From Lepidodermella squamata (Eukaryota > Animalia > Gastrotricha): 64,000 nucleotides of DNA. A program made the position numbers and the translations under genes. The notes below the pieces were generated by a model. That model was not told where the DNA came from and did not search any database. It worked only from the letters and a program-made list of their open reading frames with translations. Of this stretch, positions 1-64,000 are shown one piece after another (position 1 is the stretch's first letter; every line of letters begins with the position of its first letter). The stretch is taken from positions 4,030,001 to 4,094,000 of the forward strand of contig JBLDXI010000032.1 of assembly GCA_047495785.1 (NCBI GenBank). The letters are read 5' to 3'.

Positions 1-50
1 AGAAAATCATTCATTTCATAGAAAGATGAATTTATTTTAAGCCGAATATT

Positions 51-1329
51 TTACTTGATCGGCGGGATAGCGAACGTCATCAGCTGCATAACGGCGATGA
101 TGGTACACGGGTAAACTAGATTGACGATGTAGAACATGCTTTTCCGACGAATCACAACTTCGAACCGTAGCCGAGAAAATGTGTTATGCCCCGAAAAGTT
201 GTATGTGTAAGGGTAGACTTTCGCTCCAATATAACACAGGTCCCATTGAGCGCTAAATTTAGCGAAAAAAATACCTATGAATTTAATTAGCCTCATAATT
301 TTATACCTGTTGAGACGATCGTCGAGAAGCATTGTAGACTCTTGAGAGAACTCAAACTTAGCAGTGTCCATGGTCCAGCTTTCAAAGTCGTATGTGCACT
401 AGTAATTTAAATGGGATACATTGAATTCAAAAATTCGAAAAGCTCTCACTTTTTGAGTATCGAATGGGAAAGTAGCCAGGTGTAAATGGCACCAAGTGTT
501 GACGCTACCGGTTGGAATGTATCTAGCGTGTCCGTTGTGTGATAATCTCACGAGAAATTGGTCGTCTCGTGTTAACGTATACGGTCCATCCTCGCTGTTC
601 GACATCTGTAAATGTTGTAATTTGAATTAGTGGCGGAATTCGTTGTATGCCTTACCGCTATATCCGGGACCCATATTTGATTTGTTTGGAAAGTTAAAGC
701 TGTGATGTTTCCGAACTCAGAGGGGTTCCAAGTCAGTCTTTTGTCTTCCCATTCCTAAATTATAGGATAATATGATATCGGCTTAATAAAAATCGGGCAA
801 AATTACAAAATTTAAAGCAACAACTGATTTCAAAGTTCCGTCTCGTTCGTTGGAGCTGATGACTTTGATCAGAAGCAAGTCACACCGGACTACCATGAAG
901 CGTTCCGGCATGATTTCACGGGGATGTTCGTGTAGCAGTAAATTAACCAGTTCACTCGTCATCACTTGATTGTCAAAGGCAGCATCCCCACTCGATATCG
1001 ACAATATTTTGTGATGGCCAACTTTGACTTCCTTCAAGTCTAGAAAATTGAAAAAAATCAATTGTAAACAAAATAATTTCTAATTGTTAGTTACCCAGTC
1101 TATTAGTCGTTGGAGCCTTGTTAGCGAAATGCGCGGCCTTTTTCGGAGTTGGTGTAGATGGGTCAAAGTAATAAGTTTTTCGGTCTTGAATAACAGACGT
1201 TTCTGAAATGAGGTTCCACGCCGGGATGAAACTGACGTTGTCGTCAGATGACCAGCAATTAACGCGTGACCTGGCTACGCGACAAGTAATTAACAGCGCT
1301 ATTTGCACAACGCTACATCCGAATAACAT
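51..1329 (-). CDS. Cys-loop pLGIC subunit A (nAChR/5-HT3-like, non-alpha), multi-exon; M2-M4 lie beyond the left window edge
   Basis: Signal peptide at 1329; spliced exons give WVPDIA-MSNS, Cys-loop CHLHLATFPFDTQK-C, FESW, and pre-M1/M1 RRKSMFYIVNLVYPC; GT-AG introns. Confidence 0.9.
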
Positions 1330-1540
1330 GCTATTTCAATCATTTATTACTAATAGTCTATCGCATGAGTTCAAAAACTGACCGCATAAAATGTTCGGAA
1401 AACAACAATCGCGCAGTGACCACAGTGGATAATTTTTATTCAAATTCAATTATCTTTACACAGTTTATCGCTGATATATGATATTTCTGTTGTCTTTACG
1501 CCAGGACAAGGGAAAACAACAATGCGTCGTAAGAATGAGT

Positions 1541-3586
1541 TCATGTGTCGTGCGCTTCGTCCGAATGAAAATCGGACCCGAAATCGGCAAGTGGGCACGC
1601 GTCCTCTGCTGGTGGCGTAAACAGGTAGATGGGTATGACGAAGGTTAAAATCCCGCAAACTATGAAAACTAGAGAATCGAATCGTGTGAAGACCTCCTCC
1701 CATAACAGTGCATTTCTACGTCGGCTCGACTTTATTTCGGCTTTCAACTTTTCGAGCTCCAGATTTTTCGATTTGTGAGCGCTAATTGAGCCGTGACGAT
1801 GAGTGAAGCATGACGAGAAGTTGTCAACGATTGGTTCGGGCTTCATCTTTGATTTAACTGCGCGAAAGGTCGAGGTGACAATCACTGGCCGGTTGTCACT
1901 AGCCTCAAGAATCGGCGTTAAACAGCAATAATTTCTAAATCTGAACTTCCGAGCCGATTTGTTTTGCCTGACGCTCTTCTTTATAGCAGCAATAGGGGAC
2001 TCGGGCTGAGCGATTAATCGTTCAAGATCGATTTGTCGAGATTTTATCGATGAGCTCAGGAGTTTATTAAGATCGATTTTGCCGTACTTTGGCCCTATAA
2101 CGCGATTTCTTTCATCCTGGCTGTGACTCGGAGTCTTCCATAGCATAGGTACGAATCTTAGAATGTTTACTAGGGCGATGGGTGGCGGGATGTTTTTGAT
2201 TTGTCTATCGCTTCTAGAGATGATGACCGATTCAGCGATACTGAACGCGGCGAAAACAACAATTGCGACAATGTAGTGGCTGAGGGCAGTTATCGCTTCC
2301 GAACTTTTCGGCTTCAGGAAAATAACTCATAAATTAAAATTCCTAATTAAATAAAAGCTTTACCATTTCAGCTTGAAGAATAGTCTGGAACATGAAGAGT
2401 GACAACACATTGACTGTCCCGAATCCGATCCGATCAGGTACAGCTCTAGAGCATACCAAAATTGAAAAAAAATCGAAAATATTTCTGGAAAATGTTAAAC
2501 TTTTTAGAGGGAATAGTGTAGGTGAGCAGCTGGATCACGGAAATCGTGCCGCACGGGAAGACAAGATTGACCAGGTAAAAAGCGGCTTTCCTCTTGACGC
2601 TGATGTCGAATCGAATCCGGGAGAATTTATCGGTGGTGTGCAGTATGTCGTAGTTATGGTCGTAGACGAAGGCTGATCGGTTGCATAACATCCATTGAGT
2701 GCTGTCTAGAGTTTCGTCGATGTAAGCCGTCGATGATCTATCGAATAAAAAGCTGGCAGTATCCATCATCCAGCTTTCAAGCTCGAAGCTACACTGCGTA
2801 AAAACCAAGGTCTAGCATGCGAAAATTACTAACAAAATTTTCTAACGTATTGCATATCATAAGGAAATTGCTCGAGATGAAGCCTGCACCAAGTTTGAAC
2901 CGTACCCTGAGGCACGTATTTCAGTTTCCCTTCATTAGTCATTCTAACGAGAAATTTCGGATCGCGAGTGATGGCATAATGATTTCCAACGCTGTTGACC
3001 AACTGATTGAAAAAGCAATTTTTTATTAAAATATGTAGAAGGTCTTCCTTTACCGCAATATCTGGCGTCCAAAGTTGTTTAGTCGTGAATGTGAGGTCCG
3101 TAACATTGCCAAAAGATGCTGGGTCCCAAGTTAGCCGCTTGTCGTCCCATGTCTACACCTAATTTTTAAGAACTATTATTGTCCTAATCTCAATTTTCTT
3201 ACCATAAAAAATGCGACAACTGATTCGAGAACGCCGTCTTTTTCAATAGCGTGCTTGACTTTGACGAGGAGCAAGTCGCATTTGACGATCATTGGCTGTG
3301 CCGGCAATACTTCCTTAGGATGGGCATTTAAGATCGTTTTAATAAGTTCGTTCGAATAGTCAAGATCGGTCAACATTTGGCCTCGTTTGCGCGACGGCTT
3401 TATTGCATGTCTACCGGCCATGAACTCTCGAGCCCGATTCGCGAGACGAAGAGGTGGCTTCCCCGGCAAAACCACCCTGGTCGCATTCTTTGCTGCACTG
3501 CTCGTAAATAAATGTGAGTATATGGCGGACATTTCGACAAAAGCGAAAAGTAAACTCATCAAGTTGATCGCTAATATACAGCGCAT
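1541..3586 (-). CDS. Cys-loop pLGIC subunit B (non-alpha), multi-exon
   Basis: Likely ATG at 3586 (MRCILAINL); WTPDIA, Cys-loop CRLHLEQFPYDMQY-C, KRKAAFYLVNLVFPC (M1), PDRIGFG (M2), M4 RFDSLVFIVC, stop at 1541. Confidence 0.92.
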
Positions 3587-4091
3587 TTCGGTATATTTGG
3601 ATTTCAACTTCTAACCCACAGCCCGAGAAGAGAAGGAATGTATACTCGTGGTCATTGGTACACATGGTTCCCCTGAGGGCTATTAGCTGAGAGCGATAAT
3701 ATATAAATCAAATAAATTATCTGATGGTCAAATCAAAACGTTTTATTTTTGGGACATTTTCCTCATATTATTGTGCACTGATTTTTCTCGAAATAGTTCG
3801 TTTTTCTCGAAGTCATGTGATCATAATAACTGTTTTCACTTTTTAATTACCTATCAATATTTTGATCGATTTGGGTTTGTTAAACGTGCCGATAAACTTT
3901 AATTATTTAGGTGAAGAGTGACGATGCGACGAACTTCAGGGAAACGGGTGCTAATTTTTTTTACTTCAGCCTCCCCGGGCAATGAAATACCCAAATTTTA
4001 TGAACAATTTTATTTTAACAACATTTTTCGGGATATATATGCATACCAAATAGTAACTTAGAACTAAATTTTCGAATACTGAAGTGAATCA

Positions 4092-5317
4092 TCAGCTCGA
4101 CGAAGTGATCGAATACATATAGCTCATAATGGCAATATGATAAAGCAACAAGGCAACAAAAGTGACGCTGAAACACGCCAAGTCGATGATATGACACAGC
4201 GGGTAAGTGCGCTTGCGATGCCAGAAAAAGCATCGCGGAAGCCGGTACTCTTTCTCAGATGCATCCAGGAAGATATTCGTGAAAAATGCCATCGCAGTCG
4301 AATAGATGGTCATCACCATGGCGAAAATGATGTCGCCAAGGACGTAGTATGCAGCAATTATAGGATTAGGAGTTTTCGGCACGTTGGCTAAAATTTGCGC
4401 CTACAAATTGTGTGTGATTTTAGAAAATTAATCGTAAATTTTGCGAAAATAACCTGTAGGACAAAGATGGACAAAAGAATCGTGCAGGCGTAAGTTGGGC
4501 GATCCGGCATAGACGGTGGTATGAAAAAGGCAGCAAGTTCAAGGATACATAGGATGAACAGCGGTGCGAATAAGTTGATAAAGTAATAATTTGGCCTTCG
4601 AGCAAACGTCAGGTAAAACCTGACTTCGTCGAGTTTGAACTGAGCAATATCGCCGAGAGTACCTAGACCTTCAACCTCAGTTCTTTTAGTAATTAGCCGC
4701 CAGTTGGAGTTGCGAGGCATGCTATATTCCAAGATGTCAAGAATATAAGCCTTTGAAATGTTGACGAACAATTTTAACTGCTTGTTCAAAACCGATACGT
4801 GGCAGGTTTGTTTATCAAAGGGAAATGCCTCGAAATCCATGTCACAGTATGACCGGAAAACACTTAACTGCATGCCGCTGAAGCCACCGAGATCCATTAC
4901 AATGTTCAAGTAGAATTTATCTCCGCCTTGTATTTCCATGTCGGTGATTGAATTCCTGTGCAGTAATTTCGGACGCCAGAACCGGCTTGAATCTATCGAG
5001 GTAAGCATTTTGATCGGTTGAAGCCAATCGCTGGAGAAATACAGATTTTTGACGCACTCAACATTCCAAAAGTACATTATAGCTCCGGCAAACGTGAACG
5101 ACTCTGTGACATCGTCGATTTCAATAAACCTGTCGACTTGTAGACTTATTTCAACATCAGTTGGCCTGTTTTCGAATTCATGCGGCGAGTTGGCCTCAGC
5201 GTTGACATGGCAATGGCTCAGGATGACATCGGTCGGCTTGAAGGCTTCCAATTCGGATTTGTTCACAGCCAAAGTGAATGACGGCAAGAGAGAAATAACA
5301 ATAATTATCGAATTCAT
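4092..5317 (-). CDS. Divergent Cys-loop pLGIC subunit C, two exons, very short M3-M4 loop
   Basis: Signal peptide, WRPKL, Cys-loop CDMDFEAFPFDKQTC, RRPNYYFINLFAP (M1), PDRPTY (M2); one intron about 4401-4454 joins VLQ to AQILANVPKT, then M3 and M4. Confidence 0.9.
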
Positions 5318-5542
5318 GAATTTATTCGATGGGACAAAATCGGGATAAAAAAGCAGATTGAACCAAGCACAATGGCAATTTTTTTTAATTCGTGAGATTT
5401 TTTATTTATTCATCGTCTATAATGCTTAAAAATTGATGATTATACCTAAGCATATACCACGCAAATGATGGAAAAAGGCCGATTTCCAGCGGGAATTTCC
5501 ACCACAGTTTCGTGACTCATTTTCGAATTCAGTTATTAATAA

Positions 5543-7747
5543 TCAATAGTAAGGGTTCACTTGAAGCTCATCATGATGCGGGCAGTCGGTATTTGTCAGT
5601 AAAAGCGGCAGAAATAAACCAAGAGGAAGCGCAATGGAAAGGGGCATGAAAATTATGAATAATAACGCATCAAGTCGATTGACGAACGTGGCCCAGGCGC
5701 GGCCATTACGTAACCTCGCCAATTTTATTGCCATCACATAATTAGGCATGACTTTCGACTTCCCAATAATTGTACTACGGCGTCGATGAGCGGCTGATTT
5801 GCTGAATTTTTTTAATTTTTCAGGGCGCGGATCTTGCTCGAATACGTCATCGTCGTCATGATCGAGGCTCGTGGGATTTTTCGGACTATTTTCCGCGAAA
5901 TCGGCGCTATTTTCTTCCTCTTCCTCCTCTTCCTCTACAATCATTTGAGAAAGCGGGATGAAACTGACAATTTTCGACCCCGAAACTTCAATCATGGACA
6001 AACGCCGATTTTTCAGGCCACCGCCAGATGTTGGAGATCCTTTACTGCCCGGCATTATCGAGACTCGCCTCTTCGTCCCAGCGACTGGCGCGACTTCCTC
6101 ATCGGTGACAACTGTCAACCATTCAGACGGGCTCGGCGGACCTTTCTTCGTCAAACTCGTCTCAGCAAGTTTCAACAAAATGTTACTACTGGTCAAAGAA
6201 TTCCCGCTGGATGAGGGCAGACCACCTACGGAAGACAGACGGTGGTGCTTGTGGCAGGCCTTCCTGTAAGATGACAAGCTCTCTAAACTGAAATGGCGTT
6301 GCTGCTTCAGTGGAGCTGATTTGATTCGTTTCTCCTCTTGTTCAGCTTCCTCAGCCTTCATAGGTGCCTCGCTCCACAATTGCGGCACGTATTCAAGGAG
6401 TCGGAGTATCAAAGCAGGCGGTGGGTATTTCGACGATCTTAGCCATCGCTCGACGCAAACTGATTGCACTATCCCCCCAGATGAAGTTACAATTAGTACC
6501 ATTAAATAATCGGATAAACTCGTGATTGCATCGCTTGATTTTGGCTATAGGAAACATTAGGCTTATGTTCGATTTTAGTGAATGTGAATTGAAAATTACC
6601 ATTTCCTCCTGTAGAGCCGTTTGAAACACGACTAGGGTCAGTACGTTGGTCATTCCGAAGCCAACTCGGTCTGGTAGTGCGCTTTTAAATTAAAAAAATA
6701 AGAAAGCGTCCTTAGTTCCATGGTTGCTAAGGTAAACACGTGCCTTAGCAACCTCTCACTAATTTCAACCTACTCTTTCGAAGGTAGAACAAAGGTGAGC
6801 AGTTGGATCACAGAAAGAGTCAGGCAGGGGAAAATTAAATTGACAATGTAGAAAGTTGACTTGCGCCTGACCACGAAATCGAATCTAATTCGCGAGAAAA
6901 TATCAACTCCGGAGCTGAAATTGTAAGCGTGATCGTAGATGGTGATGTTATGCTGGCACAACGTCCATTGTGGTGACATCAGAAATTCGTCGATCAGGGT
7001 CTGCGAATCCTCACTGAACCGCATCATCGTCCGATCCATAGACCAAGACTCGAATTCGAAGCTACACTAAAACCGAAAATCTATTGAAATACGATCATGG
7101 CAAGAGATTTCACTTACAGTTTGAATATCGAAAGGGAAGGTCATGAGCTTGAGGTGACACCAGCTACGAGACGTGCCAGTCGGGACATACTTCATCGTGC
7201 CATTGTGGGATAAACGAACCATGAAACCGTCGTCTCGCGTGATTGCGTAATGATGATCGGCGCTATTTAGCATTGCAATGTCGGGCGTCCAAACTTTGTC
7301 GGTCTTGAAGCTAAGCACCGAGATGTTGTCGTACTCAGCCGGGTCCCAGGTGAGTCTATTCTCGTACCATTCCATCATCAACGCAATGACAGACTCGAAA
7401 ATGCCTTCCTTCTCGACTGTATTCTTGACTTTTAGTAGGAGGAAGTCGAATTTTACAACAAGAGGACGAGCAGGTAGAACTTCTTTTCTGTAACCACTGT
7501 ACAGCTTTTCGAATAATTCGTTGATTTTTGCTGTGCTAGCGTCGACTGGATAAGTCTTTTTTAACTTTGATTTTGTCTGTGGTCGCTTTTTCGGCGGTTT
7601 TGCTGCTCGTCTTTCGCGCGGTAAATTCGCATCATAGATAGTCGCGTTATCTGGCTCAAAAGAGTTTTCTAGGTCAAAGTCATAACTGGCGAAAATCAGC
7701 TTAATTAAAAGCAAAGCCAGCAAACCGTTTAATAGAATTCGTGGCAT
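5543..7747 (-). CDS. Cys-loop pLGIC subunit D (non-alpha), four exons
   Basis: WTPDIAMLNSAD, CHLKLMTFPFDIQT-C, RRKSTFYIVNLIFPC, PDRVGFG M2, long M3-M4 loop, M4 RLDALLFIIF. Confidence 0.95.
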
Positions 7748-7886
7748 TTTCTTGAAAATTCAAAAAATTCTGCGAAATAAGAAATCCGTTTTGATTGGCA
7801 CTCCGGGGATTTATTGTAAATTGGTATTTTAAAGCGATAACGAAAACAAACAAATCAAGCGATAATTGTTCGCATAATAAATTCGA

Positions 7887-9873
7887 TCAATAATAAGGGT
7901 CAATGTGTTGTTCATCTTGATGCGGACACACATCGTCGCTATCTGTTACATATAGGCGGGAAAACAAGCCCATTGGCAGGACGAGACACATGGCAGCGAA
8001 AGCGATGAACAGAAGCGCGTCGAGTCGGTTGACAAATTTCGCCCACGCCTTGGCATTTTCAATTGTTGCCAACTTTGCGGCTAATGCCTTTTTCGGAATG
8101 TGTTTCGATTTTTCTAAAATTGCCAACTCGTTGTTGCTGACTTCAGATTCGAGAGCTGAACTGTGGCATTGAGCGAAAGTTACAGGCTTTGAATCCGCTA
8201 CTTCGATGTAAGACAGATTTTTACAATAGCTTGATTTTTTCAAGCAAGGCCAAATCGAGTGCGAGAAACTTCCAAAAGCAACAGTTAGCCATTGCGCCTT
8301 CAGTTCATTCGCGCGATTTTGAGCTATTCTGAAGGCGAAATTTGAACTCGACAGGGAATTTCCGCCGTAAATTGACGGCTCACCGCCGACTGATGACACG
8401 CGGTGGTGTCTATTGCAGGCTCGTCGATAGGACGATAGACTATCTTGCGAGTTGAATCGCATTTGAAACGGCTTGCGCGATTCTTCCATCGAAATTCGAA
8501 CTTCATGTTCCTGCCACAATTGCGGCACTTTATCCAACAAATTCATGAGCGATCTCGGTGGAGGTATGTTGGAGTAACGAAGCCAGCGTTCGACGACAAC
8601 TGATTGGACGATACATGCTGCTGAGACGATGATCAAGGCCATAACATAATCTGATAGGCTGTTCACCGCATCGCCAGATTTAGGCTGGAAAATTAAAAAA
8701 AAAAATTAAATACATTTCAATTGCTCAAAAATAACCATTTCTTCTGTAATTATCGATTGAAAGACGCAAAGTGTTAGGACATTAACCATGCCGAAACCGA
8801 CTCGGTCGCAGAGCGCGCTTTAATGAAATTTTTTAAGATTAGTCAGCCTATTTGCATTAATTTACTCTTTGATTGGCAGGACGAAAGTCATTAGTTGAAT
8901 TATGGACAGGGTCAAACATGGGAAAATCAGGTTGACAATGTAGAAGGTCGATTTTCGATGGACAACGAAATCGTATCGAACCCTTGAGAAGATCTCACTA
9001 CCTGACGGGAAGTCGTAGACGTGGTCAAAGACGGTGACATTATGGTGGCACAAAATCCACTGTTCCGAGGAGAAAGAGCGATCAACTAAAACATTGGACA
9101 TGTTGGAGAATTGAATAGAGTTCTTATCGAGCGACCACGACTCGAATTCGAAACTGCACTGAGAAAAAAAAATAATGATTCGCGATTAATCAGGAGATTA
9201 ATCAATTACGGTTTGAATGTCGAACGGAAATGTCATCAGGCGTAAATCGCACCAGCTTCGCGACGGCCCAGTCGGGACAAATTTCATGCTGCCGTCGTGA
9301 GTGACGCGAACCATGAACATGTCGTCACGCGTCATTGCATATTGGTGATCGGCACTGTTGAGCATCGCAACGTCAGGCAGCCATACTTGATCGGTTCGAA
9401 AGTTCAAGGATGTCATATTGCCATAATCAGCCGGGTTCCACTTGAGTCGACGATCTTGCCATTCCTAATAATGCAAAAAATAGGGAGAAAATCATATGGT
9501 AAATAATTTTCGCCACACAAACCATAAACAAAGAGATCACTGTCTCGAAAATTCCTTCCCGTTCAATCGTCGCTTTCACTTTGATTAGCAAAAGATTCAT
9601 CTTTATGACGACAGGCCTCCCTGGTAAGATTTCCTTGCGATACGTTTTATCGAATCGCTCGAAAAGCGCATCAATACGTTCGCCCTGACCGTGCTCATTA
9701 TCAATCGGGCCGTCGCCATCGAATTGCGATTCATCTTCATCTTCATCTGCGATGTCGGGTACCTCATCAGTTTCATCGTCGTTGAAACATCGGGTTCCAG
9801 CGTTAATCGAGCAACTGGCCAAGGTGATTTCGAAAAATAGGAATTCTAAGATGAAAGCTATGAGAATATTCAT
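7887..9873 (-). CDS. Cys-loop pLGIC subunit E (non-alpha), closest paralogue of D
   Basis: WLPDVAMLNSAD, CDLRLMTFPFDIQT-C, CDRVGFG M2; M3-M4 loop shares SLSSYRxACxxHHRxSSVGG with D. Confidence 0.95.
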
Positions 9874-10028
9874 TGTTTTACTTTATAACTTCGAGCATTG
9901 ACACTAAAATGTGTCCCAGTTTTCTTCTGCTTCCCCTGCCACCATAGCGAAATTATTTTCCTAATTCAATAAATTTTATTGTTTTCCAAAATAAGTAACA
10001 TAAGATTTCGATGCCTATAATACAATTT

Positions 10029-12801
10029 TTACAAGGGAGTACTGCATTTATCATCAAAGACTATGAGCGGAACAAACAACAGCAGGGGTATGAACACGGC
10101 CAGCAGCGTGCAAATAATAAATATGATATGGTCAACTTTCGTAACCAGCTCGCCCCACAAAATGCCGTTTTGAATGCGCAATAATTGGTCTTGCACTTTC
10201 GCATCATCGGCGTTGTTGTTGTTATTAGCGATTTCTTTATTGCTATCGTCGATGTGAACTGCCGACGTAACTGCTGGTTCGACGGCGTGCGTGGAACTGA
10301 CCAAACTGTCGTCGAAACTAGGTCGGTTGAAAGGCGTGACGGCTGTTTCGGTTCCGCTTGACTTGTCAAGGCCTATCACATCGCCACTCCGGCCTGGTTT
10401 ACCGCTACCGTAGGAGCAGGGTGTCTCTTTAGCGAATAATTCGTTAGTTTTGAGGGTCGCCATTAGGTAATCGTCATCGTCGCGAGTGGCAGCTCGATGT
10501 ACCCAGGAGTACGTCTCGTTATCCTGGGAAAATAACAAGGAATTTATTTGATTTTCTTGAAAAAAGGAGTCAGCTGTCGTTGTTGGTGCCTGAACGTCGT
10601 AACATGTTTGGGCGGCACCGCATCGGCCAAAGTGGATTGCCAACAGACAACTCATCATCCCCCTTAAGAACCTGATTTTTATAGCTCTAATAAAATCATC
10701 CCCTTCCTAATGTGGACAGATACACAGGCTGCTAAATTATTAGCATATTCTCACTATTTTTTTTATTATTTGGTGTTTTTTATCTTTAATGAGTGCGAAA
10801 TAAAACTTGCATGTTGTGAAGAATCAGGCGGCGCCAATTGCGTGCTGGCTTTAATGAAGGCCTTTGTTATGTGAGGCGCCGCGACACCGGGCGTCACCTG
10901 GCTGCCAGTTGATGCATACCGGTTATTGCCGCCACTCGTTTTCCCGCGCTTTTTCGCCTTATTGTCTTCTTGAGGACTGGCCGGCGGCGATCGAACGCTT
11001 TCTGGCAAAGGCACCCATAGCTGTTGATTTCTGTCCACATCCGCCTCGAACGGATGTTTTATCGCTGGCATGGATTGGGAGTGCGCGGGCGGTTGCAATG
11101 AGCCGGAAGCTCGGCAGCAATTACATTTCGACGGTGGTTCAATCGACTGCGGCTTTTGATCAGCACCACAATCACCGCCTTCTAAAATCATCTGATTTAT
11201 ACCACTCGGCAACTGGGTGCCCCACATCATCGGGCAGATTGACAGTAGGACCATGGCCCATCTCGGCGGGGGGTTTGTAGTCGTTCTCAACAGCCGTTCA
11301 GCTATGACTGATTCGAAAATGCCGACGGCTGATATCAAAATTAGAGCGATGATGTATTTTGATAATGCTGTAACAGCGTCACTAGATTTAGGCATTTCAG
11401 CAGTTACGATTGTTTGAAATACGACCAGGGTGAGCATATTTGTGGTGCCAAAGCCGACTCGATCCGAAGTTGAACTAAAAATTAAGACTTCTAATTTTTC
11501 CAGTTTAGTTAATTGTTCGACTCTTACTCGGTGCTAGGAATTACGAAGACCAGCAGCTGAATCATCGATAGAGTTGCGCACTAGATTCGCCGACAATTCA
11601 ATTCAAAACTAAAATCTCCGATTGAAAAATAAATTACCGGAAAAATTAAATTAATAATGTAAAATGTGCTTTTGCGTCGAACAACGAAATCGAAACGGAC
11701 ACGTGTGAAAAATTCGCCGGTAAAATTGTAGTAGTGCTGATAGACGATGGCGTTGCGTTGGCAAAGCTCCCATTGCGGGCTAAATTAAAGGGGAAAATAT
11801 TCTGTCGGCTCAAGGACTTGCGATTCAACCAACCTTGAAAAGGACTCGTCTACCAACGCTTCAGACGAATCGTTGAAGGTCATTGTACTAAAAACAAAAT
11901 AGTGGATAAAAATTTGATCAGAAATTTGATCCTTTGAGCGAACCTTGAATCCAGCGACCATGATTCAAATTCAAAGCTGCACTAGATGAGGAAAAAAGCA
12001 GTTAACTAAGTGACATCAATGGAAGATTCTTACGGTTTGGACATCGAAAGGAAAAGTAAGCAGTCGAAGATCGCACCAAGTTCTTGCTGTGCCAGTAGGT
12101 ACGAACTGAAAATGGCAAATTAAGGAGGATCAAGGTGCATCGAGTTGAATTTCACCTTCATCGCCCCACTGTGAGACACCCTGACAACAAAACGGGTGTC
12201 CTTCGAAATCGAATACAAATGATCCGCAGAATTTGTCATCTAAAATGGCAAATGTCTTATTTTCTAGGTTAAAGCTGAATTAAAGAATTACAGCAATATC
12301 TGGCAACCAAACTTTGTCGGAATCAAACGCTAAAATTGTTACGTTGTCGTAATCGACGGGATTCCATTTCATTCGCTTATCGGTCCATTCCATGAATAGA
12401 GCGATGACCGACTCGAAAATTCCTTCTTTCTCAATCGTCGATTTGACCTTGAGAAGCAGCAAATCAAGCTTGACCGTTGTCGGTCTGACCGGTACGAGTT
12501 CCTTGTGATAATTGCCGAAAATTTCTTCGAGAAGTTGATTCAGGGCATGACCGCTTTCTTCCCCATTCTCCGATGACTCCTCGTTGTTATTGTTATTGTT
12601 GTTCGAAGATGATGATGAGAATGACGACGAGCCCTGTGGACGCTGATAGTTGTCTCTATCTCGATCAGATTTCGAATCTCGGTCAGATGGAGCAGCCGTG
12701 ACAACTTTCGGAACTTTCTTCATACCTGCGCCATAAACCTGGCCAAGCGGCATCACGCTTAGAATTGCGATTATTACACCCACCGCTGTGGCTAGGTTCA
12801 T
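10029..12801 (-). CDS. Cys-loop pLGIC subunit F (non-alpha), multi-exon
   Basis: ATG 12801 (MNLATAVG signal); WLPDIA-MTNSAD, CDLRLLTFPFDVQT-C, SDRVGFGTTNMLTLVVFQ M2, M4 KVDHIIFIIC. Confidence 0.93.
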
Positions 12802-13153
12802 TTTTTCGCGGGGCAAAAAAAGATACGCAAAAAGATTCGAGTTTCAGTGAGCACAACTTGAAAGCGACACAGGCGGGCTGCTGTTTATGGCTGACCATTT
12901 GGACGTAATATAATTAGACCGACGCGCAAAGACAACAAAAACAACAATAAAGTAGGAATTTTATGTAAATTGCATTAACTCGCGCATTTGCAGTGTTTTT
13001 GATACGAAATTCGATTATTAGGCGTTAATAGGCCACTCTTGTCGACCAAAAGCAGGACATCATTATAATGCGGGCCACGAGTAATTTGCGAAATTTATTA
13101 GAAGAAGCAGCAAAATTAAAAATCAAATTGTTTTATAGGTAAAATTCATTTGT

Positions 13154-13664
13154 TCATTCGATGATGAAATATTTATCGCCATCGTTCGAATAGTGATCAC
13201 CGCTATTGTTGAATTTTATCAAACGAATGTATGTCGGCTTTGATCTGCCTTGATCGATGACCTGGAATAGGACAGAATAAATTTAGTTATAGTCTGATAG
13301 AACTTTCGCCCTGATTTACCGTTATTCCTTCTTCAGATTTTGAGAGCAAAATTGCTGAATGGCCGGTGAATCTGCCGTCGGAAAAAGTTGCTATAGCAGT
13401 ATTCGGTTTGATATCCTCAGCCAGGAGATCACGAACTCGAGCGCCTTGGCGCCATTTTTCGGTCTGAGGCGCTTTACAAGCAGTGCGGATTAATTTAACG
13501 CACGCGCATTCGCCGGCATGTCCCGAGCCACGCATGGGCCCCACCTGTCGACTCGCGCCAACCCATTGGCCAACGGCGAATGAAGCGCACTGATACGACG
13601 CCGAAACGCTAATTAACGCGCAGCAGGCGATTGCCAAGAAAACAGCAAGCAAATGCTGTTTCAT
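13154..13664 (-). CDS. Secreted Tae2/Dae2-like (BPSL0067-type) peptidoglycan amidase, two exons
   Basis: Signal peptide; motifs GECACVKL, APQTEKWRQG, TAIATF, GHSAI; a 58-nt GT-AG intron (13262-13319) restores the C-terminus VIDQGRSKPTYIRLIKFNNSGDHYSNDGDKYFIIE, matching my recollection of the family ending NDGDxxxxIE. Confidence 0.82.
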
Positions 13665-13949
13665 CGCCTGGTCAGTATGCAGTTGGAGAATTTCGAATAA
13701 ATCCTAATGAAATAGCCATTCTTTTATACTAGAGGTGTTTACTGCAACCGATCAGTTTTCAGTCTGCGTCTCGGAGGTATCAAATAGCACGCGCGTGATC
13801 AGGTTGATGAGAGCAACTAATTTGTGTTAATTACTGCATTCTTTCCACTCAATTTTGATTAAATCCAAGATAGAATATCAAGCCGCGAGACCACGGAGAG
13901 CGCGTCACAAAGTAAAACGTCAAATTAATAATTGCTGCTACTGAAAGAT

Positions 13950-14694
13950 TTATTCTGGCACGTAATCAGGGTCATCAGAGTCAGAGTTGAGAGAAAGATT
14001 TTGCAAGGCTGATGTCAAAGTTCCGATTTCTTCATCCATCTCATCAACAGACTCTTCATGGCTGCTGCTTCCGGTGGACTCGAAATCGGGTTCAATAAAA
14101 TCATCGGAAATACCAGAGCTGTACGGCAGAATAGGTTTCATTTGGTCAAGGCTATCAGGAATGCAATTGATGACCTTATCGCAGAGCATTTCATGCGCAG
14201 CAATCTGATCGTATCTGATCATTTCATCACACAGTACTCCGCAACAGCGCAAATTCAGTTTCTCAAGGGCCTGTATAAATGGATCAGATCAATATAAAAT
14301 CATTATGTCGAATGGCTTCTAGCTAACCTGTAAACAAACGTGAACAAGTGGTTCGTTTGCTGGAGCTTTGCTACGGCAGGTTGGGCAGGAAACTAATCGA
14401 GCAGTTAACCAGCCTCTTGTCATTCTTCTCGCCGGATTTTCGTCAACTGCAGCTTCAATTGCGTTAGGTGATTGACGCCAGGCAGTTATGCAGCTCTGGC
14501 AGAAGATATGACCGCATGCTAGAGCACTAGGCCGTCTAAAAACAAGTAGGCAGATCGGGCATATCAAATCGCTGTCAATTTTCGCCTCGTCGAATCTTTC
14601 AATCTAAAGCATATTTCTGTTATTTTTGCTCTCAAACAATATTTTTTCAATAATTCCTTACTTCATATCCACCGATTCGCATACCCTTCGCCAT
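13950..14694 (-). CDS. RING-HC finger protein (RNF41/RNF151/TRAF-type N-terminus) with acidic tail, three exons
   Basis: Spliced MAKGMRIGGYE-IERFDEAKIDSDLICPIC...CGHIFCQSC...CPTC, then a CC...C...H...C zinc finger and an acidic C-terminus. Confidence 0.82.
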
Positions 14695-14886
14695 AGAGTT
14701 TGGACGCCGAAAAAAGTTCGCATGGGAAAATATTCGATTAGCAAGTCCATTTAATCACGATAAAAACTGTTTAAGGAGGATTTTTTATTTTTCCATCTCA
14801 CGAAAGCAATATTCACTAATATTTGACCACAATGCAGGATAACACAGGATGAAGTCTATGCTATATCATTTTTATAGTGTGGCAGA

Positions 14887-17324
14887 TTACTTCATATTTG
14901 AACATTCAGTTGAGAACGCCAAGGGTGCGAAAATTAGAATAGGCAGCAATAGCGCAGCAGCGGTGCAAATCGTCAAAGAAGCAACGTCGAATTTCGTCAT
15001 AACAATGCCCCACAATTTAGCGTTGTTAAGCATGACCGATGTGAATTTCGGATCGATAACGCATAGGTCACGGCGGCGTTCAAAGATGAAACTGCTAGCT
15101 CGACGCGTGAACTTGAAGAACGACGACGCGGCTGAGATAATGTCACTCGATTGACAGCTGCGGCCTGAATCTTTGCTTTGTTGCTTAGCTTTCATGGCTT
15201 TCAAAGTTTGCTTACGCAATTTTGCCGCATCCTAGAATTAACATAAAAAATTTGACCAACTAAGTTAAATTGTTTACCGAAATCTTTTGCCCCGAGAAAA
15301 CAGGTGACATCGAAGATCTCCATTTATTCCCAGTCACAGCCTCTCCAGTTCGGCGGCTTATGATTACCTGCTCAGCCATCGCTGCAGAGAGCAAAGCAGG
15401 GTCGTTCAAGCTATCCAGGTTGACGTTCTGCTCCTCGGAAAACGATGTTTGATTGCTTTTCTGCGCGACTTCCAACCGATTCTCGTCTTCTCCATATCCA
15501 GGCTTCGAGCGATGCTTGCCAGCTCGCAAGTTTTCCTGTTTCGTGTTGAGCAGCAACTGAGCCACCCCAGTCGGCAATTGAGGCTGCCAAAGTAGGGGAA
15601 TTCGATTAGCTAGAAACAGCATCCAGAGAGGTGGCGGATTTTTCTCAGTTGCAGACATTCGTAAGATTCGTTCGACAATTACAGACTGCAGAATTCCGAA
15701 CGACGAAATGATAATTAGGCCGATGACGTATTTCGACAGAGCTGTGACTGAGTCGCTTGATTTCGGCATTTCTTGCGTGATAATGGTCTGGAAAACGACC
15801 AGTGTGAGCAAATTTGTAGTACCGAACCCAACTCGATCCGAAGTCGTGCTAAAGGAATTACAATCATCAGCATCGTCTTGAAGCTAATTTCCAACTTACT
15901 CAGTACTACTAATTGTGAAGACGAGGAGTTGAATTGCCGAAAGCGTCGCACATGGGAAGATTAGGTTGATGACGTAGAAGGTAGGTTTTCGCCGAACGAT
16001 GAAATCAAAACGGAGCCGAGTGAAAACTTCGCCGGAAAAGTCGTAAACGTGGTGGTAAATTGTAGCCTGGTGGTTGCACAATCCCCATTGCGGACTGTAA
16101 ATTTATCCTCATAATTGAAAAAATAACTCAAATTTTTGTAAGTAAACCTTGCGAAAGTGTCATCTATCAAAGCTTCGGAGGAGCTGTTGAAGGTCATTGT
16201 TCCGCTGTCAAGGGCCCACGACTCGAACTCGAAACCACACTTTAAAATTGAAATATGAGCTTAGGAATAAGGTAACTAAATAAGTTACGGTTTGAATGTC
16301 GAAGGGAAAGGTTAGTAGTTTCAAATCGCACCATGTTCGAGAAGTTCCAGTCGGAACGAACTATTTAAGAGAAGGTATTAAAAATGGGTGGGACATGGAA
16401 ATCGAGCCTCAAACCTTCATTTTCCCATCATAATTTACTCGAACTATAAAGCGTGTGTCTTTAGATATACCGTAAAGGTGGTCAGCTGAGTTAGTCATCT
16501 GTAAAATCAAGACTATTGCTTCAAGCCCTATGTTTTTAATGGATGTAATTACCGCTATGTCTGGCAGCCAAACGTTGTCAGAATCAAAAGCCAAAACTGA
16601 AACATTGGCGTAGTTTGCGGGATTCCTGTTTCAAAAAAGTTGGTAAAACAGCTTAAATATGAATAATAATTACCATCGAAGTCTTGGATCTTCCCATTCC
16701 TGAAAGCCGGCGAAAGGATTTATATTGGAAAAATACCAAATTTAAGCAACTCACAACAAGCAGAGCGATTACCGACTCAAAAATGCCTTCCTTCTCAATT
16801 GTACTCTTCACTCGCATTAAAAGCAAATCAACTTTCACCGTTGTTGGACCTGAGAAATTATTTGTTTACGATTAAAGGAGGACTATCAAATTAGCCAGCT
16901 TACGCTTAGGAACCAGCTCCTTGTGATAGTTACTGAACATGGCTTCGAACAAATCACTCATCAACTCGCTTTCGGTCAAGTTGTAGTTGGGGTTGGTGAT
17001 ATTGAGCGGATCCGCGCCGATTAATATCGATTTTTTCACCCCGCCCGAACTTGACGACGACGAAGATGCTTCAGGCTTCCTGCCCCGATGCTTGTGCTTT
17101 GCGGCTAGCCCGCCTTTACTCTTGCCACCAGCCCTTGCGCTGACAGATAAAATAGGCCCCTCGATTTTCGCAGTGCCGTTCATGTCAGAAAACGACTGAA
17201 CGACGAGAACGCTTCTCAGAAAACGATGTTGCAAACCAGTTAACGTAGAATTAGTCGTAGCTACTTGTACATCAGCTGTGGCCGAAGCAAAAACGCATGT
17301 TATCGAAACTAGGAATATCAACAT
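14887..17324 (-). CDS. Cys-loop pLGIC subunit G (non-alpha), many exons
   Basis: ATG 17324 (MLIFLVSITC); WLPDIA-MTNSAD, CDLKLLTFPFDIQT-C, SDRVGFG M2, M4 KFDVASLTIC. Confidence 0.92.
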
Positions 17325-17721
17325 TTTTATTCTAATTATTTTCAAGTAATTATTTTGGACATTTGTTTCATGAAGATTTTTCACGCCTTTTTTAAATTGA
17401 GGACTCGAATAATTAAATATTTTATTCTCACTTTCAGTCATTTGCAAGTTAAAAATATTCAAAAACGAGGATAATTTTACAGAGGACGCTGTTAAATTCG
17501 CAGTCCCCTGGGGCGAAGCTCAAATCACCACGACCATTCAAGCAACTAATAATTGAATTTCAGCCTCGAGATAGGCGAAAGATTAACCCACGGCAAAAAT
17601 TACTAGAAAACTAGAAAAACAACTTAAGATGGAGGATTAAAAATTGAGACATTAAGTCTAAACCGGAAAGGAAACAGTTCCGCCTCGCAGTTCCACTCTT
17701 GCCGGTCAAGTCAAGCGAGCA

Positions 17722-18054
17722 ATGAATAAAGCACTCATTTTAGGCGTGCTGTTTGTTTTCGGAAGTGCTAATCGCTTCACCTTCGGCCGCCAGCACGACG
17801 ACGCCCTACAAATTGGGAAGCGTGGTTTCGGTAGCCTACTGCCCGGTTTGACCGCTCCCAAGGAAAACTACGATCGAATAACCTCAATTTTCAGCCGAGT
17901 GGTCCAAAAGCGGCTATTAGGTGGGACTTTGTCGGCCAGAGTTACTCCGCCTGCTCGTAAATTGGCCCTGAATTATGATACAAGTTACGCCTCGAAAAGA
18001 ACTAGCAATGTTCGACGCAATCAAAAGCATTACCGACGACAATTTACTTATTGA
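17722..18054 (+). CDS. Secreted prepropeptide with several KR sites
   Basis: Hydrophobic N-terminus; GKR-GFGSLL, KR-LLGG, KR-TS. Confidence 0.72.
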   Translation: MNKALILGVLFVFGSANRFTFGRQHDDALQIGKRGFGSLLPGLTAPKENYDRITSIFSRVVQKRLLGGTLSARVTPPARKLALNYDTSYASKRTSNVRRNQKHYRRQFTY

Positions 18055-18105
18055 AAATAAATTGGTAAAAACAAAAATTTGTTTTAATTAGGTTTTTTTG
18101 AAATA

Positions 18106-18396
18106 ATGGCGAAATCTGTCGTCATTGCTATAATTTTGGCTTCGGCTGTTGTGTTGTGTCTCGCTCAGCCGCCGAGGAAATACGGCTCCTTTCGTCAAAA
18201 CAGTGCTATCCCAACCAAGCTCCAGCTCCTCCGGCTCGAAGCCGACCCGCCAAGTAATATCGTCCACGAAAAAGCCGCGCCTTCCTTTCGATCTTTTAAC
18301 AGACAACGAGTTGCCGGTGGGATTCGAGATGAAAAACGAGCGGTATCACCCTATTTCAGCGGCGGTAGGTGGAGCCTCAAAACCAGTTACCTATAA
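18106..18396 (+). CDS. Secreted prepropeptide
   Basis: Strong signal peptide; KR-AVSPYFSG-GR is a possible amidated peptide. Confidence 0.72.
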   Translation: MAKSVVIAIILASAVVLCLAQPPRKYGSFRQNSAIPTKLQLLRLEADPPSNIVHEKAAPSFRSFNRQRVAGGIRDEKRAVSPYFSGGRWSLKTSYL

Positions 18397-18882
18397 TTTC
18401 AACAACTTTCGAAAAAATTTCCTCCACCCTGTTACTTCAATTTCCGCGTCTAATTTAGTTTATGTCAATAATAAGGGCAAGGATGAATCGTTCGGAGCAC
18501 CATTAGCTAAAATGAACAAAACTCAAGAGCCGGTTCATCGCGTGATTTTCGTTTCACCTCAGGATGCTGAGGTCGTTTATTCAATGCCGAAACCTTTGAA
18601 ACTATTGATATTTCTCATTTTCATTTCGACTTGTTCGATAATAGCCTGTTTACTTCTATCCCGGCGCCGAAAGAATGTCTGAAATATATACATTTGAAAG
18701 GATTCCTAAACCAAATAAAATTTATTACGACGAACCTGGGACACTTGTGAAAGTCCTAAGACCCCACGCATAGAAAATTTTCATTAAGTTTTCCAGCTCA
18801 GCGTTGGAATGCGGAAAAAAACAAAGGGGGCGCGAATATCATTATTTATTTTTTCTCTCGCATTTTTTATTAAGCCGAAATT

Positions 18883-19251
18883 ATGGCATCAATACTTACT
18901 TTATGCCTGACTATCTCTATTCCGGTTTTACTGAACAGTGCTTCCGCGCGCATCAGTTATTCCGAGCAGCTTAATAATGCCATTATACAGAAGTTTGCCC
19001 GCGGCTACTTCGATCAACCGGAGGTGAATGAATCACCATCACAGTTGCGGCAGAACATGAGGCGCGGCAGTCAGAGCGCGGCAGTCAGCAGCCAGAATCA
19101 AGCGTTAATTTTGAAGAAGATCGTCCAGACGCTGAAGCAGCATCAGCTGACGTCTGGCGCGCATTGGAATGGCGCTTCCTCGGCTATGGTTTTCAGCCGG
19201 AAAGCTGGCATTGCCCGCACAAAAGCGGAAAAACAACATGAAACCCAGTGA
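18883..19251 (+). CDS. Secreted basic peptide precursor
   Basis: Signal peptide ending ASA; RR, KK and RK sites. Confidence 0.7.
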   Translation: MASILTLCLTISIPVLLNSASARISYSEQLNNAIIQKFARGYFDQPEVNESPSQLRQNMRRGSQSAAVSSQNQALILKKIVQTLKQHQLTSGAHWNGASSAMVFSRKAGIARTKAEKQHETQ

Positions 19252-19773
19252 AAAATTTGTATTTTGTCCTACCTAATGTTTTCCTAATTACTGTGAGTGA
19301 GAAGAATACATGACAGAAAGGCGAAAATCAGGAAACGACACTTGTTTTTTTAATCGAAAGATGTCCCTGTTCATTATGAAACGCGATATTATCGAAAAAC
19401 AAACGGACCATTTAAGTCCGTTTAAGCTGTTTTCTTTCTGAGAGGATCATCAGGAGTTTTACAATGAGTTTACTTTTTGCTTCAAGCAATTTTTGTACAA
19501 TTCGTGAAAACTCAATCTATCATCTTGAAACCCAGGTATGTTTTGGTATTTTGATTCAGTTAATTTACAGCTGATGAGCATTAATTGAGTGGCTGGTTAG
19601 TTTGAAGAGCTCATTAAATCGCGGTTTTTGAGACGTTCATTAGCTAGTAAGCATGTGATATGAGTGCTATTTCGTGCAGGTCGAACCGGTATAATGATGT
19701 TTTGTTGTAGGATATAAGATCGTCTCAAAAAATCAAACATTCATTATACTCTCCTAATTCTTTCGTAATAGAA

Positions 19774-20088
19774 ATGAGCCGATTGCTACTACTGCTAGCT
19801 CTAACTCTGGTAGTTTTCTTGGCTGGAAATGGCTGTCTTGCCGAGCAAAAGGTCTTGAACCTTCAGGAAGTTATCGATCGAATCACGGCTAACATTATGG
19901 CGCATCGATTCAGCCGCGGGATCGTGGGACCGTTACCCGGGAAAGCGGAACGGAAATCGCTGGGTAAAAATCGATTACGACCAAGGACCAAAATTCTGAT
20001 GTTGAAAAAAACTGCGCCGCAAACTAACGTCATATCCGCGAAAACAAAGCACCTATTCAGCTGGCCTATTAACTATTTCTTCTTCTGA
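19774..20088 (+). CDS. Secreted basic peptide precursor
   Basis: Leu-rich signal peptide; upstream GATATAAG; AATAAA downstream. Confidence 0.72.
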   Translation: MSRLLLLLALTLVVFLAGNGCLAEQKVLNLQEVIDRITANIMAHRFSRGIVGPLPGKAERKSLGKNRLRPRTKILMLKKTAPQTNVISAKTKHLFSWPINYFFF

Positions 20089-20479
20089 TGTTATTATTTT
20101 TGTCTGAGTTTTAATCAGAAAAAAGCTTTCATGAATAAAGTTAGATTCTTGATGCTGTGTCCGCATATTTTAGGGACTGAAGGCGAGACGATGAAATTGC
20201 ACGCAACCCCCGCGCTCTTACTATGGACGCTGATGACGGATAATATTTCATCTTCACATCACCCTATGACTCAATATATCATTCACTAGGTATATATTGC
20301 ATAGTCAACGCGAAAATATGTGTGTTTCTTGATATTACGGCCGCCTGCATACCGGAAATGATTGTGATTAAAGGTCAAAAGCCGGTTGTAAACACTTGGA
20401 ATTTCGAAGATAAAAACAGCTCATCGGCTTTATTTTCAATCAGTATATTTTCAAATTTCTTCCAGAAAAAAAGCATATC

Positions 20480-20959
20480 ATGCTCATCCGAATTTCCTTC
20501 GCTATAGTACTTCTAGCTGACTACGTCGTGGTAGGCTCAGGCTTGGAACAAATGCAGATAGATGGTGATAATCTAGCCCTTGTTAAACGAGCTGGAACTG
20601 CCGGTAACAGCTACAACGGTGGTAGTAGGCGCCGGCAATCATCGAATCAAGCCTCTACCTCGAATAAATTAATCGGAAACCGGCATCAAGCTATACGGCA
20701 GCAACATAGGAGTCAACGGCTGAAAATCGCAAAATTTATTGCAACCTATCTGCCTCAAGAAATGCGCCAACGGCTATCTAGATCAAACAACCTCGGTTCT
20801 GTTTCACTGTCTGCTCTTGGCAAGACTGCTAGTCAATCTTCATCGATGGGAAATAAGCAACTAAATGGTCAGGTGGAACTCAAGAAAACGCCGCAGCATT
20901 ACGTTAACCTACTAATGTGGCTGCGAAAGGCCAAGAATACTATTGAATTGAGAAAATAG
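20480..20959 (+). CDS. SNNLG-family secreted precursor 1
   Basis: Signal, KR-AGTAGNSYNGGS-RRR, LKIAKFIATYLP...SNNLG, YVNLLMWL. Confidence 0.88.
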   Translation: MLIRISFAIVLLADYVVVGSGLEQMQIDGDNLALVKRAGTAGNSYNGGSRRRQSSNQASTSNKLIGNRHQAIRQQHRSQRLKIAKFIATYLPQEMRQRLSRSNNLGSVSLSALGKTASQSSSMGNKQLNGQVELKKTPQHYVNLLMWLRKAKNTIELRK

Positions 20960-21204
20960 TCACTTTAAAGTTTAAGTTGATTAAAGCCTGAGAAAAATTA
21001 TATAAATATATAAATGTATATAATATGTAGCGTGATTGCTAGGAGTTGATGAATTGTGGCATTACAGAAATCGCATGAATAAAAGCGAGAATATATTTTA
21101 GCGGAACGTAATTTGCTTTTTGTGATACAACAATTCACTGCAGCTGCATTTTTTTAATTGTAACCATACTGTAACCACAGGAAATTGTCATTTTTCGACC
21201 GTGG

Positions 21205-21780
21205 CCAGACACTAGGGCGCCAGACACGAGGGCGGAAGACCAAAGAGCGCTGACAAAAGGTCGCCTGGACTTAAGGGCGGCCGGATAAAAGGGCGCCCGA
21301 ATTAACATGAAAAATATAATTTAGGATTGGGAACACAATTCGAACTCTACACAACATATTGCCCAAGAAAATATGGTGGTAACGAGAATTGCCATAATTT
21401 TCTAATTTGTATGATTGAGCAAGCATTTCGTTCATTTAAGCGATTCTTAGGACGAGCTTGGGAGATAGCCAGGTCGCTGTGCAAATTAAATGCGGAGAAT
21501 CAATCAATGGATCAGGACTGCTCAACAATTAGGACTGCATTAGGACTGCATTAGGACTGCAAAACTGGAGGCTGCCACGGCTCATCTGAATCAACTTGAT
21601 GTTTCCAAATCTGTCTTGAAAACAAGTTTCAGAACAAGGCGTAATATTCAAATATCCAGACGCCCTATTTGTCAGCGCCCTTTGGTCTTCTGCCCTTTTG
21701 TCCGGTGCCTTTTAACCCATCTGCCCTAATGTCTGTCGCCTTTTTTATTTACCTTTCGCTCTTTTAGCGGCGCCCTAATG
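21205..21780. mobile_element. Foldback/MITE-like element with inverted arrays of about 15-bp AGGGCG units
   Basis: Left arm gggcggaagaccaaagagcgctgacaaaaggtcgcctgga matches the reverse complement of right arm tccagacgccctatttgtcagcgccctttggtcttctgccc; internal TTAGGACTGCA x3; termini and TSD not resolved. Confidence 0.6.
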
Positions 21781-23514
21781 ATAGAAACGTTCGCCGAGTG
21801 ATAGAAACCAAAAGCAACGTTTAAAGAAATATTTCCTGAGCTAATACGTCGGGGTGAAAGTTTTCGATATCTGAACTTTGAAAGTCAAGATTGTAGGAAA
21901 TTTTAAGTGCTTGGATAGGCCTTGAGATCAGCTAAACAAAGATTTATATATTTATGAATTTTCGTAATCAGGTGGATGCCCATGTTGAAAAGATGTTGAA
22001 TCGAATGAGCAAAACATAAAGTATCTCTATCTATGACAATTTATGGCCTATAATATGAGCGATGACGCTATCTTGGGCCGATTGGGCTATTCATCTCAAT
22101 GGCCTATTTGAAGAATTACCTTACTTAATATTAATCTGTTTTCTCATTTTTTCCCGGCTGTGAAGTTGTAATTAAGGACAAGGAAAGACATCATACTCTT
22201 CTCTATAAATAGAGGTTTTTTTGCTGATTTTCCCGGTATTTTACCGAAATGTGAAAATAAGGGACTACTACACAATGCAACAATCGAAACGCAAGGCCTT
22301 GAAAACAAAGCCTTAAAACGTTTAAAATCATTTTTTCTGGAAAGGCCTTGAAACGTATCAAAATTGCAATTTAATTTCGCGCACGCATGGACATTTATTT
22401 TCAAGAACTGAATTTTTTTATTCTGAACTGCGTTCCTCTGTAGAGCCATCTCCTTGGTATTCTATTGAAAATTATTTTATTCAATATTATCAGCTCTGAA
22501 ATTATTGGCTAAAAATGAGTTATTGTGCAAGTAGTAGATGAGATGTTGAAGCTGGCAAAATTTTCGACAAAATCGGCCAGCTCAGCCTTGATGACCGCGC
22601 ATTCTGCATCAAGGTTTCTTCGGCTTTTTGCCCTGCGCGAAAGCCGGTGATTTTGGCTTCAACTTCGCCTAGGGCAAGGAGTTGAGAAATAGGCTCGAAA
22701 ACAGGTGTTGATGAACCGAGTGAGTGACGCAACCGACGGCTCGGGCTTGAGAACTCGCCGAAATTGCGTGGCGCTCATCTTCGATTTGCAGTTCCGTTAA
22801 CGCGTCTTGATCTGGCGGCGCTGGCGCAGGTAAATTGGCGGGGCGAAGCCGGCGCGACCCCGATTAGCGGCGATGGGGAGTCGTCTTAGGCAGACGCCGT
22901 TCTCGTGTGACCTCGCGGCGGCGCGGCGGCGCTGATTCCGGGCGCTTCAGCATCGACAGCCTCCGTAGTGGCAGCGGCAAATTTCGCGGGGCGAGTACCA
23001 GCCATGATTTTCAAACATGATACATAAAAATGTCCAAAACTCAAAAACTATGATTGAGTTTTTTGCGTGCGCTCATTTCGATAAATAGTGCACACGGCGT
23101 GGCGTGCTCTATTTGTTGCATGAGCAGCAACATGACACAAATTAATTAGTGCGCGCGTTGTTTTTTTATGCATTGTGAGCCCTTTCCTTGTTGACAAATG
23201 TTTTGACGTTTTTTTGCGTGCGCACATTTTAATCCCTTGCATTGTGTAGTAGTCCCGAAAATAAGTTTAATGAAGGTTGTTATAAGGTTGTTATAAAAAA
23301 TTCCGGATTTTAATAAAATCATCACGCCAACGTTCCTCTTTCATCCGCTTCCCGTTAGACAGGTTGTGCGTGTCTCTTTAAAGATATTCCTGATGCTTGG
23401 CTTACGTTCATTCTTTAAATTTGCGTGTCCGGAAGTGTTTACTCATGTTTGTCACTATAATATCGTTTATATCTCATGGTGTTCAATTTTTAGGCAAATA
23501 TCCAAATTGTTGAG

Positions 23515-23862
23515 ATGATGTCTCTCCATTATTTTGTGACATTAGCTTTCATCACGGTATCTGTGATATTGGTGTGCACTGAATCAGCAAGTATCTACGA
23601 TGCTAACGTTGGTGATCTCGTCGACTACGTCAACGTCGAGCCAGTATCATTTTTCATGCGAACTGGACTAAGTGGGCGCCGGAAGCATTCGAGGAACACC
23701 CCTCGTAAAGACTATCATGTTAAGAAGGACCCGAGAAAAGAGCCTGGCGAATGGAAGCATACTGTCAGCGGAGCCTATTTCGCTTTGGCTAACGGTGGTT
23801 TCTCGAACAGTGCCAGCAAATTTAGGGGCAACGATCCGCATGCTAAACATAATCATCGATAA
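23515..23862 (+). CDS. Secreted His/basic peptide precursor
   Basis: Signal peptide, acidic spacer, SG-RRK site. Confidence 0.7.
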   Translation: MMSLHYFVTLAFITVSVILVCTESASIYDANVGDLVDYVNVEPVSFFMRTGLSGRRKHSRNTPRKDYHVKKDPRKEPGEWKHTVSGAYFALANGGFSNSASKFRGNDPHAKHNHR

Positions 23863-24933
23863 AAATGCATGTTGACCTCAAATTCCGTATATCCTCATAC
23901 GTCCATCTGTTTTTGCCCGTTTGATAAGATGCGATAATTATTGAATAAAATCACCAATCAATATCTGAACAATTCCGATTTTTTGCTTAGGGTTGACTGA
24001 ACTGAATAGCCTCTGGAGAAGATGGCGTAGTTCTGAGGCGCTTAATTTCCTTCTTTTTTTATTTTTAGACGAGACTTGACAAAACTAATCAAAGAATCTA
24101 AAATTATTATCCATATTAATACAAATTACACCCACGACCTTCCACTCTTCCTGAACACCGACTTGTTTCTTTCGAGAGCCAGGGTGGCTTCTCACTTAAA
24201 AAATTAAGCATTAAGAGTCATCAACTCATTAGCTAATGAAGTTCATGCGTTTAGTAAGTCGACATCCAAGGGGCTACTATTACAATTTCTTCATATTAAA
24301 TCCTCGGCGAAAAACGTTTTTCAAGTAAATTTAGATTAAAATTGCCCGCTTAGCAGTTCAAGTAGGCGGATGTTTAGTGCTTCTTTATCACGTCTATACT
24401 AACCGACAGGAAGACTTGTATAGCCGGTGCGCATACGTACGTCTATTGCTAATTTTCAAAATCTGACTTTGCCCTTCAGATTTAGTGAACTGACGCAGTG
24501 CGAATTTTGTGCACTAGCGAATTCCGAATATAATTCCGAAATAGTGACCCGTGCTCAAAATTATGACCCACATGATGACTAATTTTTCAATTTAAACATG
24601 CAGTCCTGCGTATCTCGCGCTGTGAGGACCATTTCCTTTTTTAGTTTGGAACACTTCGAAATAAACCAGGTGTATTACCGTATTTTTCCTAGTAGCCCAG
24701 TCGCTAATAATCGCCCATTCCTAATAGGTAGTAGCCCAGGGTTGAGGGTAAAGCCGGTTCGAAAACTTCGAGAACAATGAATGATTCACCGAAAACTAAT
24801 TTTCTAATGTTTCAACATTTCGAGGTTCAAAGTTTAGTAGCCCATGCTGATATATAGGAACAAATACGGTACTTGGGAATATAGGTTATTTTTTTATATT
24901 TATATTTATCGAAATCATAGATTTTTGAGAGAC

Positions 24934-25518
24934 ATGAACAAGCTGAACCTGATCACATTGGCAGTTTTAAGTCTCTGCTTCACGAGTTCAATTTTCGCTG
25001 ACCAGTCGCGTGAATCGAATGAAATGACGCTCGGCGATCTGATGTTGCGATCGGGCGGTACATCGGCGGGGGTTGGGACGAGCTACAGCAGCAACCGACG
25101 TCAACACTCTTCATCTCAACCTTCCGTGTCAAATAAACCCATTCACGTAGGCCGGAGGCACCGCCTGCAGCGAAAGGACACCGAAAGCCGGAAGCGGAAA
25201 TTTGCCAAATTTGTCGCTACTTATCTGCCGTCTGAAGCTAAGCAACATCTCGTTAATTCGAACAATCTGGGAGTTATCAGCGCCCGAAATGGTCCATTGA
25301 TTGAGGAGCTACCCCGAGTTCTCCCGACCCCTGGAACTAGATTGGTTCGAACTATCATTAAAACCGAAACCACGACAGTCCCACCGCCACCGACCCCCGC
25401 TCCCACTCATAGGCCGTATTTCAAATCACGTGTTCCATTCGGCCGCAGAAACTCCATGTTTTACCATAAAAACCTAATCCGCTGGCTTATGGCGTCGAAA
25501 TACAATGTTGACATTTGA
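24934..25518 (+). CDS. SNNLG-family secreted precursor 2
   Basis: Likely ATG 24934 (MNKLNL signal); SAGVGTSYSSNRR, AKFVATYLP...SNNLG, NLIRWLMASKY. Confidence 0.88.
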   Translation: MNKLNLITLAVLSLCFTSSIFADQSRESNEMTLGDLMLRSGGTSAGVGTSYSSNRRQHSSSQPSVSNKPIHVGRRHRLQRKDTESRKRKFAKFVATYLPSEAKQHLVNSNNLGVISARNGPLIEELPRVLPTPGTRLVRTIIKTETTTVPPPPTPAPTHRPYFKSRVPFGRRNSMFYHKNLIRWLMASKYNVDI

Positions 25519-25893
25519 TGTTTTTCTCATCGCCCATATTATGTTTACTAGGCAGTGTGTTTTTTCAATGCAATGTACCTGTGAAAAATAAAAATGTCTT
25601 GTTTATTTATTAACGCTTCGGGTTTCGATTTAACAAGTGGTCCACTATAATAAACCTTTGATGTGTAGAGACTCCCCCGAATCATTTTCACTATACTTCT
25701 TCCCACTCAAGCGTTGCCAAGACTTCGCGAATAACAGACGTCTTTTGCGTAACTCTAGATGACCAGGTCGAAGCCCGCGGGCAAAGGATTAGATTTCATC
25801 GATGTTTACGAGTCATCCCCGCAAGTTGCGCTCAATTTTTCACATTTGAACAAATTTTTTGCCCCTTTTGCGATAGCAAAAAAATTATTCTTA

Positions 25894-26439
25894 ATGAAAG
25901 TTCCGTACTACTTATTGCTCTGGGTCGTCTCAGCCGGATTTTCCCACGCTGCTGTAGACATATCATCCGTCCGCCCTGATTTTCACGACCAATTGCTTCT
26001 CAACAAGCGAGCTGGTAGTTCAGCTGGGGTGGGCAGCAGTTACAGCAGCAATAGGCGACAATACTCATCTTCGCTGCCGTCAGTGTCTAACAAGCCGAAC
26101 CATGTTGCGAGGCGATATCGGTTAATGCAGAAAGAGGCGGAATATCGGCGACTGAAACTCGCGAAATTCGTTGCCACTTACCTGCCAACTGATGTCCGCC
26201 AGCGGCTCGTGCACTCCAACAACCTGGGCGTTGTAGGCGGCCCGAATCGGTCGATAAAACTGGCTAGAAATCCGAGATTGGTGATGAAGAATGTCGCAAA
26301 TGCACCTCTCATGAGAACTTCACACAACACGGAACAAAAGCTGGCTTTCAACGGCAGAAGGCGGGTTAATTTCCATGACGTCAATCTTGTTAAATGGCTC
26401 GGTGCTTCTAAATATGGTGTCGAAATTAAGAAAAAATAA
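25894..26439 (+). CDS. SNNLG-family secreted precursor 3
   Basis: Likely ATG 25894 (MKVPYYLLL); KR-AGSSAGVGSSYSSN-RR, LKLAKFVATYLP...SNNLG, NLVKWLGASKYG. Confidence 0.88.
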   Translation: MKVPYYLLLWVVSAGFSHAAVDISSVRPDFHDQLLLNKRAGSSAGVGSSYSSNRRQYSSSLPSVSNKPNHVARRYRLMQKEAEYRRLKLAKFVATYLPTDVRQRLVHSNNLGVVGGPNRSIKLARNPRLVMKNVANAPLMRTSHNTEQKLAFNGRRRVNFHDVNLVKWLGASKYGVEIKKK

Positions 26440-27050
26440 AATGACCATTAACAACTGAAAAGTGGGGCTTTTATTTTCTGTTATTTCCAAGAAATGACAA
26501 CAAGTGTGTTGACTAGAAAAGGGACGATTCTTGCATTCCTATATTATTTTCTCTTGATGACTTGATGAACAGAGTTGCTTATCGATTTAGGTCGATGTGG
26601 GAGATTATATTCCTCACGCCACCTGATTGATCCTCACCTCAGATTACCTTAATAAAAATCTTAATTGCGCATAATAAAATAACATCAGAGTTTATTGCGC
26701 GACGAATTATTAATTGATGAAATCAAAAGGTACACTTTTTAAGCGCGAATTTTTCGAAATTAGCGACCGTAAACTTTGAAGCACAATTTCTCATGACTAT
26801 CAGCCTCTTTTTGATATAATTCGTTTATTGATCTCGAAAGCGGCATCAAAATATCACGATGTCAATAGTTCGCCAAACCCCACTTTTCATTTTTAATGGT
26901 CAAGTAATGATGTTGTTTCAGCTGTTTTCTATCAATCGATCGATAGTTAATACTTAGGAAACGTGCGTTATTCGATGTTGACGCCCAAAAACTTGTTTTT
27001 ATCGTCCGACTTCTCAGCGTGTAAATTTTCATAACAAAATAAATCGAGAA

Positions 27051-27542
27051 ATGCATCTGCAATTTTTTTCCATAGCTGTACTAGCGGTGTCGGACATATT
27101 CAGCCTGGCTGAATGCTCTGAACTTGATGCAGGGGGATTCTTATCAATTCTGCGAACTGGGAGTACAGCTGGCTTGGGTGGAGGTACCATACCAACAAGC
27201 AGGAGACCTGCATCTAACAAGCCATCGGATATTTCTCGTCGCTATCACACCCAACGTGAAGTCGAACGATTAAGGCGGCTCAACTTGTCGAAACTTTTGA
27301 GCGCCCATGTGCCATCGCATATTTTGAAACGAATGACAACAGCTAATAATTTAGGCTTTGCAGCCATAAAGCCGGGCGTCAATAGATCAAAGTCAACTAA
27401 AGTCGGTCATAAAGTGAGCATGGCGGCGTCTTTACGTACGGCGAATGAAGAATTCAGGAAAACATGGGATAAGGTTTCGCTGTACCACGTAAATCTCATC
27501 AAGTGGTTGGCCGGCTCTAAATACGGACTGTCAGATGTTTAA
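27051..27542 (+). CDS. SNNLG-family secreted precursor 4 (ANNLG variant)
   Basis: Signal, R-TGSTAGLGGG, SNKP, RRLNLSKLLSAHVP...ANNLG, NLIKWLAGSKYG. Confidence 0.87.
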   Translation: MHLQFFSIAVLAVSDIFSLAECSELDAGGFLSILRTGSTAGLGGGTIPTSRRPASNKPSDISRRYHTQREVERLRRLNLSKLLSAHVPSHILKRMTTANNLGFAAIKPGVNRSKSTKVGHKVSMAASLRTANEEFRKTWDKVSLYHVNLIKWLAGSKYGLSDV

Positions 27543-27971
27543 ATCCTTCGCGCATTATTATCGTCAAATTTTAGTGCGCTCAGACTGGACTCGCGATATA
27601 TGTCCTAATATCCTATAATAATATATCTGAAAATCCCTCTAATAAAAATTCACAGCATGAATTGCTTATTATTATTATTATTATAAAAGCAACAAAGTAG
27701 AGGCGGTCATTTGCACTCCTCAAATTATCGATCGAATATAACAGGCAATATTGTCAGTGAATATTGAATATCATACTTCCGTTGCATCAAGCCGAAAAAT
27801 GAAGCAAATTAGGGTCATGACAAGAAGCCCGCCATGCGAACCTAGAAACGCGAGTAATATGATACTGTGTCAAACGTGACACCCGTCCCCTCTAATTACT
27901 GAGCGATTTACGCAGGAGCGAGGCAATCACAGAGCGATGCAGACTTGATAATTTCAACAAAATCTCAACCT

Positions 27972-28529
27972 ATGATTAGCTATTTATTTTACTCGATCCC
28001 GATCATATTCCTCGCCCTGGAGGCGCCAGTAAGTGTTCGCGGGCAGTACACGTTGATGGAGCAAATGGTGCTGAGTGATGCTGCCTTAAACGATAGAGAC
28101 AACAATATCGAAATTCGGAAGCGAACAGGAATATCAGCTGGCCTCGGAGGTGGTGGCAACTCAGGCGCGAGGAGGCATCAATTTTCGCGGCTTTCTTCAT
28201 CGTCAAACAAGCCTTTCGTCATATCTCGCCGATACAGATTCAAAGCCGAGGAACAGCGAAATCGGCGACTTAATTTGGATAAATTGGTATCGGCCTATAT
28301 TCCGACAGAGATTAGGCAAAGGCTCACGATATCTAACAACCTTGGCTTTTCGAAAATTCGCCCGCAACCCTACCAACAATACGCGCCAGTGAAAAATCTC
28401 GCAGTGAGAACGGCGGCTAAATCGCCAGTTATTCCTTACAACGGGATGCGATATTTTCGAAAACCGACAGGTCACCATCTCAATCTCATAAAATGGCTGA
28501 AAAGCTCAAAATACGGCTACGATGTATAG
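27972..28529 (+). CDS. SNNLG-family secreted precursor 5
   Basis: Likely ATG 27972; RKR-TGISAGLGGGG, RRLNLDKLVSAYIP...SNNLG, NLIKWLKSSKYG. Confidence 0.87.
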   Translation: MISYLFYSIPIIFLALEAPVSVRGQYTLMEQMVLSDAALNDRDNNIEIRKRTGISAGLGGGGNSGARRHQFSRLSSSSNKPFVISRRYRFKAEEQRNRRLNLDKLVSAYIPTEIRQRLTISNNLGFSKIRPQPYQQYAPVKNLAVRTAAKSPVIPYNGMRYFRKPTGHHLNLIKWLKSSKYGYDV

Positions 28530-29131
28530 CTACGTTTACATTAGTATTTGCGATGAGAAGCTTCCTTTTGCTGCGATGTTTTTTTTCAGTCGAATGAGAA
28601 ATCTAAATAAATAATGCGGTGCAATGATTCAATTTTATTATTATTTTTCTTGGCTGAATTGATAGAATTTCCAAGAATTACTACGACACGACCTCCGCCC
28701 TATTAATAAGAGCCATTCACAGGATTAGCCAATCGATACCTTATTTTGGCAAGGCTAATGTAAATAATAAAAGAAAATTCAATTTTTCTACTGCGCACTC
28801 CGGATTTGACCGGGTATCTTTATTCCGATCGGGATTTAACGGAGCGATAATTTGCATCAACAGACAACACGCGCAAGTGCACGCGTAATTGCCGCTGAGT
28901 CGACGCTGTCCGCCTTCCGATGCGAATGAGTCCAATTGGGCGAAAAAAGTTTGTTTCCTAGACATCATAGCTTGGGCGTGTGACTCAATATTTTTTGGCC
29001 CACACACGCAGCCGCATTACATCACCGCGTGTCCTATCGCCTAATTTTTTTCAATTGCGATATTGTTCTAGTTTCTTTTCGATTCAATCCACTTGTAAAT
29101 AATAAAACTCCTGAGATAATATTTTCAAATT

Positions 29132-29593
29132 ATGAATGTCAGTATTATTCCTTATGCGTTAATCTGGACTATTTGCGCGTTCACCTTCACGGCCGATGCA
29201 GTTAACGATAGCTTCGACGAATCTGATATTTTTGAACTAGTCAAAAGGAGAGGAGCAGCTGGCGGGAACAGCTACAACGGGCGGCGAAGAGCGTCCGCAA
29301 GTCATGCTTCGTCGACCAACCGGGCTTATCACATGGGCAATCGGCACCAATCTATGCGCGAATTTACTCGGGCTCAGAAATTGAAAATCGCAAAATTCGT
29401 CGCGACTCAAATTCCGTCATCGATGAAATCATTAATGCTAAGGTCCAATAACGTTGGGATGCCGCTTCATTACAGCAAATCGCTGACTTTATTCAAAAAC
29501 AAGGCAAGAACTGTGGATGAGAAGTTGCGACGTCAGTTCAAGCTAAACGTTTTAAATTGGTTGAAAGCTATGAAAAATGGCGCCGATGTTTGA
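29132..29593 (+). CDS. SNNLG-family secreted precursor 6 (SNNVG variant)
   Basis: Signal, acidic pro-region, KRR-GAAGGNSYNG-RRR, LKIAKFVATQIP...SNNVG, NVLNWL. Confidence 0.88.
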   Translation: MNVSIIPYALIWTICAFTFTADAVNDSFDESDIFELVKRRGAAGGNSYNGRRRASASHASSTNRAYHMGNRHQSMREFTRAQKLKIAKFVATQIPSSMKSLMLRSNNVGMPLHYSKSLTLFKNKARTVDEKLRRQFKLNVLNWLKAMKNGADV

Positions 29594-29921
29594 TATTAAT
29601 TCATTATATTCATAGTTTTAGGTAGAAAAACAAATAAATTTTTGAAATTTTTGCTGTTTACACATTTTATGGTTGAATTAATTAGAACACTGAACTATTA
29701 CTTCCGCGTGCTCATCAATAAAATTAGCCGAATGACTTCCGGTAAATATATTTACAAAATCGCAAAAATCGATACAGTTTACGCGCGAGTGCGATTTTAC
29801 GCGCCCCCCGCGATGCCACTCTTCGATGGGCCACTCTCACCTCCACCTTAATGGGTGTATTTTGGCAGACAGGCATGACAATGCGTGGGTCGTCATCAGT
29901 GAAGTTTTGTTATTTCAAAAC

Positions 29922-30524
29922 ATGGAATTGATGCCCAGAGAAACTTTGAGCGCCTTCTCTAAAGCTTTCGTCATATTCGCGTTCGCTTTCACAGTTTTGC
30001 TACTTTTTATGACAGGCGTCGTTGAACAGATTAGACACCCTGAACTCCAGTACCTTGATGACTTTACTACTGTGTCGGATGAAATAGCGAACACCGCAAC
30101 AGTAGATGCGCCGGTACCATTCCCAGAACCAATAAATGAAACACTGGACAAGTCTTTAGATGTCGATAAAAGGGGGAGTGGTTCGGCTGGTGGCAATTAC
30201 GGCAACCGAAGGCGGCCTGGTAGCCAATCTCCAGCAAGCCGAGGTGGCCTAGCTGCTAACCGCCACCACGTCGCCCGCGAGCAGAGCAGAGCTCAGCAGC
30301 TCAAGTTGAAAAAGTACATCGCCACTCAAATACCGTATGGCATTCGACAGAAGTTGGTCATATCTAACAACCTGGGTTCGGCCGCTCTTGCTCGCATGAA
30401 TTCGAACAACAATAGCCGAATTTTTCGCACGAGGAATGGCACAATCATCGACACTCGCAGAATGGGCTTTCAGTCCTACGTAAATCTGCTCATGTGGATG
30501 AGAACGTTGAAGAACGGACTTTGA
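29922..30524 (+). CDS. SNNLG-family precursor 7 (longer signal/anchor and pro-region)
   Basis: Likely ATG 29922 or 29931; KR-GSGSAGGNYGN-RRR, KYIATQIP...SNNLG, YVNLLMWM. Confidence 0.85.
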   Translation: MELMPRETLSAFSKAFVIFAFAFTVLLLFMTGVVEQIRHPELQYLDDFTTVSDEIANTATVDAPVPFPEPINETLDKSLDVDKRGSGSAGGNYGNRRRPGSQSPASRGGLAANRHHVAREQSRAQQLKLKKYIATQIPYGIRQKLVISNNLGSAALARMNSNNNSRIFRTRNGTIIDTRRMGFQSYVNLLMWMRTLKNGL

Positions 30525-30744
30525 GTCCCAGGACTTTCTGATATAGTATAAGTATAATAAGTTTTAAACGAATAAAAATGTAATGGCTGATGACGCTAAT
30601 CTGTTTCCGATGATGATGTTGTGGGCTTTTCCGATGCGTGCTTGAGGTGTTAATACATGACCATGATTTTTCGTGACTACGCGCCATGATCAACGTCTCG
30701 CCTACAACTAACAACAAGGGTCAATCGTTGAAATTTTTGCGACC

Positions 30745-31239
30745 ATGAGGAAATCTACTTTTTGCCTATTAGCATTTTTTGCCAGTCTAGCTGCTGCGCA
30801 GAACTCAGCTGATGATTTGCTAAAACGGGCTGGTAGTACGGCCGGTGTTGGCAGTTCATCGACCAGCAACCGCCGCCAATTGTCATCGACTCAGCCGTCG
30901 GTTTCAAACAAATCAAGCCACGTCGGTAGCAGGAGCCGGCTGCAACGCCAGGAAATGCTGCATCGCCGCCTTAAAATTGCGAAGTTTGTCGCGACAATCC
31001 TGCCATCGGATGTTCGCGCTAAATTGCTGCACAGCAACAATTTGGGAATAGCCAGCTCGAAGATTAGATTTAAGCAGGACAATAAATTTAAGATTGGAGA
31101 CCGCAAGGAGTTGCCGATGATTAGAACTGCTCAGTCGGCTGAGCCATTCAAACCACTTGTACTTCGAAAGCCTAAATTTTACCACACAAACGTCGCGAAA
31201 ATGGTGCTAGCGAACAATAACTATGGATTTCAATTCTGA
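30745..31239 (+). CDS. SNNLG-family secreted precursor 8
   Basis: Signal, KR-AGSTAGVGSSSTSN-RR, LKIAKFVATILP...SNNLG. Confidence 0.88.
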   Translation: MRKSTFCLLAFFASLAAAQNSADDLLKRAGSTAGVGSSSTSNRRQLSSTQPSVSNKSSHVGSRSRLQRQEMLHRRLKIAKFVATILPSDVRAKLLHSNNLGIASSKIRFKQDNKFKIGDRKELPMIRTAQSAEPFKPLVLRKPKFYHTNVAKMVLANNNYGFQF

Positions 31240-32208
31240 ATATTTTATCGCAGTTGATATATTCAAATAAAAAAACTTTAAGAGACGCTTTAAAAATCAT
31301 TTTAAACACCCTCTACTTATGATCACGATTAATTTTATTCATTTATTCCTCTTTCTCCTCCACATAATTGATTGTGTCAGTTTTGAGGTGACACGTGACA
31401 GGTAGAAAATCTGTGCTTTTTTGCTTTTCATCCATGTAATAAAATTGCAAACTCCCACATCATGACGTGTCACCTTGAAAGTGACAAAAAACGAGCTGAG
31501 CTCCGATTTTGGGCAGTGCTAACGATATCATCAAGAGGGACATTTTGTTACTTATTACATGGTTTGAGTTCCCAAGGTTTAATAAACTTGTTTCAGCAGC
31601 CAAACCGCCGTTTTATACTTGTCACCTTTCGCCTTAAAATAATTGGCTTGAACAAGCTTAAAGATAGCCGCAAGCTCAAATATCAAGCTCTAATATTCCC
31701 CTGTCCTTGTAACCTGAAGGTCATATTAACAATTAACATGCCTCTATTTTATCTCGAAAAATGAATTTAGTGTTATAAATAGTCTGACATAAATCGTGCC
31801 AGAAATAAGTGTGCAGATTTTGGCGAGCTTCCATGAATAGGAAGTTGGAGCCCCACATGCACGAGAGGAAGTGCGTTTCCTAGGAGTTTTAGATCGCAAT
31901 TCAGATGATACCGCTACATTAAGTGGGTGTAGTGCAGAGGATCGCTCTAGAACAATTACACGACTTTCATTATTCCTATCGATCGCTTGACGTCCAGGCT
32001 TTTGGCTTATCGAATTAAACAGTGTCAAAAACTTTGAACATATTTTTTCGTCATCGTGTTTCCAATTTTCGAATGCGGCAGAAATTCCCTCAAGGGCGTT
32101 ATTGAATTAACACCATCGGACGACACATTGGTCACCATGGTTTGAATAAAACTCGAACATGTCAACTCCGACATGAAATTATTGTTATCAAAAGACTTGA
32201 GCGTATAA

Positions 32209-32634
32209 ATGAAATTAACTCTTGTTTTAATGCTACTAGGATTTCATCTCTCCACCGTTGTTCTCGGGAATCGAGATGACAACTTCTCCCTGGAAGCCTT
32301 TAAAAGAGCCCCTGGCTCTGCTGGCAGTAATTACGGCGGCGGCAGACGGCGATCTCAGGCACCAACTAGCAACACCTCGCAACGAGATGTTATTAAGGCG
32401 AACAAACTACGACTAGCGAAATATATTGCTGCTCAACTTCCAATTCCGATTCGGCAACAACTTTCGCGATCGAATAATCTTGGTTCTGTGTCATTTTCGC
32501 AGCTTGAAAATCTTATGAAATCACTGCCGAATAATCACAGCTCGACAAGCACTGATTCATCTTTGAAGAAACCTATTTATCAATACGTTAATTTGCTGCG
32601 ATGGCTAAGATCGCTTAACGTTGACTCACTGTGA
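32209..32634 (+). CDS. SNNLG-family secreted precursor 9
   Basis: Signal, KR-APGSAGSNYGGG-RRR, LRLAKYIAAQLP...SNNLG, YVNLLRWL. Confidence 0.88.
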   Translation: MKLTLVLMLLGFHLSTVVLGNRDDNFSLEAFKRAPGSAGSNYGGGRRRSQAPTSNTSQRDVIKANKLRLAKYIAAQLPIPIRQQLSRSNNLGSVSFSQLENLMKSLPNNHSSTSTDSSLKKPIYQYVNLLRWLRSLNVDSL

Positions 32635-33014
32635 CATCGAGGATTCAATATTATAAATAGCTATGCCAAAAACTGATCTCTTCTCATGAAATCGGATCGC
32701 CGCAGACCTTAATAAAACGAACATCGCAACTTTTTCTTGGGTGAGTCAACGCCGTTTGGAGCGTTTTTCGATCGTTCCTACTCGTGGAGAGTTAGCTAAT
32801 TTTATCAGAATTCTAGGCGATTATCCATATTGGAATTCGTAAATTCCCGAGTATCAAATTACAGACGCTACCTTGCGTCAGCCTTCATCGTCACTCAGAC
32901 TTGATCATTTAGGTATCTGACATATCGCAGATTGCTTTGATGTCTCAATTTTGCATGCATCTCCAGGGAGTCTCGCTCAGCAGGACTTATCTGGTCTAAT
33001 ATTATCCGTAAATT

Positions 33015-33431
33015 ATGTCGATGAAACTATCGAAATTTTTCAGCCTTTTCCTAGCAGCAGATCTCATCGCGAAGTCATGCGTTTGTGGGCCAATCGGTCG
33101 CAACTTTTTATCAGGTCGCAGTGGGGTTATGTTTGCAGCCCCTACAACTGCAATTTCACTCTCAACAACGGCGAGCTCACAAACAGAAACATCGCTGCTG
33201 ACGGCCGATGATTTGGATCCGCTCGTCCAGGCGTATCGAAGACTCTTCGCCGCTCTGAATGCGAAGCTTGAGGGAACAGGCCGATCCGTCTTCATCGACT
33301 CTGACTCGCAGCACCGCATATTCTCGCTTCAAAAACGTGTCAATAAAATGTTTCAAACTTTGGAACTGAAAAAGAAACACAGGCCCAAGTGGCAGCGTTG
33401 GCCGCCCACGTTGTTTGAATATTCAAAATAA
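33015..33431 (+). CDS. Secreted peptide precursor
   Basis: Signal-like N-terminus, KR before a basic C-terminal peptide, AATAAA right after the stop. Confidence 0.65.
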   Translation: MSMKLSKFFSLFLAADLIAKSCVCGPIGRNFLSGRSGVMFAAPTTAISLSTTASSQTETSLLTADDLDPLVQAYRRLFAALNAKLEGTGRSVFIDSDSQHRIFSLQKRVNKMFQTLELKKKHRPKWQRWPPTLFEYSK

Positions 33432-33834
33432 CAATAAATTGTCTTCTGAATAAACGCCTTGCTATGTTATGGGGAAGTTGAAGGATAATGTTTCCTGATT
33501 TCTGTATCGCAACTTAGCCTGTTTCCCCGCCTACTGTCCTATTATTTGTCGCGATTCGGATCAGTTTCAGAAGAGAAAAGGCGCATCTTCCTATAGTTCT
33601 ATGCTTTGTTAGGTGGGTCTCACATGACGTTTCGTGCTCACGAGGCGTGATATGCGCGGATACTTCTGTAGTGTCTTCCGGCCGTGGATGCGAGGGGAGA
33701 GCCTTTTAACGCTGAATCGATAACATTATTTTTGCCCTTATCTCATCTGACGGCACTATATAGCTACTGTTCTACTTTTCCTATAACTCAACTCGTGGAT
33801 TAAACTCGGAAAATTCCGGTTATTAGAAACTGTA

Positions 33835-34242
33835 ATGCTGATTTCAAAGTCATTCACCCATTTAGCTTGTCTGTTGGTTGTAGTGGCCATCTGGGCTATC
33901 GAGCCAAGCTTTTGTCATTCTGCCGGCGACGATTCTTCCTCGTCCGAGGAGTTGCACAATCACGCCGGCGACATTGGCCATGTACATGCGCCTAACCAGC
34001 GGCACGCCCTCAGAATGGCCAGCCGTCTCGCCGGGGATGTCTCAAGCTCGGAGGAGGATCAACCAACCGTGAAAAGGGGTTTCCTGAAAGATTCTCTCAC
34101 CGCCCTCATCCAACAAGAACAGCCAGTGAATCGCTCCAACGAACGCCGCTACACCCTTCCCCCTGTCATCAAGAACGTGATTGAGAGGCAGCTGCAGCGA
34201 ATGAAGGCTAGGGACCTGAAAAAAACTTCGTCTCAGTTTTAA
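33835..34242 (+). CDS. Secreted prepropeptide (acidic/His pro-region, KR-GFLKDSL)
   Basis: Signal, SSSEE repeats, KR and RR sites. Confidence 0.78.
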   Translation: MLISKSFTHLACLLVVVAIWAIEPSFCHSAGDDSSSSEELHNHAGDIGHVHAPNQRHALRMASRLAGDVSSSEEDQPTVKRGFLKDSLTALIQQEQPVNRSNERRYTLPPVIKNVIERQLQRMKARDLKKTSSQF

Positions 34243-34706
34243 ACAACCTGCAAACTCAGTCATCATAAAGATGTATATTTCATCAAAGTTTGTGCATCTT
34301 TTACTTGGAGCTGTTTTCTGTTTTATTCTAATTCCAGGCGAGGCTAAACAAATAGTAAAAATATTGATTGATGTTTCAGTTTCGATGTTTTTCGAAAATT
34401 TCTCATATTTCAATGATTTCAAGCTGATTAGCTGATTTTTGTCTTACCCTCACCATCACTTCCGTGATTTCAAGAACACGAGGCGGAGATACATTTTTGA
34501 AATTCCCTCGGTGGACAATTTTTGAAATAGTAATAGTGGCACTGTAATAAAAATTGACCTTGTGATACAGCCACGTTAGTGAGCGAAAATTGTTCTGGCG
34601 CCAATTTGCTGTGTAAGCGGATTAGTTCAATAAAAAACCCATGTCGAAGCTTACTGAATCCTAACCAGAGTTCACATGAGTATAAGAGACTAACATTTTT
34701 ACAACA

Positions 34707-35078
34707 ATGATTATTTATGCATCAATTCTAGTATTACTTCTCATGTCGGAATATGCAAATGCAGCTGATTACGGCCAATATTGCGTGATGAATGCTGAAT
34801 GTAACAAATATCTGACCTGCATCGCCTCAGTTTGCACCTGTCCGACATGGATGCCGTATTACATCGGTGATAACAGATGTGCTGATTATCTGACAACAAC
34901 GCCCCGGTCTTGTCCGACCCGAACTTGCACTGCAAATGGCGACTGTGATGGTCTGATAAATCCGTATTGCGATCGGTTCAAATGCTGCAATGTCTGGAGA
35001 TCAGGAGACGAATCACTTAAAGCCGGAGCCTTAATTTTCATATGTTCCCTTCCAATCTCGTTAAATTATTACATATAA
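34707..35078 (+). CDS. Small Cys-rich secreted or GPI-type protein with an EB-module-like domain
   Basis: Signal; C-x5-C-x5-C-x4-C-x-C...C block, a second six-Cys block, hydrophobic C-terminal tail. Confidence 0.75.
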   Translation: MIIYASILVLLLMSEYANAADYGQYCVMNAECNKYLTCIASVCTCPTWMPYYIGDNRCADYLTTTPRSCPTRTCTANGDCDGLINPYCDRFKCCNVWRSGDESLKAGALIFICSLPISLNYYI

Positions 35079-35305
35079 TATAGGCCTTTACTAGAATAAA
35101 TTCATAAATGTTTTACTGAGAGGAGCGTATACGGCATTTTTTAATCAATCCTATGTTAGGATGTGGTATCCCATGGCGACTTGTTTTTTTTTGTTTCCTG
35201 CCTTTTTTACAATATTAAGAATTGAGATTGCGCAGGAGAATGGTTTTTCGGGCGAATAATGTCGTGAGTGCACTTTCGAATTTTATCGGTATAATTTCCA
35301 GACAT

Positions 35306-35470
35306 ATGCACTTGGCTCGAATCGGCGCTTTCAGCTTGGCATTCGCCATGGCCATCGGCCTATTCGCCTCTTCGACAGCCGCCTTCTACGAATATTACGG
35401 CGATTTGGACTTCTCAGATGGCTTGACTTTCAACTCATCAATCGTGGTTAACAAATCAATTGACTCATGA
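35306..35470 (+). CDS. Very small secreted acidic peptide (54 aa)
   Basis: ATG 35306, signal MHLARIGAFSLAFAMAIGLFASSTA, AATAAA downstream. Confidence 0.55.
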   Translation: MHLARIGAFSLAFAMAIGLFASSTAAFYEYYGDLDFSDGLTFNSSIVVNKSIDS

Positions 35471-36012
35471 AAAATAGGGACAATTCCAGGCCGATATTTA
35501 TCAACATTTTTTTATCACGTGGCTCATGTCTAGCGAAAATGAATTAATAAAAGGCGCTTTTTTTACTTGTGTCGGGAAAGTTCGTGATTTTAATTAGCGT
35601 GCGCAGCCGACGGCCAATGTTGCCCTCGGCAATTTCGACACTGTTTTTTCGCCATCATCGAATCCTCTGAGGAAGCGCAACGCAGAGTGGGAGTGTAAAA
35701 TTAGTTTTTTGTTGCTATTACGGATTTTTGTGGTGGATTTTTTTCAAACTAGAAAGACTTACCAAAGATCAAACATATTTTTCTTTACAAAACAGGCGCA
35801 ATCCATATTGATGGCCAATAAAGAAAAATATTGACTCCAGGTAACCATCTATCAAGGAATGAATCATTGACTGGACATATTTATTTACCCTCCTACTTGC
35901 GGACACAGCAGCGTATAAAACCCCCGCTTTAAATTATTTGGGACTCAATTTGTAAAACCCTAAATTCTTCTTCAATTTTGATAGAGAATTTAAACATTCT
36001 TAACAAGGAAAA

Positions 36013-36429
36013 ATGGCGAAAATTATGCAAGCAGCAGTCTTTGCAGTCTTCCTATTGGTTGCGATCAATTTATTGGAAACCGAGGCCTTCAACCCGATTC
36101 TGACCGGTGGTAAGTACGAACCGAAAGCTCCAGTTGTTGTTCGACCGCCGCATCTGCGCATGAACAAACGCTGGATGACCCTGGACGACGATTCGACATC
36201 GCACGAATCGATCAGTGAGTCATCATCCCCTTCTCCAGAAGCTTTTGACAAACGGGGCTTTGCTGATTTATTCAAACAGGTCAACGTTGATTATGATGCT
36301 GATCGGCAAGTAGTCACGAAACAGCCGCTTCGAAAATTCATGTACGCCCCAGCGCAATACAGACACGTTTTTAGCTTGAGAAAAGGCGGCAGTGCTAGGC
36401 TTTTCCCTAAAATTATTTTAACACTTTGA
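36013..36429 (+). CDS. Neuropeptide-like precursor with multiple KR sites
   Basis: TATAAAA at 35914; signal; FNPILTG-GK, MNKR-W, DKR-GFADLFK. Confidence 0.8.
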   Translation: MAKIMQAAVFAVFLLVAINLLETEAFNPILTGGKYEPKAPVVVRPPHLRMNKRWMTLDDDSTSHESISESSSPSPEAFDKRGFADLFKQVNVDYDADRQVVTKQPLRKFMYAPAQYRHVFSLRKGGSARLFPKIILTL

Positions 36430-36648
36430 ACGCATGAGTCATTCAAGTAAAACTGTTGTTTCATCGGAAAAAAATGCAAGGACGTCATGATGTTTTCAAT
36501 GACGCATGAGGACTTCCGTTTCAGACTTGGGCCTGCTATTCTGGTGTCAGGTTACAAGTGTTGCGGAGACATCAGCGCTGTTTTGATGAATAAGTTGATA
36601 CTATTTAAAACTTTAATATTTCTCGGCTCTTAGCTCTCAGGAATAGCA

Positions 36649-36891
36649 ATGCGTTTTTTGTCAGTATTCTCGTTATGGCTACTTCTTCTCCTGGCAGTGA
36701 TTTCCGGATCATCGAAACCTTTCCGACCTCCAGCCAAGTCAGCTTTCAGCCCAGCTAATCGCCTGATGAAGCCACAGATGGATCGAGAAGCTAATGGCAA
36801 CAAACCCCGAGCAGCTAACGAAAACGTCGAGTTTCACCGAGTCGTTCCAAGCTTTCGAAGTTATGCAAAGAAATTCAGAAAGACACGTTAG
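36649..36891 (+). CDS. Small secreted basic peptide
   Basis: Leu-rich signal; upstream CTATTTAAA. Confidence 0.7.
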   Translation: MRFLSVFSLWLLLLLAVISGSSKPFRPPAKSAFSPANRLMKPQMDREANGNKPRAANENVEFHRVVPSFRSYAKKFRKTR

Positions 36892-37385
36892 AGAAAAAAC
36901 CTAAACAAATGTTGTCACCATCGTTCATCTTATGATATTTAGGCTGTTGGATGTTGTAGCTTGGCTGGAACATTATCACCTCAATAAGATTTTTAAATTT
37001 CCGACTAAATACTCGCTATCTGTGCGATCAGAGAAAAAATATTTTAATTTTACTTGACCGGATTTCGAATTGTCGTTCGATTTTAAATTCCATGCAAGCC
37101 TCCGTTACTCCGCAAAACGGCAGTGTTCTGTTAAAGGTTTTAAGAAATTAAATGGCGTGCTAATAAATGACTTTTCGCACCCTAATTTCCTTCGAATTTG
37201 AACTGAAACGAGAAGACTTTTAATCACCAGTCTGGAGGGAAGTGCGAACTGAAATAGTATTCTTTTGTTTTTTGTTTTTCCCACGTTTGTTGCCGGACGA
37301 CGTAGTAACCACGCTGAGAAGAGTTCGTGATTTCAAACGTACAGTTAGCTATTCATAGCATTTACGTTTTATTTTAAACGTTGTC

Positions 37386-37703
37386 ATGAGGCAAATTCTG
37401 ACTTTCCTCGCGATCTTAGCTTTTATCGGTGAAGCGTCCAGCCTATCTCTAAATGGAAGTGGCAGGCTATGGCAGAAGATTTACGACGAAGAAAGGCGTG
37501 CAATCCTGGAAAAGTTTAATGATGGCTTGCAGCAGCGAAACTTTCTGAAAGCTCCCAACGTCAGACGGCTACTGCTGGGTCTTGCAAGCGATCAGCCATC
37601 GGAAAATCAACCAAATGCCCCCGATAGCAGGGAGGAAAATGTACCATCTTCAGGCGCCATCGGCCCAATTCGAGTACCGAAAGTTACTAAGCGCCCACTT
37701 TAA
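37386..37703 (+). CDS. Small secreted peptide precursor
   Basis: Signal ending ASS; RR sites. Confidence 0.7.
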   Translation: MRQILTFLAILAFIGEASSLSLNGSGRLWQKIYDEERRAILEKFNDGLQQRNFLKAPNVRRLLLGLASDQPSENQPNAPDSREENVPSSGAIGPIRVPKVTKRPL

Positions 37704-38253
37704 TCCTCTGAACAGCCCACAAAATGTATTTTTTTTCATGGAAACACAAATAAATTTCATCAAGCTGATGATAAATTTCTGTAAAAAATAAGGCTGATGA
37801 GTCATGAGCAGCCATGAGACATTTTATTTTGGGAGCAATTTTCGAAAATAAACTGATGAAATTGGCACTGAATTTCGCAATCATTTGGACGAATATAACT
37901 CCCTATGTGTAGGTGCAGATAAAACGTAGGCTATGAAAACATCAATCGTATAAAGATGCTATCAGCATCACAGCCGGAAGCGACGTAATCATCGTGGGGC
38001 GGAGCAAGTCGTCGTTTCTAAATTCGATTTTTTTTACTACTACTCATCGTGGCGCGCGGGGAGCGATGATGACTCATAATATGGAAATGAAGCGATTAGT
38101 GAGCGATATCAGGCTTTTCAAGTCGTTTTTACGAGTAAACAAATCTGCGCTAATGCCGTCCGGCGGCTATAAATGGCAATCTCCACCGTCCATCAGTCGC
38201 GTTTTCAGAAACTCGAAATATACATATCCAACTGACCAATTTTATTATCAATC

Positions 38254-38568
38254 ATGGCTTCTTTCATCAAATTTTACACCGTTTTCATGGTCTTATCAAT
38301 GGCTATGCTTATCGTCAGCGCAAGTTCAGGGTTGAGGCTTCGAACTGGTCAGCGATTCGACAACACGTTAGCCAGCCGAGCTGATTCTCCGGCCTTCGGT
38401 GACGAGCCTGAATTCATACGGCAAACCTTTGTCGGATCAGCGCGCCGATACCAGCCATTCCAACAGCGACAGGTTTATTTCATCGATAAACCTGGTAAAC
38501 GCGCGCCTGAATTTCACTACAACCCGCGACAAATCTACAAAGTTCACCGTGGCAATTACGACTGGTAG
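38254..38568 (+). CDS. Secreted prepropeptide
   Basis: TATAAA at 38168; signal; RR-YQPF...IDKP-GKR amidation-type site. Confidence 0.78.
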   Translation: MASFIKFYTVFMVLSMAMLIVSASSGLRLRTGQRFDNTLASRADSPAFGDEPEFIRQTFVGSARRYQPFQQRQVYFIDKPGKRAPEFHYNPRQIYKVHRGNYDW

Positions 38569-38902
38569 ACTAAACGCAAAAAAATGAGTAATGTTATTTT
38601 TCTCATTATCCCATGAAAAGCTTAGTCAATTATTTCCGATTATTTCACGCTGCAATAATAAATTGTGTGTGTTTTTCCACTTTACAGAAAAGGTGTGGCG
38701 TGTTATATTACCTGTGTGGACAATCAGAAGTTGAAATTAGGCTAGGATTATTGTACACAAGTGAGTGGGCTTCGATAATATGCGTAAAAAACTACGCAAG
38801 AGAGGAATTTTAATTTTATTACCCGGAAGCTATTTTCCCGATTATTACCGAGTCTTTTTAATCACCCCTAATTTCGAGCATCGTTCTCATTTTTCGAAAA
38901 AA

Positions 38903-39136
38903 ATGAAATTCTACGCTTGTTATTCCATCTTCGCTTTTGCGATTGTCTTTTGCCTGTTGCAAAGTTTGGTTCGATGTGATGAAGAAGCTGTGGAAGACGA
39001 CGATGATGACAATTTGGCAGGTTACAACCCATTCTTCGCCCTAGCCAGGAAACGCGGCCTTGTTGAAAGCTACGATCGCGACCTCTTTTTCGAGCGCAAC
39101 TTGGCCCCGTTTGAATCAAGCGACGAAGCTTATTGA
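38903..39136 (+). CDS. Secreted acidic prepropeptide
   Basis: ATG 38903, signal ending VRC-DEEAVE, NPFFALA-RKR. Confidence 0.75.
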   Translation: MKFYACYSIFAFAIVFCLLQSLVRCDEEAVEDDDDDNLAGYNPFFALARKRGLVESYDRDLFFERNLAPFESSDEAY

Positions 39137-39352
39137 GTCACAATTTGCCGCCATGTCACTACAAACAAAAACGTGTTAAAACTCTGTTGTAGTAGTAGTT
39201 AGTTTAAAAGGCGCTAACCCCGACTCCCTATGGTTTTACTGCAGAGTAATTAACGCTGAATAAAATGTTGAGTGTATGGTACCAAAAATCGAACCAGTAC
39301 TACTTTTTCATATCATAATATTGTAAACTTTTGAGTTTGACTATTTTCGAAA

Positions 39353-39739
39353 ATGAATAGCTTGAAACTTAGCATTTTCGCTATGTCTTTCGCTGTTTTA
39401 TTCATCGCCTCGATCAACTACGGCCTTGTTCGCGGCGATGAAAGCGCTGTTGAAGAGGAAGATGTCGCCGAGAAGCCGCTGTTGGGTTTGTTCAAGCGAA
39501 GCGATGAAGAAGAAGAAACGCCTGAAAATCCTCTCTTGGGCTTGTTCAAAAGAAGCGTCGACTTCTACGATGAAGACTCAGTCGGAGGATCAGATGAGCA
39601 AGTCGAGGAGGTGGCGAAGCGCCGCAGTGGCTTTTTCGCCAACCGCCGCTACGACGCGCCGAAAAGCAGCTACAGGCCCATAATCGATCACCACCACTTC
39701 AACAGCCCGGATCACATCGATGTCGAACAAGAGTACTAA
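39353..39739 (+). CDS. Neuropeptide-like precursor with repeated PLLGLF-KR units
   Basis: Signal ending VRG-DESAVE; EKPLLGLFKR and ENPLLGLFKR; KRR-SGFF. Confidence 0.82.
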   Translation: MNSLKLSIFAMSFAVLFIASINYGLVRGDESAVEEEDVAEKPLLGLFKRSDEEEETPENPLLGLFKRSVDFYDEDSVGGSDEQVEEVAKRRSGFFANRRYDAPKSSYRPIIDHHHFNSPDHIDVEQEY

Positions 39740-40132
39740 AGCAGCCTAATTGTATATTCCGGTTGACTGCAAAACTCATTTGAACTCGTGGCGTATTTGT
39801 GCGTTAAAAGTTGAAAAAATAAATATGTTTCCTTCCAATATTTGAATTTTCCTGGTGGGTCACGACTAAAATTACCTATTATACTAGAATTTATTGACGT
39901 GACAATCAGGCGTGCCCTTGATTTTAAATGCTCCTGGATCGTGGGACGTCAGCCAATATTGGCCTCAATTTTCGGAATGCAAATCGTTTTTTATTGGTTT
40001 TACATCACACCGCAATTTATGCCCACGCGGAAATTAGCCATTCTTTGTTCAAATTTGCGGAGGTGCTAACTTGCTGAGTGCAAAATAATTTTTCATTTTT
40101 TTTCATTGTTGCCGACCGATTGAACTGGTGAA

Positions 40133-40441
40133 ATGTCTCGCTCTTGTGTGGGTCTACTTGCTTTCTGCCTTTGCTTGATCGCCAGCACCGTCATGGCTAG
40201 ACCTCGCCAGCATGCAGTCAATGGCGTCTTTTCATCACTTCTATTAGACGGCGATCATGTTCAGCCGTTATCTCAAAACGGTGTTGACTTTGACGAAACT
40301 CTACAGCGAGAGGATCCTTCGTATGCCGCACCTGTGCAACAAAACTATCCGTCGGAGGACATGCTTGGTAGCGAATCGGCTTACATCCAAAAAATTGCGA
40401 ATTACCTACGCGGCGAGGATATCGCCAACTTTTACGATTGA
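40133..40441 (+). CDS. Small secreted acidic protein
   Basis: Signal ending VMA-RP; no dibasic sites. Confidence 0.68.
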   Translation: MSRSCVGLLAFCLCLIASTVMARPRQHAVNGVFSSLLLDGDHVQPLSQNGVDFDETLQREDPSYAAPVQQNYPSEDMLGSESAYIQKIANYLRGEDIANFYD

Positions 40442-40953
40442 AATTCGAATAAGCAAATATTGATTATTTAGCTTATTCTTGCTGTCTGCTATTCTTAAAC
40501 TTTAAAATTATCCCCGTATCAAATTCGTTCCTTGAATAACCCTTGTTCATTCCTATAGGCGCCTGATGATGACGCCTTAAAACTGCGTCGCGCAATTTAA
40601 GAAATGAAAGAATAAAATGTACGCATAATGGATTTGTTTCAATTAAAAAATAATTGGCTATTCTAATGTCCTAATGAGAACAGTCATTTCGGTCAGGAGA
40701 AAAGCGGAAGTCTTTAACACTTTTTTTACGGATAAATAATTAATTTCTGCCCAGACGCTTCCGTTCGCACTTGATTTCTAGTTGACTCGGCCGTGGCCCC
40801 ACACTTGAAACTGCGCATTTTTGATGAAGCGCGCAAAAAAAACATGGGGGTGTCTGGGCCGCATGCCTATTTAAAATGCGCGCGAGGTGACGATTAAAAA
40901 GAATCAGTCCGAATATAGTTCTGAAATATTAATCAGTACACTATTTCTTTAAA

Positions 40954-41502
40954 ATGACAACAGCTGTTAAAATTCTCATGCAATTAGCCGTTGTTGTAGC
41001 GGTTGTCTCGGCGAGACGGTCGAAAATTGTTGGCTCAGGCAATGCCATGGTGTTTTCGATAAAGCAGTCCGGCAATGGTGGGAATGTTGACGGTTTGGAG
41101 GTCGAATCACTCAACGGCCGTGCTATGCGCGTCTCACCAACGGTTGAGGTGATCAAATCGCAACGCTACAAACGTGGTGACGAAGAAGAAGACCACTCTG
41201 GAGCGACGATTGAACACGAGTCGAATTCAGAGTCGCACGAAGGCGATAGCGATGAGGAACATGGCGAGAGCCTTGAGGAAGTTGCGAAAAAACGAGCTGG
41301 CCCTGGAGCGGCTCGATTTCTCGCTACCCACCGGGCTCGGCGTTCCCCAGCTCTCGGCCGCCTGCGAATGAAGATGAATAAGCGCGGGCATTGGACTGCG
41401 GAGAACTGGGAGGAGAACGATCCTTATGGTGAGGACAAGCGTGCTGTTGGCACCGATTGGAGCCCGGCTCAACGCGTCAACAAAGGCGTGTTCAAAGGCT
41501 GA
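40954..41502 (+). CDS. Multi-peptide prohormone-like precursor
   Basis: Signal; KR, KKR, RR, KR, KR sites; acidic spacer; C-terminal Gly (VFK-G). Confidence 0.82.
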   Translation: MTTAVKILMQLAVVVAVVSARRSKIVGSGNAMVFSIKQSGNGGNVDGLEVESLNGRAMRVSPTVEVIKSQRYKRGDEEEDHSGATIEHESNSESHEGDSDEEHGESLEEVAKKRAGPGAARFLATHRARRSPALGRLRMKMNKRGHWTAENWEENDPYGEDKRAVGTDWSPAQRVNKGVFKG

Positions 41503-41992
41503 GACGCATTTCAATATTCAGCGATCAAATAAATTGCATCTCAAGCTCTTTTATAATTGTATCACCGAAGAATTAATTGCAAATAATTTTAAATAAAAGG
41601 CTTATAGATCTTACATTATCCAACTTTGTTCTTACCTTCTCCAAGTTGAAAAATAGAAAGTGCTTAGGTCGAAACTTAGGAAATCAGGATTAAATCGATT
41701 AAAGCTTCCAAATTATTTTACAATGAATCATTCTGATTTATTGATTTTTCGAAATTTCTCCATTTTTTCCCTCAATTTACGCGTTTCGAAGTGCAGCTTA
41801 CTATATCGGTGTTCTGATAAAGAGTGGTTTTATATAACCCTGCTTTCTCCGCCTTTTTTCAACACCCGAGCCGTTACGCAAAATCGCTACATTTTCACTG
41901 AATTGATAATTAAGCACCAGAGGAGGCCACAGAGGAGAGAAATGGAGGGAAATTTATTTAGTCCATTCGAGATTCATTCTTCATTCGCAGCA

Positions 41993-42529
41993 ATGGCTCG
42001 TTTTCTAGAACTTTTTTCTCTAACCTGCTTGTTCTTCGGAGTCGTCATGGCCCGAGGCGGTACGGAGGACGATGGCGGCACAATGGCGAAACGGCCCCGT
42101 CCAGCCGCTGGTCGGCACCTAGTTGAATACCGCGTCGGGCCTAGTAGCCTGGCGAAACGTTCGTTGCGCCCCGTCCTCGGGCGCCACATGTTCGATAAGC
42201 GCACCCCACCCTACCTCGGCTACAGCCGCTACGCCAAAATGCAGGCAATGAAGCAGGAATTCGGATCACCCACAGTGCAAAAACGCGGCTTCGTTTTCGA
42301 TGGAGATGCGCTTCAAGTTTCGAAGCGCTCGCCGCCAGCTGCGGCCGGCCGCGTGAGAATGACTAAGCGCATCCCGCATAAAGGTAAGCGTATTCCGCAT
42401 AAGGGTCGCGCATCTTTCTGGACCAATAGCAATCCAGTCTATCAACAAGTTGTCAAACGATCTACTCTCCTACAGCAGCAAAATAAGTTCAACAAGAAAC
42501 TGTTAGGCTTCGTCGGTCGATCGTTCTAA
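41993..42529 (+). CDS. Multi-peptide prohormone-like precursor with eight KR sites
   Basis: Likely ATG 41993 (MARFLELF signal); KR-IPHK-GKR-IPHK-GR and other KR-flanked peptides. Confidence 0.85.
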   Translation: MARFLELFSLTCLFFGVVMARGGTEDDGGTMAKRPRPAAGRHLVEYRVGPSSLAKRSLRPVLGRHMFDKRTPPYLGYSRYAKMQAMKQEFGSPTVQKRGFVFDGDALQVSKRSPPAAAGRVRMTKRIPHKGKRIPHKGRASFWTNSNPVYQQVVKRSTLLQQQNKFNKKLLGFVGRSF

Positions 42530-42768
42530 AATAATTCCTGTTTAATAATGCGTGATAATGAGCAGTGATCGGTTGATGTCTTAAATGATTCCGACCTGCT
42601 AAAAATCGAAAGTTTATTATCAAAAACACAATTTTTGAGACACCGCGGTGTTTATTAGTTTTCTGAATGCAAAATCAGTCCGTGCCGTATTAGTTGAAGG
42701 TTTTAATAAAACATGTGTCTGATCGCCTAATTAAATTTTAATTGCAATTTAAAAATAAATTTTCAAGT

Positions 42769-45492
42769 TCATGTATCATCCCCGCATTTTTGCGAGTTTT
42801 CAATGATTAACGGGATGAAAAGCAGCGTAGGACTGCCGAAGGAGATGAGAAGGCAAAATAGAAAGGTGAGATGATCGAATTTCGTGATGAGTTCGCCCCA
42901 TTTTAGCCCATTATTGATGTGGACGCGGACAATTTCTTCCTGATCGGCATCTGCGTCGTAACTATCCGCCATTTCGTCGTCAGAAGACGATGACGACGAT
43001 GATGACGAATGACTTGTCTTACTACCAAGCTTTATTGGGCTGACTTTATTCTGCGGCGATTCAAATTTGATGCTAACTTTTCGCTTCGTCGGAGTGTCCC
43101 CAATCGGAACTGATATGCCATTGCCGATTCGAACGTGGCCATTCGATTTCGGCCGGATGCAGGGTGATAAATGCTCGACATCAATTTCGACCCCTTCTTC
43201 GTCCACGGACTCAATAGCATATTTGTACCTCGAAGCACTGAATTCATCCTAAACGAAAGATAAAAATTGAAAATACCAAAAGAAATTTATGAAAAATCCA
43301 CCTTAACGTAAATTTGAATTTTCGGCGAAATTAATTTAAAATTTAAATTTTTTTGAAAACATTTTCAACTCACTATTTCTCTATCAATAGGCAAGGGAAT
43401 TGGGGTGATTCGCTGCCGATCCGGACTAAATAAGGTCATATCGAGTGATAGATAATCATTTTGAGTAGCTCGACTGATCCTTGTCGGCTGTTCCTTCGTC
43501 ACAACGGCCGCTGTGTTATTGTCGTTGATCGATTTGCGCCGACCATCCGCACCGTTGATTGTTATTTCAGGCACCTTCTGTTTCGACTTGCTGCTCGCTA
43601 ACAGAGTCGCAGCTGCCACTGCCACCTTGCTCGACGTACTCATCCGGCGGCGAGCTGCCGACTCCGATGCTGGCGATGGTTTCAGTGAAACATCGCTCGT
43701 CCGCTTCGAGGCCGTTCCTGCAGCCAGTAATCTGCCGGCAATTGGGGCGAAAGCAAGGGACATTCGTCGCATCGGGGCATTGTTAGGGGCCAACAACCCG
43801 CCGGCCATACTTCCAATGCCGCTTTTCACATCCTTATCAGACTTGACTGCATTCGTCGCATGGCTTCCACCCTCCAGAATCATTTGATTGATGCCACTAG
43901 GCATTTGTTGCGTCCATAGCAACGGGAAAACTGTCGACATTTTGTAGATCCATTTCGGCGGGGCGGAGGTCGTGCATCTCAACATTCGCTCAGCCACAAC
44001 TGATTGGAAGATGCAAATCGAACTGGTCACAATAAGAGCGATGATGTATTTCGACAATGCGGTGACAGCATCGCTAGACTTCGGCATTTCCCCAGTTACA
44101 ATTGTTTGAAACACGACTAGAGTCAGCATGTTCGTCGTGCCGAAGCCGACCCGGTCCGAGGTTGAATCAGTGCTAGGGATGACGAAGACCAGCAGCTGAA
44201 TGATGCTCAGAGTTGCGCACGGGAAGATGAGGTTGATGACGTAGAACGAGTATTTCCGCCGGACGACGAAGTTGTAGCGAACTCGGGTGAAAGTTTCACC
44301 GGTGAAGTTGTAAAAGTGATCGTAGACCACAGACTGGCTTTGGCACAGCGCCCATTGCGGGCTCGAGAACGCGTCGTCGACTACGGCAGTCGAATTGCGG
44401 TCAAAGGTCATTGCGGTCGAGTCAAGTGACCATGACTCGAATTCAAATGTACACTATAAAGCAGAAAATGTGCAATTTTAAGTATTTTCATTGCGAACAT
44501 ACCGTTTGAATGTCAAAGGGGAATTCGAGCAGCTTCAAGTCGCACCATGTTCGTGACGTACCGGTTGGAACGAATTTCATCGTCCCATCAAACGAAACCC
44601 TGACGACAAAGCGATTGTCCTGAAAATTGAGAAAAGTTGTCTGATTTTTTTTCAAAATCATGAAAAATGCCTAGACCTTTGAAATTGCGTACAGATGATC
44701 GGCACTATCTGAAATTCATACTCGAAATTAGTTTAATGAGAAATTTAATTGAGAAAAACTTACTGGTCATCTGATGAATTGAATTACAAGTACAAAAATT
44801 AGTGATTCCGAGACGTATCAGGGATTTATAAACTTACCGCAACATCAGGAAGCCAGATCTGTAATATCGAAACATGCGAAAAATGATGGCAGAATTTAGA
44901 TTCTTTTTACCTTTTCTGAATCAAAGGCCAGCATTGTAACGTTATCGTACTTCTTCGGATTCCTTTATGTTTATAATTTGGCATTGAATTATCAAATCGT
45001 TACTATTCATGAACTCACCATGTGAGCCGGCGATCTTCCCAAGACTGTTGAAATAAATGTAAATCGCTAACTAAAATTATGAAGGCAGTCACCTACCATA
45101 AACAAAGCTATGACGGACTCCAAGATGCCCTCCTTTTCGATAGTCGACTTAACTTTCATCATTAGCAGGTCCATTTTGATAACGGTCGGACGCTTCGGGA
45201 CCTGAAATTATCACTTGTAAAACGCGTCTAAAGTATCGCCGAAATTTCAGACCAATTCTTTGCGGTACGAATCAAACATAATTCTCAGCAAATCGTTCAA
45301 ATCGTCAATGTCATCATTGTTGGTTTGCGTACCCTCTGTTCATATAACAAAATTGATTGATTGAATTAAATGTAAAATTGCGGAATTCGTAAAGGACTTA
45401 CCTTCGTTTGCAGCCTTCATTATGGCCGAGCCATCAGCAAGGTGGCTGAAACAAATGAAGAATTGAAAAGCGGATATCACTCTGATCAGCAT
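42769..45492 (-). CDS. Cys-loop pLGIC subunit H (non-alpha), about 11 exons including a 7-nt microexon
   Basis: ATG 45492; exons reconstruct IWLPDVA-MTNSAD, CDLKLLEFPFDIQT-C; M1-M3 in ORF 43365-44411; M4 KFDHLTFLFC. Confidence 0.92.
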
Positions 45493-46059
45493 TGCTCCTA
45501 GCAGGGCGAATTCGCTTGAATATTCCGGAACAAGTGTCAAATGGGACAAAAAACCAGCGACCAAAACTCTGCGACTCAAGTGGATGTCATTTTTTATCAT
45601 TATTAGCGTATGCGAGAGCAGCTAATTAGAATAATTAATTGCACTCTAAATACTCCGGAAAAAACTCTCCCAGAAGCCTCACGAGGGCATTTTTCAGCGG
45701 AAAATCGAGCCGAAGCGTAATCTGATCTTTCATTCTGACAATTCCGCTTTTTATCTTAGCGATTTAATGGGTTAGATTACCATATAATCTAAATAGAACT
45801 AGAAAAAATGTCTAGACGTTCGTCGGCCTGCTAACAATGGAGAGAATTATGATTGATAAATTATGGCGCGAAAGTTATCGATTTCTTTACACGGTTAACT
45901 TCATCATTTCGCAATAGCTCAGCAAATTTCAGTGATTTTGGGACAATTATTTTATTGATTTAAGTGTTAAACAGCAAACGGAAAAGCGTATTTACGCATA
46001 TATACGAACAGAAACAGTTCAAAGGCTTTAGTTTATACTTTTTTAGTCATCTTAGACGT

Positions 46060-48546
46060 TCAGACATTGCCGCCACATGTTTCTTCCATCAAGGCGAGCG
46101 GCAAGAAGAGAATCATAGGTAAAAAGATGGCCAACGAGGCGCAAACTGTGAACGTAAGGCCATCTAGACGGGTGACAATAGCGCCCCAAGCTCGGCCGAT
46201 TTCGATCAGTTGAAATTCGTCGACTAGGCGTGACGTAGTTTTGCGCAAATTCGCCGAGTTGCGCCGGCTTGTGTTACCTGATGGCTGATTGATGACACCA
46301 CCCAACAACTCTGAGAACGGCTCCTCTCCGGAATAAGTGTTCGAAAGCACAGCGTAAGGCAGATATGGCCGAGGAGAGTTGATATAAGTCTAAAAAAATA
46401 TGGAATTATCAGGTAAACAACGGCAAAAATTCTCTCACATTTCCGAGGCTTGGCCTTCGAAAATTTGTGTTGAAGGTCTTGAAGTACTTGGTACCAGGCC
46501 GGAAGAGTCTCGTTTCATCCTCGCTGATGCAATCGGGCAGTTTCATGTAACCATCATCGACATTCTCCGACGCCGAGTGAATCAACTTTGCGGATTTCAT
46601 CGACGATTTACGCGCAACTCCGCCCCTCAATGATGTCATCCTACTAGCGTTTATCGAAATCGAATTTTCCATATCATCGTCAGGCAACGTGGCGCAAGCT
46701 GCTAGCAATGTCTGTGACTGTTGCGATCGGCGTCTCTGTTGATTATTCAGTGTCTGGTTGTGATATCTCGAATTCGATTTTTTCGCTGTCTGAGTTTTGC
46801 TGTTGCTCATTTGTCGCCGTTTTGCGGTCGATCGGAAGAAGAAATCAGCGCAGCTTGACCGCCGCTCCTCTTCATACTCGATGATAATTGATGGATCTTT
46901 GCCATGGTCGTCACCGGGTGGCGACAGCATGATGAGGGGATTCTGACTTCCAAAGCTACTCTGGTTGAGTAAGGTCGGTTTGTTCGAATTCGCTGGGGTG
47001 GAATAGCCAGACTGATTCGCCTCGCCCATGTCTTCCTCTGTTGGCTTCTGTGTCCAAGTGCTCAAAATCATTCCAGCTATCCCAGTTGGCAACTGGGAGT
47101 GCCATAGCAGTGGCAGACGGAGTTTAACCAGCCAAGCTGGCGGTGGGGTGGTTGTAGGACGGAGAAGTCTTTCGGCAGTTACCGATTCTAAAATTCCCAG
47201 CGCGCTAATGATGATCAGGGCGATGATGTATTTCGAGAGGGCTGTGACGGAATCACTCGATTTCGGCATCTCCTCCGTGATAATTGTTTGAAATACGACA
47301 AGGGTGAGTAGGTTCGTAGTACCAAAAGCAACTCGATCCGAGGAAGCACTGATATCAGGCAAAATGTTATTTATTTAGCCTAATCTATTTAGTCTTACTC
47401 TGTCGACGGAATAGCGAATACAAGAAGTTGAATTAAGCTCAAGGTAGCTGTCGGGAAAATCAGGTTGATGATGTAGAAAGTTGACTTCCTCCGCACGACA
47501 AAATCGAAGCGAACTCGTGTGAAGTTTTCGCCCGAAAATTCGTACAAATAATCGTAGACAGTTGCGCGGTGTTGGCAAAGCGCCCATTGCGGGCTAGCAA
47601 AGGCATCGTCTACTAAGGCATCCGAACTTGTATTGAATGTCATCGTACTGGAATCAAGAGACCACGATTCAAACTCAAAGCTGCACTGTGTGAATATGAT
47701 AATTGTCCAAATCTAGGTCAAATAAATAATATCGAAACTTACGGTTTGTACGTCGAATGGAAACGTGATGAGTTTCAAATCGCACCAAGTTCGAGCTGTT
47801 CCAGTTGGGACGAATTTCATTGTCCCATCGTGGCTGACTCGAACGACAAATCGCGTGTCTTTTGAAATCGAATACAAATGATCGGCTGAATTCGTCATCG
47901 CGATGTCCGGCAACCAAACTTTGTCGGAATCGAAGGCTAACACAGTCGTATTGCTGTATTCTCGAGGGTCCCTGTAAAAAAAAAGTTGTTTTTTTGCAAT
48001 TTGATGTCATTATAGCTTGTACCAAGTGAGTCGTTGATCTTTCCATTCCTGTATAAACCAAGATTTAACATATTTCAATTAAAATTAAGTAAGGAAACAA
48101 ACGATAAATAAGGCTACGACTGATTCGAAGATGCCTTCACGCTCGTTTGTGCTTTTAACTTTGATCAGAAGCAAATCAAGACGGACTGTGGTCGGTCTCT
48201 TCGGCACTAGTTCTTTGTGATAGTCGCCGAAAATTACGATAATCAGCTCGTTCAGATCGTTGCCATTGTCCAACTCCTGGTTTCGCCTATTCGGCGGCGT
48301 TGTCACTTCTCGATCGAGTTTAAGTGAATCTTCCTTTTTTATTTTACGGCCTTGGTAAAGTTAAACAATTTTAAGACATTTAATCATTTGAAAAATGCCC
48401 AACTCACGAGTTTCTTCGATTGCGTGTTTTTGAAGCATTAACTGCTGCTGTTGGTCTTTTTGAGACTTCCCGATTATCGCTCCATCACTTAGCAGCAGCA
48501 TTAAGCTGCTAATAACAACGGCGAAAAACGTAACTGTCAGGTACAT
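46060..48546 (-). CDS. Cys-loop pLGIC subunit I (non-alpha), multi-exon
   Basis: Signal at 48546; WLPDIAMTNSAD, CDLKLITFPFDVQT-C, SDRVAFG M2, M4 RLDGLTFTVC. Confidence 0.93.
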
Positions 48547-48897
48547 TTCATCGAACTAAAATCTAGTTCACTTGTATCGTAGAATTTGTCAGGATGTGTG
48601 CCAAACCAAGGCGCTATAAAATGCGGGCGGAGTAAGTTATTCAGCGCTGATGGACCTGACTCTTGCGAGAGAAAAAAATAAGCACAAGGACTCTCGCCCC
48701 TTGCGCCAATTTCTGGCAGCGCTAAAACAAAAATTCGATACCAATTTTATTTAGATAGATTTCCAGACAGATTTTTGCCACTTGACAAGTCAATAGCACC
48801 GACAAATTTTGGTACTTACAAAATTACAAAAATAATGCTTTCCAATTTCACAATTAATTTATGTTTAATTGAACATCCAGTTCCAGCGAAATTGTTT

Positions 48898-49086
48898 TTA
48901 TCCGCCTCGATTTCGAGCCGAAGAAAAAATTTGCTCGTTGTAGCGACGAATAGGCTGCTTGCCCTGATTTGAAAACCCAAGTTTTTCCAACATTTCATCA
49001 ATAGAACTGGCCGAGATTGGTGCCGTCAGAAGGCAGAAAATTGCCACCAAGGCAACACAGACGATTAAAAACTGATTTTTAAACAT
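48898..49086 (-). CDS. RRY..IFS-family small secreted peptide 1
   Basis: Signal; EMLEKLG...QPIRRYNEQIFS. Confidence 0.75.
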   Translation of the reverse strand: MFKNQFLIVCVALVAIFCLLTAPISASSIDEMLEKLGFSNQGKQPIRRYNEQIFSSARNRGG

Positions 49087-49659
49087 TTCACTAAGACAAA
49101 GAAAATTAGTTGAAAAGTCAGGAATTGACTCAATTATTAGGAAAAGTCAGCAGTTGACTCAATTATCAATCACGGGATTTTGCTGCTTAGTATGGATTTA
49201 ATAAATTATGACCTGTAGCGATAGAGCATTACTTCGTGTGCGCAGTAGCAATTCGAATGGCCTTTGAGGTAATTATTTCTATTGCGAAAATTCTACGACC
49301 TAGAAATTATTGATAATCGCGAAACTTCTGAGTTTCACTGCGTTCCGCCTAAATAATCAATTGTCCAAAATATGTAGGCAATAGCTAATTAAGCAGCAAG
49401 GCAGGTATATGCTGTCAGCAAACCAAGTCACGGTTCATCACTCATGAAACGGATTTTGGTCATAAAGACCTTTGCCCTGGTTCTCCTGGGATTCTTGCGT
49501 CTTTCCCTCATGATGATACCAGCGAAATGAGAAACGAGAGAGATTGATTTTACGAGAGACATGTGTTTATTTGTATCTTATACTGGATACTGGTTATAAG
49601 GAGATCGAGAAATATGCGATCGCTAAGAAAGAAATTAGGAACTTGAATTTACAGTACTT

Positions 49660-49965
49660 TCAGCAACAATAACGCGTTCTTTTCGCAGCATAGTGCGAGT
49701 GTCTTTTCGGCGGTGTCTTCTTCCGGTAGGAGAAGATCGGCTCGATGTAGCGGCGCCGTGGATTGCCACCATTTCGCCGAACAGCACTTTCGAGCAGTCC
49801 TAATGCCTCCAACAACTGCTTCAAGCGAAACTCACTGAAAGCCGAGCCTATGGGCTGAGTTATTGGAACTGCATTGTCTTCTTGTAGCTCCGTGTCATTG
49901 GTCGACTGCGCGACGATAGCAGCCAATAAAGTTGCCAATATTGATAGAGCGAATAGTATTCGCAT
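49660..49965 (-). CDS. RRY..IFS-family small secreted peptide 2
   Basis: Signal; QLLEALG...NPRRRYIEPIFSYRK. Confidence 0.78.
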   Translation of the reverse strand: MRILFALSILATLLAAIVAQSTNDTELQEDNAVPITQPIGSAFSEFRLKQLLEALGLLESAVRRNGGNPRRRYIEPIFSYRKKTPPKRHSHYAAKRTRYCC

Positions 49966-50422
49966 AAGTATTTGAATTGTTGAAAAAATATAAATGTTGT
50001 CCTGCGCTTAAAATCAGTAATTTCGCCGCTGGTTCTTATAAATGACCTGTTTTGGCGACCGGTTTAATCATCAGCACGCGATTAAAGCTGGGTTATACTT
50101 CTGATAGGAAGCTGATTCAGACTGGTAACTATGCGAACCGAAATAATAGCCGGCGGCGACGGGGTGTTAATCGTTATTTTAATTACTCTTAAAATTACAA
50201 CGCATTTCTGTAAAGTGGCGAAGCTAATTGATTTTTTATACGAAGGCAATTATTAGGCGTTAAATGCATTCTAAAAATATGGAGGCGTTGTAGCGTAAAA
50301 TATTAACTATTAACCTCAGATTATTAAACAAAAATTACATAGAAAATTATCTTCAAGACAAAAACAGCTTTATTCGTAATCAACGAATTTCCACAGTGCG
50401 AAAACGTCGCGCGATAACATGG

Positions 50423-50707
50423 TTAGTCAATGTGATCAGTTAGAGTTGATTTCGGCGGAAATTTTCGGTGGGAAAATATCGGCGTGTTGTAACGCCGTTG
50501 CGGCAGTTTGTGCCTTCGCTCGGCTCGATCGAGCAGGCGCTGAACGCTGTCGGCCATGCCGAATTTGCGCAGGGCTTCGATGATGCTAGGCTCGATGTCC
50601 TTCGACAGTGATTGTACTTGGTTGAAAGATATCGAGGCTGGTGCTGCTTGTAAAGTCAAAACTGCGACTGCAGCGAGTTGTAGCGCGATTATCAGGGCGA
50701 TATTCAT
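50423..50707 (-). CDS. RRY..IFS-family small secreted peptide 3
   Basis: ATG 50707; signal; EALRKFG...LPQRRYNTPIFSHRK. Confidence 0.78.
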   Translation of the reverse strand: MNIALIIALQLAAVAVLTLQAAPASISFNQVQSLSKDIEPSIIEALRKFGMADSVQRLLDRAERRHKLPQRRYNTPIFSHRKFPPKSTLTDHID

Positions 50708-51299
50708 GACTTGAAAATGAAGATTCAAGTTTTAAAAATGAGATCTATCGAAAAAATGAGAGGCACTTTCGAGGGCTGGATGGATAACTTGACACCTTCC
50801 TACTCATTTAAATACCCTTTAAATTATCCAGACACACCTTTCAAGAACTAATTAACATCAAACGGCGGAGAAATAGCAGGCCATTAGTTGATTGAGTACT
50901 TATTACTAATTGATTGGATGACAAAGTAGGAAAAAGGTCAAGTTTTCAATACGTTTTGTCTTTTGTCTTTGTAAATGTGACGGATCGGCTTGTCCAAAAA
51001 TAATTATCCCGGCTTTTTCGTGCTAATGCGCGATCAAACACGCGTTACCTTTCCAGAAAAATTAGAGCTAACGCAGGAATGACCGAATTAATCTGAAGTC
51101 GATGCTAATCAAAGCAGAACGACTTATCGAGCAAAAAATTGAATTTTATGTCTAAAAAGAGTTGGATTTTATTTTTAGGGAGAGACATATTTTCTTTACA
51201 GCGACTGCATATATAACATAAATAGAGCGATTTTAGAGAGCAGCCCATAAAAAGCAAATTACAACTGACTGTTTTTATGTCAACTGATTGAAATATTTT

Positions 51300-53153
51300 T
51301 CATTGAGCATCTTTGGCAGAGACTTGATCCTTCACGTGGTTCAGCGCGTCTTTCGTGGCTTCAGCTTTCGTTTTGTTACAGAAGTTACGCAAACAGAACT
51401 CGTTTCCGCTGCGACGGAAAGGGCAAGATATATCAATTTCATCGGAAAATAATGTTTTTTCCACTCACCATCGTGGATTGCAGCGGAAAACGCATCGATC
51501 GCGAACACACGGATGCGCTTCGCTTTCAACCTCGAACGGGATGCGGTAACATGCCGCTGTTTCATTCGCGCATATCTGCTCTTGACTCAACGGAGGCGTG
51601 TCGCTTGGTAGGAGGAAATATGAGTCTAAACAGCATAATCTCAAAATAAAATCTCGAAAACGTGCACATGAAACCAACCAGTGATAGCAGTCTCTGCCTC
51701 CACTTTCGAGTTGCTTATTGTTCCGTAAATTTTGTCTAGAGTTGGGTGTCTTGAAATATTCAGTCACAAATAGTTTCAATTTCGCTTACCGAGCATGGGT
51801 TTTAGTGAGTTTTCTTTTTGCGACCATTGGCCATTAGGCAACATAACGCGGCAAGATATTTGATAATCTCCGACTAGAAGATTGGACGACAATTCGGAAT
51901 GTAAGGCTTTGCACTCGGTTCCTTCGACTAGCAGTTGATTTCGCTTTAGTTCCAACCCCAGAGCTCGGGTGCTGTTTCGCGTGTTGTAGGTCGGCCATTC
52001 CGTAGAATAGATCGACCAGTCGAAAGTCAAATTTTTTGCATTGGGACACGCGCCAGCATGGCAGGTGAACAAGCACCCGGAACTCTCCGTATCGGGAATA
52101 TTCACTTTTTCAACTGTCAATCACATTTTCAAAAATTCGAAAATTAATGAATGTTTCGAAAATTACGGGAGATCTCTGAGACAACAGGTTCAAAGGTTAG
52201 ATTGAGGCGGAAATACGCTTGTTCCATCATTTCAGTCCCAAGTGCCGCTATAGCCGATCCTTTGATCTCACAGATGTCGTGCTCAATCAACCGAGCCCGT
52301 TTGAAATTGAAGCGATATTTAAAACCGCCAGGAAAATGTCTAAAAAATTAAATAAAAAATCCTCCTCAAATTAAGGGAAATTATTAAAAAATTACGGTAT
52401 TGGGCTGATGGGATGGGGTTCGCCAGCTGAGTGAATAAAATGATAGCCATAGTTATCATTCGCCGACTCGAATTCGGGCACGTAGAACATGAAGTCTTCA
52501 TTTGAATCGGTTGAGTTCGGATTGTGACCTCTGCCGACATGGAAAACAATGCTCAAACGGCCGGCTGGAACCGTGACAGCAGCGTCGAAAAACTGCAAGC
52601 CGTCTTTCGTTTTCTCTTCGAAAGATTCGATCACGTCAGTTTGACTGACAAAATCTATACCGAAAATCTTCGGTTTCACTGAAAAATATTAGGTTAATAT
52701 CTCGTGAATTTTTTATTGAAATTTTTTACCGCCTATCGCAAGATTCCAGTCGTTTTTGCCGTTTGTTTCGTAGCTTTTGTAGATAGTGACCGTGTCAGAG
52801 CAAACGGCGTAGTAATTTCCGTTTGCTGCACTTGTCAAATTGCGCGTCGTGAAGTGGGACATAGTTTTCGGGGCGGATTTCGGCCCGTGGACGCTTGCCC
52901 ACCAACAACCGCGCCCGAAATGACAACACGCATCGGCGCCAGTTTTGAAAAACTTGATATTTTTGCAGGGTGGGGAAAATGCGATAGTCACAGACGCTGT
53001 TTCGCCGTAATTTATCCAGGGCGGGTTAGCAGCGATCCATTCAATCACGCCCTCTTCACCTATAATAACAATCGATTAAGCGGAAAATTCTTTCAATAAA
53101 ATTTTACCTGCTACGATGGATCTGAGTAATATTATTGCGAAAATTGTTCGCAT
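51300..53153 (-). CDS. Uncharacterised multi-exon secreted Cys-containing protein
   Basis: ATG 53153 (MRTIFAIILLRSIVA); ORF pieces 52713-53048, 52392-52679, 51776-52120 and 51465-51600 flanked by GT-AG; last exon ends VSAKDAQ-stop at 51300. Confidence 0.62.
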
Positions 53154-54328
53154 TTTGTCGACAAAAAAAATGGAGCTGGGCAATATTTTTTGGGCCGGAG
53201 TTATTTTTGCGCGTATATCGAGAGAGCGTTAGGCGCGCAAAATTTTTCACGCGCTCTGGTGACGACGATATAGTACTGTCGAGGTGACACAGTCGTGAAT
53301 GCGGGTAATTAAGGCGTTGGATTAGTTCTCGCTCTTCCGTGGTTGTTTGCCATTAAAACTGAAGTGTGTTATTTTTATTCCGCGGTGTATTGTTGTAATG
53401 ATACCGGCAGATGCACACACACACACGACCACACATACACACTCACACTGGGCGAAATTATTGCTATCTTGGCAGTCAAGAAGACACCGCGGACTAGGTC
53501 ATCTTGGCACGCGCTGCCATTTATCTTTAAAGTGATGCAAATAAAACACTAAAATTGAGGTTATAACAAGGTAAAGTGAGCAAAAATTGTTGCGCCAGCG
53601 TGTTGTGAACAACAATAGATTTGTGTTTTTGCAATAAGCGGTTATTTATTATTTTAATGGCTGTCGATGTGTTTGCTGCTGCTGTTCTGTGAACAGCGAG
53701 ATTATCGGAAAGTCGCACAACACGCCGCCTGGCCATTTAATTAGCTTCAATTTTTGACGGCCGTCTTTTCGCAAACACGCCCGCGAAACGAACAAACGTG
53801 TCGTGGGCGGATGTGGGCGTAAACATCGTAAACTACGTTTGCTCTTCAAGCACAAGGCTGGTTGCTTTAATACCTGTCAAGAGCCACTGTGGCTACTACT
53901 GCTCTTTCAATGATTAATTCATGCCATCGCATGAGCGCGCGAAAAATAATTGCGCGACGTGGCGAATAATACGAAAAGTGAAAAATAAGTGAATAAGGCC
54001 GACGTTTCTTTGTGGACACCTTGTTCGATTTGTTTGTTTGTATCGAAAATAGCGGCGCAGGCCGCGGTGGAGTGCGCACAGAGGCACATTCCCGATCTAA
54101 ATTTTTTCGGGCGAACATGCAGTTTTTCACAACTAACAAGTAAGCGGGGCCCCGGCGAATGACGAGACCCAATTGGCTAAAAGCGAGGAAAATGAGCGGT
54201 TTTCAACAGCAATAATCAAATGTGACCGCCACATTATTTGCATATTCGTCATCTGGCGTGCGAGATGGAAAAAAGCAAGCGAGAAAAGTCTGCTAAATTG
54301 GAATTGAATAATTTTTCATTGAGTTTAT

Positions 54329-54986
54329 GCAGTCGAAACTGCGGTGGAGCAAGTTATCACTCCCGGACCCGCCGCCCTCGAGGCAAGTTCTGACGTCTAG
54401 GAACAGTCATCACTTCCTGTCTTGAACAGGAGCGGGGGATGAACCTTGAGTTCTGATTCCGAATTAACAATGATTTTTCAATCAGCCGGTATTTTTAGCC
54501 AATGCATTGCTTTATCATTCGGTAGATTTACATATTCCGTTCTTTTTGTCCTGATTTATAGCTTGCGCCGCTTTATTAACAGCAATAAAACAATATTGAT
54601 GACAAGAAAAACAATGATTGCCCTAGTAAGGCCATTTTATGCGATAAAATTAGCAGTTTGCACTGCGGTGGAGTAGGTCACTCCCGATCTCGCCTTGGTT
54701 CAACTGGTGGTATAGTACTCACACAGTTGATGTCTAGTGGTAGGGGACTCGAATTTTTACGTCCGAGCCCGTCGAATTTCAAAGATTTCAGGAACACGTC
54801 CTATTGTGAAGTTATCGCATTCAGAAAGTCCAATTTGCATATTCTCGTGCGCATTTTAATCTCGTTTACGTTTTTTTTCTTTTGAAATAAAATTGGCAGT
54901 GTTAAACTGCCGTGGAGCCGACAGCAACCTAAACGACTCCCGGACCGCCTAACCCCAACTTGGGGCCGGCTCCTAGCTATAGGGGG
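54329..54986 (-). ncRNA. Three divergent copies (54329-54438, 54653-54746, 54895-54986) of a candidate structured RNA element
   Basis: Shared core GGGAG-hairpin-CTCCAC(C/G)GCAGT-loop-ACTGC on the minus strand, with variable loops and G-U pairs on that strand. Confidence 0.4.
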
Positions 54987-55716
54987 CTCCGCCTATACCC
55001 TGTAAAGGGCATGGCACAATGAATTGGACATCTCTAGTGCGACTCACGCCGGACTCCGGAGCAAGCGCGGGATTTTCGGAAAATCCGATTATTGCTAGAA
55101 AATGAACGGCAAGCCGTCGTAAAAATACATCTCTTGAACCTTTGTCGATTTAATTTGCCTTTTCGCAAATCGAAGACAATCTACGCCGATTTTTTTTATG
55201 GTGCTGGGGTAGTGTAATCACGTTATATCGCCGAAAAAAATAAACAAAAAATCGACCAACACACCAAAGAAAAAAAGATTGATGCGCTCTCATAGTTTTT
55301 CTTTTTCAAAACAAGATGCAATTTGTCATGGCAAATTTAAAAATCTAAAGAATATTTAAAATTAAACAGTATCTAATGCTGAATTCAGCAACTTTGTGAC
55401 CAAACAAGACAGCACCCGTTGCGATTTATTCTCACACGACACAACGTGTTACGTAATAACTAGCCGTATTACAGTCACTCCGAACCGAACTCAACGCTGC
55501 GTGATTACTTTCCATTTGTTCACGAATCTTTATCACCTATTGAAATGAATCTCGTTGGGAAGAAGTTCAAGGTAACTAAGAATTGCTAGGGTACTGATTT
55601 TAATGGAGAATTTTTTATCCAGATCTCTCAGTGCCTTCATTGCAAGTCGATATTTTTGACCCCTAATATTTTTCGCAATAGCCAACGCCTTATTCAGCCA
55701 GAATTTATCGAAATCG

Positions 55717-56712
55717 TTGATTATTTGGCTAGGAACTCCCATTGCGACTATTGTGGAAAATTCGAAGCTTTGCTGGAGCTTTCAAGTTAATAATTTGATA
55801 GTCTTATTTTACATTTCAGCGCTATCTTTCATTTCAGATTCGGTTGAATTCAAAAGTCAGCTAGAATCCGAGTCGTTCCTATCGACAGTTGGTGACTTGA
55901 AGCTTTTCGTTATCGATCGGCAAAATGTCGTCGATTACGTGAAATCGAAGCTCGTAACAAGCCGCATCTGTCCCGTCGATCCTCAGCAACTTCATTCAGC
56001 CGCAACCGCTGGAAATCTCGCGTTACTCAAGCTGCTATTCGATGCCGTGCCCGTCGATTTCCACGAATGTCTACTCGCAGACCGCGAAAGCGGCAAATCT
56101 ATCCTAATGGAAGCCGCTGAACACGGCCACGGCGAATTGGTCGAATTTCTGATCAAAATTTGGCACTTTTCTCGCCATTTCTCACCGCCTATTTTGGGTT
56201 ACGATTTCACCCGATTCGACTCATCAATGGCACTATACCTAGCCTCTGCTAATGGCCATTTACCTGCTGTTCGAAGCCTCGTTGAAACCGACCCATCGAT
56301 TTTATCAGTTAACAATAACGCGAATTCAGCGCTGTTCTGCGCAGCCGATAATGGTCAGATTGAAGTTGTAAAGTATCTGTGCGAAGAGGGTTTTGTTACC
56401 TTGCGGTTTAGATCCGGCTTCTGGAATGTGGCAATATTAGCCGCGTTTGCCGGTGATCATTTGAAGCTGCTTGATTACATGATCAAATTTGGCGATTCGA
56501 ATGCGAAAAAATTCTACTCATCGCCCATCGATTTGTACAATGCGGTTTTGCTGCACGAACTTCCCGGACAAAAGCTGTGGCTGCTCAAAATTGGACAGCT
56601 TGAGATTGACGTCAGAGCCGGTAATGACGGTGAAAATTGCCGATTGTCAGACTATCTCATAAACCGCTTTGCAGCAAACGACAGGGTTCGCCACTTGAAA
56701 ATTTTCACCTGA
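55717..56712 (+). CDS. Ankyrin-repeat protein (true start probably in an upstream exon)
   Basis: Repeats LHSAATAGNLALLKLL, LMEAAEHGHGELVEFL, LYLASANGHLPAVRSL, LFCAADNGQIEVVKYL. Confidence 0.88.
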   Translation: MIIWLGTPIATIVENSKLCWSFQVNNLIVLFYISALSFISDSVEFKSQLESESFLSTVGDLKLFVIDRQNVVDYVKSKLVTSRICPVDPQQLHSAATAGNLALLKLLFDAVPVDFHECLLADRESGKSILMEAAEHGHGELVEFLIKIWHFSRHFSPPILGYDFTRFDSSMALYLASANGHLPAVRSLVETDPSILSVNNNANSALFCAADNGQIEVVKYLCEEGFVTLRFRSGFWNVAILAAFAGDHLKLLDYMIKFGDSNAKKFYSSPIDLYNAVLLHELPGQKLWLLKIGQLEIDVRAGNDGENCRLSDYLINRFAANDRVRHLKIFT

Positions 56713-57010
56713 AATAAAGTGAACTAATCGAACGTTTCACCAACTTCCTTTATTCGATACTTGAAGTATACTGCTTTGTGAAAGCTGTGATCAATAAAAA
56801 AATCTTAGAGATTTCCTTTGTCGTTTTTGCTTGGTTCATACTATGTGGTATTTAGGCTAGAAGGTGTCGAAGGTTCCTTGCGCATGTTCAATTCGGAAGT
56901 GCGCACATCACGCATGGGCGAAATCAGCGCACGCTTTCCTGTCTGAACGGTGAAATTTTTTTCCTACAAATCAAACACGTGAATTTTTGTCTTAAAACGA
57001 GGAGGTATCT

Positions 57011-59847
57011 ATGATAATTCAACCTATCATTCTTATTGCTGCTTTCTCCGAAATCGCCGCGATATTTTACGATGAAACCTCCGTTTTCAACTCAGTGGTA
57101 AACATGAGTTTTCCTATGCCCAAATACATAACCGGGCAAAGCTTTACAAATTCCTCGACTCGAAAGGTCGTTACCATATTAGCGTCCGTAAACTATGAGG
57201 GGGAATACCCTATAGGCCCACTTTGCACGAAATCGATGGAAATAGCACTGGATCAGCTTAGAAAGCGACCTGATTGGTTGATCGATTACGAAGTTGCCAT
57301 CCAGCCTATTGACGATAAGGTAATATTCCGCGTAAAACCTGACAAATTGACGATTAATCAATTTCAGTGCCGCGATGATGCTACGATTTCAGCATTCATG
57401 TCTGAAATCGAGAATAATAACGACGCAGCATACAACAGGCTACCGTTCGTAATTGTTCCCCAATGTATAACATTTGGGCAATTAATCACTTCGGCTGCAA
57501 TTAAACATTACAATTTCGTTGGGGTTGGCAGCAATTATTTTCATAAAATATAATCGGCCTAAAATTATTATTTCGCTCAGATAACTTCAGGGCAAGGTTC
57601 GTCACTTTTAACAGATGATCGACATCGATTCAGTGAGGCATTCAGCTTGGGAATTCCACCGGAGCAAGTTTACACTGCGCTATTTGACTTCATGTCCTTT
57701 TTTGGCTGGAATCGATTTGCAATTTTATCAGAAATAAGTTCCTACTTCAATGGAATCGACCGATTTATTCCAGCGTTGTTAACAAGCCGTAAAATGAACC
57801 TGATTTGGATTGGGAAAGTCACGTACAAATCGACTAATGCTGATGAAATGCTGACAGCGTTTCAGGAAATGGAGCGGTATGACCCGCGAATCGTCCTGAT
57901 CCACAGCGATTCTCCAGTATCTGTGGCTTGTTGGCTTGCTCGATTTGGGTTTGCCGCGCCCAATCGCGTGATTATTCAAACTTCGTGGAGCTACTTTGAC
58001 CCTCTCACTGCTGAAATTCCCGAGTATGTCCGCAGATGGTGTTCAGTCGAAATGTTGATCGAAGTAGTCAGGAGTTCATTCTACTTCGGCGATGGAATTA
58101 TCAAGGATGTGAGAGGCGACGAGGCACTTGATTCGGCCGGATTAGCCGGGTCTGAATTGTTCGAAAAACTCAAGGAGAGAGTGGTAGATGCAGAAAGCGA
58201 TTTCTCCTTCTACATTTGGCCTCCGTTTTGCTACGATGAAGCCCTGTATGCGGGACTTGTTCTGAACGAAGCCGAAAAGTTGCTGACACTAAGTAATTCC
58301 AAATGAATGACAATTTCTAATTTTGCACATGTTTACACAATATTAGGGAACCAAACTTTATCAGACTGGACGACTGATTCAGTGAATTTCCAGATGAGAG
58401 GTGCAGAGATTCGTGATGTTTTGAAATCGGCGATTTATGCCACCAGGATGAATGGGTCGAAATCTGAAGTAATCTTCGACCCCAAAACGTCTACGAACAG
58501 CTTGGGATACACTCCGATAACATTCACGCAGGGGCAGTGGAACGGCAACGAGAGTGATAACGTCATGTTTGGATATCATAAGTCGAACGAGCGAGTTAAT
58601 CCTGTGATAATAAATAAGGAGAAATTGGTCTGGAGGACCGTTGATGAACTTCCTCCAAAAGATTCGATCAGTATCGTGATTGTCCAAATTGACTCGGTAT
58701 CTCTGAACAAACGGTCACTTTTCGTAGGTGAGCAATTTTCGTTTTGTCTAAGCTGGTTAGTATGTTTTCCCGACATTTTCTAGCATTGAGTATTCTGATC
58801 CTCGGACTATGTGCCTTGCTTCTCATTCTTTCTGCGGTTGCATCAAAGAGAAAACTCAGGTGGATGCGGAGAAAAACCGTGCAATTTTCATTCTGGGATG
58901 CGTCGGTCTTGATCGGAAACATGTTGATGATTTCACATACGTTTGCGATTCCCTCATCCGAAGCTATTATGCTACGCTGCTCCATCGTATTGTGCATAAC
59001 AGTTTTAGGATTTGCTATCACTTGGATGGGCTTATTCTCAAATGTGTGGGAAGCTTACAAGAATGCAAAGTCAAAAGGACACGGAAAAACTCGTTTTGCA
59101 GTAGCATACTACAATGCCGTTCAAATTTCGCGTAAATACTCAGCGAGATCTACAAAATTATTAGCCGCGTTTTTCTCCTTTTTCGTCTGTGTCAACTTCG
59201 GTATAATCATAGCGATGGTAAATTTGGGCTTCGTTGGTGTTGAAATGTCATTCTTGGATGCGGTGCCATCCAGGTTAGACTCGAGCGTAGTATTCCAGCC
59301 ATTTCGTTATGAATGCGCCCTCGAGCTGGATCTTTCAACTACCGGACTGTTTTGTGCCTTGGTCTCAATTCATTCGATCCTCATAATGGCTTGCGTTGTA
59401 CAGGCGTTCAAGGTTCAGGTCAAAAAGAAGGCTTTGTCGATGGACAAGGGAGCAGCAAAAGCTGCCATGTGCATATTTTGCCAAATGAGCTTGATAGTTG
59501 CCTCCGTCTTCCTCGCCATCGTCGGTTCAAGAAACTATGAATTCATCCAAATAGTGGTATCTTCTTATACCATCCTAACAGCAGCGGTTAATATGTCTTT
59601 CTTATACCTTGCAAAGGTATGTTGGGCCATTTCAGTTTTAAAGACTAATTTAGCTGTTATTTTCAATTTTAAATAGTTTATCCCGTTGCTATCATGCAGA
59701 ATACCGCTCGTTATTAGGAGTAGATCTTCTGGGGTACTACCTGAGCGGCGAGATTTACAGCAACAAGTATCGCCGCCGTCATCCAACGTCTCAATTCAAA
59801 AAAGGGTTTCCGTCTTTTTTAGTCGACGCCGTCACGAAATGAGATAA
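57011..59847 (+). CDS. Divergent class C (GABA-B-like) GPCR: Venus-flytrap-like ectodomain plus 7TM, multi-exon
   Basis: Signal; DDK-C, FGWNRFAIL, YDEA, W...PPKD stalk without a Cys-rich domain; multiple hydrophobic helices in 58744-59676 with YEC in the ECL2 position; last exon stops at 59847. Confidence 0.82.
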
Positions 59848-59906
59848 ACCTTAGCGAAATTGCGTGGATTTTCACATTTTTCAATTATATAGCTTTAAAA
59901 TACATT

Positions 59907-60503
59907 GGGGGTTATTTTCGAAGCTGTCTTTATGATAAAGTCGACTCTATCGATAAAGTCGGCTTTATCTCCTAAAGTCGACTTTAGCTAAAGTTAGCTG
60001 ATCTCAGCTAGTTTATGTGATAGACATAGAGGTAGCTTTGTCCACAACGTGATTTTCGAAGATAAAGCCGACTTTATTTATAAAAAGTCGTATTTATCCT
60101 GCATATATAAATGTACTAGAGCCGATAAAGACGACCATCCTCGTCTTTATCGTCTTAAAGTCGGCTTTATCGGCATATTTTTGTCCCCAGACGAATGATT
60201 TGACCCTAAAAGCTCTTGTTCGACGTCGTTTTTTTTATGATTTATCACAACAAAAAACTGGCAAAAAGTAGGTCATGGCTAATGATGAGCGATTTATGAT
60301 ACCGCCATTCAATAATTTCTACGATATATCATGGCAAAGCTGACTTTACGCAATAAAGTCGACTTTAGCAAAAGACGGCTTCGAAAATGCTCCCCCTTAA
60401 AGTCGACTCTAACAATAATGTCGGCTTTATCGTCTGCAGATAAAGCCGACTTTATGGGATAAAGTTGACTTTATCGATAAAGACAGCTTCGAAAATAACC
60501 CCC
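59907..60503. mobile_element. MITE with GGGGGTTATTTTCGAAGCTGTCTTTA terminal inverted repeats and 3-bp ATT target-site duplication (PIF/Harbinger-like)
   Basis: att-GGGGGTTATTTTCGAAGCTGTCTTTA ... TAAAGACAGCTTCGAAAATAACCCCC-att; many internal TAAAG(T/C)CG(A/G)CTTTA palindromes; no ORF. Confidence 0.85.
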
Positions 60504-60569
60504 ATTGTCTGTAGTACCTCACAATATTACAGACATGCTGTAGGAACGAACATAAACATCACATCGATG

Positions 60570-60790
60570 GCGACGTTGAATAACTTGGATTTAGTCTTAT
60601 TTACATCCAATTGATAGAAGTCCGATTTTTGGGATCACCACGGTGAAAGTTTATTATTTACATCAATTTCAAGGTAATAGGTGGCAAGTAAAAAGTTTTT
60701 GCCTCTTCATTTACGTTAAAAACCCGCTTTTTATTTGTGTGGCCTTGAAACGGATGTAAACAAGCCTGAATCCGAGTTATTCAAAGTCGC
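60570..60790. repeat. Imperfect inverted repeat of about 39 bp (second MITE-like element or hairpin)
   Basis: gcgacgttgaataacttggatttagtcttatttacatcc versus the reverse complement of ggatgtaaacaagcctgaatccgagttattcaaagtcgc. Confidence 0.6.
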
Positions 60791-61522
60791 TAACGACATT
60801 ATTGCTGCGTTAATGTCTCCTATACACTCGGGACGGCTATGCCAGTCACCTGCATTCAGTCTTGAGACCTAACGTCTTCAATCTAAAATTGATGTTCAAA
60901 TGTAGACAGCGTGTCGCTAACGATACCCATTAGTTTCAATCAACGATATTCGATTTCACTTACAGTTGAAAGCACGAAACTTGCTTAAATGCAGAGGAAG
61001 CAGGATCAAAGATTGAAGATCGGGGAAAGTATGACGGGGGAACGTAAAACGAACAAAAATGTTTGTTGAACGGGGGAACGTTTGTTAGTATTTTTGTATG
61101 TCCTGGAGCCCGCGCCCGTTTCGTGCGCGCGTTATCAACTCTCACGTACTTCGGCCGCGAGAGATCTACGAGATGGAGCGAGCGGAGTCGAGTTGATCTC
61201 GTGCGGCCGTGGTCTCGCCATCTGTATCCATACGATAAGGTACTATCGGCACTCTTTGAGCTGCTGAATATTCAGTAGCTCAAAGAGTCACTCGGCCACT
61301 CGGCAGTCTAAGCTCCACCCACCGCCGTGCCCTGCCATTTCACGGTCATGACCCCGCATGGTTTTATTACACCTAATTTGCATGTTTTGCCGCAACACGC
61401 TTTTCCTGGCCAATGAAGTTCACCCACAACCCAGTGGGCGGAGCTGAGAGTCGTGTCGTAGCTTTTTTTAGCGTCGTACATGGGCGCGCTGTAGTAAATG
61501 TGTCGTAATATAGATGTGTCGC

Positions 61523-61600
61523 TGAAGCTGCTTAGATCAAATTTGGCGATTCAAATGCGAACAAATTCTACTCATCGCCCATCGATTTGCTGCACGAATT
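61523..61600 (+). pseudogene. Decayed fragment of the ankyrin gene 3' end, carried by the GPCR duplication
   Basis: tgaagctgctt...atcaaatttggcgattc...ttctactcatcgcccatcgatttg matches 56462-56560 with deletions. Confidence 0.8.
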
Positions 61601-61871
61601 TCCATACTTGAAAATACATTCTTTGAGAAAGCTTCAAGTTCCAATAAAATAGAGACATACCTTTACCTTGTTCCTTATACTTTCATCGCATTATGTGGTA
61701 TTTTGGCTAAAAGGTGTAGAATTTTAGGTTCCTTGCTCAAATCGGAAGTGCGCGTCACGCATTGGCGAAATCTTCAACTACACAGACAAATTCAGCGCAC
61801 GCTTTCCTGACTCGGCATTGAAAGATCTTTCCTAAAAATCAAATACGCGAATTTTTCCTTATAGAGAAGAT

Positions 61872-64000
61872 ATGATAATTCAACTGATAATTCTCATTCT
61901 TGCTTTCTCCGAAATCGTTGCGATATTATACAATGAAACCTCCATTTTCAACTCAGTGGTAAACATGAGTTTTCCTATGCCCAAATACATAGCGGGGCAG
62001 AGCTTCGATAACATCTCGAATCGAAAGGTCCTTACCGTGTTAGCTTCAATGAACTATGGCGGCGAATACCCTGCGGGCCCACTTTGCACGAAATCGGTTG
62101 AAATAGCACTGGATCAGCTGAGAAAGCGACCTGATTGGTTGATCGATTACGAACTAGTGATCCAGCCTATTGATGATCAGGTATAGGATATCCCGCAGAA
62201 ATTATCACGGATTCTTATGAATTTATTTTAGTGTAGCGATGATGCTGCGATTTCAGTCTTCATGTCTGAAATGGAGAATAATGACATTGCATACAATAGG
62301 CTGCCATTCGTAATTATACCCGAATGTATAACGTTCGGGCAATTAACCACTTCGGCTTTGACTAAGTATTACAATTTTGTTGGGGTTAGCAGCAATTATT
62401 TTCAAAAAAATATAATCGGGCTAAACTTTCTGTTTTGCTCAGATTGCTTCAGGGCAAGGATCTTCAATTTTAACAGATGATCGAAGTCGCTTCAGCGAGG
62501 TATTCAGCTTGGGAATTCCACCCGAACAAGTCTTCGTAGCACTGCTTGACTTCATGTCAGCTTTTAATTGGCACAGATTCGCACTTCTATCAGAAATAAG
62601 TTCCTACTTCAACGAGATCGATCGATTCCTTCCGGCGTTGCTGGCACAGCGTGCAATGAATTTGATATGGCTGGGGAAAGTTACGTACAAATCGACTAAT
62701 GCTGATGAAATGCTGACAGCGTTCCAAGAAATGGAGCGGTATGGCCCGCGAATCGTCCTGATCCACAGCGATTTTCCAGTCTCTGTGGCTTGTTGGCTTG
62801 CTCGATTCGGATTTGCCGCGCCCAATCGCGTGATTATTCAAACTTCATGGAGCTACTTTGACCCTCTCACAGCCGAAATTCCCGAGTATGTCCGTAGCTG
62901 GTGTTCAGTCGAAATGTTGATCGAAGTAGTCAGAAGTTCGTTCTACTTCGGCGATGGAATTATCAAGGATATAAGAGGCGACGAGGCACTCGATTCGGCC
63001 GGATTAGGCGGGTCTGAATTGTTCGAAAAACTCAAGGAGAGAGTGGTAGATGCAGAAAGCGATTTCTCCTTCTACATTTGGCCTCCGTTTTGCTACGATG
63101 AAGCCCTGTTTGCAGGACTTGTTCTGAACGAAGCCGAAAAGGTGCTGAAACAAAGTAATTTTCATAACTCCTAATTTTTCGTAGTTTAACTCTGTACCAG
63201 GGAACCAAACTTTATCAGACTGGACGACTGATTCAGTGAATTTCCAGATGAGAGGTGCAGAGATTCGTGATGTTTTGAAATCGGCGATTTATGCCACCAG
63301 GATGAATGGGTCGAAATCTGAAGTAATCTTCGACCCCAAAACGTCTACGAACAGCTTGGGATACACTCCGATAACATTCACGCAGGGGCAGTGGAACGGC
63401 AACGAGAGTGATAACGTCATGTTTGGATATCATAAGTCGAACGAGCGAGTTAATCCTGTGATAATAAGTCATGATAAACTTGTCTGGAGGACTGTCGACA
63501 AACTTCCTCCCAAAGATTCCATCAGAATATTTGATGTCGAAATCGACCCGATATCATCGAGCAGGAGGTTAATTTTAGAAAGTAAGGAATCTTCGTCGTT
63601 TAAATGTATAATATATTAAGCTCCCTTAATTTTCTAGCCATCAGTATTTTAATCCTGATAGTGATTTTCTTGCTACTGATTCTTTCTGCGGTTGCGTCAA
63701 GGAAAAAACTAAGGTGTATACGAGGAAGAATCTTGCAGTTTTCAGTTTGGGATGCTTCGGTCCTCATTGGAAACATGTTGATGGTTTCTCATGCGTTTGC
63801 GATTCCTTCGTTCGAAGCTATATCGTTACGTTGCTCTATCATGGCATGCATGATTGTGGTGGGATCGGCTATAATATGGATAGGTTTATTCTCAAGAGTG
63901 TTTGCAGCTTACATAACTGCAAAATCTAAAGGAGTTAGAAGAACTCTTAGTCATTTACCAGCAGCCTACTTCAATGACGCTCGAATTCCGCAAAACTATC
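61872..64000 (+). CDS. Second class C (GABA-B-like) GPCR paralogue, truncated at the right edge
   Basis: Same exon structure and high similarity to 57011-59847; 7TM exon starts near 63638 and reads open to the window end. Confidence 0.85.

Follow-up and report, generated by a model that had tools for sequence, protein, structure and literature searches.

Gene order of the locus

Do nine Cys-loop channel genes and 30 secreted-peptide genes that lie interleaved within 64,000 nt of a compact genome (the window, meaning the whole stretch of DNA analysed) encode receptors and their own ligands, as a preliminary description proposed? The locus comprises a real cluster of prohormone-like genes, unusual in its size, next to an orphan subfamily of channels that is undescribed. 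The layout claimed for it was borne out: channels A–G on the minus strand are followed by 27 peptide genes on the plus strand, channels H and I on the minus strand and three further minus-strand peptide genes (48898..50707). All nine channels could be modelled; the 27 signal-peptide genes between the two channel groups share one orientation and are spaced by a median of 446 bp.

Spliced models of the nine minus-strand channels gave A (55..1329, truncated by the start of the window to ECD and TM1), B (1541..3586, 594 aa), C (4092..5317, 390 aa, divergent from the rest, with a single intron and a short loop between M3 and M4), D (5543..7747, 668 aa), its sister in the tree E (7887..9873, 592 aa), F (10029..12801, about 764 aa, with an uncertain splice in the intracellular loop), G (14887..17324, 657 aa), H (42769..45492, 697 aa, with 10 introns and a 7-nt micro-exon, also recovered in cDNA-like contigs) and I (46060..48546, 722 aa). 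The frames are open in 9/9 and the introns all GT..AG (median 53 nt for 50 introns scored), and a C-x13-C loop with FP[FY]D is present in every one. Pfam scans of three of the nine genes gave scores above cutoff for Neur_chan_LBD (D and C) and for Neur_chan_memb (H). No unspliced ORF represents the complete binding interface of the related subunits. Three homologue searches returned 6, 0 and 4 matches, ENA proteins apart from one clam subunit at 25% identity, and the tree identified probable orthologues in a relative for F (P0005) and I (P0002, 83% over 187 aa), with support of 94 and 96, respectively.

The nine genes had been described as one channel array, which holds for eight related subunits but not for C, an unrelated pLGIC whose identity with them is 22-27%. 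A break within the left array lies between F and G, formed by a secreted Tae2/BPSL0067-family amidase-like gene of about 150 aa with one intron (13169..13664, minus strand, end approximate; NF033857, E 2e-13; 6WIN, E 4.5e-4) and by a RING-finger gene found by sequence domain scan (13950..14603, minus strand, its start slightly upstream of 14603). The presence of these two unrelated genes was counted in favour of the reading, set out below, of two rearranged tandem arrays.

As had been noted, F, G, H and I share SDRVxFGTTNxLTLVVFQ, and the peptide block indeed splits one receptor subclade, F/G and H/I being 72-81% identical (clade support 87, drawn open). The closest pair, F and I (81%), lies on opposite sides of the block, and the distal peptide gene p49660 matches p39353 within it (44% over 34 aa, pairwise E 3e-4), so that each array splits the other. 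Deduced from gene order, inversion of 17.5-48.7 kb alone would gather the nine channels into one block and the 30 peptide genes into a second, co-oriented one. Local rearrangement is the likely source of the interleaving: by parsimony, without an outgroup, two arrays lying side by side need only one or two inversions to reach this layout. Two metagenome scans for interleaved linkage in relatives gave 81 and 50 pattern matches, none of them confirmed, the relatives' proteins carrying no gene context.

The array junctions are tight, with gaps of 397 bp (G and the first peptide gene, head-to-head), 239 bp (p41993 and H, tail-to-tail) and 351 bp; together with the shared cover in a cDNA-like run described below, they were counted against the two-array reading. 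An assembly artefact was considered and is unlikely for 31-51 kb, where run X1 gives cover of 70-148 in 30/30 bins and a contig spans the junction of p41993 with H, X1 being possibly not independent of the assembly.

The secreted-peptide genes

Signal peptides were recognised by a crude hydrophobicity filter rather than by SignalP. Within 17.5-42.6 kb, 25 plus-strand ORFs passed it against one on the minus strand, where 1.5 +/- 1.2 per strand (maximum 5) are expected by chance from 100 Markov shuffles. The set of 27 drops a 54-aa ORF at 34271 and adds three ORFs below the filter, 20480 and 29132 by paralogy and 33015 by cDNA cover.

The plus-strand block begins with a precursor with three KR sites and the KRGF and hFS motifs (17722..18054; filter, motifs), a basic precursor of 96 aa (18106..18396; filter), two precursors with the hFS motif, the second basic (18883..19251 and 19774..20088; filter, motif), and one of 115 aa (23515..23862; filter). 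Nine members of the SNNLG family were recognised by paralogy (20480..20959, 24934..25518, 25894..26439, 27051..27542, 27972..28529, 29132..29593, 29931..30524, 30745..31239 and 32209..32634), the ninth also by cDNA cover. They are followed by a precursor with a weak signal peptide, an uncertain 5′ end and the hFS motif (33015..33431; cDNA cover), a KRGF precursor covered in both cDNA-like runs (33835..34242), p34707 (34707..35078; filter, domain scan), a short acidic peptide of 54 aa and lower confidence (p35306, 35306..35470; filter), p36013 (36013..36429), a basic peptide of 80 aa (36649..36891), precursors of 105 and 104 aa (37386..37703 and 38254..38568) and an acidic one of 77 aa (38903..39136), the last four by filter and cDNA cover. 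At the right end lie p39353 (39353..39739; motif, pairwise match), a multicopy precursor with two PLLGLF-KR paracopies and a C-terminus related to p49660; p40133 (40133..40441; filter, motif), an acidic protein with the hFS motif; p40954 (40954..41502; covered in both cDNA-like runs), prohormone-like with four KR sites and a terminal Gly; and p41993 (41993..42529; motifs), the clearest neuropeptide precursor, with eight KR sites and two IPHK-G paracopies, which are predicted amides. Beyond H and I, the minus strand carries the three-gene RRY..IFS family (48898..49086 and 50423..50707 by filter and paralogy, 49660..49965 by paralogy and cDNA cover).

Runs X2 and X3 were taken as cDNA from adaptor, poly(A) and one GT..AG joint, no run being on record as RNA, and their depth was not used for ranking genes. 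The cover sample leaves out 11-31 kb, including the junction of G with the peptide block and eight SNNLG genes. cDNA cover was found for 16 of the 18 peptide genes examined, and H, I and peptide genes are covered in one and the same cDNA-like run; for p30745 and p50423 cover is absent or at trace level, which does not show that these genes are silent. In run X3 peptides have cover and H has none, an absence that is weak evidence. Third codon positions hold 22 of 28 variants in peptide genes (7/8 listed in SNNLG member 9 and 7/7 listed in the gene at 33835). The excess over chance in the filter, the third-position variants and the cDNA cover establish that the peptide genes are real. They are not all single-exon genes: p36013 has a 65-nt intron (36215-36279) spliced in both cDNA-like runs, shortening the product from 138 to 70 aa, the unspliced 138-aa frame being the one with KRGF and hFS.

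The peptides had also been regarded as mutually unrelated, an account contradicted by the SNNLG and RRY..IFS families and by two shared motifs. The 30 genes fall into 17-19 sequence groups; the hFS motif occurs in 8/19 (family-wise p 0.008) and KRGF in 4/19 (0/1000 shuffles). We infer that much of the block descends from few ancestors. Dibasic sites are present in 27/30 precursors, the exceptions being p34707, p35306 and p40133, and paracopies or Gly amidation donors are clear in three of the 30 (p41993, p40954 and p39353). Several ORFs have prohormone architecture. The same cannot be said of p34707, a Cys-rich EB-module-like protein with 13 Cys. The PLLGLF paracopies of p39353 may resemble tunicate LF peptides. 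Neuropeptide precursors make up most of the Atlas neighbours of p41993, every one of which scores below 0.9; none of the 30 peptide genes scanned gave a Pfam family above cutoff, and six peptide motifs compared with a xenacoelomorph precursor supplement gave two incidental matches only.

The peptides are hyper-diverged and evolve far faster than the channels, orthologues of F and I being found and homologues of SNNLG not. A nine-gene SNNLG profile gave 0 matches in 1.84 billion proteins, a collection that includes the relative's channel orthologues; the missing homologues are weak evidence because the relative's data are fragmentary gene calls. The SNNLG paralogues are old (pS 0.67-0.91, pN 0.40-0.58), and their mature regions have a pI of 10.4-11.4 (7/9 computed) and no Cys. 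Lys and Arg make up about 16-17% of the peptides, and the predicted SNNLG model consists of helices at low confidence (pLDDT 55, pTM 0.25).

Upstream of the peptide genes, CRE and E-box words were not enriched, and once 512 and 1957 words had been corrected for, no shared 5- or 6-mer stood out clearly. Operon organisation or trans-splicing finds no support as a general feature, strong acceptors preceding 10/30 start codons against 1-8 in four controls; a literature search gave no match to the leader-like end.

Binding pocket and pore of the channels

The channels, judged from their sequences, appear to be an undescribed orphan subfamily of nAChR lineage without the ACh site. The reported absence of the canonical site was confirmed, vicinal cysteines being found in 0/9 channels and the loop-A Tyr or loop-D Trp in 0/8 related subunits. 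Compared with human alpha3, alpha6 and alpha4, all eight replace the loop-A Tyr by Thr, Leu, Ser or Val, the loop-D Trp by Ala or Ser, and the Gly two residues before the loop-B Trp by Glu. The loop-B Trp and loop-C Tyr are kept in 8/8 and the second loop-C Tyr is Phe, the loop-C alignment register being ambiguous by one Tyr; the Lys/Asp charge pair between loops B and C is swapped to Glu(Asp)/Arg in 8/8. E-S-W is present in 4/4 relatives covering loop B. Among F, G, H and I, conservation of loop A (0.96) and loop B (0.88) exceeds that of the whole ECD (0.74), and loops C (0.67) and F (0.62) fall below it. The low values of loops C and F were counted against the explanation favoured below.

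In passages of a report on ELIC (PMC3119659), the Glu at the equivalent place (Glu131, with Phe133) binds the ligand amine; in passages on GABA-A beta (PMC13335744), E155 binds the amine and the ligand carboxylate binds a loop-D Arg. The pocket of the eight related channels is accordingly predicted to be a single conserved primary-amine site of GABA/ELIC type, and GABA itself is not predicted as ligand because the loop-D Arg is absent. Being acidic and aromatic, such a pocket could equally accommodate the N-terminus of a peptide or the side chain of a Lys or Arg. Sequence comparison did not recover an ELIC-like loop C, ELIC being absent from 26 PDB matches to the loop-C stretch, and a predicted ECD model of the relative's P0016 was uninformative (pLDDT 56; PDB matches with rmsd >22 A).

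Position -1′ of M2 is Asp in 7/7 related subunits with M2 in the window and aligns to the nAChR Glu, B and D having additionally Pro at -2′. Neither the loop-D Arg nor the anion filter of GABA-A, glycine and GluCl receptors was found, and Asp at -1′ suggests cation selectivity.

An explanation of the locus

We favour, with a probability of roughly 0.5, two real tandem arrays interleaved by rearrangement, in which, by prediction, a small primary amine gates the channels and these conduct cations, whereas the peptides would have their main targets in other receptors. Pentamers would assemble from the eight related subunits. A small primary amine would open them, held by the Glu that precedes the loop-B Trp by two positions, no loop-D Arg being present to bind a carboxylate, and Asp at -1′ would let a cation current pass. 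A convertase would cleave the precursors at KR/RR, Gly would give amidation, and the peptides would, as a prior, target GPCRs. Passages of one study pair lineage-specific tunicate peptides with GPCRs (PMC6475428). One or two inversions would have shuffled the two neighbouring arrays.

A possible but tentative alternative is a co-regulated neurosecretory or gland module, in which the channels sit in the peptide-making cells, a small amine depolarises these to release peptide, and shared regulation keeps the linkage. The preliminary description had itself named a co-regulated gland or immune cluster as its alternative, which is possible. The 27 closely spaced co-oriented genes, G head-to-head with the first peptide gene, the cDNA-like cover of 16/18 peptide genes together with H and I, and the predicted cation filter are all consistent with it. 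However, no clear shared upstream word and no CRE or E-box enrichment was found, the cDNA contigs represent the whole library and are blind to cell-level co-expression, and X3, weakly, covers peptides without H.

A defence cluster, whose cationic SNNLG and other products would be antimicrobial or deterrent beside a domesticated bacterial wall amidase, with the channels as unrelated neighbours or chemoreceptors, is doubtful. The basic, Cys-free, tentatively helical SNNLG regions, the Tae2-like gene inside the locus and the six-gene antimicrobial nlp-29 cluster of C. elegans (PMC2453101) point that way, whereas the age of the SNNLG paralogues, the mostly third-position variants and the multicopy prohormone architecture of p41993, p40954 and p39353 argue against it.

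The central proposal of the preliminary description, a linked receptor-ligand supercluster in which processed peptides gate or modulate pentamers of these subunits, is unlikely: loss of the ACh site, an acidic pocket facing basic peptides, mutually interleaved arrays and hFS and KRGF as a conceivable receptor-binding element speak for it, but one conserved pocket of small-primary-amine type faces 17-19 peptide groups that diverge far faster, SNNLG is undetected in the collection containing the relative's channel orthologues, one or two inversions explain the layout, and among the papers listed on peptide-gated and Cys-loop channels no title or abstract opening announces such a channel, passages of two of them naming DEG/ENaC types only. 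Very improbable is the specific form in which an hFS/KRGF element or a peptide amine would dock in the acidic pocket, the animal's own peptides thereby gating or tuning Cys-loop receptors for the first time on record; gating of these channels by the peptides, if true, would provide a second fold for peptide-gated channels and ready-made ligand-receptor pairs.

Comparison with known systems

Human nAChR alpha3, alpha4, alpha6 and alpha7 and a muscle beta subunit are the best PDB sequence matches of the channels, which share with them the Cys-loop, loop-B Trp, loop-C Tyr, acidic -1′, four TM helices and a long M3-M4 loop, but differ in lacking the vicinal cysteines, loop-A Tyr and loop-D Trp, in the Glu before the loop-B Trp and in the swapped charge pair. 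In ELIC and GABA-A beta, a Glu lies two positions ahead of the loop-B aromatic (PMC3119659, PMC13335744), and ELIC is cation-selective and insensitive to ACh; the channels here are nAChR-like by descent and without the loop-D Arg. A subfamily of nicotinic descent seems to have re-created an amine site of GABA/ELIC type, and a switch of ligand during Cys-loop evolution can be tested directly on it.

Cephalopod chemotactile receptors, in passages of PMC11526382, are likewise nAChR-derived, tandemly clustered and without ACh response; their pockets show diversifying selection and take hydrophobic ligands, whereas the pocket here is acidic and not diversified in that manner, loops A and B being conserved above the ECD and C and F slightly below. 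With DEG/ENaC peptide-gated channels (FaNaC, HyNaC and Wamide-gated, in passages of PMC11993918) the likeness is one of concept only, ionotropic peptide signalling, their fold being trimeric and unrelated. In narrow keyword searches of the open literature, nothing relevant to big clusters of mixed neuropeptide genes or to arrays of orphan nAChR genes stood among the papers listed. The peptide genes resemble the nlp-29 cluster (PMC2453101) and the planarian Planarin prohormones spp-6/7 (PMC2953531), both of them tandem, lineage-restricted secreted-peptide genes grown by duplication. Those comprise six nlp-29 genes and two adjacent of five Planarin genes; at 30 genes in 17-19 groups interleaved with channels, the prohormone-like cluster here exceeds the clusters compared several-fold in size.

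Channel genes on both sides of a peptide block

Hand modelling revealed nine minus-strand pLGIC genes with open frames (A to I), A to G lying left of a block of 27 plus-strand secreted-peptide genes and H and I to its right, with three minus-strand peptide genes beyond I; the channel array around secreted-peptide genes reported in the preliminary description is thus confirmed. Channel A is incomplete because the window start cuts the gene, and the intracellular splice of F is uncertain. Identity across the ECD and TM1-3 is 72-81% among F, G, H and I, 67% between D and E, and 42-54% for A and B compared with the remaining channels. Channel C (4092-5317, minus strand), at 22-27% identity to its neighbours, stands apart as a highly divergent pLGIC; its intracellular loop is short and it has no loop-B Trp motif. 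Nicotinic subunits were the top PDB matches of the channels, and relatives at 54-66% identity came from ENA proteins only (6 matches among 6868 candidates). A quick tree of 21 rows, with A omitted, grouped F-I at support 87, drawn open, and paired F with P0005 (support 94) and I with P0002 (support 96), both channel proteins of a relative; since F and I each pair with their own protein, the subfamily is older than the split from that relative. The open frame of H depends on a 7-nt micro-exon (44764-44770, minus strand). H has 10 introns and its paralogue D has 3, a case of rapid intron gain or loss. The window is that of a compact animal genome, with GC of ~42% and scored introns (n=50) that are all GT..AG, median 53 nt.

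Prohormone-like peptide genes

A crude signal-peptide filter passed 25 plus-strand ORFs, compared with 1.5 ± 1.2 expected per strand, and the curated set comprises 27 + 3 genes, separated by a median of 446 bp. Among 40 listed of the 354 differences in run X1, 28 fell in four ORFs, 22 of them at the third position of a codon (p 1e-6). Runs X2 and X3 behave like cDNA, and their cover, judged from contig pieces, depth at variant sites or bins, lies on 16 of the 18 peptide genes within 30.9-50.8 kb. None of the 30 genes reached the Pfam cutoff. The architecture of the predicted precursors is prohormone-like, in that 27/30 have dibasic sites and three have paracopies or Gly donors; the Atlas neighbours of one gene, p41993, were mostly neuropeptide precursors, a lead only, as every score was <0.9. 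Such precursors would enter the secretory pathway and be cleaved at dibasic sites, some being amidated, and the processed peptides would likely signal through GPCRs, described as the usual route of peptide signalling (PMC11993918, PMC6475428). The cationic products of the SNNLG family, nine paralogues described below, may be defensive.

Retention of the intron at 36215-36279 leaves the frame intact and adds two more predicted peptides, and splicing shortens the precursor to 70 aa, a possible splice control of peptide output. At 35983, contigs from both cDNA-like runs begin at the same AG, one with 12 additional 5′ letters not in the window that are possibly a spliced leader of this one gene; a general trans-splice signal was not found among the peptide genes. 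At 18054-18106 two peptide genes are just 51 bp apart, AATAAA being followed by a strong splice-acceptor-like site, a spacing that is operon-like.

The peptides had been regarded as unrelated; all-against-all comparison, which yielded 17-19 groups, showed that not all of them are. These include the nine SNNLG paralogues inside the block (28-45% identity to the first member, synonymous sites saturated; no hit in 1.84 billion proteins or in Atlas) and the three RRY..IFS genes at 48898-50707. Two motifs are common across groups, hFS in 8/19 peptides (family-wise p 0.008) and KRGF in 4/19 (0/1000 shuffles), in a test set from which the SNNLG family and all but one of the three RRY genes were left out; the test used a reduced alphabet picked after the motif was noticed, and p36013 entered it through the unspliced reading. 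A large part of the block probably belongs to a single hyper-diverged family or to a few of them, whose tandem duplication would account for the clustering and co-orientation.

Interleaving of two arrays

Each array splits the other, since the closest channel pair, F and I (81%), straddles the peptides and p49660, a peptide gene on the far side of I, is similar to p39353, which lies within the block. From gene order alone, inverting 17.5-48.7 kb once gives a contiguous, co-oriented 30-gene peptide array beside a contiguous channel array, and two nested inversions give an equal outcome from a fully co-oriented ancestor. One or two inversions therefore suffice, and the enclosure signal reduces to two neighbouring arrays. 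The channel array also contains a RING gene and a Tae2-like gene. Two tandem class C GPCR-like genes with an ANF_receptor domain (56996-64000, plus strand), which share 88% identity across 245 aa and are candidate receptors for peptides or chemicals, follow further along; tandem arrays thus abut one another in this region. An ankyrin-repeat ORF (55660-56712) precedes the pair. Historical interleaving of the two arrays is our preferred reading, at a probability of about one half.

A co-regulated secretory module is possible, though we think it unlikely. X2 covers channels H and I as well as peptide genes, with no channel splice joint among the 15 of 42 joints listed; no shared promoter word was found. 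A defence cluster is more doubtful still. The Tae2-like gene in the channel array (13169-13664, minus strand) is a secreted Tae2/BPSL0067-family peptidoglycan-amidase-like gene that encodes a signal peptide and is interrupted by one GT-AG intron of 58 nt. By analogy with tick dae2 (bioRxiv 2020.04.10.036376), described as a domesticated bacterial effector, it is likely another such effector, here in an animal other than tick.

The window also holds a second inverted-repeat element (21216-21709) besides a 1 kb DNA transposon-like element (22261-23256), bounded by perfect terminal inverted repeats of 20 nt and flanked by a duplicated 8-bp target, which we take to be hAT-like. A multi-exon minus-strand gene (51776-53100), scanned as two exon ORFs, had no family match in Pfam (one ORF) or NCBIfam (both).

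An apparently rebuilt binding pocket

Loop letters and prime numbering follow convention. The H exon aligned almost gap-free with human alpha3 and alpha6. In loop B the Trp is kept, and Gly at Trp-2 and Lys at Trp-4 are both replaced by Glu; in loop C the first Tyr is kept, the second is Phe and the Asp two beyond is Arg. These states are common to 8/8 related subunits, and E-S-W at loop B to 4/4 relatives covering it. The proposal that the ACh site was lost is borne out, as the vicinal cysteines, loop-A Tyr and loop-D Trp are missing in all eight. In M2, Asp occupies the place of the nicotinic -1′ Glu in 7/7, and a cation pore is therefore predicted. The replacement pocket resembles the primary-amine sites of ELIC and GABA-A beta in its Glu two before the loop-B aromatic: amine activation of ELIC is reported to require Glu131, two residues ahead of Phe133, with ACh ineffective (PMC3119659), and GABA-A beta is described as holding the amine by E155 and the carboxylate by a loop-D Arg (PMC13335744), an Arg that the channels here lack. 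The channels are predicted to assemble as pentamers with a cation-selective pore that a small primary amine would open.

Within F-I, conservation is 0.96 in loop A and 0.88 in loop B versus 0.74 for the ECD, with loops C (0.67), D (0.67) and F (0.62) slightly below it, a pattern more in keeping with a single small ligand in common than with numerous peptides. Conservation of loops A and B contrasts with the diversified pockets described for cephalopod chemotactile receptors (PMC11526382). Peptides gating or modulating the linked channels, the other half of the preliminary interpretation, is accordingly the least probable reading, and two papers on the subject name only DEG/ENaC types as peptide-gated; a keyword search of titles and listings, mainly open-access, found no report of a peptide-gated Cys-loop channel among the papers listed.

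Comparison with known systems

The locus combines known kinds, a tandem prohormone cluster and an orphan nicotinic-derived array, and its notable features are its size and the rebuilt amine-type pocket. Keyword searches of mainly open-access literature returned nothing relevant on larger peptide clusters or orphan channel arrays. The known peptide clusters compared here are small, the nlp-29 cluster being described with six genes (PMC2453101) and Planarin as an adjacent gene pair (PMC2953531, Fig. S3), compared with the 30 genes here.

Follow-up and report, generated by a model that had tools for sequence, protein, structure and literature searches.

A tandem family of nine genes for putative secreted, cationic prepro-proteins with a conserved SNNLG motif in the gastrotrich Lepidodermella squamata

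The window, a stretch of 64,000 nucleotides, carries nine intronless open reading frames (ORFs) on the + strand spanning positions 20480-32634 (Table 1). All nine were present at the starts given in an earlier note made from the sequence; in four of them the ORF is longer and this start corresponds to a Met within it. In gene 2 a TAG located 13 nt 5' of the ATG at 24934 would rule out the in-frame upstream ATG at 24844. Rfam and tRNA scans of the window were empty, and the Atlas yielded no taxon of use. The assignment to a gastrotrich agrees with the GC content of 43% that has been published. Based on BLASTP, every pair of the nine proteins was significantly similar (36/36; E 6e-7 to 2e-40), and all nine could be aligned over their whole length. 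When the six-frame translation of the window was searched with the nine-member profile, exactly the nine were recovered (E 1e-42 to 4e-68), with no further match below E 0.39. The nine ORFs are true paralogues with a shared prepro layout, as had been claimed. Three clades were resolved in the tree (support 94/95, 88/93 and 97/96), and these correspond to the three interleaved subtypes recognised previously, their order along the chromosome being A B B C C A A B A.

Table 1. Coordinates of the SNNLG family genes, of the segments of gene 3 and of the surrounding features in the window
Feature	Position	Strand	Remarks
SNNLG family gene 1, clade A, 159 aa	20480..20959	+	peptide 1 AGTAGNSYNGGS then RRR; ATTAAA 21 nt past stop
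SNNLG family gene 2, clade B, 194 aa	24934..25518	+	AATAAA 69 nt past stop
SNNLG family gene 3, clade B, 181 aa	25894..26439	+	representative for the first fold
SNNLG family gene 4, clade C, 163 aa	27051..27542	+	ANNLG variant; site 1 is a monobasic R
SNNLG family gene 5, clade C, 185 aa	27972..28529	+	
SNNLG family gene 6, clade A, 153 aa	29132..29593	+	SNNVG variant; peptide 1 ends G-RRR, predicted amidation
SNNLG family gene 7, clade A, 200 aa	29922..30524	+	
SNNLG family gene 8, clade B, 164 aa	30745..31239	+	degenerate C-terminal motif NVAKMV
SNNLG family gene 9, clade A, 141 aa (shortest)	32209..32634	+	peptide 1 ends G-RRR, predicted amidation; sequence for the second fold
Gene 3 putative signal peptide (aa 1-19, ends SHA) and pro-region (aa 20-39, ends KR)	25894..26010	+	hydrophobicity, segmentation
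Gene 3 peptide 1 (aa 40-53, uncharged, Gly/Ser-rich) and closing RR	26011..26058	+	segmentation
Gene 3 conserved 33-residue basic helix, ends SNNLG	26131..26229	+	conservation; pLDDT 75-81
Gene 3 hypervariable linker	26230..26355	+	11% identity; pLDDT ~40
Gene 3 basic site RRR and C-terminal NLxxWL...KYG segment	26356..26436	+	36% identity; short helix predicted, low confidence
Upstream flank, about six Cys-loop receptor genes	1541..17462	-	Neur_chan_LBD and Neur_chan_memb matches; motifs common to the ORFs
Amidase-like gene within the upstream flank	13287-13664	-	
Island of ~25 co-oriented small ORFs with signal-like N-termini, including the nine family genes	17722..42529	+	one screen: 24 on +, 0 on -
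Downstream flank, at least two further Cys-loop receptor genes	42769..47362	-	

The N-terminus is hydrophobic in all nine proteins, the Kyte-Doolittle mean over 12 residues reaching 1.7-3.0 in a stretch that lies among the first 30, and in eight of them small residues precede a plausible signal cut, as judged from hydrophobicity and the residues at the cut. Gene 7 (29922), which encodes a long N-region and about 20 hydrophobic residues, may specify either a signal peptide or a signal anchor. The pro-region that follows is short, mostly acidic and only 14% identical on average among the paralogues; that of gene 7 is long, with a net charge of -8. It is succeeded by an uncharged, Gly/Ser-rich peptide of 11-15 residues (peptide 1; mean identity 37%). 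The helix segment has a length of 33 residues in every member, is free of indels and shows the highest mean identity (45%), with K, P, N, N and G invariant and the ending SNNLG replaced once by ANNLG and once by SNNVG. The linker, in contrast to these segments, is 22-57 residues long and 11% identical, the longest being the Pro/Thr-rich linker of gene 2 (57 aa). The C-terminal segment (19-26 residues) contains NLxxWL, or NVxxMV in one member, and its identity, like that of peptide 1 and of the Ser-rich segment 2, is 36-37%. A common origin of the helix and the C-terminal segment as an internal repeat was rejected (hhalign probability 0.7%).

Every element of the layout proposed in the earlier note was found in this segmentation, and three details required amendment. 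The description as Cys-free holds for the mature parts, while the signal peptide has one Cys in four of the nine members; AK(F/Y)xAT occurs in seven proteins and is represented in clade C by SKLLSA and DKLVSA; and the spacing from P to SNNLG, given as 8-9 residues, is 9 throughout. The proteins are mosaics in which conserved segments alternate with unconstrained spacers and basic sites are fixed in position at the borders, an arrangement that agrees with the secreted prepro-protein architecture suggested previously. They are basic over their whole length (net charge +10 to +23, K+R being 17.5% of residues) and Ser/Asn/Gly-rich, with 3% tyrosine. Basic charge of this extent is unusual for prohormones and counts against reading the proteins as precursors; an acidic pro-region followed by KR is a common propeptide layout and counts for it.

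An Arg precedes peptide 1 in all nine proteins, as KR in seven and as a single R in two (one of them gene 2); these residues were read from the sequences themselves, the alignment misplacing the Arg of one member. Peptide 1 is invariably closed by RR or RRR, the R at alignment column 100 being invariant, and a basic pair precedes the C-terminal segment in 9/9. Taken together, the basic residues at segment borders are fixed in position in eight or nine of the nine members. The number of dibasic pairs (51 observed, 39 from shuffling, P = 0.014) is barely above chance because the proteins are basic throughout. Conserved basic residues occur within the helix as well, and a conserved basic position alone is thus no mark of cleavage. 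Prohormone convertases cut poorly at KK or RK and where Pro follows directly. Five members have KK or RK as the conserved pair in front of the C-terminal segment, three have Pro after that pair, and in two Pro stands directly after the RR closing peptide 1. The signal for amidation, Gly plus basic residues, was confirmed after peptide 1 in two of the nine members, 29132 and 32209, where G-RRR had been noted before, and the two predicted amidated peptides are consistent with the standard Gly-plus-basic rule. No such signal follows SNNLG or the C-terminal segment in any of the nine proteins. The C-terminus of peptide 1 lacks the aromatic or hydrophobic residue common in small neuropeptides. This, the restriction of the amidation signal to two members and the poor convertase contexts weigh against the precursor reading.

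Synonymous sites are saturated among the nine genes (pS 0.67-0.91), amino-acid change has been held back (pN 0.40-0.58), and pN is lower than pS in all 36 pairs. What similarity remains at the DNA level is confined to the most conserved coding motifs. The sequence AATAAA or ATTAAA was found 21-212 nt past the stop codon in 9/9. No k-mer common to the nine upstream regions stands out once multiple testing is allowed for. Since synonymous sites are saturated and amino-acid change is restrained, the comparison indicates that the nine genes are real, old and under purifying selection. Exact-product look-ups for two family genes and one neighbour returned nothing, and the absence of the family products from public gene calls would suit relics or chance ORFs that are not expressed. 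This is highly improbable: although synonymous divergence is saturated, all nine reading frames, 141-200 codons long and on the one strand, remain uninterrupted, replacement is constrained in every pair, the motifs are conserved, and a poly(A) signal lies past each stop.

Relatives of the family, which the earlier note had not recognised, were likewise not detected in any library or collection searched. Pfam (E up to 1) and NCBIfam scans of the nine proteins gave no match, nor did a word-index search of the family alignment against 5.8 billion proteins or an exhaustive profile search against 1.84 billion representative proteins. The top score in the ESM Atlas was 0.81, under the useful range. 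Whole-family, helix and C-terminal profiles compared with PDB sequences at E up to 10 yielded chance matches only (E 0.3-1.2). For JGI metagenome DNA the clade B alignment was used, the nine-member alignment being too diverged to yield patterns, and none of its 168 pattern matches was confirmed; the degenerate DNA pattern AKF[VI]AT..P-x9-SNNLG matched four genes of the window and none in the metagenome collection. In a literature search SNNLG was found in amylin papers only, and the other six family motifs in no paper found. On these searches the family is undescribed and would be lineage-restricted, the kind of gene (taxonomically restricted tandem secreted precursors) being familiar.

Rat amylin contains SNNLG, parathyroid hormone has HNLG and WLRKK-like motifs, and a likeness to PDF can also be drawn. 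That the nine proteins are very diverged members of such a described helical peptide-hormone family is disfavoured and very unlikely. The Pfam library that gave no match includes the calcitonin/amylin, parathyroid and PDF families, the PDB profile searches returned no hormone, the Gly-plus-basic signal is absent after SNNLG and the C-terminal segment, and the mature proteins, having no Cys, cannot form a calcitonin-type disulfide ring. Membership in amylin/calcitonin (PF00214) was rejected for want of a profile match, a Cys-Cys ring and a C-terminal amide signal, and membership in parathyroid hormone (PF01279) or PDF (PF06324) for want of a Pfam match (0/9 at E up to 1).

AlphaFold2 models of the products of genes 3 and 9 had pTM values of 0.25-0.26. 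The central helix alone was confident (pLDDT 72-81), the C-terminal helix remaining below about 56, and the packed two-helix cationic unit across the linker that the earlier note had envisaged was seen in neither model. Both runs gave disorder plus one helix, as would be expected of a precursor rather than of a globular protein. The best 18-residue stretch of the helix has a hydrophobic moment of 0.22-0.45, and the best 11-residue stretch of the C-terminal segment 0.33-0.63.

These properties admit a serious rival interpretation, which we consider possible, namely that the genes encode disordered cationic proteins which are secreted and have a material or defensive function, as matrix of the cuticle or egg shell, as glue, as mucus or as an antimicrobial coat. 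Processing would then remove no more than the signal peptide and the pro-region, and the basic residues would serve charge, not cleavage. The very high net charge over the full length, the composition, the predicted disorder, a dibasic pair count near that given by composition and the poor convertase contexts at the C-terminal pair all suit such proteins, and the order signal, acidic propiece, KR and cationic remainder is found in many antimicrobial-peptide precursors too. Against this, the proteins are small and without internal repeats, and the uncharged P, N, N, G and N are invariant and the helix is fixed at 33 residues despite saturated divergence, an indication of a specific partner and not of bulk charge. 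Furthermore, the amphipathicity of the helix is only moderate, typical antimicrobial families conserve the prepro part and vary the mature part, the reverse of what is seen here, and the tyrosine content is unlike that of DOPA-type glues.

The interpretation that fits best, and which is put forward tentatively, is that the nine genes are old tandem paralogues for secreted, largely disordered, cationic, hormone- or neuropeptide-like prepro-proteins of restricted lineage. Secretion, cleavage, amidation and the signalling role are inferred. The N-terminal signal peptide would direct entry to the secretory pathway, and a convertase would cut at two places, namely behind the invariant Arg with which the acidic pro-region ends and behind the invariant RR(R). 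Two products would thereby be released, a small Gly/Ser-rich peptide without charge, amidated in 29132 and 32209, and a larger cationic polypeptide bearing the conserved helix that ends in SNNLG; a further cut at the conserved basic pair, detaching the C-terminal NLxxWL segment, is optional in this scheme. The products would act extracellularly as hormone- or neuropeptide-like ligands, with the conserved segments as the recognised parts and the linker and pro-region as spacers.

The family belongs to an island of ~25 kb located between two clusters of Cys-loop receptor genes. In the downstream cluster a Neur_chan_memb match was found at 43365-44408, and the ORF at 46409-47362 has the same TM2-TM3 motif. 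The neighbours in the island resemble classical multi-copy peptide precursors, with PLLGLF-KR and IPHKG-KR, for instance, each present twice, a context that favours the precursor interpretation. The small secreted neighbours were rejected as kin of the family (best BLASTP E 0.012-0.77). The flanking channels are very divergent, the best channel homologue being a snail nAChR subunit only 22% identical. That the SNNLG proteins, or perhaps the whole island, provide endogenous ligands or modulators of the flanking receptor subunits is a conjecture of very low probability; if true, genes for ligands and receptors would be linked here in one island, and the channels would exemplify pentameric receptors gated by a protein or peptide.

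No published catalogue of gastrotrich peptide hormones was found in the searchable literature, so the nine-gene, putatively secreted family, anciently duplicated and well conserved, offers a concrete start for peptidergic or secretory biology in the phylum. In situ mapping, peptidomics and receptor deorphanisation can be aimed at it and at the island as defined targets, and the family with its island illustrates the extent of secreted-protein genes which homology-based annotation cannot name in a poorly sampled lineage. Should the material or defensive interpretation be true, the same genes would be candidates for matrix, glue or defence proteins.

Among known systems, rat amylin likewise has SNNLG after a basic helical stretch; the family differs from amylin/calcitonin (Calc_CGRP_IAPP) in having no disulfide ring, C-terminal amide, profile match or sequence match, and the likeness is treated as chance. 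Hydra arminins and frog dermaseptin-type precursors consist of a signal, an acidic propiece, KR and a Cys-free cationic helical part, and form taxonomically restricted tandem families. The SNNLG family is similar to them in layout and in its tandem, restricted occurrence, but its mature motifs are conserved and its prepro part variable, its cationic part is far longer, and its amphipathicity is moderate. From prohormone precursors with acidic spacers the SNNLG proteins differ in being basic throughout and without repeated peptide copies; their main conserved product would be of 60-100 residues and not amidated, and some of their basic sites lie in contexts poorly cut by convertases. The invertebrate lineage-specific prohormone and neuropeptide precursors, compared as a kind and not as homologues, are nevertheless matched in the Gly-plus-basic signal of two members, in the lack of any relative found outside the genome, in the signal peptide and acidic pro-region ending in KR, and in the occurrence of tandem paralogues whose conserved segments, bordered by basic residues, are set among unconstrained spacers.

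Based on the start codons proposed in the earlier note, nine ORFs of 141-200 codons each are located on the + strand between 20480 and 32634; they are named here by start coordinate and referred to as the SNNLG family. Their products could be aligned end to end, all 36 pairs were significant by BLASTP (E 6e-7 to 2e-40), and a nine-sequence profile searched against the six-frame translation of the whole window retrieved exactly these nine genes. No further match was found below E 0.39, and thus the 64 kb contains no more copies or recognisable relics of the family. The nine-member family and its layout, as described from the sequence alone in the earlier note, proved accurate save for small details. 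A hydrophobic N-terminus was found in all nine proteins, and AATAAA or ATTAAA was present 21-212 nt 3' of every stop codon. For four of the genes the proposed start is an internal Met within a longer ORF. In three cases (24934, 25894 and 29922) a TAG or CAG sits 13-22 nt upstream of this start which, if it is a splice acceptor, would exclude the upstream in-frame ATG, while in the fourth (27972) the upstream alternative start is only a TTG. Seven of the nine ATGs are preceded, at a distance of 13-60 nt, by a candidate spliced-leader acceptor (CAG/TAG, often after a T-rich run); none was observed within 90 nt upstream of 30745 and 32209. The coordinates of these and other features, together with the segments of the proteins, are collected in the table.

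Features of the window, and segments of the nine SNNLG proteins with their mean identity
Feature	Position or length	Strand	Details	Mean identity
Cys-loop receptor genes, upstream of island	1541-17462	-	about six	
Island of co-oriented small ORFs (from screen)	17722-42529	+	about 25 ORFs with signal-like N-termini, nine being SNNLG genes	
ORFs with KR-GF.. peptide start	17722-18054, 33835-34242, 36013-36429, 41993-42529	+	four, otherwise dissimilar	
Candidate spliced-leader acceptors	before ATGs 20480, 24934, 25894, 27051, 27972, 29132, 29922	+		
Acidic precursor	39353-39739	+	PLLGLF-KR twice	
Neighbour of 41993-42529	40954-41502	+	end ..VFKG	
Precursor	41993-42529	+	nine KR sites, IPHKG-KR twice, several ..GRH.. 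peptides	
Cys-loop receptor genes, downstream of island	42769-47362	-	at least two	
Signal-like N-terminus	14-30 residues			
Pro-region			mostly acidic; KR end in 7/9, single R in 2/9	14%
Peptide 1	11-15 residues		uncharged, Gly/Ser-rich	37%
Basic site after peptide 1			RR or RRR in 9/9; Gly precedes in 29132 and 32209	
Segment 2			basic, rich in Ser/Asn	37%
Helix	33 residues		indel-free; K, P, N, N, G invariant; SNNLG end	45%
Linker	22-57 residues			11%
Basic pair before C-terminal segment			9/9	
C-terminal segment	19-26 residues		centred on NLxxWL	36%

The proportion of synonymous differences (pS) was 0.67-0.91 in every pair, indicating saturation, while pN stayed at 0.40-0.58, and within the island residual similarity at the DNA level was restricted to codons of the most conserved motifs. 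All nine ORFs are still open despite the saturated synonymous divergence. Judged by these sequence comparisons, the genes are old duplicates which were retained by purifying selection. Three clades were recovered in the tree: A (20480, 29132, 29922 and 32209; support 94/95), B (24934, 25894 and 30745; 88/93) and C (27051 and 27972; 97/96). The three subtypes distinguished previously (NSYNG/NYG, AGVGxSxxSN and AGLGGG, respectively) are thereby borne out, and along the chromosome they follow one another as A B B C C A A B A.

Cys is absent from the mature parts of all the proteins, whose net charge ranges from +10 to +23. AlphaFold2 models were generated for gene 25894 and the shortest gene, 32209, using the nine-sequence alignment as input. 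Mean pLDDT was 54-55 and pTM 0.25-0.26; the central helix was the sole moderately confident element (pLDDT 72-81), the C-terminal helix remained below about 56, and the remainder was predicted to be disordered. Neither model supports the packed two-helix cationic unit proposed in the earlier note, although with so shallow an input such a unit may still exist. The helix and the C-terminal segment did not arise by duplication of one another.

The conserved segments of fixed length, the unconstrained spacers, the positionally fixed basic borders, the signal peptide and the acidic, KR-ended pro-region suggest that the SNNLG proteins could be multi-product prohormone-like precursors, to which we tentatively assign nearly even chances. 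Several observations count against this. Dibasic pairs are only slightly enriched (51 versus 39 in shuffles, P = 0.014) because the proteins are basic all over, and conserved basic residues also occur inside the helix. Before the C-terminal segment the basic pair frequently reads KK or RK, with Pro as the next residue in three members; in two, Pro directly follows the RR that ends peptide 1, and an amidation signal is present in only two of the nine (29132 and 32209). As the main alternative, the proteins might be secreted, cationic and disordered, with a material or defensive role. This we consider somewhat less likely than the precursor reading; it is opposed by the fact that they are small and lack repeats, and by the invariance of certain non-charged residues and the helix without indels. 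The precursor reading, and with it the term "prepropeptide", is plausible but unproven.

It is strengthened by the resemblance of the island neighbours to peptide precursors. When both strands between 17.6 and 42.6 kb were screened for ORFs of at least 70 codons in which a Met precedes a strongly hydrophobic stretch, all 24 ORFs retrieved were on the + strand; gene 29132 lay narrowly below the threshold. Several of the non-SNNLG neighbours have the appearance of classical multi-copy peptide precursors; those mentioned here as precursor-like, including 41993-42529 and 40954-41502, had no Pfam family, and BLASTP detected no kinship between the SNNLG family and its neighbours. The product of 38903-39136 (+), also acidic, is related in its N-terminal part to 39353-39739 (BLASTP E 0.003), and together they resemble a pair of neuropeptide precursors of the classical multi-copy type. 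IPHKG-KR of 41993-42529 is predicted to yield IPHK-amide, and the four KR-GF ORFs possibly constitute a second loose family.

The secreted ORF 23515-23862 (+) has a pro-region end (..FFMR-TGLSG-RRK) similar to the first residues of peptide 1 in clade C; the remaining layout is absent and the profile gave no match, and it may be a remnant or derived member of the SNNLG family. The sole Cys-rich member of the island (34707-35078, +; 13 Cys) showed a weak match to the EB module (E 2e-4, below the Pfam cut-off). The 4-kb gap separating the first and second SNNLG genes contains a MITE-like 42-nt inverted repeat (21216-21709; arms 86% complementary, 410 nt apart), and short tandem repeats lie at 21204-21234 and 21528-21561.

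The flanking Cys-loop receptors have diverged very far: their best match from elsewhere, a snail nAChR subunit, is 22% identical. A small secreted ORF with no Pfam family (13287-13664, -) lies amid the channel genes. Further downstream, a multi-exon gene is present in two tandem copies (57011-59676 and 62509-63619, +) sharing long identical protein stretches, as seen between ORFs 57647-58306 and 62509-63174. In the first copy a further exon (58744-59676) follows, with several hydrophobic segments; Pfam found nothing in the two exons searched. The island, all on one strand between receptor clusters, is a more unusual feature than the SNNLG family itself.

The GC content of the window (40-47%) is no more than consistent with the 43% published for the L. 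squamata genome (PMC11660948). Pfam and NCBIfam contained no family for the SNNLG proteins, and no relative was found by a word-index search of 5.8 billion proteins, in the ESM Atlas, among PDB sequences queried with three SNNLG profiles, or in two metagenome DNA scans. When 1.84 billion representatives were searched exhaustively with a profile, there were zero matches at E 0.001; exact-product look-ups matched no public record, and a literature search with the motifs returned no related family. As the collections seem to be without this genome's own proteins, these blanks mean that recognisable relatives are absent from all organisms sampled, not that the family is missing from the animal's close relatives. 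No neuropeptide catalogue for gastrotrichs was found in the literature. Taken together, these are predicted secreted prepro-proteins which form a real, old, nine-member orphan family.

The literature motif search showed that the SNNLG pentapeptide also occurs in rat amylin. Kinship with amylin was rejected and the likeness treated as chance, because it is accompanied by no statistical similarity and because amylin's disulfide ring and amide signal have no counterpart in the SNNLG family. Resemblances to PTH and PDF are likewise presumably fortuitous. The SNNLG family is new, but of a familiar kind.
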